From: Microgenomates group bacterium
GTDB lineage: Bacteria > Patescibacteriota > Microgenomatia > UBA1400 > PJMF01
Length of the DNA: 31,081 nt
Reading direction: 5' to 3'
Assembly: GCA_009776965.1 (NCBI GenBank)
Contig: WRMU01000001.1
Coordinates: forward strand, 1 to 31,081
The number at the start of each line of letters is the position of its first letter. Positions within the stretch are counted from its first letter, which is position 1. The notes below the pieces were generated by a model that was not told where the DNA came from, did no database searches, and saw only the letters and a list, made by a program, of their open reading frames with translations. This document shows positions 1 through 31,081 of the stretch, one piece after another. The position numbers and the translations under genes were made by a program.

Positions 1-399
1 CTCAGAGAAAAACTAGACGTCTTGAAACAAGTAGGCTTAGGTTATATCACTCTTGGCCAAAGCGCCCCCACTCTCTCCGGCGGCGAAGCTCAGCGGGTAA
101 AACTAGCTAAAGAACTATCCAGTAATAGACTAGACCATATGGTTTATCTATTGGATGAGCCCACCACTGGTCTACATTTTGCCGATGTTCAAAATCTCAT
201 TAATATTCTCTTTAGCTTAGTTAATCAAAACAATACCGTCATTGTTATTGAACACAATCTCGATGTCATTAAAAATGCTGATCATATTATTGATTTGGGG
301 CCCGAAGGTGGACTTAAAGGCGGACAAGTTGTTGGCACCGGCACTCCCTCCCAAATCGCCAACAACCCCTACTCTTGGACTGGTAAGTTTCTTCAATAA
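1..399 (+). CDS. uvrA: Excinuclease ABC subunit A, C-terminal fragment (5' truncated by the window)
   Basis: Frame is open from base 1 ([15 protein letters not shown]...). ABC signature [16 protein letters not shown], Walker [18 protein letters not shown] and DLGPEGG, as in the second NBD of UvrA. Confidence 0.95.
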
Positions 400-440
400 A
401 ACAGCCGCGGTAAGCTTGTTTCAGGATATCGCAGCTGTTT
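399..440 (+). terminator. Imperfect hairpin directly after the uvrA stop, possible terminator
   Basis: AAACAGC-C-GCGGTA...TATCGC-A-GCTGTTT forms a 14-bp stem with one mismatch and one G-U. Only a short U run follows. Confidence 0.4.
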
Positions 441-607
441 CCCCTCACCGGGTATGCTCCTAATATAAAATAAACTATCCCAAAAAAAAAGGCGCAAAAA
501 AGAGCGGCTCATGCACCTATATTTTTCCCTCGTCTCATCCCAAAATATTTTTATGGGTTGATATATTTAGAGCAGTTTTTGCAATAATGTGTTATAGTCA
601 AAAAGTA

Positions 608-616
608 TGATAAAAT
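608..616 (+). promoter_or_regulatory. Extended -10 element TGaTAAAAT, 7 nt before ATG 624
   Basis: TGA at 608-610, TAAAAT at 611-616, ATG at 624. Confidence 0.55.
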
Positions 617-623
617 GAATATC

Positions 624-1004
624 ATGACAAAAAAAGGTCAAGTCGGTCCATTTAGTTTATTCAAAAGTTTTCGCGCCGCTGCCGCTGGCTTAGGCCAAAC
701 CCTACGCACCGAACAAAACATGCGCTTTCATCTTCTAGCTACGGTCATCATTCTTGCTTGCGGCTGGTGGGTCCAGCTTAGTCCAGTTGAGTGGTCTTTG
801 ATCATTTTGTGTTGTGTTGCCGTCATGGGAGTGGAGTTACTAAATACTGCCATCGAATATCTCTGCGATATTGTCCGCGATAAAATGCGTCTCAACTATC
901 AGGCCACCAAAATCCCTCGGGATATGGCTGCTGCCGCTGTGTTGATTGTTTCCATGGGTGCCGCTGCTGTTGGCTTAATTATTTTTTTACCTAAGTTTTT
1001 TTAA
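624..1004 (+). CDS. dgkA: DgkA-family diacylglycerol/undecaprenol kinase (track start 615; 624 preferred)
   Basis: About 126 aa with three hydrophobic segments; EQNMRFH, ELLNTAIE and RDMAAAAVL match the prokaryotic DAGK motifs. Confidence 0.85.
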   Translation: MTKKGQVGPFSLFKSFRAAAAGLGQTLRTEQNMRFHLLATVIILACGWWVQLSPVEWSLIILCCVAVMGVELLNTAIEYLCDIVRDKMRLNYQATKIPRDMAAAAVLIVSMGAAAVGLIIFLPKFF

Positions 1005-1013
1005 TTTGCTCTT

Positions 1014-2390
1014 ATGTCTGGCTTTTCTAAAAAAATCAATAACTTCAAAGCCCTTAGCCAAGTTTCTCACAGTCTCCTCTCCCATCCCAAAAATGAGGAT
1101 TTAGTCCAAAACACTGTTGACACTATTCTCTTAGAGATTAATGCTCTGGGAGAAAAGTTTGATATGGCTTTAGTAGCTCTCGTCGATAAGGAAAGAAGGA
1201 ATCTGAGGCGAGTGGCCAGCTCCCAAACCAATCGTGTCGCCGAAAAACTAGTTAAATCCCTCAGGCATGAAGTGGGTATCAAAATCTCCGAAGTAGTCAC
1301 TCCCCTCACCCATAAAAAAAACCTTTCTGTTCTCTGCGTGGTTCAAGACAAAGTCTGTTTTTCTTATGATTTAGTGGATTTGATGTGTCCCCCTCTAACC
1401 CAAGAACAAGCTAGGGAGATTCAAAAAGCTGGCGGCTTAAAGACATTTTTTATCTTTCCCATTAAAATTGATGATCAAGTTATCGGCTGTTTGATTTTAA
1501 GCACTATGCGCAAACTCCATAAATTAGCTAATGAAGAACGCCAACTTATTGAAAGCCTGACTGATATCATTGGCATCGCCGTCCAAAACCAAAAGCTCTT
1601 TGCCCAAATTAAAGAAGATAAAAAAAGACTAGCTAAGGCCAACAGACAACTCCAAGCCCTCGATAAAACTAAAAATGATTTTATTTCTGTCGCCAGCCAT
1701 GAGTTGCGCACTCCCATGACAGCCATCAAAGGCTATGTCTATCTTCTCCAACAAACCGACAACTTGCCCGATAAAGCCACCCAACTCAAATACCTTCAAA
1801 CTTGCTATGATAGTGCCGATCGCCTCATCACCTTAGTTAACGACATGCTTTCTATTAGCAAGATCGAGGAGGAAGGTTTTGCTCTTTCCAAGGGTTGGAT
1901 CGACCTAGCTAGTATCATGCATAAAGCCTATGATGCAGTCGTTTCTATTGCCATCAGAAAAAAAATAAAGTTTACTCTCAATATTGCACGTGAACCACTC
2001 ATGATTGGCGCTGATGCCAAACTCCTCCACGAAGTAACCGCTAATTTTTTAAGCAATGCTCTAAAGTTTACCAATCGAGGAGGTGAAGTTGCTCTCAATT
2101 TAAGTATCATTAAGAAAGAAAATAAGGAGTTTGTCAGAGTCTCTGTTTCCGACACTGGAGTGGGCATTGCTAAAGAAAACGCCGACAAGATTTTCTCCAA
2201 GTTTACTCGCCTCGAAAAATCTTATGTCAAAACTAGCGATACCGGCACCGGCCTAGGGCTTTACTTTGCTCAGCGAGCCATTAAAAAACATGGTGGCGAG
2301 ATTTGGTTCGACAGCATCGCCGGCAAAGGTTCAACTTTTTATTTTCAACTACCCTTAAGCTCCACCCCTCCTCCTCCAGAAGAAGACTAA
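1014..2390 (+). CDS. Soluble GAF-domain sensor histidine kinase (GAF-HisKA-HATPase_c)
   Basis: H-box FISVASHELRTPMT, N-box NFLSNALKF, G1 DTGVGI, F-box IFSKF, G2 GTGLGL. GAF-like region (FPIKIDDQVIGCLIL...IGIAVQNQKLF). No transmembrane segment. Confidence 0.9.
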   Translation: MSGFSKKINNFKALSQVSHSLLSHPKNEDLVQNTVDTILLEINALGEKFDMALVALVDKERRNLRRVASSQTNRVAEKLVKSLRHEVGIKISEVVTPLTHKKNLSVLCVVQDKVCFSYDLVDLMCPPLTQEQAREIQKAGGLKTFFIFPIKIDDQVIGCLILSTMRKLHKLANEERQLIESLTDIIGIAVQNQKLFAQIKEDKKRLAKANRQLQALDKTKNDFISVASHELRTPMTAIKGYVYLLQQTDNLPDKATQLKYLQTCYDSADRLITLVNDMLSISKIEEEGFALSKGWIDLASIMHKAYDAVVSIAIRKKIKFTLNIAREPLMIGADAKLLHEVTANFLSNALKFTNRGGEVALNLSIIKKENKEFVRVSVSDTGVGIAKENADKIFSKFTRLEKSYVKTSDTGTGLGLYFAQRAIKKHGGEIWFDSIAGKGSTFYFQLPLSSTPPPPEED

Positions 2391-2402
2391 GTCCCTCACT
2401 TT

Positions 2403-3773
2403 TCAAGTCTTGATTATCAGGTTTTTGAACTCCTCATTCGTCAGCGGTGCGGCCTTTGTGCAGGCCACGTCATAAATCTTTTGTGCCTGCTCATCAGTCA
2501 AATCTAATCCCAAATCATATAGAGCCTTTAACTTAATGCCCTTTAATCCTGTCGCTGCCGAGACTACAATCTTCGGCTTTCGCCCCCATTCTGCTGTTCC
2601 CCATGGAGAATGAATAGCATTTTTCATGGTCGTCAACATTTTTTGAGCATCGCTCAGTTCTTTGATCAGCCTCTCCACTTTATATTCCGCCGCCAAATGT
2701 GTTCCAAAACAAGAGCTAAAGGCATTTCCTGCCAAAACTCCCATCTCTGGCACTTCTTCTCCAATTAGTTGTCCATAAGCCTTGCTTACCGCCCAAAGTT
2801 TTTGTGGTTCAAAAGGGACAGTTTCTCTGCTTCCTCTAAGCACATAATACAGATTTGCTGCCATCGCCTCCAGCGAACAGTTCCCTGCTCGCTCCCCATC
2901 ACCCCAAGGAGCAATTCCCACCATTTTGGCTCCATTAGCTAGCGCCACCAAAGCATTACTCACTGCCAATCCTCGATCATTATGATTATGGATTTTGATT
3001 ATCACCTCAGCTCGCTCTAAATCAGTCAGTATTTTTTGCACAAACTTGAATAGTCTGGCAGTGCCTCGCTCTCCCGCCACTCCCGCTGTATCAGTGATAA
3101 TTAAGGTTGTTAAATAAGCCCCTCCTGCCTCCGCCATAACTTCGATTATCTCTTTGATAAACCAAGGCGGAGTTTGGGTGGCGTGTTCAATAGTGCCATA
3201 AATCTCAATTTTATACTTCGCCGCTAATGCAAAGCTTTTTCTGATATCATTCTTTATCTGCTCCACCGTCCAGCCTTCGGCGAACATTCGCAAAGGAGCC
3301 GTTCCGCGGAAAATTGCCATCCCCGTATTCGGGTTAATCTTTTTACACTCCTTTCCCCATTCCACCGCCTCAACCATCGTTGGCGAGCCCAATACCGGAA
3401 CCATCTCCGGCATTTCTTCATGTAGTTGTGAGAGAATACTCTGTATCCGTTGATCCGTGATTGTTCCTCGCCCCGCATATAAACCAATCAAGCTCCGCCT
3501 GATCCCCAAAGCATAAATCGCTCGCAAATAATCCATAGCCTTATCTACATCAGGAACAATCTTCACTCTGCCTAATGCGTCTCGCAACCCCTCGTCCATC
3601 AATATCGTTTCACTCGCTTGTTTTGGTGTCGGCTCGGTTAAAATCTTTTTTTCTACCTCCGTTAACCCATCCTTATCCCGCTCATTATCCCAATCAAAAT
3701 TGTGTGGTAAAGTCTCGTCGTATAGCTCACTAATCTTGGCGAATAGTTCTTGCTTGACTTTCTGTGTACTCAT
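2403..3773 (-). CDS. DRE-TIM metallolyase, LeuA/homocitrate-synthase-like, lacking the regulatory domain; substrate unknown
   Basis: DEGLRD (DxTLRD), TIEHA (catalytic Glu), TDTAG, HNHNDRGLAVSNALVA (HxH metal site), GERAGNCSLE. About 55-aa N-terminal extension. Confidence 0.85.
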   Translation of the reverse strand: MSTQKVKQELFAKISELYDETLPHNFDWDNERDKDGLTEVEKKILTEPTPKQASETILMDEGLRDALGRVKIVPDVDKAMDYLRAIYALGIRRSLIGLYAGRGTITDQRIQSILSQLHEEMPEMVPVLGSPTMVEAVEWGKECKKINPNTGMAIFRGTAPLRMFAEGWTVEQIKNDIRKSFALAAKYKIEIYGTIEHATQTPPWFIKEIIEVMAEAGGAYLTTLIITDTAGVAGERGTARLFKFVQKILTDLERAEVIIKIHNHNDRGLAVSNALVALANGAKMVGIAPWGDGERAGNCSLEAMAANLYYVLRGSRETVPFEPQKLWAVSKAYGQLIGEEVPEMGVLAGNAFSSCFGTHLAAEYKVERLIKELSDAQKMLTTMKNAIHSPWGTAEWGRKPKIVVSAATGLKGIKLKALYDLGLDLTDEQAQKIYDVACTKAAPLTNEEFKNLIIKT

Positions 3774-3780
3774 CCGATAT

Positions 3781-3786
3781 ATTATA
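3781..3786 (-). promoter_or_regulatory. -10 TATAAT, 7 nt before the DRE-TIM ATG
   Basis: Plus-strand ATTATA at 3781-3786; start codon CAT at 3771-3773. Confidence 0.6.
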
Positions 3787-3811
3787 CACTACTATGCAAG
3801 TAAGCTCTAAA

Positions 3812-4972
3812 ATGTCCATCTTCCAAAGTAGTCAAGTAGATAAGGTCATGGCCCTCACTGAGGCGGCTAAAGCTGCTGGTAGGGATATTATTTCCCTAAA
3901 CATGGGTGTTCCTTTTTATCCTCTACTCCCAGAAATAGCCACTAAATTGGCCGCTAATCTCACTCGCCCCGACATTTCCTTCTACACTCCTTTTAACGGT
4001 CGATCCGACTTGCGCGCTAAATTAGCCGAGGTTTCTAGCCACAAAACTGGTCGAAAAGTTAGTCCAGAAGAAATCTCTGTTACTGTCGGTGCTATGGCCG
4101 GTCTTTTTAATGTTTTTCTCACCGTCCTCGACCAAAATGACGAAATCATCATCCCCGCTCCTTATTTTTATTCCTACCGCCAACAAGTAGAATTAGTCGG
4201 TGCCAAAGCCGTTGAAGTACCTCTAGAGCTTAACAGTCAGGGAGCTTACGAACTTCCTCTTGAGCGTATCAAAAAAGCGATTAATAAACATACTCGCGCT
4301 ATTCTCATCAACTCCCCCCATAACCCCACCGGTGCTATTTTTAGTGAGCAAAACCTGCGCGAACTAGCTGCCTTAGTGGCCGACAAAAAAATCTATGTTA
4401 TCACCGATGAGGTCTATGACTATCTTAGCTTCACCGGCAAAGAAGTATTTAATATTGCCTCCCTCTGGCGCGACTTAGATCCCTATCTAATTCGCTGCTA
4501 TTCCTTTTCTAAAATCTACGGTATTACCGGCTACCGGCTTGGCTACCTCCAAGCCGATAAAGCTCTTATCGACAAACTCTACGGCGTTAACATGGACACC
4601 GTCATCTGCGCTCCCACTATCGCTCAAGAGTTAGTCATGATTGCTCTCAGTGAGCCCGAGCTTCCTTCTCTCGCCAAACACATCAAAACTCTCACCGCCA
4701 ACCGCTCCCTCATGATGAAGGAGTTAGATCAAAGTCCTGAGCTTTTTTCCTATATTATTCCTCAGGGAACTTACTATATGTGGGTCAAATATCATTTGCC
4801 TATCTCCAGCTACCAGCTTACCAGAAGGCTGATTCAAAAAGAAGGTGTGGCCGTTTTCCCCGGTACTGGTTTTGGCGAGGCGGGAGAAGGTTTTATTCGT
4901 TTCTCTTTTGGCGGGCAAGCCGCTAAAGTCACCGAAGCCTTCGCTCGTTTACGTCAGTCAGGGTTAAAATAA
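3812..4972 (+). CDS. PLP-dependent aminotransferase class I/II (start uncertain: 3812 or 3794)
   Basis: INSPHNPTGA, VITDEVYD, SFSKIYGITGYRLGY (PLP Lys), FIRFSF. The track's GTG start at 3764 overlaps the divergent gene and is unlikely. Confidence 0.9.
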   Translation: MSIFQSSQVDKVMALTEAAKAAGRDIISLNMGVPFYPLLPEIATKLAANLTRPDISFYTPFNGRSDLRAKLAEVSSHKTGRKVSPEEISVTVGAMAGLFNVFLTVLDQNDEIIIPAPYFYSYRQQVELVGAKAVEVPLELNSQGAYELPLERIKKAINKHTRAILINSPHNPTGAIFSEQNLRELAALVADKKIYVITDEVYDYLSFTGKEVFNIASLWRDLDPYLIRCYSFSKIYGITGYRLGYLQADKALIDKLYGVNMDTVICAPTIAQELVMIALSEPELPSLAKHIKTLTANRSLMMKELDQSPELFSYIIPQGTYYMWVKYHLPISSYQLTRRLIQKEGVAVFPGTGFGEAGEGFIRFSFGGQAAKVTEAFARLRQSGLK

Positions 4973-5902
4973 CACATAGTTATTCCTCTCTAGTTTTACT
5001 TTGCATCCTAGCTCCAACTCCATCAGCTCAATTTGTAATTCTTCCACTCGAGCTCCCAATATCTTTTGTAGTTCATCGCTGGTCAATCCTTGTTTATACT
5101 TTTTAAGCAGCTCCCCAATCCGCCAGCCCAATTCGCTCACCTCCTCTCTTTTCCATCCCACCACTTTCTTCTTGGCCTCTCTTTTATCCTCAATTTTTAA
5201 CACCTTTGGTATCCCGATCACTCGTCCTCGATAGGTTCGGCCAGTAATTTCTTGCTTAATATCTTCTCCAGAGCTGACCAATAGCGCTCCTTGGTTTAAT
5301 AAGTTTTTTGTTCCTTCGGCAAACTTATTAAAAATACCCCCAGAAACTGCCATCACCTCCCTCCCACATTCTCCAGCTAATCTGGCAGTCACCAAGCTTC
5401 CGCTCTGCGCCGCTGCTTCCACCACCACCACCGCCTTACTCAAACCCGCTACAATTCTATTTCTCTGCAAAAAAGTCCATGGTTGAGGGAAAACTTCCGG
5501 TGGATATTCACTCACCAACACCAAGTTTCCTCTCCTAATCCATTTTTTAGCCAATTGCTCATGTGTCGAAGGAAAAAAGTTATTCACCCCAAATCCCAAT
5601 ACTCCGATACTTTCTCCTCCGCCTTCCATCGCCGCCACTTGTGCTTCTGTGTCTATTCCATACATCAGCCCCGACACCACTACCACTCCTAGCCCCGCTA
5701 ATTCGCCCGCAATTTTTCTCGCCGCTCTCTGCCCATATTCTGTCATCATCCTCGCTCCCACCATGGCTACTGGCCAAGGTCGCTGCAAAATCTCCTCTCT
5801 GCCATAGACATAAATCTTCGCCGGAGGGTCTTTAATCTCTCGGAGTAGAGCGGGATAATTTTTCTGCTCGAATCTAATAATTGTGGGTTGTATATCAAAC
5901 AT
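4964..5902 (-). CDS. dprA: DNA-processing protein DprA, with C-terminal winged helix and no N-terminal SAM domain
   Basis: YPALLREIKDPP, VAMVGAR, VSGLMYGID, FLQRNRIVAGLS, VVEAAAQSGSLVTA. Confidence 0.92.
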   Translation of the reverse strand: MFDIQPTIIRFEQKNYPALLREIKDPPAKIYVYGREEILQRPWPVAMVGARMMTEYGQRAARKIAGELAGLGVVVVSGLMYGIDTEAQVAAMEGGGESIGVLGFGVNNFFPSTHEQLAKKWIRRGNLVLVSEYPPEVFPQPWTFLQRNRIVAGLSKAVVVVEAAAQSGSLVTARLAGECGREVMAVSGGIFNKFAEGTKNLLNQGALLVSSGEDIKQEITGRTYRGRVIGIPKVLKIEDKREAKKKVVGWKREEVSELGWRIGELLKKYKQGLTSDELQKILGARVEELQIELMELELGCKVKLERNNYVLF

Positions 5903-5915
5903 AGAGTTTTTCCAT
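5895..5915 (-). other. 6-codon upstream ORF (MEKLYV*) overlapping the dprA start codon
   Basis: ATG 5915-5913, GAA AAA CTC TAT GTT, TGA 5897-5895; the ATG lies 7 nt after TATGAT. Confidence 0.4.
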
Positions 5916-5922
5916 TAACCCT

Positions 5923-5928
5923 ATCATA
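5923..5928 (-). promoter_or_regulatory. -10 TATGAT upstream of dprA
   Basis: Plus-strand ATCATA at 5923-5928. Confidence 0.55.
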
Positions 5929-5937
5929 CCCACAAAA

Positions 5938-5954
5938 GTTACAAAATAGTTACA
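5938..5954 (-). promoter_or_regulatory. TGTAAC-N5-TGTAAC direct repeat, putative OmpR/PhoB-family (WalR-like) operator
   Basis: Plus-strand GTTACA at 5938-5943 and 5949-5954, within a perfect 11-bp tandem (AGTTACAAAAT x2, 5937-5958). Confidence 0.55.
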
Positions 5955-5968
5955 AAATCAGCGCAATC

Positions 5969-6415
5969 TCACACTTGCGCCAACAAGGCTATCGTTTCTC
6001 CCCACTGCTCCGCTCCTGCCTTTTCCTTAGCTTGAGTAATCTTCTCTAGTACCCCAGCATCTTGTGCATGCATTTTTTCTAGTCCTGACATCCTCTCCCA
6101 AGCCAAATCTTTCTTCAACTTCAGTGCTTTTTCCACTAGTATCCGCTCTAAGTCGGGGATCACTTCCATCAAAAAAGCCTCCATTTCCGCCTGCTTTTCC
6201 TCATCGCTGATCTCCATTTTTTTAATTACGTCAGTCAATTTCACCAATTCTTCTTCGGTCAATAGCAATTCCACATCATTATCCAAAAAATCATCCCAAA
6301 CCGCCTTATTTAGCCGCTCTAAAAAGTTTTCTTTTTCCTCATCAGTCAGAGACTCTGCTCCCAGCAGAGTAAAGACATTTTGTTGTTCCAGAGATTGGGC
6401 AGTTTCTTCTTGCAT
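5969..6415 (-). CDS. Acidic helical hypothetical protein (possibly DUF5663-like); start 6415 preferred over track 6433
   Basis: 148 aa, E/D/K-rich. NVFTLLGAESLTDEEKENFLERL resembles small CPR proteins as recalled (unverified). The track's MLYH N-terminus is the translated -10 box. Confidence 0.7.
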   Translation of the reverse strand: MQEETAQSLEQQNVFTLLGAESLTDEEKENFLERLNKAVWDDFLDNDVELLLTEEELVKLTDVIKKMEISDEEKQAEMEAFLMEVIPDLERILVEKALKLKKDLAWERMSGLEKMHAQDAGVLEKITQAKEKAGAEQWGETIALLAQV

Positions 6416-6421
6416 ACTATC

Positions 6422-6447
6422 ATGATATAGCATTTTTTTGGTATAAT
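6422..6447. promoter_or_regulatory. Back-to-back bidirectional promoter: minus TATCAT (6427-6422) and plus TGgTATAAT (6439-6447)
   Basis: Boxes lie 6 nt from ATG 6415 (-) and 7 nt from ATG 6455 (+). Confidence 0.6.
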
Positions 6448-6454
6448 CAACCCC

Positions 6455-8572
6455 ATGTTCAAAAAGATTATTTTTGGTCTATTCACTGTCCTGCTTACCG
6501 TCGTTCCTTTTTTATTCACTTGGTTTAACACCGAGCTCTTTGAACTACCCAAAATGACTGCCGTTTATCTGCTCGCCGTGGCTCTAGCCGCCACTTGGCT
6601 ACTCGATATGGTTGTCAATCGTCGTATAATTTTCCGCCCCACCCCTCTCGACTTGCCCATTCTCCTGTTTTTGCTCTCCCAAATCATTTCCACCATCCTT
6701 TCCCTCCATCCTCCCACCAGCCTTTTTGGTTATTATGGGCGTTTTAATGGCGGTTTGCTTTCCATCATTTCTTATATCATTATTTTTTATACCGCCGTCA
6801 ACTATCTCACAAAAGCCGACTTCTTCCGCCTCCTGCGCGCCTCTCTCGTCTCCGCCGCCCTAATTAGCCTCTGGGGGGTACTTGAACATTTCGGCCACTC
6901 TTTTTCTTGCCTGCTAGTAAATCAAGAACGTGTTCTCTCTGGAGCTGCTTCCATCGGCGAAGTCTTTAACGTCGATTGTTGGGTACAAGACGTACAAGCT
7001 CGCGTCTATGCTTCCTTTGGCCAACCCAACTGGCTCGCTGTCTATCTCATCACTCTCATCCCCCTCAATCTTCATTTTATCATCCAAGACACCAAGCAGA
7101 AAAAATATCGCTCCCTCGCTTTCCTTTGGGTAACCGCCGTTCTTATGCCTTGTGCTCTATTTTTTACTTATTCACGCTCCGGCGTTTTGGGCTTATTAGT
7201 TTCTCTATTTTTTTTCCTCATCGGTTTAATCTTTATCCATCGCTCGCCCAAAAAAGCTTTTTCTCCTCCAGTAATTATTTTTATTTTTACCGCCATCGTC
7301 TTAGCCTTCCTTTGTCGAGCCACCTATCTAAGCGACTTAGCTTCTCCCGTTGGAGCTCAGGAACAATCAGAGCTAATTGTTCGTAACGAAATCACCGATT
7401 CTGCCGACATTCGCCTTATTGTTTGGCGAGGCGCCCTAGATGTTTGGAAAAGATACCCTCTTTTTGGGTCTGGGGTCGAAACTTTCGCTTATAGCTACTA
7501 TTTAGATCGTCCCGTGGAGCACAACTATACCTCCGAATGGGATTTTCTCTATAACAAAGCCCATAATGAGCTGCTTAATTATCTGGCCACCACTGGACTC
7601 TTTGGTCTCCTAACCTATCTTTCAATTTGGAGTGTGTTTGGCTATTTACTTCTTAAAGCCCTTCTCAATTCTCATCTCGAGTCTGCCGACAAGACTGTTA
7701 TTACCGCCCTTGGAGCTGGCCTCACTGCCATGTTCATGGCCAACTTCTTCGGTTTTTCCACCGTCGTCAGCAATGTTTTAGTTTTTCTATTTTTAGCCGG
7801 CTTAATTATTATCACCCAGACCCCAATTCCCCAAAAAACCAAGAAGGCAAAAACGTTAGTCTTTTGGCAATATGCTGCTTTCGCCATTATCGCCGCCAGC
7901 TCTCTCTCCTGCCTTCATCGCCTAGGCAACTTCTATCTGGCCGATTATAATTACCGCCTCGGAGAGACCTACATTAATCTTCGTCAGGTCGAAGCCGGTC
8001 TCACCAAAATCCATCAAGCTCTCAAATTAAATCCCCTTCTTGATACCGCCTACAATGAGCTAGCTAATATTTATGCTCAAATAGCTGTTTCCTATGCTAA
8101 ACAAGAAGCCCAGCCAGAGCAAATTGCTCCCTTTATCGCTCGCGCAGAAACCTCTCTAGACAGCTCTCTTACCCTCAATTCCCATCATATCACCTCCCTT
8201 AAAAACGCCGCCCGTGCTTATACCACTCTCGCTCAAATCGACCTCAGCTACCTTACCAAAGCCCAAGATGTTTACTCCCACGCGCTAAAGTTAGCCCCCC
8301 ACGACCCCAAGCTCAATTACAATTTGGCCATCCTTTTCTATAATACCAACCGTCGCGATGAAGGCAAAGAGCTTTTAGAAACCATCACCACCTACCTCAA
8401 GCCTAACTATCTAGAAGCTCGCCTTTTTCTCGCTTCCCGAGCCATTGAGGATGAAGATTTTGCTTTGGCCCAAAAAAATTATCAGTATATCCTAGACCAT
8501 CTCGATCCCACTAATGAACAAGCCTTAACCAATATAGTTATTATCGCCACCATGAGTGCCCAACAAAATTGA
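6455..8572 (+). CDS. O-antigen ligase/Wzy_C-family polytopic membrane protein with C-terminal TPR-like repeats (putative oligosaccharyltransferase)
   Basis: Many TM helices; ASFGQPNWLA, TYSRSG, RLIVWRGALDVWKRYPLFGSGVETF, KAHNELL. C-terminal helical repeats (ALKLNPLLDTAYNELA, ALKLAPHDPKLNYNLA). Confidence 0.8.
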   Translation: MFKKIIFGLFTVLLTVVPFLFTWFNTELFELPKMTAVYLLAVALAATWLLDMVVNRRIIFRPTPLDLPILLFLLSQIISTILSLHPPTSLFGYYGRFNGGLLSIISYIIIFYTAVNYLTKADFFRLLRASLVSAALISLWGVLEHFGHSFSCLLVNQERVLSGAASIGEVFNVDCWVQDVQARVYASFGQPNWLAVYLITLIPLNLHFIIQDTKQKKYRSLAFLWVTAVLMPCALFFTYSRSGVLGLLVSLFFFLIGLIFIHRSPKKAFSPPVIIFIFTAIVLAFLCRATYLSDLASPVGAQEQSELIVRNEITDSADIRLIVWRGALDVWKRYPLFGSGVETFAYSYYLDRPVEHNYTSEWDFLYNKAHNELLNYLATTGLFGLLTYLSIWSVFGYLLLKALLNSHLESADKTVITALGAGLTAMFMANFFGFSTVVSNVLVFLFLAGLIIITQTPIPQKTKKAKTLVFWQYAAFAIIAASSLSCLHRLGNFYLADYNYRLGETYINLRQVEAGLTKIHQALKLNPLLDTAYNELANIYAQIAVSYAKQEAQPEQIAPFIARAETSLDSSLTLNSHHITSLKNAARAYTTLAQIDLSYLTKAQDVYSHALKLAPHDPKLNYNLAILFYNTNRRDEGKELLETITTYLKPNYLEARLFLASRAIEDEDFALAQKNYQYILDHLDPTNEQALTNIVIIATMSAQQN

Positions 8573-8573
8573 T

Positions 8574-9164
8574 ATGACCAAATCTCTCATCCTCACTGCC
8601 CCCCATCCTCAGCTACGCGCTCCCAATAAACCTATCACCATCTTGGATAAAAAAACCAAAAGCCTCCTCAAAACCCTTCGCGAGCAGTTAATCTTAAGCG
8701 ATGGTGTTGGTCTTGCCGCTCCCCAAATTGGTTATAACTATCGCGTTTTTGTCACTGACTTGCGTCGCGCCCTGCCCAGCTTTCCTCCCTCTAAGAACCC
8801 TTTTCGTTTTTTTATTAATCCCGTCATCTCCTCCCATTCCGAAAGAAAAATCACTGCCAAAGAGGATGACGGCAACTATACTCTCGAGGGCTGTTTATCA
8901 CTACCCCATCTCTATGCTGCTATCCCTCGCTATCCAAATCTAGAATTATCTTTTTTCGAGCCAGATCTCACTACTGGACAGCTAGTCGCCAAAAGAGAAA
9001 GCTTCAGCGACTACTTTGCCCGCAATGTCCAACATGAGCTTGATCACTTAGATAATATTTTATTTGTTGATTATCTTAAGGGCAATGATCTCCTGCTTTA
9101 TCGCACCAACCAACAAACTGGTCAGCTCGAAGAAATAGACAAAAGTTTTATTTATGGCTACTAA
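8574..9164 (+). CDS. def: Peptide deformylase (start 8574 preferred)
   Basis: GVGLAAPQIG, EGCLS, QHELDHL. Confidence 0.95.
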   Translation: MTKSLILTAPHPQLRAPNKPITILDKKTKSLLKTLREQLILSDGVGLAAPQIGYNYRVFVTDLRRALPSFPPSKNPFRFFINPVISSHSERKITAKEDDGNYTLEGCLSLPHLYAAIPRYPNLELSFFEPDLTTGQLVAKRESFSDYFARNVQHELDHLDNILFVDYLKGNDLLLYRTNQQTGQLEEIDKSFIYGY

Positions 9165-10110
9165 ATATACAGTTATTATTGCTGGCTCCAGCCATAATTC
9201 TCTCGCTGCCACCCAAAGTTTGTTAAATAATCCTCATTTCGCCGTCGTTTCGATTCTTACCCCTGCCCCCAAACCAGCAGGTAAAAAACAACTTTTGATC
9301 AATAACCCCCTTCATCAATTTGCTCTTGAAAACAACATTCCTTTGTGGCTCATCACCAACAGATTGAAGGATCTTCAAGAAACTATCCTCACCACCTCTC
9401 CTCCCGACTTTCTTTTTGTGGTTGACTTTGGCTATTTTATTCCTTCTTGGTTGCTCAATTGGCCCAAAATCGCTCCTCTCAATCTTCATCCCTCAGCACT
9501 TCCCAAATACCGCGGCGCCTCCCCTGGACAATTTGTCATTCTCCATGACGAAAGGGAGAGTGCCCTTACTTTAATGAAACTAAATAGTCAATTAGATCAA
9601 GGAGACATTATTTACCAGCACTTTTTTTCTGTCAACGAGTGCTGGAGAGCCGCTGATTATTATCAACACGCTTTTAATAAAAATAACCTCAGTCTCATTA
9701 ATCAAGCCATTCTTGATTTTGCCGCCCAAAAAATTACTTCCCAACCCCAGCCAACAGCTACGCCTACTCCCCTCGCTCGCGAACTAACCAAAAACGATGG
9801 TTTTATTCCTCTCGACATCCTTTTCGCAGCTCTCGACCCCTCTCAGTCTTTCTCTCAGATTTTCCCCAGCTTTGATAGCCAACAATCCCTTCCCAGCAAT
9901 CCACCCTCCTCTCTCATCTCCGCTTCCCCTCGAGCCATTGATCGCGCCGTGCATGCCTTTTATCCTTTTCCTATTGTCTGGACCCTTATCCCCACCTCCC
10001 AAGGCCCTAAACGAGTCAAATTGCTAAATAGCGCCATTTCTTCGTCCAACAAACTGCTTTTAACCCAAGTCCAGCTTGAGGGAAAACCAGCTAAAACCTT
10101 GACTTTCTAG
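9154..10110 (+). CDS. fmt: Methionyl-tRNA formyltransferase
   Basis: VVDFGYFIP, NLHPSALPKYRGASP, LDQGDII; follows def with an 11-nt overlap. Confidence 0.88.
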   Translation: MATKYTVIIAGSSHNSLAATQSLLNNPHFAVVSILTPAPKPAGKKQLLINNPLHQFALENNIPLWLITNRLKDLQETILTTSPPDFLFVVDFGYFIPSWLLNWPKIAPLNLHPSALPKYRGASPGQFVILHDERESALTLMKLNSQLDQGDIIYQHFFSVNECWRAADYYQHAFNKNNLSLINQAILDFAAQKITSQPQPTATPTPLARELTKNDGFIPLDILFAALDPSQSFSQIFPSFDSQQSLPSNPPSSLISASPRAIDRAVHAFYPFPIVWTLIPTSQGPKRVKLLNSAISSSNKLLLTQVQLEGKPAKTLTF

Positions 10111-10127
10111 TCTCTTTCTGCCATAAT
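10099..10127 (+). promoter_or_regulatory. Sigma70-type promoter TTGACT-N17-CATAAT (with TGn) for rpmB
   Basis: TTGACT 10099-10104, TG 10119-10120, CATAAT 10122-10127, ATG 10138. Confidence 0.7.
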
Positions 10128-10137
10128 AACCAGTCTT

Positions 10138-10350
10138 ATGTCAAAACTCGCCCTCAAGTTCCCCCGCACTGCCAGCATTGGCAATACTGTCTCCCACGCC
10201 AAAAATCGCCATTCCCGCGCTTTCAAATATAATCTCCAAACCGTCACCGTTGTTGAGGATGGCAAAAAAATGCGTCTGCGCGTTCCTGCCAAATTACTCA
10301 AGACGCTCAAAAAAGCTGGCGTCACCACCCACCACCAAAAAGCAGATTAA
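10138..10350 (+). CDS. rpmB: 50S ribosomal protein L28
   Basis: 70 aa, basic; GNTVSHAKNRHSRAFKYNLQ and LRVPAKLLKTLKK. Confidence 0.9.
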   Translation: MSKLALKFPRTASIGNTVSHAKNRHSRAFKYNLQTVTVVEDGKKMRLRVPAKLLKTLKKAGVTTHHQKAD

Positions 10351-10353
10351 TTG

Positions 10354-10362
10354 TGCTACAAT
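10354..10362 (+). promoter_or_regulatory. Extended -10 TGcTACAAT, 6 nt before ATG 10369
   Basis: Seen directly; the track's MCYN N-terminus is the translation of this box. Confidence 0.65.
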
Positions 10363-10368
10363 AAGCTC

Positions 10369-11136
10369 ATGATCTCAGTTGTTTTAGCCACTCATAATGA
10401 GGAAAAGAACCTTCCTTCATGCCTAGATTCCATTAAAGATTTTGCTGACGAAATTATCATTGCCGATGGTGAATCCTCAGACCAAACTCTCTCCATCGCC
10501 AAAAAATATGGCGCTAAAACTGTCAAAACCACCAATAAACCCAACTTTCATATCAATAAACAACTTGCCATTGATGCTGCCAAAGGTGACTTAATCCTCC
10601 AGCTTGATGCTGACGAACATGTCGATAGCGAACTCAAAAAGTTCATTGTCACCATCCACCAAACTGCCGACCATACTTACTCTGCTTGGTGGCTAAAACG
10701 CCAAAACTTCTTTCTAGGCCGCTGGATGAAGCGCGGTGGCCTTTATCCCGATCCCGTCATTCGCCTTTTCTGGCGCGGCGAAGCTTGGCTGCCTCAAAAA
10801 GATGTTCATGAGCAGATGGCGGTTAAAAATGATAATGTCGGTTGGGCTTTCGGCCACCTCCTCCATTTTTCCTATCCCGTTTTTGATTCTTATATCACCA
10901 AGTTCAACACTTACACCACCTTCAAAGCTCTCCAGCTAAAAGAAGCCCGCTTAAAACGCAGCTGGCATGTCGCCCTCAGCTATATTCTTTTCAAACCTTG
11001 GGGAACTTTTTTCCTTATGTATGTTCGCCACCGCGGTTTCCGCGATGGTTTAGCTGGATTTATTTTTGCCTTGGGTTCCAGCTGGCATCATCCTATCGCT
11101 TATCTCAAGTATTGTGAAATGACCAAAAAAAAGTAA
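10369..11136 (+). CDS. Glycosyltransferase family 2 (WaaE/KdtX-like beta-glycosyltransferase)
   Basis: ISVVLATHNEE, IIADGESSDQT, LQLDADE (DxD), LYPDPVIRLF, VHEQ. Confidence 0.88.
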   Translation: MISVVLATHNEEKNLPSCLDSIKDFADEIIIADGESSDQTLSIAKKYGAKTVKTTNKPNFHINKQLAIDAAKGDLILQLDADEHVDSELKKFIVTIHQTADHTYSAWWLKRQNFFLGRWMKRGGLYPDPVIRLFWRGEAWLPQKDVHEQMAVKNDNVGWAFGHLLHFSYPVFDSYITKFNTYTTFKALQLKEARLKRSWHVALSYILFKPWGTFFLMYVRHRGFRDGLAGFIFALGSSWHHPIAYLKYCEMTKKK

Positions 11137-11138
11137 AG

Positions 11139-11212
11139 TCGGAGAAACAGGACTCGAACCTGCGACCTCACGCTCCCAAAGCGTGCGCTCTAGCCATCTG
11201 AGCTATTCTCCG
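11139..11212 (-). tRNA. tRNA-Pro(UGG); CCA not encoded
   Basis: Reverse complement: acceptor CGGAGAA/TTCTCCG+A, D-arm GCTC..GAGC, anticodon arm CACGC-TTTGGGA-GCGTG, T-loop GTTCGAGT. Confidence 0.95.
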
Positions 11213-11219
11213 TAAAAAG

Positions 11220-11302
11220 TGCCTCAGGCGAGACTCGAACTCGCATGCTATTGCTAGCGGCAGATTTTAAGTCTGCTGTGTCTACCATTCCACCACCAAG
11301 GC
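11220..11302 (-). tRNA. tRNA-Leu(UAA), long variable arm; CCA not encoded
   Basis: Reverse complement GCCTTGG...CTGAGGC+A; anticodon arm GCAGA-CTTAAAA-TCTGC; variable arm GCTAGCAATAGC; T-loop GTTCGAGT. Confidence 0.95.
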
Positions 11303-11323
11303 CTCTCGAAAAAGAACTGGTAA

Positions 11324-11346
11324 ATTATAACAAAAAATGCTAGAAT
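11324..11346. promoter_or_regulatory. Overlapping bidirectional promoter: minus TGtTATAAT (11332-11324, tRNAs) and plus TGcTAGAAT (11338-11346, efp)
   Basis: Both extended -10 boxes are seen directly; efp ATG 11355 is 8 nt downstream; flanked by CTGGTA/TACCAG symmetry (11317-11322 and 11348-11353). Confidence 0.65.
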
Positions 11347-11354
11347 ATACCAGT

Positions 11355-11921
11355 ATGGCCACAGTCAACGGCGGAAATCTCAAAAAAGGTATGTATATTG
11401 ACTTTCGTAGTCAACCTCATCAAGTCACCATGACTCAGTTCGTCTCGCCCGGCAAGGGTAGCGCCTTCACTCGAGCTAAATTACGCAACCTTAAAACTAA
11501 TAATACCATCGAGTTCACCTTCAAAACTACCGAAATGATCGAAATCCTCGACATCGGCTCGCGCGAGCTAGTTTTTTCGTATGTTGATGCCGACGAAGTA
11601 TGGTTTATGGATGAGCGCACCTTTGAGCAATATGCAGTCGACAAAAAACTCATTAGTGATCAGCTTGGTTTTCTCGTCCCCGACCTCAAGGTTTATATCC
11701 TATTTTACGACGAAAAACCCATCGGCGTCAGTTTCCCCCCTAAAGTTAAAATGAAAGTGCAAGAAGCTCCTGAGGCCATCGCTGGTGACCGCGTTAATGC
11801 CGGCAAAAAACCCGTCACCATGGAGACTGGCCTCACTGTCCAAGCTCCCTTATTTGTCAAAACTGGAGATACTCTCATCATCGAAACCGACTCCGGCCAG
11901 TATGTTTCTAGGGCAAATTAA
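11355..11921 (+). CDS. efp: Elongation factor P (start 11355 preferred)
   Basis: LKKGMYI, VSPGKGSAFTRAKLRNL, FMDERTFEQ, KPVTMETGLTVQAPLFV, TDSGQYVSR. Confidence 0.95.
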   Translation: MATVNGGNLKKGMYIDFRSQPHQVTMTQFVSPGKGSAFTRAKLRNLKTNNTIEFTFKTTEMIEILDIGSRELVFSYVDADEVWFMDERTFEQYAVDKKLISDQLGFLVPDLKVYILFYDEKPIGVSFPPKVKMKVQEAPEAIAGDRVNAGKKPVTMETGLTVQAPLFVKTGDTLIIETDSGQYVSRAN

Positions 11922-12640
11922 CCCCAATACTCCGGATATTGATCAATAAAAGACTGCCTTTGCCCCGTTTTCGCATCGGCAATAAACGGCCTAAAAGTCT
12001 GCATCTTTTCATCACTATGCTTACTCACCATGTTCATCAACTTTTTCACATAATTCTCTAAATCTTCGGCATTTTTAATTCGAATAAAATAAAAAGACTT
12101 TTTATTCACTCGCTCTATTCCTTTTTGGGCATCTTCTGTCGACACCCCAGAACTATTAGCTCCTGATCGCGCCTCAAAACTGCCCACTCCCAGTATTCGG
12201 TCCATAGGAGTTCGCGTTTGACTCTGGGTATCCACTATATTCTTAACCGGTAAAGTTTGTCTGATATTATTAATTGGATTAATTTGGATCAACTTTATCA
12301 AATGATAATTAGTCACTATGCCCAAAGTTCGCTTCCAAGTAAAACGCAGCCAACTCAAGATCAACAAGGTGATAATTATGACCAATACTCCTATGGCCCC
12401 CAAAATCAGCTTTGCCTTCACTCCCAAATCATCCAACATTCTATTTAGCAACGCTATCACCACTAAAGCTACTATCCCCACCAACATTGCCCCAATTTGG
12501 CGCAAATAAAGCATTATTTTTGCTTCTCTAGCGATATACAAGATCTTCTCCTCGCTTTGCTGGCCGCTAAAACGATACTTAAAAGGAAACACAAACTCAT
12601 TCACCTCAAACACATTCTCCAAAGACAACAACTCGCTCAT
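11918..12640 (-). CDS. Membrane protein with bacterial PH-like (bPH_2) domain
   Basis: RFSGQQSEEKILY, two TM helices, then IVTNYHLI...IVDT...ILGVGSF pattern, recalled from CPR PH-domain proteins. Confidence 0.6.
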   Translation of the reverse strand: MSELLSLENVFEVNEFVFPFKYRFSGQQSEEKILYIAREAKIMLYLRQIGAMLVGIVALVVIALLNRMLDDLGVKAKLILGAIGVLVIIITLLILSWLRFTWKRTLGIVTNYHLIKLIQINPINNIRQTLPVKNIVDTQSQTRTPMDRILGVGSFEARSGANSSGVSTEDAQKGIERVNKKSFYFIRIKNAEDLENYVKKLMNMVSKHSDEKMQTFRPFIADAKTGQRQSFIDQYPEYWG

Positions 12641-12648
12641 ATAGAGAT

Positions 12649-12657
12649 ATTATAACA
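12649..12657 (-). promoter_or_regulatory. Extended -10 TGtTATAAT, 8 nt before ATG 12640
   Basis: Plus-strand ATTATAACA at 12649-12657. Confidence 0.65.
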
Positions 12658-12658
12658 T

Positions 12659-12997
12659 CTATTTATTAGCCACGCCCTCAGCAATTTCTCTGCTCAAATT
12701 GTCAATTTTTTCTCGTACCGAAGCAATTAAACCGTCATAATGTCCGTCAATATCATTATGTGTCTGCTCTCTCTTGCGATTTAAGCTATCAATAGCAATA
12801 CGCGCCATCTGATCTCCAATATCATCTAAACCAGTCTCAGCCCCCATCGTTTCTTCGGTGTCAATATTTTCGTGGCTAACACTCTGCTGATGCTGCTCAC
12901 CATCCCCTCCTTCTTGAATGACAGGAGGTACGGCTGGTTGATAATCATCAATTAAATCATCATCAAGCTTAATGTATGAATTGTTCTCGTCAGACAT
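12659..12997 (-). CDS. Hypothetical acidic protein with C-terminal coiled coil (start 12997 preferred)
   Basis: 112 aa; D/E-rich disordered N-half and heptad-like C-half; AGAAAG upstream; has its own promoter. Confidence 0.65.
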   Translation of the reverse strand: MSDENNSYIKLDDDLIDDYQPAVPPVIQEGGDGEQHQQSVSHENIDTEETMGAETGLDDIGDQMARIAIDSLNRKREQTHNDIDGHYDGLIASVREKIDNLSREIAEGVANK

Positions 12998-13031
12998 GGG
13001 CAAGTCTTTCTATTTAATTTGCTCAAACTTC

Positions 13032-13060
13032 ATTATAAATGAGTGCCTAAAATTATGCAA
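13032..13060 (-). promoter_or_regulatory. Sigma70-type promoter TTGCAT-N17-TATAAT, overlapping the xth stop
   Basis: Plus-strand ATGCAA at 13055-13060 and ATTATA at 13032-13037. Confidence 0.6.
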
Positions 13061-13859
13061 GTAGTTGAATGTCAATCGGTGCGTGATCACTCCCCATCAC
13101 CTCGCTTAAAATATTCGCCTCTTTCAAATAAGGCGCCAAACTAGCGCTCAACCAAAAATAATCAATCCGCCAACCCACATTCCTCTCTCTCGCCCTAGTT
13201 TTATAATCCCACCAACTGTACCCACCCTTTTCTTCTGGATGCAGATAACGCCAGCTATCAATAAATCCTCTGCTCAAAAACTCACTTATCCATGCTCGCT
13301 CCATTAACAAAAACCCCGTATTTTTGCTATTCTCTTTCGGTCTAGCCAAATCAATCTCCTCATGTGCCGTATTTACATCCCCACAAATAATAATATCAGC
13401 ATAATCTTTTTTCTTCTCCGCCACTGCCCTCTCAAAAGCGCCATAATAATTCATTTTATATTGCAGCCTCTCCTCGCTCATTCCGCCATTAGGAAAATAA
13501 CAATTAATAAATAACACCTTTTCTCCTCGACAGATAAACTCTCCTGCGCATATCCTTCCCTCCGCATTTAATAATCTCTTGTCCTCCTCATTTTTTGCCG
13601 ACAATCCATCCCAAAACTTAAATTGCGTTTTCTCCCAAAAATCCTTTTTCACTAATAGCATCGTCCCCGAATAACCCTTTTTTTCCGCCGCCCGCCATCG
13701 CCACTCATACTCATTTTGCAATACTAGTGGCATCTCTGGATTATCGACTTTAATTTCCTGCAGGGCAATTATATCCGCTCCACTCTTAAGCAGAAACTCA
13801 ATACCTCCCTTCCTGCTAATCGCTCGCCACCCATTAACGTTCCAACTTAAAAACTTCAT
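13053..13859 (-). CDS. xth: Exodeoxyribonuclease III / AP endonuclease
   Basis: SWNVNG, LQEIK, GYSGT, YFPNG, GDVNTAH, FIDSWR, WRIDYF, SDHAP. Confidence 0.93.
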   Translation of the reverse strand: MKFLSWNVNGWRAISRKGGIEFLLKSGADIIALQEIKVDNPEMPLVLQNEYEWRWRAAEKKGYSGTMLLVKKDFWEKTQFKFWDGLSAKNEEDKRLLNAEGRICAGEFICRGEKVLFINCYFPNGGMSEERLQYKMNYYGAFERAVAEKKKDYADIIICGDVNTAHEEIDLARPKENSKNTGFLLMERAWISEFLSRGFIDSWRYLHPEEKGGYSWWDYKTRARERNVGWRIDYFWLSASLAPYLKEANILSEVMGSDHAPIDIQLLA

Positions 13860-14416
13860 CAGACAAAGTTACACAACAATTTAATTTCTATATTTTTTGG
13901 AGATTGATCATTGTCTGTCACTGGATAAGCCACCAAAACTAAACATTTCTCCTCATTTCTAACATAAGCTCCCGCGCATTCACTAAACACTCCCTTTTCC
14001 ACAATTAAACACTCTCCATCTCTGATTTTTTGTTCCTTAAAACCAAACTCGCTCAACTGCTCCTCCTGCCAATTCAAGTATTCATTCAATTCCGTCGCCG
14101 CCACTTGATATGGTTGTTCTATCATTAGCCCGTGCGCCCGAATATAAGTCCCATCCAGCCAATAGATTCCCTCAACGCGATCTTGTTCTATAGTCCATTT
14201 TTTGCCCCATTTCTGTTGCACATTATCCGTCAATTTAGGAAATAATGTCTCATTCTTCTCTGGTGCTATCACTACCTCCGCTTCCTCCTCTTGTTCATGA
14301 AAATTAAGTCGTCCAAAGCCATTCCATAAAAATTGCTCACTCGATCCACCCACCGCCAATAGCAATACCGCCGCCAGTAACATAACCCCCAAACTGCCAA
14401 TAATGTCATTTTTCAT
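13859..14416 (-). CDS. Hypothetical protein with N-terminal signal/anchor
   Basis: Hydrophobic N-terminus (IIGSLGVMLLAAVLLLAVGG), four Cys in the C-half; starts 2 nt after atpC and has a TGATG overlap with xth. Confidence 0.7.
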   Translation of the reverse strand: MKNDIIGSLGVMLLAAVLLLAVGGSSEQFLWNGFGRLNFHEQEEEAEVVIAPEKNETLFPKLTDNVQQKWGKKWTIEQDRVEGIYWLDGTYIRAHGLMIEQPYQVAATELNEYLNWQEEQLSEFGFKEQKIRDGECLIVEKGVFSECAGAYVRNEEKCLVLVAYPVTDNDQSPKNIEIKLLCNFV

Positions 14417-14418
14417 AA

Positions 14419-14843
14419 TCAGATTTTTCTTCGCCGATATTTCTCGGACACCCTAATTCTCGTTAACTCTCTCTCCATTCTGGCAGTTAAAGAAGCCACT
14501 TCTTCCACATTGAGTCGATCTTTCTTTTTCATCAGCTCCTCCGCCTCTTTTCTCGCTTGTTTGGCCTGATCTAGATCTATTTCTTCCACTTTTTCTGCCG
14601 ATCTAGACAGCACTGTCAATTCATTGTCCGAGAACTCCGCTATCCCCAAAGAAATTACCAAATGTTGCCAGTTATTGTCCTCCTTTTTACGTCTAATACT
14701 CACTTCTCCCGCCTTTAAGGCAGCTAAATAAGGCGTATGGTTAGGCAAAATACCCACTTCCCCCTCTGTTGTTGGTAATAACACCTCATAAACCTCACCC
14801 GCAAACACATTTCTTTCTGGAGTATTCACGCTTAGTTGTATCA

Positions 14844-14844
<1 letters not shown>
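14419..14844 (-). CDS. atpC: F1 epsilon subunit
   Basis: VNTPERNVF, PTTEGEVGILPNHTP, SAEKVEEID; operon position. Confidence 0.95.
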
Positions 14845-17153
<2,309 letters not shown>

Positions 17154-17154
<1 letters not shown>

Positions 17155-18653
17155 TAAATCACGCTCTTTTTATAATCATTAATTAATTTTTCAACAGCCT
17201 TTACCACTTCTTTCGTCCAGTCTTTCTCGCTTGACAATAAACTCATCGCCTTTTCTCCTTTTTTACTTTGGGCAAAACGCAATAAACCTTGTTCAAACTC
17301 TCCTATTTTCTCTTTTTCCACATCATCTAAAAATCCATTGCTCAAAGCATACAAAACCAGTGCTTCTTGCTCCATGGATAGCGGCGAATACTGTTTTTGT
17401 CGCAGCAACAAAGTCGCCCTTTGTCCTCGTTCAATTTGCTCGCGCGTTTTATTGTCCAGATCACTCCCAAATTGAGTAAAAGCTTCCAGCTCTCTAAATT
17501 GCGCCAAATCAATCCGCAATCTTCCCGACACTTTCTTCACTGCCTTAGTTTGTGCGCTCCCTCCCACTCGCGATACACTCAAACCCGCATTAATCGCCGG
17601 TCGATGTCCTCGATAGAAAAGATCGCTCTCCAAATAAATCTGCCCGTCAGTGATCGAAATCACATTAGTAGGAATGTAGGCGCTGCTATCTCCCGCTTGC
17701 GTTTCGATAATCGGTAAAGCGGTAATTGATCCTCCGCCGTGAGCTTTATTTAACTTAGCTGCTCTCTCCAACAATCTTGAGTGTAGGTAAAACACATCCC
17801 CTGGATAAGCCTCTCTGCCGGGGGGACGGCGCAAAATCAACGACATTTGCCGATAAGCCACCGCATGCTTACTCAGGTCATCATATATAATCAATACGTC
17901 CTTGCCCTGATCCATAAAATACTCTCCAATCGCACAGCCAGCATACGGCGCAATATAAGAATAAGCTGCTCCTTGAGACGCTCCGGCCACCACCACAATC
18001 GTATAATCCATAGCTCCACACTCTCGCAGATTTTCCACTAGTCTAGCCACTTTGGATTCTTTCTGCCCAATACTCACATAAATACAAATTACGTCCTGAT
18101 CCTTCTGATTAATAATCGTATCTATAGCTATCGCTGTCTTACCCGTTTGTCTATCTCCAATGATCAGCTCCCTTTGTCCTCTCCCAATTGGCACCATCGC
18201 ATCAATAGCCTTGATACCCGTCTGCAGCGACTGATGTACTCCTTCTCTAGCCATTACCCCAGGCGCATTTTTCTCAATCGGATAATAAACTTTGGTCTTA
18301 ATCGCCTTCCCCTCATCTAAAGGCCTGCCTAAAGGATCAATAATTCTTCCCAACAAATCATCACCTACCGGTAAAGACAAAACTCGCCCTGTTTGGACCA
18401 CTTTTTGTCCTTCCTTAATATCTTGCGCCTCGCCAAACAAAATCACCCCCACTTCGTCCTCCTCAAGATTAAGTACCATCCCCACTTCTCCGTTCTCAAA
18501 CTCCACCATCTCGCTATTCATTACTTCCGATAGCCCTTGCACTTTAACCACTCCATCCATAACTTGCACCACTCTGCCTGTTTTTTGCACTGCAAAGTCA
18601 CGCTTAAACTCAGCCGTTTTTTCTTTTAGAGACTGTAGTAAATAATTATCCAT
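17154..18653 (-). CDS. atpA: F1 alpha subunit
   Basis: [48 protein letters not shown]. Confidence 0.99.
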
Positions 18654-18665
18654 GTTTACCTTTCT

Positions 18666-19067
18666 TCATGTATTAAGCTGTTTAGTTAGTTTTTCCAGCT
18701 GGGACTTTAGAGTTAAATCATAAAGGTCATCATTCACCTGAATTGTTAATCCTCGCTGCTCAGCATCAATCATTGTTTCCAAAATAATTTTTTTTGCTCT
18801 TACTTTTCCTTTAAGAAAATCAGTAATTTGTTTAGTTTGAGTGTTGCTCAAAGCAGCATCTGAACTCACTCTTGCGCGCACAGTACCTTCTTTTTCGTCC
18901 GCATATGTTTGCAACAAAGAGACTATTCGCTCCAGTTGGTCCATTTTTTTATGTCGTCTCAATTCCTTCATCAAAACTTCTATCACCGCTTCAATTTCCT
19001 GTCTACTACCCTTTTGAGTCAAAGGCAATAAGTTTTTAGCGATGGTAGTTGACGAAAAATAAGGCAT
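18666..19067 (-). CDS. atpH: F1 delta subunit, short (133 aa)
   Basis: Position between atpF and atpA; C-terminal RARVSSDAAL...GLTIQVNDDLYDLTLKSQL. Confidence 0.8.
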   Translation of the reverse strand: MPYFSSTTIAKNLLPLTQKGSRQEIEAVIEVLMKELRRHKKMDQLERIVSLLQTYADEKEGTVRARVSSDAALSNTQTKQITDFLKGKVRAKKIILETMIDAEQRGLTIQVNDDLYDLTLKSQLEKLTKQLNT

Positions 19068-19070
19068 TGT

Positions 19071-19559
19071 TTATTTAAGTCCTTCCTGCAAGTAAACCTG
19101 ATCTATCTTTTTTGCCTCCACCTGCTGCCCCGTCACTCTCTCTACTCCCATAACCACCAAGTCTGCCATCTGCTCCTGAACTTGAGTCAGCATCGTTTCC
19201 TTTTCCCTTGCCAACTGCAATTCACTTTGAGCCAATACTCGCGCCGCTTGTTCTCGAGCCTCATTCAAGGCTTCACTTTTAATCTGCTCTGCCTGAGCTT
19301 GTGCTTGCGTCAGCAATTCTTTAGCCTCTTTTTTTGCCGCTAGCAAAATCTTCTCTTTTTTTTGGTCAGAAACAACCAAAGTTTCCTCTGCTCTACGAGC
19401 ATTATCTATTCCGTCGGTAATTTCCTTTTGTCGTTTTTCCAATAAAGCCACTATTTTGTCCCAAGCAAACTTTTTCAAAATCCAGTAAATAATCGCAAAA
19501 TTAACTAGTTGCGCAATCAAGTTTTTTACGTCCAAACCCAAGGCACCAATAAGTCCCAT
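19071..19559 (-). CDS. atpF: Fo b subunit
   Basis: LIAQLVNFAIIYWILKKFAW, then LEKRQKEI and a coiled coil. Confidence 0.95.
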   Translation of the reverse strand: MGLIGALGLDVKNLIAQLVNFAIIYWILKKFAWDKIVALLEKRQKEITDGIDNARRAEETLVVSDQKKEKILLAAKKEAKELLTQAQAQAEQIKSEALNEAREQAARVLAQSELQLAREKETMLTQVQEQMADLVVMGVERVTGQQVEAKKIDQVYLQEGLK

Positions 19560-19577
19560 ATTACTCCTTTCTTTCCC

Positions 19578-19805
19578 TTAAGCGAATATGCAGAGTAACG
19601 CAACTACTAATGCATAAATACCAGTGGATTCACAAATCGCCATCACCACAAACAAAGTGCTAGTAATTTTATCAGCTGCTTCTGGATTACGTCCAATTGC
19701 TTCGTATGCCTTACCTCCCACATAACCCTCAGCCAAAGCTGGCCCCAAAGCACCTAAGCCCATCGAAACCCCTGCCGCCACATATCTTAAAACTTCTGAT
19801 TCCAT
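19578..19805 (-). CDS. atpE: Fo c subunit with Na+-type signature (P22, E26, E59-S60-T61, Y64)
   Basis: Gly-rich helix 1, RNPE loop, ESTGIY in helix 2. Confidence 0.97.
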   Translation of the reverse strand: MESEVLRYVAAGVSMGLGALGPALAEGYVGGKAYEAIGRNPEAADKITSTLFVVMAICESTGIYALVVALLCIFA

Positions 19806-19844
19806 AAATACCTTTCTGTTTATATTACTTTTTTTAATTAATAA

Positions 19845-20600
19845 TTACTTTTTATTTTTTACTACTGCCACCTCTTTTTCTTCTCCCATCGCTTGTCCCA
19901 AATAAACCGTGGCTAACGATGCGAATACTAAGGCTTGAACCACACAAGTGAGCATGCTCAAAAACGTAAATGGGATGGGCAGAATAAAAGGAGCTAAAAA
20001 CATCATCACTGCTGTCAATACCTCGCCCGCAAATAAATTGCCGAATAAGCGAAAAGACAAAGACAGGGCCTTAGCCAGCTCACCAACAATATTCATCAGC
20101 CCTAACACAAAATTAATCGGGCTAGAAAAATCAAACCATTGTTTCATATAAGGCTTAATTCCCTGATATGTGATAAACAAAACCTGCACTAGCCCTACCA
20201 CCAGCAAAGTTAACACTAACACTTGTCCGTAATCAGCCAATGCTGTGCGGAAAATAGGGACTTCTCCTTGCTCTCTGCGCAGCGAGAAAGCACTTAAAGC
20301 TGGCATTAAGCTGAATAAATTACAAAACAAAATATAAAAGAACAGCGTAATTACTAAAGGGAAAAGTTTTTTGGTTTTGTCGCGACTTCCGGTCATCATA
20401 CTTACACTATTCAACATCCATTCCACCACCATTTCCACTGCCACCTGTAATTTGTTAGGTATCAACTGCCATTTTTTCATCACTCCTAATATCATTCCCA
20501 ACAACAGCAAAGTCACCACCATCTGCCAAAAAAAAGAATTGGTTACCCCGAAGCCAAAAATGGTAAACAAAACTTCTGGCGACAGCGATATATTAATCAT
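19845..20600 (-). CDS. atpB: Fo a subunit
   Basis: P..LQVAVE, SLSFRLFGNLFAGE (essential Arg), VQALVFASL..Y. Confidence 0.97.
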   Translation of the reverse strand: MINISLSPEVLFTIFGFGVTNSFFWQMVVTLLLLGMILGVMKKWQLIPNKLQVAVEMVVEWMLNSVSMMTGSRDKTKKLFPLVITLFFYILFCNLFSLMPALSAFSLRREQGEVPIFRTALADYGQVLVLTLLVVGLVQVLFITYQGIKPYMKQWFDFSSPINFVLGLMNIVGELAKALSLSFRLFGNLFAGEVLTAVMMFLAPFILPIPFTFLSMLTCVVQALVFASLATVYLGQAMGEEKEVAVVKNKK

Positions 20601-20836
20601 TTCTTAGCGGTTTCATCCACCTTTCTTTTTGCAAATACCGAAATAATCAACGTAGTGGTTAAAAAAGCAGCCACTATCCCAGCTGCCAAAAACAAAGCAT
20701 TATTAAAAACAGAGTGTAACCAAAAACCCAATCCTCCCAAAACCAATAGAGGTAACAAAGTAACCTTCATACTAAAAAGACGAGCTTCTTTGCGGACTTG
20801 GTTCATGGCGTCTATAGCCTCTGCCTGTGTTTTCAT
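20597..20836 (-). CDS. AtpZ/AtpI-like two-TM protein (start 20836 preferred)
   Basis: First in the operon, ATGA overlap with atpB, two TM helices. The track start (20884) lies upstream of the promoter. Confidence 0.65.
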   Translation of the reverse strand: MKTQAEAIDAMNQVRKEARLFSMKVTLLPLLVLGGLGFWLHSVFNNALFLAAGIVAAFLTTTLIISVFAKRKVDETAKK

Positions 20837-20851
20837 AAAAACCCAACGCGG

Positions 20852-20880
20852 ATTATATAGTACCTCCCCTCCTCTGTCAA
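20852..20880 (-). promoter_or_regulatory. Perfect consensus sigma70 promoter TTGACA-N17-TATAAT of the atp operon
   Basis: Plus-strand TGTCAA at 20875-20880, ATTATA at 20852-20857, 17-nt spacer. Confidence 0.85.
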
Positions 20881-20895
20881 TCATTGATTGACAGA
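20873..20895. repeat. Perfect 23-bp palindrome TCTGTCAATCA-T-TGATTGACAGA over the atp -35
   Basis: 11-bp arms around a 1-nt centre, seen directly. Confidence 0.9.
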
Positions 20896-20896
20896 T

Positions 20897-23191
20897 TTAG
20901 CGTCTCGGCCTAAAAGGACGGCCGCTACCATTGGGTCGGCCATTGCCATTAGGCCTACTACCTCTAAATCCGCTTTGTTGTCTTGGAGGTCGGGCGTTTC
21001 TACTAGCCGCAACTTCTTCTTCTTGCTCTAAAGTCAGCATCGACAGCTTAATCTTCCCATCATCCTGAATCCCCGACACTCTGATATGTACTTTATCGCC
21101 CAGCTTAACTATGTCGCTAGCATCACGCACATAATCAGTACTCATCGCCGACACATGGATCAAACCTTCCTGACTGGGGAGATACTCCGCAAAAGCGCCA
21201 TAACTCTCCACTCGTGTCACCACTGCTTCATATTCCTCTCCCACTGCCGCCTCGTGCATCATTCCCGCAATATACTTCACACATCTCTCGATCGCTTCCA
21301 GATCCGTGCCCGAAACATTAACATTGCCCACCTGTTTTTCTTCATCCTCATCCACATCAATTTGCACTTCAAACTGTTCAATCAGTCTCTTAATGTTTTT
21401 ACCCCCTGGGCCAATCAATTCTCCAATCTTCCCCGCTGGAATTACTAACTGTTGAATCTTAGGCGCATATACGGACAACTCTTTTCTTGGCTCACTAATT
21501 ATCTCCAGCATTTTATCTAAAATAAACAATCTCGCTGTTTTAGCCTTGGCCAATGCTTCTGTCAAGATTTTAGTAGAAATACCCTTCACCTTAATATCCA
21601 TCTGCAAAGCGGTAATGCCCTGCGCGCTGCCTGCCACTTTGAAATCCATATCTCCGCAATGGTCTTCCACATCTTTAATATCCGACAAAATCTGATATTT
21701 AGTTGAACCGTCGGCGATTGCCTCAGCAGCCACCAAACCCATCGCAATTCCTGCCACCGGTCGCCTGATGGGTACTCCCGCCGCCATCAGCGACAAAGTT
21801 GATCCACACACCGCTGCCTGCGATGTTGAACCATTAGAGCTCAGAATCTCGCTCACCACGTGAATGGTATAAGGAAACTCCTCATGAGCAGGCAACATCG
21901 GCAATAAAGCCCTCTGAGCTAGCGCTCCATGCCCAATTTCGCGTCTTTTCGGCGATCCTAATCTTCCTGCATCGCCGGAAGCAAAAGGGGGCATATTGTA
22001 GTGATGCATATAATGATGCACTTCTTCACCGCCCATATCTTCCACATATTGCCCCAAAGCCGGTGGTGCCAAAGTGGTAATTGTCACTGCTTGAGTTGCT
22101 CCGCGCTTAAACATCGCGCTTCCATGAGTTCTCGGGAAAATATCCACCTCACAAATAATAGGCCTGATTTCATCGACCTTTCTCCCATCAGGACGTTGTC
22201 CATCTTCCAGAATCATCTCTCGCACCGCCTCATGAATTAGTTCCGACAACACATTATTAATATCCGCATTATTAATTTCTTGTACTTCTTCCTCAGTAGG
22301 TATAGTTTGCGCTAGCTTCTCTTGGATTTTCTCCAAAACCTGCTCTTTTTCTTTGCTCAAGTCCACCGCCTCGAATCTAGCTTCTTTCTCCACCACCTCT
22401 CTCACATCCATTACTTCCCTCAAGAAAGGCTCAATGATTGCTCTTTTAGCCGCAAAACTTTCCGTATTGTCCTCCCAGACAATCTTTTCTCTACCAATCT
22501 CTGCAGCAATTTTAGTAAATTGCTGACAAATGTCGCTAATAGTTTTTTGCGCCAAATCGAGAGCCTTGACCATCACTTCTTCGCTCACCTCGTTCCCTCC
22601 TGCTTCCACCATCGCAATTGCCTTAGCCGTTCCTCCCACAATCAAATCTAAATCAGATGTTTCTCTCTCCTCCTCAGTAGGGTTGAGAATAAACTCATCA
22701 GTGTTTTTATAATAGCCCACTCGCAAGCCCGCCATTGGCCCGTCAAAGGGAATATCACTCAAGGTCATCGCCAAACCAGTGGCCAGCATCCCTACCACCC
22801 CGTCATCATTCTGTTTATCATAAGAAAAAACCGTATTTACCACCTGCACTTCACGCATAAAACCTTCAGGAAACAAAGGTCTAATGGTCCTGTCAATCAC
22901 TCGCGATTTCAAAATTGCCTCGTCGGTTGGCCTTCCGTCTCTTTTCACCCACCTAGAACCCTTAATAATTCCTCCCGCATATAACTTTTCCGCAAAATCC
23001 ACGCTTAAAGGAAAATAGCCCAAATTAGACACACTCCCCATCGCTGCCGTGGTATGCACCACCGTATCCCCACATTGCGCCAAGACTGCTGCACTGGCTT
23101 GTTCCGAGAACTTGCCAATAGTCATCTTAACCTCTTTTTCACCCACTTTAATAGTAGTCACATATTCATGACCAAAAACTGGATATGACAT
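20897..23191 (-). CDS. pnp: Polyribonucleotide nucleotidyltransferase (start 23191 preferred)
   Basis: FPLSVDF, DRTIRPLFP, RTHGSAMFKRGATQ, RREIGHG, SNGSTS, GDMDFKVAG, KH (IGELIGPGG), S1 (GLIHVS), and an R/G/P-rich tail. Confidence 0.97.
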   Translation of the reverse strand: MSYPVFGHEYVTTIKVGEKEVKMTIGKFSEQASAAVLAQCGDTVVHTTAAMGSVSNLGYFPLSVDFAEKLYAGGIIKGSRWVKRDGRPTDEAILKSRVIDRTIRPLFPEGFMREVQVVNTVFSYDKQNDDGVVGMLATGLAMTLSDIPFDGPMAGLRVGYYKNTDEFILNPTEEERETSDLDLIVGGTAKAIAMVEAGGNEVSEEVMVKALDLAQKTISDICQQFTKIAAEIGREKIVWEDNTESFAAKRAIIEPFLREVMDVREVVEKEARFEAVDLSKEKEQVLEKIQEKLAQTIPTEEEVQEINNADINNVLSELIHEAVREMILEDGQRPDGRKVDEIRPIICEVDIFPRTHGSAMFKRGATQAVTITTLAPPALGQYVEDMGGEEVHHYMHHYNMPPFASGDAGRLGSPKRREIGHGALAQRALLPMLPAHEEFPYTIHVVSEILSSNGSTSQAAVCGSTLSLMAAGVPIRRPVAGIAMGLVAAEAIADGSTKYQILSDIKDVEDHCGDMDFKVAGSAQGITALQMDIKVKGISTKILTEALAKAKTARLFILDKMLEIISEPRKELSVYAPKIQQLVIPAGKIGELIGPGGKNIKRLIEQFEVQIDVDEDEEKQVGNVNVSGTDLEAIERCVKYIAGMMHEAAVGEEYEAVVTRVESYGAFAEYLPSQEGLIHVSAMSTDYVRDASDIVKLGDKVHIRVSGIQDDGKIKLSMLTLEQEEEVAASRNARPPRQQSGFRGSRPNGNGRPNGSGRPFRPRR

Positions 23192-23218
23192 AAAATCTTT
23201 CTTCAAAGCGCCAAGAAA

Positions 23219-23298
23219 ACTGTTGGTGAGTGCTATACAAGAATTAACAAATATCCTGTCCTAAGCTTATTAACTCTTGAGAACTCTCACTAAACAGT
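23219..23298 (-). promoter_or_regulatory. About 29-bp imperfect stem-loop in the pnp 5' leader
   Basis: Arms 23219-23247 and 23270-23298 are imperfect reverse complements; two mismatches resolve as G-U on the minus (transcribed) strand. Confidence 0.7.
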
Positions 23299-23341
23299 GC
23301 TGATCTTTTTGCTTTCTATTTATTTTTTACTAATCGACCAC

Positions 23342-23350
23342 ATTATACCA
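23342..23350 (-). promoter_or_regulatory. Extended -10 TGgTATAAT of pnp (about 145-nt leader)
   Basis: Plus-strand ATTATACCA at 23342-23350. Confidence 0.65.
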
Positions 23351-23357
23351 TACTTAA

Positions 23358-23396
23358 AAAAAACTTTCTCTATTAATTTTATAGAGAAAGTTTTTT
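23358..23396. repeat. Perfect 16-bp inverted repeat with 7-nt spacer between the pnp and uxs promoters
   Basis: AAAAAACTTTCTCTAT (23358-23373) and ATAGAGAAAGTTTTTT (23381-23396). Confidence 0.9.
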
Positions 23397-23404
23397 AAGA
23401 GAAA

Positions 23405-23413
23405 TGTTATAAT
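23405..23413 (+). promoter_or_regulatory. Extended -10 TGtTATAAT, 8 nt before ATG 23422
   Basis: Seen directly. Confidence 0.7.
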
Positions 23414-23421
23414 AGAAAAAT

Positions 23422-24384
23422 ATGCACTACTACCAAAACAAAACAATTTTAGTCACCGGAGCAGCAGGTTTTATTGGCAGCCATTTAGTCCACTCTCTCC
23501 TGCAAGCAGGCGCCAAAGTAATCGGCGTAGACAATTTTATCTCCAGCGAAACTAGCAACAAAAATCTCCAAGACGTTTTAGACCATCAAAACTTTAATTT
23601 TGAGTTCGGCGATGCAGCCTCAGATCCCCACCTCTATTTACCTCAAGGAGTTAAAATTGATGCAATTTTCCATTTTGCTTCGCCGGCCAGTCCTCCAATC
23701 TACCAAAAATATCCCGTAGAAACTTATCTGGTGAACAGTTTAGGCACTCATCACTTGGCGTTTTGGCTTAAAAAACACAATCCTCAGGGAAGATTGCTCT
23801 TTGCCAGTACTTCGGAGGTTTATGGTAACCCTCTCGAACACCCCCAGAAAGAAAGTTATTGGGGAAATGTTAATCCCAACGGAGTGCGCAGTTGTTATGA
23901 TGAAAGCAAGAGGATGGGGGAGACGGTATGCGGAGTATTCTATCGAGATTTTGGTTTAGACACCAGACTAGTAAGGATTTTTAATACCTATGGCCCGAGC
24001 ATGAACCCTAATGACGGACGAATTATCCCTCAATTCATCCAGCAAGCTCAGGAGAATATACCTCTAACTGTTTATGGCGATGGCAGCCAAACTAGGAGTT
24101 ATTGTTATGTGGATGATTTGGTGCGGGGGCTGCTGTTATTTATGGCCAAAGATGAACTTAAGGGAGAAACTATAAATCTGGGCAACCCCGAGGAATATAC
24201 AGTATTGGAGACAGCCCGAATCTTCAACGAATTGGCAGGTAGGGACAAAGATATGATTGAGTTTAGACCCCTGCCTAGTGACGATCCGGTCAAGAGAAAA
24301 CCAGATATTAGTAAAGCGAAAAAGCTGCTAGGCTGGGAGCCAGAAGTTGCCTTTAGAGAAGGGTTGACACGATGTCTGGAATAA
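23422..24384 (+). CDS. UDP-glucuronate decarboxylase (UDP-xylose synthase)-like extended SDR
   Basis: TGAAGFIG, ASPASP..Y, ASTSEVYG, YWGNVNP.GVRSCYDESKR, RIFNTYGP, DDP..RKPDI. Confidence 0.88.
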   Translation: MHYYQNKTILVTGAAGFIGSHLVHSLLQAGAKVIGVDNFISSETSNKNLQDVLDHQNFNFEFGDAASDPHLYLPQGVKIDAIFHFASPASPPIYQKYPVETYLVNSLGTHHLAFWLKKHNPQGRLLFASTSEVYGNPLEHPQKESYWGNVNPNGVRSCYDESKRMGETVCGVFYRDFGLDTRLVRIFNTYGPSMNPNDGRIIPQFIQQAQENIPLTVYGDGSQTRSYCYVDDLVRGLLLFMAKDELKGETINLGNPEEYTVLETARIFNELAGRDKDMIEFRPLPSDDPVKRKPDISKAKKLLGWEPEVAFREGLTRCLE

Positions 24385-25529
24385 AAGTCGGCCTCGATGC
24401 CACTAGTCTTGTTTACGGTCGCGGCGTCTCCCGCTACACCGCCAACCTCATCCGTGCCCTCACCCTCCAAAGCGCCGACATTGATTTAAGTGTCTATGCC
24501 GTCGCCAATAAACACCACCGCAAAGAGCTCTCCAAAGCCATCAATAGCCTCCGCCCCGAAGGCGGCGAAAGGTTTGCCCTCCATCTAGAAACCACCCCTT
24601 TGCGCCTGCAACAACTCAAATGGCGTTTGGGTTTAAGCCCCATTTCTCGCCATTTCCCCAACCTCGAAGTTTTGCATAGCTGGGACTATCTCCAACCGCC
24701 AGACAAAAACATTCCCCTCGTCTCCACTATCCACGACGTCTCCATGCTCAAATACCCCGACACTGCTCATTCGGCTATTCTCGCCGCCCATCAGTATTCT
24801 TGGCGACTCCTTCAAGACCGAGGCGCTCAGATCATCACCGATAGCCAGCAGAGTAGGGAAGACATCATTAATTATTTGGGCTTTGCTCCCTACCAAGTAA
24901 CTACTATTCCTCTTGCCGTCCCCCAAGAAACCATTGATCTCGCCCATAACTTAACTAGCGATCAATACCAGATCATCCAAAACGAGCTTTTAGTAGGACC
25001 CAACTATCGCCCTTATATATTTTTTGTCGGTACCCGCGAGCCTCGCAAAAACCTCTCTCGCATGATCGCAGCTTGGCAGAGTCTGGACGTCGACCTTGAT
25101 TTTATTATTGCTGGAGCCGAGGGTTGGGATAGAGATATTGATTTTATTCCTTCTCCTTCCCGCCAACTCCGTTTTCTAGGGAGGGTCAGCGATGCTCAGC
25201 TTGCCGTCCTCTATAATGAGGCCCAATTTCTCGCCTTTTGCTCTCTCGACGAAGGCTTCGGTCTTCCCGTTTTAGAAGCTTTCTATTATGGCACTCGCGT
25301 CTTAACCAGCGACATTCCCGTTATGCGCGAAGTGGGCGGCGACGCTGCTGTTTTTGTTAATCCTCAGGATAAAGAGAGTATTCGCCAAGGGATGATCAAT
25401 CTTCTCGAAGAAAATACTAAAAAACAAACCCTGCGTGCTCAAAAAATGCGCCTGCAAAACGAGAAGTTTTCTTGGCAAAAAACCGCCCAAGACACCATTG
25501 CTGTTTACCAAAAATCCTTAACGTCGTAA
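24372..25529 (+). CDS. Glycosyltransferase family 4 (GT-B)
   Basis: GVSRYT, STIHD, FVGTREPRKN, EGFGLPVLEA (Ex7E), EVGGDAA, FSWQKTA. Confidence 0.9.
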   Translation: MSGIKVGLDATSLVYGRGVSRYTANLIRALTLQSADIDLSVYAVANKHHRKELSKAINSLRPEGGERFALHLETTPLRLQQLKWRLGLSPISRHFPNLEVLHSWDYLQPPDKNIPLVSTIHDVSMLKYPDTAHSAILAAHQYSWRLLQDRGAQIITDSQQSREDIINYLGFAPYQVTTIPLAVPQETIDLAHNLTSDQYQIIQNELLVGPNYRPYIFFVGTREPRKNLSRMIAAWQSLDVDLDFIIAGAEGWDRDIDFIPSPSRQLRFLGRVSDAQLAVLYNEAQFLAFCSLDEGFGLPVLEAFYYGTRVLTSDIPVMREVGGDAAVFVNPQDKESIRQGMINLLEENTKKQTLRAQKMRLQNEKFSWQKTAQDTIAVYQKSLTS

Positions 25530-27497
25530 AAACTCCTCAATACTCATATCATCGCGCAGTAAATCGTCCAACATATTGTCGTCTATGATCAGCTTCCGCC
25601 CTTCGTCCAGTTTTTTCTCAACTTGTTGCCTTCCGGAGTAGGTGGGATTGTTTCTCCTAGACGGATATTTGTATTTCCAACCTCCATCCTCCGTTTCATA
25701 TTCACTTTTTTTACTCCAGCAGATTATCCTCTCTGGCAAATCGGCCAGAAACCTGCTTTCTGTCGCTTCGGTAATGCTGCCATACTGCCATCTTTTGCGC
25801 GCCAAAGTCAAGCACAGCCTCTCCTTGGCCCTAGTCATCCCCACATAACAAAGTCGTCGCTCCTCCGCCAAGCCCACCGGATCAAGTAATGATCTAGCAT
25901 GCGGTAGCAATCCTTCCTCCATCCCCACCATGATCACTCCCCCAAACTCCAATCCCTTGGCGCTATGCAAACTCATTAAAGTCACTTTACTCTCCTGCTC
26001 CTCCTCCCTGCCCTCCGCCATATAACCATCTTGAATTAAAGCCACATTCTCCAAGAAGTTAGTTGTCTCCGTAAAAACTTCTGCCGAATTAATTAGCTCT
26101 AATACATTCTCCCATCTCGCTACCTCCTCCGCATCCTCCAAATCAAAAAACTCCTTATACGCCACCACCTCCACAATCTGCCGCAGCAACTCCGCTGGGG
26201 GGAGATCGGCCTTGGCTGTTTCCCTCCATTCCCAATATTTCTCCAGCCTTCGCTTGCCTATTTTTGTCACTCTAGCCAAACTGATCATATCCTGCGGATT
26301 AATTAAGATCCGCAAATAGGCCAGCATGTCTTTTACTTCTTTGCGCTCATAAAACTTGTACCCTCCCACCAACCGATAAGGAATGCCCAAATGCATCAAA
26401 CTTTCTTCAAAAGGCCTGCTCTGGGCATTGGTGCGGTATAAAATCGCCACTTCACTATAATCTAAGCCTTCTTCCCGCCACTTCCTAATTAGTGCGGCCA
26501 CAGTGCTAGCTTCCTTCATCCCCGTCCCCTCCTGCATAATTTCAATTTTTGTATTTCCCGATTTTTGCGTCCATAGTTTCAGGGTCGGATAGTCGGTGTT
26601 TTTGCTAATCACTGCCGTCGCTGCCGAGAGGATATTTTGTGTGCTGCGATAATTTTGCTCCAAGCAATACTCGACCACTGGACTAAAGTCTCGGCGTAAA
26701 TACTCCAAATTGGCATAGTCCGCCCCTCGCCAAGCATAAATGCTCTGGCTAAAGTCCCCCACCGCCAACAGATTTTGTTGCTCATTGGCCAGTAACCTCA
26801 TCAGCTTATACTGTGCTTTATTAGTATCCTGATATTCGTCAACCATCAAGTATTTGTATTGCCGCCGATAGGTCTCGCGCACTTGATCAAAATTGGTCAA
26901 TAAAGTGATGGTATTGTTTAATAAATCATCAAAGTCCATCGCCATCTGTTCGCGCAATTGCCGCTGATAGCTTCTATATGCCCTCGCCACAAAACGCATA
27001 TAGTCACTTCCTCCTCGCTCCTCCAAATCATCAGGCGTTTCCATATTGGATTTGGCCCGCGAAATAGCGTCCAGAACTGCCCGCGGTTTATATCGCTTCA
27101 CGTCCCAACCATTATCTTTATAAATATTTTTTAGTAGTGACAACTGATCATCAGCATCAAAAATTATCCAATTCAAATCATAATTTATCTTTGTCGCCTG
27201 AGTCCTCAATATTCTAGCGCATAAACTATGGAATGTCCCTGCCCAAGACAATTTTGAACCTACCATCATTTCCACCCTCCGTTTCATCTCCGCTGCCGCC
27301 TTATTAGTAAAAGTCACCAGCAAAATCTCATCCTCAAAAGCCTTATGAGTTGCCATCAGCCAAGCTGCCCTTGTCGTTAGTACCTTAGTCTTGCCGCTCC
27401 CCGCTCCTGCCAGCACCAACGCTGTACCTCCGTCATGTACTACTGCCTTTCGCTGCTGATCATTCAAAGCCGCCAAAACACCCTCAATTTCCTTCAT
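25518..27497 (-). CDS. pcrA: UvrD/PcrA-family SF1A helicase
   Basis: LNDQQ, AGAGSGKT, TFTNKAA, VDEYQDTN, VGDFSQSIYAWRGA, LEQNYRST, HSAKGLEF, EERRLCYVGMTRA. Confidence 0.92.
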   Translation of the reverse strand: MKEIEGVLAALNDQQRKAVVHDGGTALVLAGAGSGKTKVLTTRAAWLMATHKAFEDEILLVTFTNKAAAEMKRRVEMMVGSKLSWAGTFHSLCARILRTQATKINYDLNWIIFDADDQLSLLKNIYKDNGWDVKRYKPRAVLDAISRAKSNMETPDDLEERGGSDYMRFVARAYRSYQRQLREQMAMDFDDLLNNTITLLTNFDQVRETYRRQYKYLMVDEYQDTNKAQYKLMRLLANEQQNLLAVGDFSQSIYAWRGADYANLEYLRRDFSPVVEYCLEQNYRSTQNILSAATAVISKNTDYPTLKLWTQKSGNTKIEIMQEGTGMKEASTVAALIRKWREEGLDYSEVAILYRTNAQSRPFEESLMHLGIPYRLVGGYKFYERKEVKDMLAYLRILINPQDMISLARVTKIGKRRLEKYWEWRETAKADLPPAELLRQIVEVVAYKEFFDLEDAEEVARWENVLELINSAEVFTETTNFLENVALIQDGYMAEGREEEQESKVTLMSLHSAKGLEFGGVIMVGMEEGLLPHARSLLDPVGLAEERRLCYVGMTRAKERLCLTLARKRWQYGSITEATESRFLADLPERIICWSKKSEYETEDGGWKYKYPSRRNNPTYSGRQQVEKKLDEGRKLIIDDNMLDDLLRDDMSIEEFLRR

Positions 27498-27523
27498 ATA
27501 TCGGATATTTTCATACCTGCAAT

Positions 27524-30500
27524 TTAGTTTTCAAAACCCGTCATCACCGTCGCCGAGCGCATCCAGCTAGGTGCATTCACCGCCAAGTCTGGGCGATAAA
27601 CGAAGGTCTCTGTCGGCACTCGGTTGTTATATATGCCATAGACATCATTCTGACACCCTCTCTGGCGATTATTAAAGTCCCTCCAAAGATTCAATTGTTG
27701 CAAAGCAACCATCATTCCCTGATGGATATATTGCTTATCTGTCCATACCCTCCCTTCTCCGCAATCAGATAGATCTTGATAGCTCTTCACGGTCACGCTT
27801 CCGTCAGCCATAAAGAAACCCTCCGAAGACCCTACATTCAACGATACTGGTATCCCCACATCTCCTCCATAAGCTGCGTTATTAACACTGGCAGTCTGCC
27901 CTTCCCAGCACTGATTTACCAGCTCCATGTCAATATCACCGCCCTGTGCCGGATTAGGCATGGCCAAACCTAAGTTAGCCTCAATAGTGATATTGCCCTT
28001 CGCAACAATCCCCAAGAAGTTCCCTTGATCCACCATCGTCACTGCATTATTACTCCCATAACTCTCCTCCCCCGCATCTTTATCCGAAGATAAGTACACA
28101 TCACCCGCCACAAGCACCGTTACTTTTTGATATTCATTATCTTGTTTTCGAATATATAGAGGATTTTGATTGGCCGCTAAATACAGATCTCCCTTCACAT
28201 AACACACCCAGTCTGTCACGCCCTCCACCTCCACCTGATATTTAATCGCCCAACAGCTGCCCTCGATGAAGTCGTTAGTAAAGAAAGGCCTACTTTCCCC
28301 AATCCCCTCTCTTTCTAATCTTGCCTTGGTCAATGGCTCGTCGTCATAAGTTACATAACTACTCAATAACCATAACATACGGTCAAAATCTTCCATAGCT
28401 GGAGTATAACCCGCTGTCTGTCCATCAGAAGCCACTCTCGATCCTGCCGCCCCCACACTGCCAGACGTTTCTGGAGTTGGCGTAATACCCTGACTGCTGG
28501 TCCTACTGGTCAACCTCTTAGCTAAACCAACATAAGTAGCTCCCGCCGGAATCGCTCCAATATTGCCATCTCGATTATTAACGGCTTCAATTCTGTTTCG
28601 TAGTGGATCCTCACTCCCTCCCTCGACCCCATCAATGCCACTCACCAAAGCCACCCCCGCGCTATTAGAGTTCCCACTACAAGCACCAAAACCTCTAATC
28701 ATTCTTGCCGTACAATTCTGAGCACTGTCCCTGCTAGCTAAAATATCTTGATAGCCAGCCCCGCCCTCATATCTCATCGTCGCCAAATATGGATTTTCCT
28801 CGCCAATATTCAAACACTGCGCCTGACTATAAGTACAAGCGTCGGTCAAGGCATTAGTCGGCACTCGGCTTAACATCCCAGAATAGGCATAAACATTTCC
28901 TCCCGCCACCTGCCACCAAGCACTAGCAAAACAATCTCTCTTGCCTACATAGATTCTCTTACTGGTACAAATGTCCGCATTATTTAGCGGCAGCACATCT
29001 TGATAAGCGCAATCCGCTCCTCCGCTGGCTCTACTTGGACACATGCAGGCAAAATAGCTGGTCAGATCCCCAGAGTTAGTCAATCCATAACTCATGGTAT
29101 AGCGGTTAAAGCTATAATTACTTATCAAATCCTCTCCTTGCACGATATGATGCTCAATAGCTTCTTCTTTATCCAGCTCAATTAGCGCATAATCCGCTCC
29201 ACTGATTTGAAAGTCAAATGTTGTGTCTGGCGCCGTTTCTGTGCTTGGCTCATTAGGTATTTCTTCCCTAGTCGAGGTCATCACCGCTGTCTGTCTGGGC
29301 ACACATTGTCCATCCTCATCCGCCGTGGCGCTAAACTCCGCATCTCCATAAACCACTAGCCGCAAGTCTGGAATGAAAGTAAACTCTGGAGTCAAGGCCA
29401 GCCCACCATTATTCTCTGCATAACACTCCTTGCTCAAATCATCATCGTCCTGTGTGTCAATACATTCGAATCGACACATCGCCCGATTAAATCGCCAGCC
29501 TGCATCTGCCGCATTACCTTCATTCATAATCCATCTCCCATTACTCCCTCCAAATCCATATTTATTCCCCAACATCCCTTTTATTCCTGCTGGATCAGTC
29601 AGTCTCGTCCAGTCAGCAATACACTCTCCTTCTCGCGACTCAAAACCATTTTGCTCATCTCCCGAAGTAATCCTTCCCGCCAGTGGCCCCACATTAGCCA
29701 AATCCTTTTGCCCATAGCTGGAATAGATATTCTTCGCCCGAGGAACTTCTAGCGTTACTATCGGTGCTGTGTCCTCCGCCGTCACATCCACCACCACATC
29801 TGGCAATATAATCGGCCCCGGCTCCCTACCACAATCTATATACTCGTCAATCGCCTCTCTGCCGGGGTGAACAACCTCCGAGTCCGGATCACTAGGATCA
29901 GCATATGTCGGAGGCACCGCCGGACTCACAATATGTGCATCATACAAATCAACCCGCACTTTCCAAGTAATATTCTCCTCACAGTTCTCATCATCCCTAT
30001 CAGTCTTACGGATGGTAAATCGAAGTGTGGCAGTATCGTCTCCCATAGTACCTTCGCCACCACTCCCTCCATCCTCACCGCCGCCACCAGTACTAAGCCC
30101 ATCATCAGTCACTTCGGGGCAAGGATCCTCAAGATCATCACCTCCTCGACACCTCGCAGGAAGTTCTGGACACTGCTCACTCTCCAGACAATCATCACAG
30201 CTTCTATCATCACAAAATGCTAATACCTCCTCAAGAGTACGATAACATTTGTCATGACTGCCATCACGATAACTAGAGCTTTCTTCCGTAAACCAACTAC
30301 GATACTTCTTCTCCCATGAAGACAGGTTTTCACTACACTTTTCAATTCCTTTCTCATCATTCACATAAGGATTATTAGTTACTTCTGCTCTAGTCAACCT
30401 ACCATGCCAAGTTTGTTGCTTGGTGGGGTTCAAATCATCACTTGGATTACAATAATACAGCCATTGCCGACATACCGCCTCTGCCTCTGCCTCCGTTTCA

Positions 30501-31081
30501 TAACACTCACCAAACACCCGATCGCTATCTTCTTTATTTGTACTCCCTCCCCAAGCCTTTGCTCCTCTAGCTAGGGCTCCATTTCGACAATCGTCTCGGG
30601 ATGCGTAGCCAGCCTTATATACCGTAGGCGCCCAGCCATTATCTCCGTCGCTTCCAATGCAGACATAAAATGCTTCGCATTGTTCCTCTCCTCTATCATC
30701 GTCATCCTCCTCCTCATCGTCGGGAATTGTTGGTTGCGGAGAAGGAGAAGGAGAGGGAGTGGGCGAAGAACCAGTGGGAGGAGAAGATGGAGAAGGAGAG
30801 GGAGTGGGCGAAGAACCAGTGGGAGGAGAAGATGGAGAAGGAGAAGGAGAAGAAACGGGAGAAGGGACACTACTAGCAGCCGCTCGCGAACATACCGTGG
30901 AGTCAGTTGGTCCAGAACCACAATTAGTTCTGCCATTGTAAATCGTATGACCGCTTCCCTCCGCCATCGCCTTATTATTACAAGAATATCCCACCGTCCC
31001 AGACGCCTGCCCGCAAACAGGAGCGGGAGATGGAGAAGGAGATGGAGAAGAAGAAGGACGTTCACACTGATAATAGTAAGC
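27524..31081 (-). CDS. Giant Cys-rich putative surface protein with Ser/Pro linkers (5' truncated, >1185 aa)
   Basis: The frame stays open upstream of the track's GTG 30994 to the window end (AYYYQCERPSSSPSPSPSPAPVCGQASGT...). SP repeats, an acidic patch, Cys-rich modules and a C-terminal WWQVAGGNVY...FVYRPDL region. Confidence 0.85.
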   Translation of the reverse strand, partial: AYYYQCERPSSSPSPSPSPAPVCGQASGTVGYSCNNKAMAEGSGHTIYNGRTNCGSGPTDSTVCSRAAASSVPSPVSSPSPSPSSPPTGSSPTPSPSPSSPPTGSSPTPSPSPSPQPTIPDDEEEDDDDRGEEQCEAFYVCIGSDGDNGWAPTVYKAGYASRDDCRNGALARGAKAWGGSTNKEDSDRVFGECYETEAEAEAVCRQWLYYCNPSDDLNPTKQQTWHGRLTRAEVTNNPYVNDEKGIEKCSENLSSWEKKYRSWFTEESSSYRDGSHDKCYRTLEEVLAFCDDRSCDDCLESEQCPELPARCRGGDDLEDPCPEVTDDGLSTGGGGEDGGSGGEGTMGDDTATLRFTIRKTDRDDENCEENITWKVRVDLYDAHIVSPAVPPTYADPSDPDSEVVHPGREAIDEYIDCGREPGPIILPDVVVDVTAEDTAPIVTLEVPRAKNIYSSYGQKDLANVGPLAGRITSGDEQNGFESREGECIADWTRLTDPAGIKGMLGNKYGFGGSNGRWIMNEGNAADAGWRFNRAMCRFECIDTQDDDDLSKECYAENNGGLALTPEFTFIPDLRLVVYGDAEFSATADEDGQCVPRQTAVMTSTREEIPNEPSTETAPDTTFDFQISGADYALIELDKEEAIEHHIVQGEDLISNYSFNRYTMSYGLTNSGDLTSYFACMCPSRASGGADCAYQDVLPLNNADICTSKRIYVGKRDCFASAWWQVAGGNVYAYSGMLSRVPTNALTDACTYSQAQCLNIGEENPYLATMRYEGGAGYQDILASRDSAQNCTARMIRGFGACSGNSNSAGVALVSGIDGVEGGSEDPLRNRIEAVNNRDGNIGAIPAGATYVGLAKRLTSRTSSQGITPTPETSGSVGAAGSRVASDGQTAGYTPAMEDFDRMLWLLSSYVTYDDEPLTKARLEREGIGESRPFFTNDFIEGSCWAIKYQVEVEGVTDWVCYVKGDLYLAANQNPLYIRKQDNEYQKVTVLVAGDVYLSSDKDAGEESYGSNNAVTMVDQGNFLGIVAKGNITIEANLGLAMPNPAQGGDIDMELVNQCWEGQTASVNNAAYGGDVGIPVSLNVGSSEGFFMADGSVTVKSYQDLSDCGEGRVWTDKQYIHQGMMVALQQLNLWRDFNNRQRGCQNDVYGIYNNRVPTETFVYRPDLAVNAPSWMRSATVMTGFEN
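30744..30844. repeat. 45-bp perfect tandem repeat x2.2 encoding SSPPTGSSPTPSPSP
   Basis: Units 30744-30788 and 30789-30833 are identical, followed by an 11-nt partial copy. Confidence 0.9.

Follow-up and report, generated by a model that had tools for sequence, protein, structure and literature searches.

Extended -10 (TRTGn) sigma-A promoters are known from Firmicutes, and leaderless expression is a mechanism already well known from other bacteria. The GeneMarkS-2 'group C' of leaderless genomes comprises Actinobacteria and Deinococcus-Thermus (Lomsadze et al. 2018, PMC6028130), and experimental proof is cited for Mycobacterium, Corynebacterium, Streptomyces and Deinococcus deserti (PMC6028130). 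In group C, operon-first genes have a Pribnow box 6-8 nt ahead of their start, 25-50% of the units are affected, and a Shine-Dalgarno (SD)-type site is kept at internal genes along with the anti-SD. In 'group B' genomes, of the Bacteroidetes type, mRNAs are leadered and the same motif occurs at first and internal genes (PMC6028130). Archaeal group D genomes have no 5' UTR and initiate on 5'-terminal AUGs, and a TATA box located about 26 nt upstream serves as their promoter (PMC6028130).

We analysed the genome of an ultra-small uncultured Patescibacteria/CPR bacterium (709 kb, 46% G+C), using an 86%-complete assembly of 65 contigs, and within it one stretch of 31,081 nucleotides, hereafter the window, for which a preliminary description had reported -10 boxes immediately before many start codons. 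Below the phylum level, the neighbours of its atpD bear mixed Patescibacteria labels and a protein look-up of DprA gave no lineage, while the strand skew hints at a Microgenomatia lineage resembling UBA1400. The reported observation is confirmed and lies far above chance: genome-wide, a -10 box stands 6-10 nt 5' of the ATG at about one third of the genes, and because of this short distance the mRNAs of these genes very probably open with the start codon itself, without a ribosome-binding leader. The arrangement appears to be the known group C architecture, with the Pribnow box at operon-first genes, a share of affected units in the same range (163 of 357 heads, by our own gene and operon calls) and SD-type sites at internal genes. 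It differs in the phylum concerned and in being known here from sequence alone, a look-up of sequencing runs for this DNA having listed none, of RNA or of DNA. Moreover, high-GC Actinobacteria carry a degenerate TAnnnT, whereas this genome of 46% G+C has the full Firmicutes-like TRTGnTATAAT, and the ribosome-binding site of its internal genes, AGAAAGGA, is displaced toward the very 3' end of the 16S rRNA. The box sequence and the weak -35 dependence are those of Firmicutes extended -10 promoters, but four Firmicutes genomes show no preference for a box at 6-8 nt (76 vs 75 cases, see below) and their mRNAs are leadered. With archaeal group D the genome would share the missing 5' UTR and 5'-terminal AUG initiation, but its promoter element is a -10 hexamer at 6-8 nt. 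Leaderless-type architecture in Patescibacteria/CPR was not described in any publication found by a literature search that also covered Saccharibacteria, TM7x, Microgenomates, Parcubacteria and Gracilibacteria by name.

Without any gene calls, TAnAAT followed after 6-10 nt by an ATG opening an ORF of at least 100 codons was found 205 times in the 709 kb, where about 30 cases were expected. By spacing, 67, 45, 34, 35 and 24 cases fell at 6, 7, 8, 9 and 10 nt, respectively, and about 6 at each of the other spacings, giving a flat background with a peak five positions wide. A learned PWM gave no case at 3-5 nt, 64 at 6 nt and a drop to 22 at 10 nt. The distribution thus sets in abruptly at 6 nt, where the transcription start would hit the A of the ATG, and has decayed by 10 nt. 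Spacings of 9-10 nt account for about 28% of the cases and imply leaders of 2-4 nt rather than strictly none. Genes and operon heads were called with a simple caller built for this analysis. PWM matches at 5-10 nt were found for 193-216 of the 637 genes and for 3-10 of 486 decoy in-frame starts; the starts of the box genes were picked with the help of the PWM, which introduces some circularity into this count, but decoys score at no more than 2%.

Chance co-occurrence in A/T-rich intergenic DNA, combined with an ORF-finder bias from the in-frame TAA or TAG in the box, might produce such a picture. The intergenic DNA is A/T-rich and the in-frame bias is real, 'first ATG' starts inflating the 6-nt spacing relative to 7-8 nt. 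When the 40 nt upstream of each gene were shuffled with composition preserved, however, the number of genes with TAnnnT 6-8 nt ahead of their first ATG fell from 166 of 592 to 56.9 +/- 7.2, and none of 300 shuffles reached 166; in the window the count was 8 of 29 genes against 3.0 +/- 1.5. The preliminary description had proposed both a genome-wide positional motif count and a comparison of TAnnnT with shuffled controls, and its reading came through both. The shuffles, the decoy starts, the histogram free of gene calls and the lack of any excess in Firmicutes controls with equal promoters led us to reject chance co-occurrence, which has next to no probability.

The consensus of the box is TRTGnTAtAAT, of the extended -10 type, with only a weak -35. 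In sites picked solely by TAnAAT and ATG, T (61%), R (75%), T (74%) and G (61%) occupy positions -5 to -2, which is the extended -10 signature in sites not selected for those positions. Two features of this promoter type were tested, a TG one base 5' of TAtAAT (here at -3/-2) and use at stable RNAs, and both were found. Since 38 of the 41 tRNA genes have a PWM match (score >=9) no more than 150 nt upstream, where about 2.4 were expected, the box is a genuine promoter. In the window, the box TTTGTTATAAT of a tRNA-Leu/tRNA-Pro unit (11302..11332, minus strand; hexamer 11329-11324; PWM 13.0) lies 21 nt before the mature tRNA-Leu 5' end and provides an internal positive control for a promoter as opposed to a translation signal. 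A T at -1 was also considered as a start-site signature and was dropped, being present in 61% of box genes and 54% of other genes.

These data bear on the possibility that the TATAAT-like element is an A/T-rich, non-SD ribosome-binding site of the group B type, on mRNAs starting further upstream. The element does stand at a ribosome-binding-site-like distance from the ATG, and the genome encodes a short S1 homologue. We nevertheless consider this reading very improbable, because the motif precedes untranslated tRNA genes, because its TG/TRTG extension is typical of sigma-factor contact, and because few of the tightly coupled internal genes have it, AGAAAGGA serving at these genes, where a group B motif would be expected too (PMC6028130). 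The box layout is observed at 30-46% of gene heads that are divergent or follow a gap, the share being 45-46% for those that are divergent or have a short gap, and at only 11% of genes lying <=10 nt behind an upstream gene. Its depletion at internal genes and its presence at tRNAs differ from group B; as in group C, the box lies about 6-10 nt upstream of operon-first starts, never below 6 nt, and is not shared by operon-internal genes.

Among 357 candidate transcription-unit heads, 163 (46%) have a strong -10 at 6-10 nt, 69 have their nearest strong -10 at 11-200 nt, and 124 have none within 200 nt, which makes the true leaderless share uncertain. Where a strong promoter is detectable, 70% of the heads show the 6-10 nt layout.

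Box genes and other genes differ in their ribosome-binding sites. The AGAAAGGA-type site is absent from the former and found in the latter, and GAAAG, AAAGG and AAGGA are enriched 5-7 fold upstream of box-less genes, with no enrichment in box genes. The 16S tail reads GATCACCTCCTTTCT, so that an anti-SD is present, and AGAAAGGA is complementary to the intact 16S 3' end (CCUCCUUUCU).

The start codons linked to a box are 169 ATG, 11 GTG and 2 TTG. They are thus 93% ATG, drawn from a candidate pool holding about one third of each codon, and the box-linked codon is therefore the true start. This is the strong AUG preference expected for leaderless translation. The bias also weighs against a reading in which the promoters are real but the true starts lie further downstream, so that leaders would be ordinary and the adjacent ATGs incidental. 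In favour of such downstream starts, the starts were chosen with PWM help, an N-terminal anchor is missing for many family-less proteins, and one box-adjacent ATG of the window, ATG5915, is no gene start. Yet box-adjacent ATGs open long ORFs in the large excess given above, whereas short ORFs opening at such ATGs occur at the chance level, 30 in total, and the sharp 6-nt cut-off would be left unexplained. The profile alignments of efp, a glycosyltransferase, an epimerase and an aminotransferase, given below, also fit the box-adjacent ATGs and support them as starts. We therefore hold starts further downstream to be quite improbable.

In the window, all nine box, spacer and ATG strings of the preliminary description were found in the sequence at the positions it gives; none contains an SD motif, as it had noted, and none leaves room for one. 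Seven of these boxes are strong extended -10 matches (PWM 10-14) with 6-8 nt spacers and mark leaderless-type starts. TGaTAAAAT-N7 (608..626, plus strand; hexamer 611-616; PWM 13.6) precedes ATG624 of a diacylglycerol-kinase-like gene (Pfam DAGK_prokar), whose in-frame ATG615 falls inside the box and which is followed by a histidine kinase gene. On the minus strand, TATAAT-N7 (3771..3789; hexamer 3786-3781; PWM 10.2) precedes ATG3773 of an isopropylmalate/homocitrate-synthase-like gene, assigned by family match. TGgTATAAT-N7 (6439..6457, plus strand; hexamer 6442-6447; PWM 13.2) precedes ATG6455 of a 705-aa membrane/TPR protein, the first of three genes. TGcTACAAT-N6 (10354..10371, plus strand; hexamer 10357-10362; PWM 12.1) leads to ATG10369 of a family-2 glycosyltransferase, residues 2-107 of which align to profile positions 1-107, and TGcTAGAAT-N8 (11338..11357, plus strand; hexamer 11341-11346; PWM 10.1) to ATG11355 of efp, with EF-P residues 4-188 aligning to positions 3-187 of a 187-position profile. 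TGtTATAAT-N8 occurs twice, before ATG12640 of a 240-aa protein without an assigned family (12638..12657, minus strand; hexamer 12654-12649; PWM 13.7) and before ATG23422 of an NAD-dependent sugar epimerase/dehydratase, the first of two genes (23405..23424, plus strand; hexamer 23408-23413; PWM 13.4), in which the Rossmann profile begins at residue 9.

The two other boxes are weak (PWM <7). TATCAT-N6 (6413..6427, minus strand; hexamer 6427-6422) makes ATG6415 a weak leaderless-type candidate; it would open a 148-aa protein for which profile and Pfam searches found no family. TATGAT-N7 (5913..5928, minus strand; hexamer 5928-5923) precedes ATG5915, the only one of the nine proposed gene starts that does not hold. 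This ATG opens the six-codon mini-ORF MEKLYV, which is out of frame with dprA; the TGA of the mini-ORF overlaps the dprA start region ATGTTTGA. The gene itself opens at ATG5902: the DprA profile matches this ORF from residue 7, and the 312-aa product occurs on record in the form called here, which rules out ATG5915 as a leaderless dprA start. The idea that leaderless mini-ORFs coupled to a downstream gene might be a recurrent device was also abandoned, as the whole genome yielded only six loose candidates, and short ORFs next to a box are no commoner than by chance.

For rpmB (L28; Pfam Ribosomal_L28), CATAAT-N10 before ATG10138 (10122..10140, plus strand; hexamer 10122-10127) was found as described, with a TTGACT 17 nt upstream of the box and a predicted leader of 0-4 nt. 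One further site was added here: TATTAT-N8 (3780..3796, plus strand; hexamer 3780-3785; PWM weak) precedes ATG3794, the likely true start of an aminotransferase, positions 1-3 of several aminotransferase profiles aligning to residue 10-11 of the ORF from GTG3764. This box overlaps that of the divergent gene starting at ATG3773.

Some units of the window are leadered. Its strongest box, TATGGTATAAT (hexamer 23347-23342; PWM 16.2), lies 135 nt upstream of the pnp ORF (23206..23350, minus strand) and forms a leadered counter-example. The gene at 13003 is clearly another such unit, and the atp operon probably is. The view that most units of the window are leaderless stands only when the weak sites are counted, there being seven strong sites, two weak ones and one at N10 among about 15 assessable protein-coding units. 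The explanation of certain ORF-finder N-termini as translated boxes proved correct: TTG10351 gives MCYN, ATG11337 gives MLEY, and ATG6433, which sits in the box region of ATG6415, gives MLYH.

We consider it highly likely that extended -10 promoters adjoining the ATG give leaderless mRNAs at about one third of the genes, and the sequence-level predictions of this reading, all of which were borne out, support it. The boxes are promoters of the housekeeping sigma factor, located 6-8 nt, and up to 10 nt, before the ATG at nearly half of the transcription-unit heads. A published survey of 49 bacteria finds the start site 7 bp downstream of the -10 element (PMC12641261), and a 6-nt spacer would accordingly place +1 on the A of the ATG. 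Since RNA polymerase starts about 7 bp past the hexamer, transcription is predicted to begin on this A or 1-4 nt earlier; the start 'at or within 2 nt' of the AUG given in the preliminary description is one that we likewise infer from this usual distance. On the resulting mRNA, devoid of an SD, the ribosome would initiate on the 5'-terminal AUG. Where transcription of the box genes really begins, and how they recruit the ribosome, is inferred from the DNA. At leadered genes and downstream cistrons, a AGAAAGGA-type site would pair with the 16S 3' end.

The same layout was observed across the phylum. Cases of TGNTATAAT-N6-8-ATG were compared with those at a control spacing of 13-15 nt, and Firmicutes served as a second control; a reversed-pattern control was uninformative, because the promoter box itself is enriched. 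The counts were 56 vs 8 in the genome under study, 672 vs 164 in 40 relatives and 1118 vs 305 (3.7-fold) in 100 genomes sampled across the Patescibacteria, 88 of which had more cases at N6-8 than at the control spacing. In four Firmicutes genomes with a like promoter type they were 76 vs 75 (1.0-fold). The ORF-anchored spacing peak was seen again in two complete genomes, G026 and G060. Among efp orthologues of relatives, the aligned ATG is preceded by a -10 box at 7-10 nt in about 13 of 29, and the remaining ones include leaders of 20-30 nt with AAAGGA. It is about an even call whether leaderless initiation is the phylum-wide, probably ancestral default at Patescibacteria unit heads, with genes switching back and forth many times between a leaderless form and one with a short SD leader, as efp would have done, and with very short tRNA leaders alongside.

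An in-frame start codon is present further upstream at 87 of 215 box-adjacent starts (about 40%), often inside the box, as for MCYN, MLEY and MLYH. Longest-ORF and SD-trained callers are therefore expected to extend many CPR proteins by spurious N-terminal residues, with consequences for signal-peptide calls, for the prediction of structures and for the alignment of families. If the phylum-wide default is true, CPR gene starts would be systematically over-extended by SD-tuned ORF finders, and a large share of bacterial diversity would be concerned. The rule TRTGnTATAAT-N6-8-ATG offers a simple means of predicting both promoters and starts in Patescibacteria genomes. The finding would add another phylum to the leaderless-rich lineages, next to Actinobacteria and Deinococcus-Thermus, and would make a definite prediction for Saccharibacteria in culture and for metatranscriptomes. 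In this large phylum, which is uncultivated and has reduced ribosomes, about half of the units appear to depend on initiation at a 5'-terminal AUG, and an SD-like system appears to have been kept alongside for internal cistrons.

The preliminary description read nine sites in the window, each a -10 hexamer shortly before an ATG, as leaderless first cistrons. All nine box, spacer and ATG strings were found in the sequence exactly as described, as was CATAAT-N10 before rpmB, and translation of the boxes accounts for the ORF-finder N-termini MCYN, MLEY and MLYH. Seven of the sites (ATG624, 3773, 6455, 10369, 11355, 12640 and 23422) carry a strong extended -10 box with a spacer of 6-8 nt; the boxes upstream of ATG6415 (TATCAT) and ATG5915 (TATGAT) are weak. 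Family profiles fit the ATGs adjoining the boxes: positions 3-187 of the 187-position EF-P profile align with residues 4-188 counted from ATG11355, glycosyltransferase positions 1-107 align with residues 2-107 from ATG10369, and the Rossmann motif of the epimerase begins at residue 9 from ATG23422.

One of the nine, ATG5915, is not the dprA start: it opens MEKLYV-stop, and dprA starts 13 nt later, at ATG5902, in a different frame. This region (5900-5928, minus strand) comprises the weak TATGAT, N7 and a six-codon mini-ORF, the TGA of which overlaps the dprA start region (ATGTTTGA). No SD was found for dprA, which could be translated by termination-reinitiation coupling from a leaderless mini-ORF or have a simple leader, predicted at about 13 nt; a mini-ORF placed in this way before a gene was not recurrent genome-wide. 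For the divergent aminotransferase gene the most probable start is ATG3794, preceded by TATTAT-N8; this site is missing from the preliminary list. Its start codon lies just 20 nt from ATG3773 on the minus strand (window 3771-3796), and the two -10 hexamers nearly coincide (3781-3786 and 3780-3785), so that simultaneous occupancy of both promoters would be impossible.

About 15 protein-coding units of the window could be assessed, with seven strong and two weak (6415 and 3794) leaderless-type units, rpmB with its N10 being counted separately. Upstream of the gene at 13003 are AGAAAG and, at a distance of 28 nt, a box, and pnp has a predicted 135-nt leader behind the strongest box of the window. 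Scanning the window with a score matrix (PWM) for the extended -10 element found no strong box for the atp operon or for the helicase gene at 27497. Strong promoter-like boxes (PWM 9-14) also occur within or antisense to genes, at 14967 (-, inside the atpD region), 7079 (-), 13202 (+), 18002 (+) and 29113 (+); these could represent internal or antisense promoters, or have arisen by chance.

The feature is real, strong and genome-wide. Counted over the whole genome without gene calls, TAnAAT precedes an ATG opening at least 100 codons 67, 45, 34, 35 and 24 times at spacings of 6, 7, 8, 9 and 10 nt, over a background of about 6 at each of the remaining spacings between 0 and 30 nt. With simple home-made gene and operon calls (640 genes, 90% coding), the PWM, learned from TAnAAT/ATG sites, matched 5-10 nt before the candidate start of 193-216 of 637 genes versus 3-10 of 486 decoy in-frame starts. 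When the 40 nt preceding every first ATG were permuted, TAnnnT at N6-8 was found in 56.9 ± 7.2 genes, versus 166 observed (window, 3.0 ± 1.5 versus 8), so the box is not, as the preliminary description had allowed, merely as common as in shuffled sequence. Strong boxes total 551, of which 189 adjoin a long ORF and 30 a short one, the latter equal to the chance level.

Sites for the box profile were picked solely by TAnAAT plus ATG, and T, R, T and G emerged at the four to five positions before the hexamer. The resulting TRTGnTAtAAT is an extended -10 promoter; the signal on the -35 side is faint (TTG, 17 nt farther upstream). Of the 41 tRNA genes, 38 also have a PWM match in the 150 nt preceding them (about 2.4 expected), among them the tRNA-Leu/Pro unit of the window (hexamer 11329-11324). 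This marks the box as a signal for transcription and not for translation. At many tRNA genes just 8-20 nt separate the hexamer from the mature 5' end (8-9 nt at six of them), so that their 5' leaders would measure no more than ~2-13 nt; the tRNA promoter region of the window lies at 11302-11332, minus strand. The genome encodes a reduced RNase P RNA of 253 nt, whose 78.9 bits fall short of the family gathering score.

By PWM, no spacing of 3-5 nt was found, 64 boxes stand at 6 nt, and numbers fall to 22 at 10 nt. A survey of 49 bacteria gives a distance of 7 bp from the -10 element to the start site (PMC12641261), so with a 6-nt spacer +1 falls on the A of the ATG; spacers below 6 nt would remove the start codon from the transcript. 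Candidate transcription-unit heads number 357: a strong box lies at 6-10 nt in 163, the nearest one is 11-200 nt away in 69, and 124 lack one. Divergent or short-gap heads show the layout in 45-46% of cases, and genes no more than 10 nt behind the preceding gene in just 11%. GAAAG, AAAGG and AAGGA, complementary to the 16S 3' end, are enriched 5-7 fold in genes without a box, and this enrichment was not found in genes with one. Of 182 codons adjoining a box, 169 are ATG, whereas the pool of candidate starts contains ATG, GTG and TTG in equal proportions. From these sequence patterns we infer, for the genes with a box, both a transcription start at or near the ATG and the mode of initiation. 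Spacing, the contrast between heads and internal genes, absence of ribosome-binding sites and ATG bias together indicate that the leaderless reading was right, except at the dprA site.

The genome (709 kb, 65 contigs, 86% complete, G+C 46%; the window is contig 1) ends its 16S rRNA in GATCACCTCCTTTCT, and the anti-Shine-Dalgarno is therefore intact. The 16S gene is divided between two contigs (end of C41, start of C43; L001-L004), model positions 755-869 being matched again by the second piece (C43:18-160), which overlaps the C41 part and points to a break in the assembly or to inserted sequence within the gene. The sole S1-like ribosomal protein gene (C21:401-1429) is a short ORF of 376 aa that covers positions 7-342 of the rpsA profile (516 positions), equivalent to about four S1 domains, like the protein of low-GC Gram-positives. 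The window encodes an F-type ATP synthase operon, pnp, efp, dprA, rpmB and two tRNAs, and the nearest relatives of its atpD are in Patescibacteria (CPR) assemblies. Strand asymmetry is extreme (median absolute GC skew per contig 0.27; window -0.28) and extends to genes on either strand (-0.20 and -0.32, both read on the + strand). It resembles the G/C disparity reported for Ch65, a genome of the Microgenomatia order UBA1400 (PMC7143001), and is a hint of that lineage. The skew is 0.2-0.26 across 400 kb of a complete genome of the same order (G026) and about 0.1 in two genomes from other classes.

The layout extends to relatives. With efp starts anchored by protein alignment in 29 relatives, a -10 box lies 7-10 nt before the aligned ATG in about 13; others have the box 20-30 nt upstream, then AAAGGA, so the same gene switches between two forms. 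The pattern TGNTATAAT-N6-8-ATG, compared with the control spacing N13-15, occurs 56 versus 8 times in the genome itself, 672 versus 164 in 40 genomes from its own family or order (higher in 37) and 1118 versus 305 in 100 genomes evenly sampled across the phylum (~78 families; higher in 88), counts that measure breadth and not rate, since kin genomes cannot be treated as independent samples and only one promoter class is covered by so strict a pattern. No such excess was found in four Firmicutes genomes using the same promoter box (76 versus 75). ORF-anchored histograms gave the same peak in the 400 kb of G026 (75 versus 2.0 per position) and in G060, from another class (70 versus 7.4), and a weak one in G095 (22 versus 2.7).

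In 'group C' of GeneMarkS-2, found chiefly in Actinobacteria (90% of genomes) and Deinococcus-Thermus (97%), a Pribnow box lies 6-8 nt before first genes, SD-type sites are internal and 25-50% of units are affected (PMC6028130). The present genome matches it in all three respects, and differs from the group as described in its phylum (CPR), its full Firmicutes-like box and the AGAAAGGA form of the internal site. Our literature search found no publication describing leaderless genes in CPR, the closest being a report that the anti-SD motif is absent from part of Parcubacteria (PMC9297842). The practical consequences concern the annotation of start codons in CPR genomes.

Follow-up and report, generated by a model that had tools for sequence, protein, structure and literature searches.

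The c ring of Fusobacterium nucleatum binds Na+ with E32, E65, S66, and the backbone carbonyl of V63, together with a water molecule fixed by T67 and the A64 carbonyl; Y70 and S66 are hydrogen-bonded to E65, and E32 stays protonated (PMC3692424). Na+ and Li+ both stimulate this enzyme and protect it from DCCD, and it synthesizes ATP only with Na+ (PMC3692424). A two-carboxylate site like this one, in an F-type enzyme of the regular kind, is already known. The published sequence rule for Na+-type c subunits, that of Mulkidjanian and co-workers, is E or Q in helix 1 plus E[STQ][STQ]xxY in helix 2 (bioRxiv 10.64898/2026.10.01.756066). The same preprint of 2026 carries ion-type marks on trees and remarks on short delta subunits in CPR bacteria. 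N-type ATPases have no delta subunit and a gene order of atpD-C-Q-R-B-E-F-A-G, and stand beside a main F- or A-ATPase (Dibrova et al. 2010). The ProAD database (PMC11738941) holds ion-type predictions for all GTDB genomes, with a single Na+ F-ATPase in 4% of bacterial genera. In the open literature, no paper discussing Na+-type c subunits or Na+ energetics in Patescibacteria was found beside these database-level predictions and the 2026 preprint.

The window, as the whole analysed stretch of 31,081 nt is called here, belongs to a Patescibacteria MAG (G000) of 709 kb in 65 contigs, which is 86% complete and has a single rotary ATPase. This enzyme is encoded by a complete operon on the minus strand, in which a small two-helix membrane ORF is followed by atpB-E-F-H-A-G-D-C, with all subunits identified (Table 1). 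Directly upstream on the same contig is pnp, coding for PNPase, and downstream of atpC are unrelated genes for one unknown protein and an Exo_endo_phos nuclease. Strand asymmetry is very strong in both window and genome. In the window, GC skew stays between -0.1 and -0.4 over the full length, for the most part without regard to which way the genes run. Among the 25 largest contigs (C1-C25), most are skewed by roughly +/-0.2 to 0.39, and the mean |GC skew| of all 65 contigs, weighted by length, is 0.26.

Table 1. Coordinates of the atp operon features in the window, listed in the direction of transcription.
Feature	Position	Strand	Length	Remarks
Sigma-70-type atp promoter	20852..20880	-		TTGACA (20880-20875), 17-nt spacer, TATAAT (20857-20852); 12/12 consensus matches
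Small two-helix membrane ORF	20597..20836	-	79 aa	AtpI/AtpZ position, upstream of atpB; likely start ATG 20836
atpB, Fo subunit a	19845..20600	-	251 aa	Pfam ATP-synt_A, E 3.1e-37; R184 (= E. coli R210), N188, E193, N170 (= E. coli E196)
atpE, Fo subunit c	19578..19805	-	75 aa	Complete two-carboxylate Na+ motif E26, E59, S60, T61, Y64 (plus P22; backbone positions I57, C58)
atpF, Fo subunit b	19071..19559	-	162 aa	Pfam ATP-synt_B, E 4.4e-22
atpH, short delta	18666..19067	-	133 aa	Covers only positions 57-172 of the 172-position OSCP profile
atpA, F1 alpha	17154..18653	-	499 aa	Pfam profile match
atpG, F1 gamma	16240..17154	-	304 aa	Pfam profile match
atpD, F1 beta	14844..16226	-	460 aa	NCBIfam TIGR01039, 827.9 bits (cut-off 462.85)
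atpC, F1 epsilon	14419..14844	-	141 aa	Full length; NCBIfam TIGR01216, 111.2 bits (cut-off 67.25)

The perfect consensus promoter reported by the first-pass annotation was found again in front of the operon. The small ORF that follows has no Pfam or NCBIfam match, and homologues stand at the same place in the Na+-type relatives L033-L035, L037, L040, and L044. It probably starts at the ATG given in Table 1 and not at position 20884 given by the ORF finder, because the latter lies upstream of the promoter. This first ORF of the operon begins about 15 nt past the -10 box and has no Shine-Dalgarno sequence (20834-20852, minus strand), so the mRNA would be nearly leaderless. A perfect palindrome of 21-23 bp, CTGTCAATCA-A-TGATTGACAG, at 20873-20895, directly after the pnp stop codon, spans the -35 box of the promoter and could be an operator site.

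The window enzyme is of the regular F-type and not an N-ATPase, as the regular atpD model passes its cut-off, while the alternate-F1F0 (alt_F1F0) models for beta, c, and a fail, with scores of 607.7 (cut-off 752), 66.7 (cut-off 130.85), and 79.2 (cut-off 302.1), respectively. The delta gene, the canonical gene order, and the position as sole rotary ATPase of the assembly likewise set it apart from N-type ATPases.

The product of the ORF at 19578-19805 matches PF00137 (Pfam ATP-synt_C) with an E value of 5.9e-18 and 65.3 bits at a cut-off of 24. It has the hairpin of a c subunit, with E59 in helix 2 and a polar loop G-R-N-P-E-A of the R-N/Q-P type. By residue count, P22 and E26 are in the string GPALAEG and E59, S60, T61, and Y64 in ESTGIY. 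In HMMER alignments to PDB 3ZK1 and 1YCE, no gaps occur from P22 to the C-terminus and the offset is constantly 6, just as the first-pass annotation had it for the Ilyobacter site. In these alignments, P22 corresponds to P28 of the solved rings, E26 to E32 or Q32, E59 to E65, S60 to S66, T61 to T67, and Y64 to Y70, and the string ESTGIY is identical in the solved Na+ rings. Both parts of the rule of Mulkidjanian and co-workers are present, with E26 in helix 1 and E59-S60-T61-G62-I63-Y64 in helix 2. A two-carboxylate Na+ site of the F. nucleatum type, also claimed at first pass, is thus supported as far as sequence goes, including Thr at E+2, which is absent from the H+-coupled ring of Burkholderia pseudomallei. 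The five side-chain ligands are invariant in a clade of four genera, in which the c subunits are 68-69% identical to that of the window. This invariance, the ESTGIY string shared with the solved rings, and the absence of the motif from 26 of 30 related c subunits show that the motif is more than chance. Na+ is the probable physiological coupling ion of the window enzyme.

Two other positions of the c subunit were also noted. Directly before the ion-binding Glu is C58 (19632-19634, minus strand), invariant in the four-genus clade as A-[IV]-C-E-S-T-G-I-Y and replaced by Ala in the solved Na+ rings. The helix-1 Gly positions flanking the carboxylate are Ala at two positions (GPALAEG), unlike in the solved Na+ rings. 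Ala at these positions is linked to larger ring size in other rings.

In subunit a, the essential Arg is kept. R184 in LSFRLFGN aligns with E. coli aR210, in agreement with the retained Arg of the first-pass annotation, and the equivalents of N214, E219, and Q252 are retained as well (compared with E. coli subunit a, PDB 5T4O). In the tree of a subunits, all 58 H+-type rows are on one side of a branch with support of 97, and all Na+ and partial types are on the other, the window subunit a among them; this split along ion type indicates that a and c co-vary as a module. At the position of N170 (20093-20095, minus strand), which corresponds to E. coli aE196, all 57 H+-type CPR rows have Glu, and Na+-type rows have Asp or Asn. 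As a general marker of Na+ coupling this position was ruled out, because Asn also occurs there in the H+ enzymes of chloroplasts and mycobacteria.

The survey of atpE motifs across Patescibacteria proposed by the first-pass annotation gave a divided picture, with the full motif in the four-genus subclade and in at least six of 203 other genomes, and a proton-type site in 26 of 30 related loci. In particular, a c-subunit match was found in 33 of 40 related genomes, and 30 loci were read. Four of these loci, from the window genome and from three other genera of the same family (G007, G011, and G018), have E...ESTGIY. In the remaining 26, Ile, Leu, or Val stands in helix 1, and helix 2 reads E-A-[IV]-A-I-Y. 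The Na+ motif is not a family trait. Four of 24 genomes of this family (f1) had no c match with the window query (G004, G008, G016, and G023; 89-98% complete), and parts of the family may no longer have an ATP synthase.

A scan with one genome per GTDB species revealed about 15 more Patescibacteria MAGs that carry this motif, including two goat jejunum MAGs (L036 and L038), along with the intermediate motifs ESGAIY, ESIAIF, ESTAIY, and ESVAIY. From across the phylum, 400 other genomes were sampled evenly, and a c match was present in 203 of them (204 of 401 with the window genome included); this tally takes in G193, which is flagged as unpublished and on which no other claim rests. The full motif was present in at least six of the 203 (G177, G423, G116, G383, G185, and G098) and a partial one in three, six being a minimum because the best-scoring 29 of the 203 were inspected. 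They sit in families that also have proton-type members. Both ion types occur together in some other Patescibacteria. G383 (L178 and L179) has two complete F1Fo operons, one Na+-type and one H+-type; at L032:4324-6225, an extra c gene (ESVAIY) is upstream of an a-c pair (ESTGIY); and in G116 (L177) an a-c pair (ETTGIY) follows an epsilon gene, with no b-to-beta genes behind it.

Every c ring also binds H+, and where Na+ is in short supply, enzymes of the Na+ type pump H+ instead; which ion is used in practice thus depends on Na+ and pH of the habitat. The ring could be H+-coupled or ion-switching despite its motif, with protons moved at low Na+ or low pH and Na+-like residues that only tune proton affinity. 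Several relatives that share the motif are from what seem to be groundwater or lake-water samples and not gut samples, and Na+ may be low in such waters. The partial motifs ESGAIY, ESIAIF, ESLGIY, and ESVAIY in related CPR rings suggest a graded trait, and the helix-1 Ala substitutions and Cys58 depart from the solved Na+ rings. The N-ATPase c17 ring of B. pseudomallei, which has two carboxylates, Thr, and Tyr, showed no more than unspecific effects of salt on NCD-4 labelling, and its authors concluded that it is H+-coupled (PMC5376962), but its residue at E+2 is Met, while window c has Thr there. All rings with the full set of E/Q and E-S/T-S/T-x-x-Y tested so far are Na+-coupled (F. nucleatum, PMC3692424; rule of the preprint), and the complete ligand set is strictly conserved in the four-genus clade. 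For the window enzyme, proton coupling or switching is, on this evidence, unlikely.

The operon and its genome do not share the same history. In the PNPase tree, the four genera form a clade with support of 99 inside family f1, with the other families of the order outside, and the family members around them either have a proton-type c or gave no c match. The beta tree disagrees, as it unites the window with its Na+-type kin in a clade (100/98) that is sister to a proton-type operon of Moraniibacteriota (98/92) and separate from the proton-type clade of family plus order (23 rows, 100/97). The alpha tree gives the same picture, as the Na+-type genomes are outside the H+-type clade of family plus order and beside the Moraniibacteriota operon. 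Forcing family and order together in the beta tree cost 52 log-likelihood units and is rejected by the AU test (p-AU 0.0036), with the groups being taxonomic but tested after the tree was seen, and the trees being unrooted and partial in sampling. The Na+ types are in three separate groups of the beta tree, and holding them together is rejected more weakly (p-AU 0.02). The architecture also differs, as the window has a separate delta of 133 aa, while many H+-type members of the family have none of delta size.

Since pnp groups within the family, but alpha, beta, a, and c do not, the whole operon was replaced. It is highly likely that the ancestor of the four genera swapped its proton-type atp operon for a Na+-type one from another lineage of Patescibacteria. 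The Na+ type in family f1 is an acquisition, not a retained ancestral state. We also read the trees as showing that Na+-type Fo modules moved between F1 backgrounds more than once. A wider proposal is that the coupling ion of Patescibacteria is a swappable module, in which a and c pass between F1 backgrounds or lineages. Here, a complete Na+-type operon would have taken the place of the ancestral proton-type operon, in adaptation either to a host-associated niche rich in Na+ or to membranes that leak protons, in a subclade that includes ruminant-gut members, with the Na+ ATPase as sole primary ion pump. Taken as a whole, this proposal is speculative and rather doubtful; if true, the whole membrane energetics of such a cell would run on sodium.

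Many of the H+-type operons of the family (L157, L158, L160-L165, L167, and L170) have a gap of 0-240 nt between b and alpha and an N-terminal extension of alpha of 30-70 residues. This gap and the extended alpha suggest that delta may be lost, tiny, or fused in these operons.

The energy inventory of G000 includes PGK (phosphoglycerate kinase) and pyruvate kinase. The pyruvate kinase match (G000:C15:13134-14087) has one in-frame TAG, which may be due to a sequencing error, to breakage of the gene, or to an effect at the edge of the match. There are 65 ORFs with at least four membrane helices as predicted by a rough hydrophobicity scan, and 62 of them were scanned against Pfam. Families recognized among these 62 are flippases, glycosyltransferases, SecY, SecD, SecF, YidC, ABC permeases, MgtE, MscS, a CDF transporter, a CaCA (Na_Ca_ex) exchanger, an AEC carrier, an AI-2E transporter, and three P-ATPases (one Cu-type, one Ca-type, and one H+/Mg-type), and 14 of the 62 have no Pfam family. 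No respiratory complex, decarboxylase pump, or other recognizable Na+ symporter was among them. Models for H_PPase, Na_H_Exchanger (CPA), Rnf-Nqr, and SSF found nothing in G000, in three Na+-type sisters (95-98% complete), or in one H+-type relative. No dedicated Na+ consumer was clearly identified in the G000 inventory. The organism-wide Na+ cycle of the first-pass annotation is thus not borne out by the gene inventory, in which no Na+-PPase, Rnf/Nqr, CPA antiporter, SSF symporter, or decarboxylase pump was recognized. A pump or antiporter could be hidden, since the assembly is 86% complete and 14 proteins are without a Pfam family.

Three other candidates of the inventory were set aside. MatE gave no more than weak sub-cut-off matches in G000, and the strongest of them overlaps an ORF assigned by Pfam to MurJ. 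Na_Ca_ex is not a marker of the Na+ type, as it occurs in Na+-type and H+-type genomes (e.g., H+-type G010). A P3-type P-ATPase as proton-pump partner was rejected, because the three other Na+-type genomes have none at an E value of 1e-30 or better, and elsewhere identity is at most 38%. The P-type ATPase in question (G000:C38:3018-5543, L118) has plasma-membrane H+-efflux (P3A) and Mg2+ (P3B) ATPases as best models, both sub-cut-off; with no match in the sisters and at most 38% identity to other relatives, it looks like a sporadic acquisition.

Taken together, the locus is more plausibly than otherwise explained by a regular F-type F1Fo ATPase with a c ring built for Na+ and used for ATP-driven export, in an operon acquired by replacement. 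By homology to the F. nucleatum ring, each ion site would be at the interface of two adjacent c hairpins, with Na+ coordinated by the E59 and E26 carboxylates, the S60 hydroxyl, the I57 backbone carbonyl, and a water molecule that T61 and the C58 carbonyl keep in place. E26 would stay protonated and hydrogen-bonded to E59, Y64 would lock E59, and ions would be exchanged at subunit a opposite R184. Judged by the gene inventory, the enzyme would run in the hydrolysis direction, export Na+, and set both membrane potential and Na+ gradient, on which secondary systems (e.g., SecDF, the CaCA exchanger, and the CDF transporter) would depend. Hydrolysis is the most likely direction because of glycolytic substrate-level phosphorylation with no recognizable respiratory chain or other primary Na+ pump. 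Given Na+ coupling, ATP-driven pumping would very probably be the main mode, and on this inventory the Na+-coupled F1Fo would be the sole primary Na+ pump of the cell. The first-pass annotation had left two options, and of these ATP-driven Na+ pumping fits the inventory better, while use of an existing gradient fits less well.

In the latter option, the enzyme would be a Na+-driven ATP synthase, and the cell would harvest a Na+ gradient made by the environment or at contact with a host cell. Synthesis is compatible with the c ring and with the full-length epsilon, CPR bacteria are regarded as episymbionts, clade members come from ruminant gut with high Na+ (goat jejunum MAGs L036 and L038), and no other Na+ pump was found in the genome. 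On the other hand, we know of no mechanism for sharing the ion gradient of a host, glycolytic ATP sources are present, and a standing inward gradient needs continuous Na+ export, for which no other exporter was recognized. Moreover, vesicles of F. nucleatum with a Na+ concentration gradient and no membrane potential gave no synthesis (PMC3692424). Na+-driven synthesis as the role of this enzyme is, therefore, improbable. That the contig is mis-binned or the operon decaying, so that the gene says nothing about the organism, could be suspected from the fragmentation of the MAG (65 contigs) and from wrong NCBI labels of several close relatives (e.g., 'uncultured Pseudomonadales'), but it is highly improbable, as the operon shares its 31-kb contig with pnp, a gene that groups with family f1, the same operon type is in three sister genomes, all nine reading frames are intact behind a consensus promoter, and the strong GC skew of the operon is like that of the rest of the genome.

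CPR bacteria have no respiratory chains, many of them have no ATP synthase at all, and their membranes may leak protons. A sodium-type enzyme as sole rotary ATPase would mean that some of these cells use a sodium current made from fermentative ATP. Close relatives of the same lifestyle are proton-type, and the four Na+-type genera nested among them are a natural experiment on the choice of coupling ion. The locus also contributes a case to the discussion of sodium as against proton bioenergetics in bacteria that branch early or are reduced. As the c ring is small and expressible in E. coli, the Na+ prediction is directly testable without cultivation.

Compared with known systems, the window enzyme resembles that of F. 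nucleatum (c11 ring, PDB 3ZK1) in Glu of helix 1, Glu-Ser-Thr-x-x-Tyr of helix 2 with equal spacing, and a regular F-type operon. This ring is the second-best PDB match of window c (E 4.2e-15), and about half of the aligned residues are identical by our own count. Window c is shorter at both termini (75 aa compared with 89 aa), has GPALAEG where F. nucleatum has GPGIGEG, and has Cys instead of Ala before the key Glu. In F. nucleatum, the enzyme works in synthesis on a Na+ gradient made by a decarboxylase, while no such pump was found in G000. With Ilyobacter tartaricus and Propionigenium modestum (PDB 1YCE), window c shares P28, E65, S66, T67, and Y70 as P22, E59, S60, T61, and Y64, but it has Glu26 in place of their Gln32, which makes it the two-carboxylate variant. 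The best PDB match by score is the Na+ F1Fo of Acetobacterium woodii (PDB 4BEM; c1, E 2.5e-21), also a Na+-coupled F-type enzyme of an anaerobe. That enzyme has a fused double c in addition to single c subunits and Gln in helix 1, while the window has one single-hairpin gene and Glu.

The N-type c17 ring of B. pseudomallei (PMC5376962) is similar in its two carboxylates (E30 and E61), Thr at E+1, and Tyr at E+5 (E61-T62-M63...Y66). It differs in Met at E+2 in place of Thr, and so is without the water-holding Thr of window c, as well as in H+ coupling and an N-type operon with no delta, the window operon being F-type. The a and c subunits of the window fall in a CPR lineage of Na+-type c and a subunits (GEG ... 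ESTGIY). Unlike the Patescibacteria with a double Fo for Na+ and H+, G000 has one Fo set in one operon, without a proton-type partner. In our reading, what is new here is a clean case of a single, putatively Na+-only operon in place of the proton-type operon of the family.
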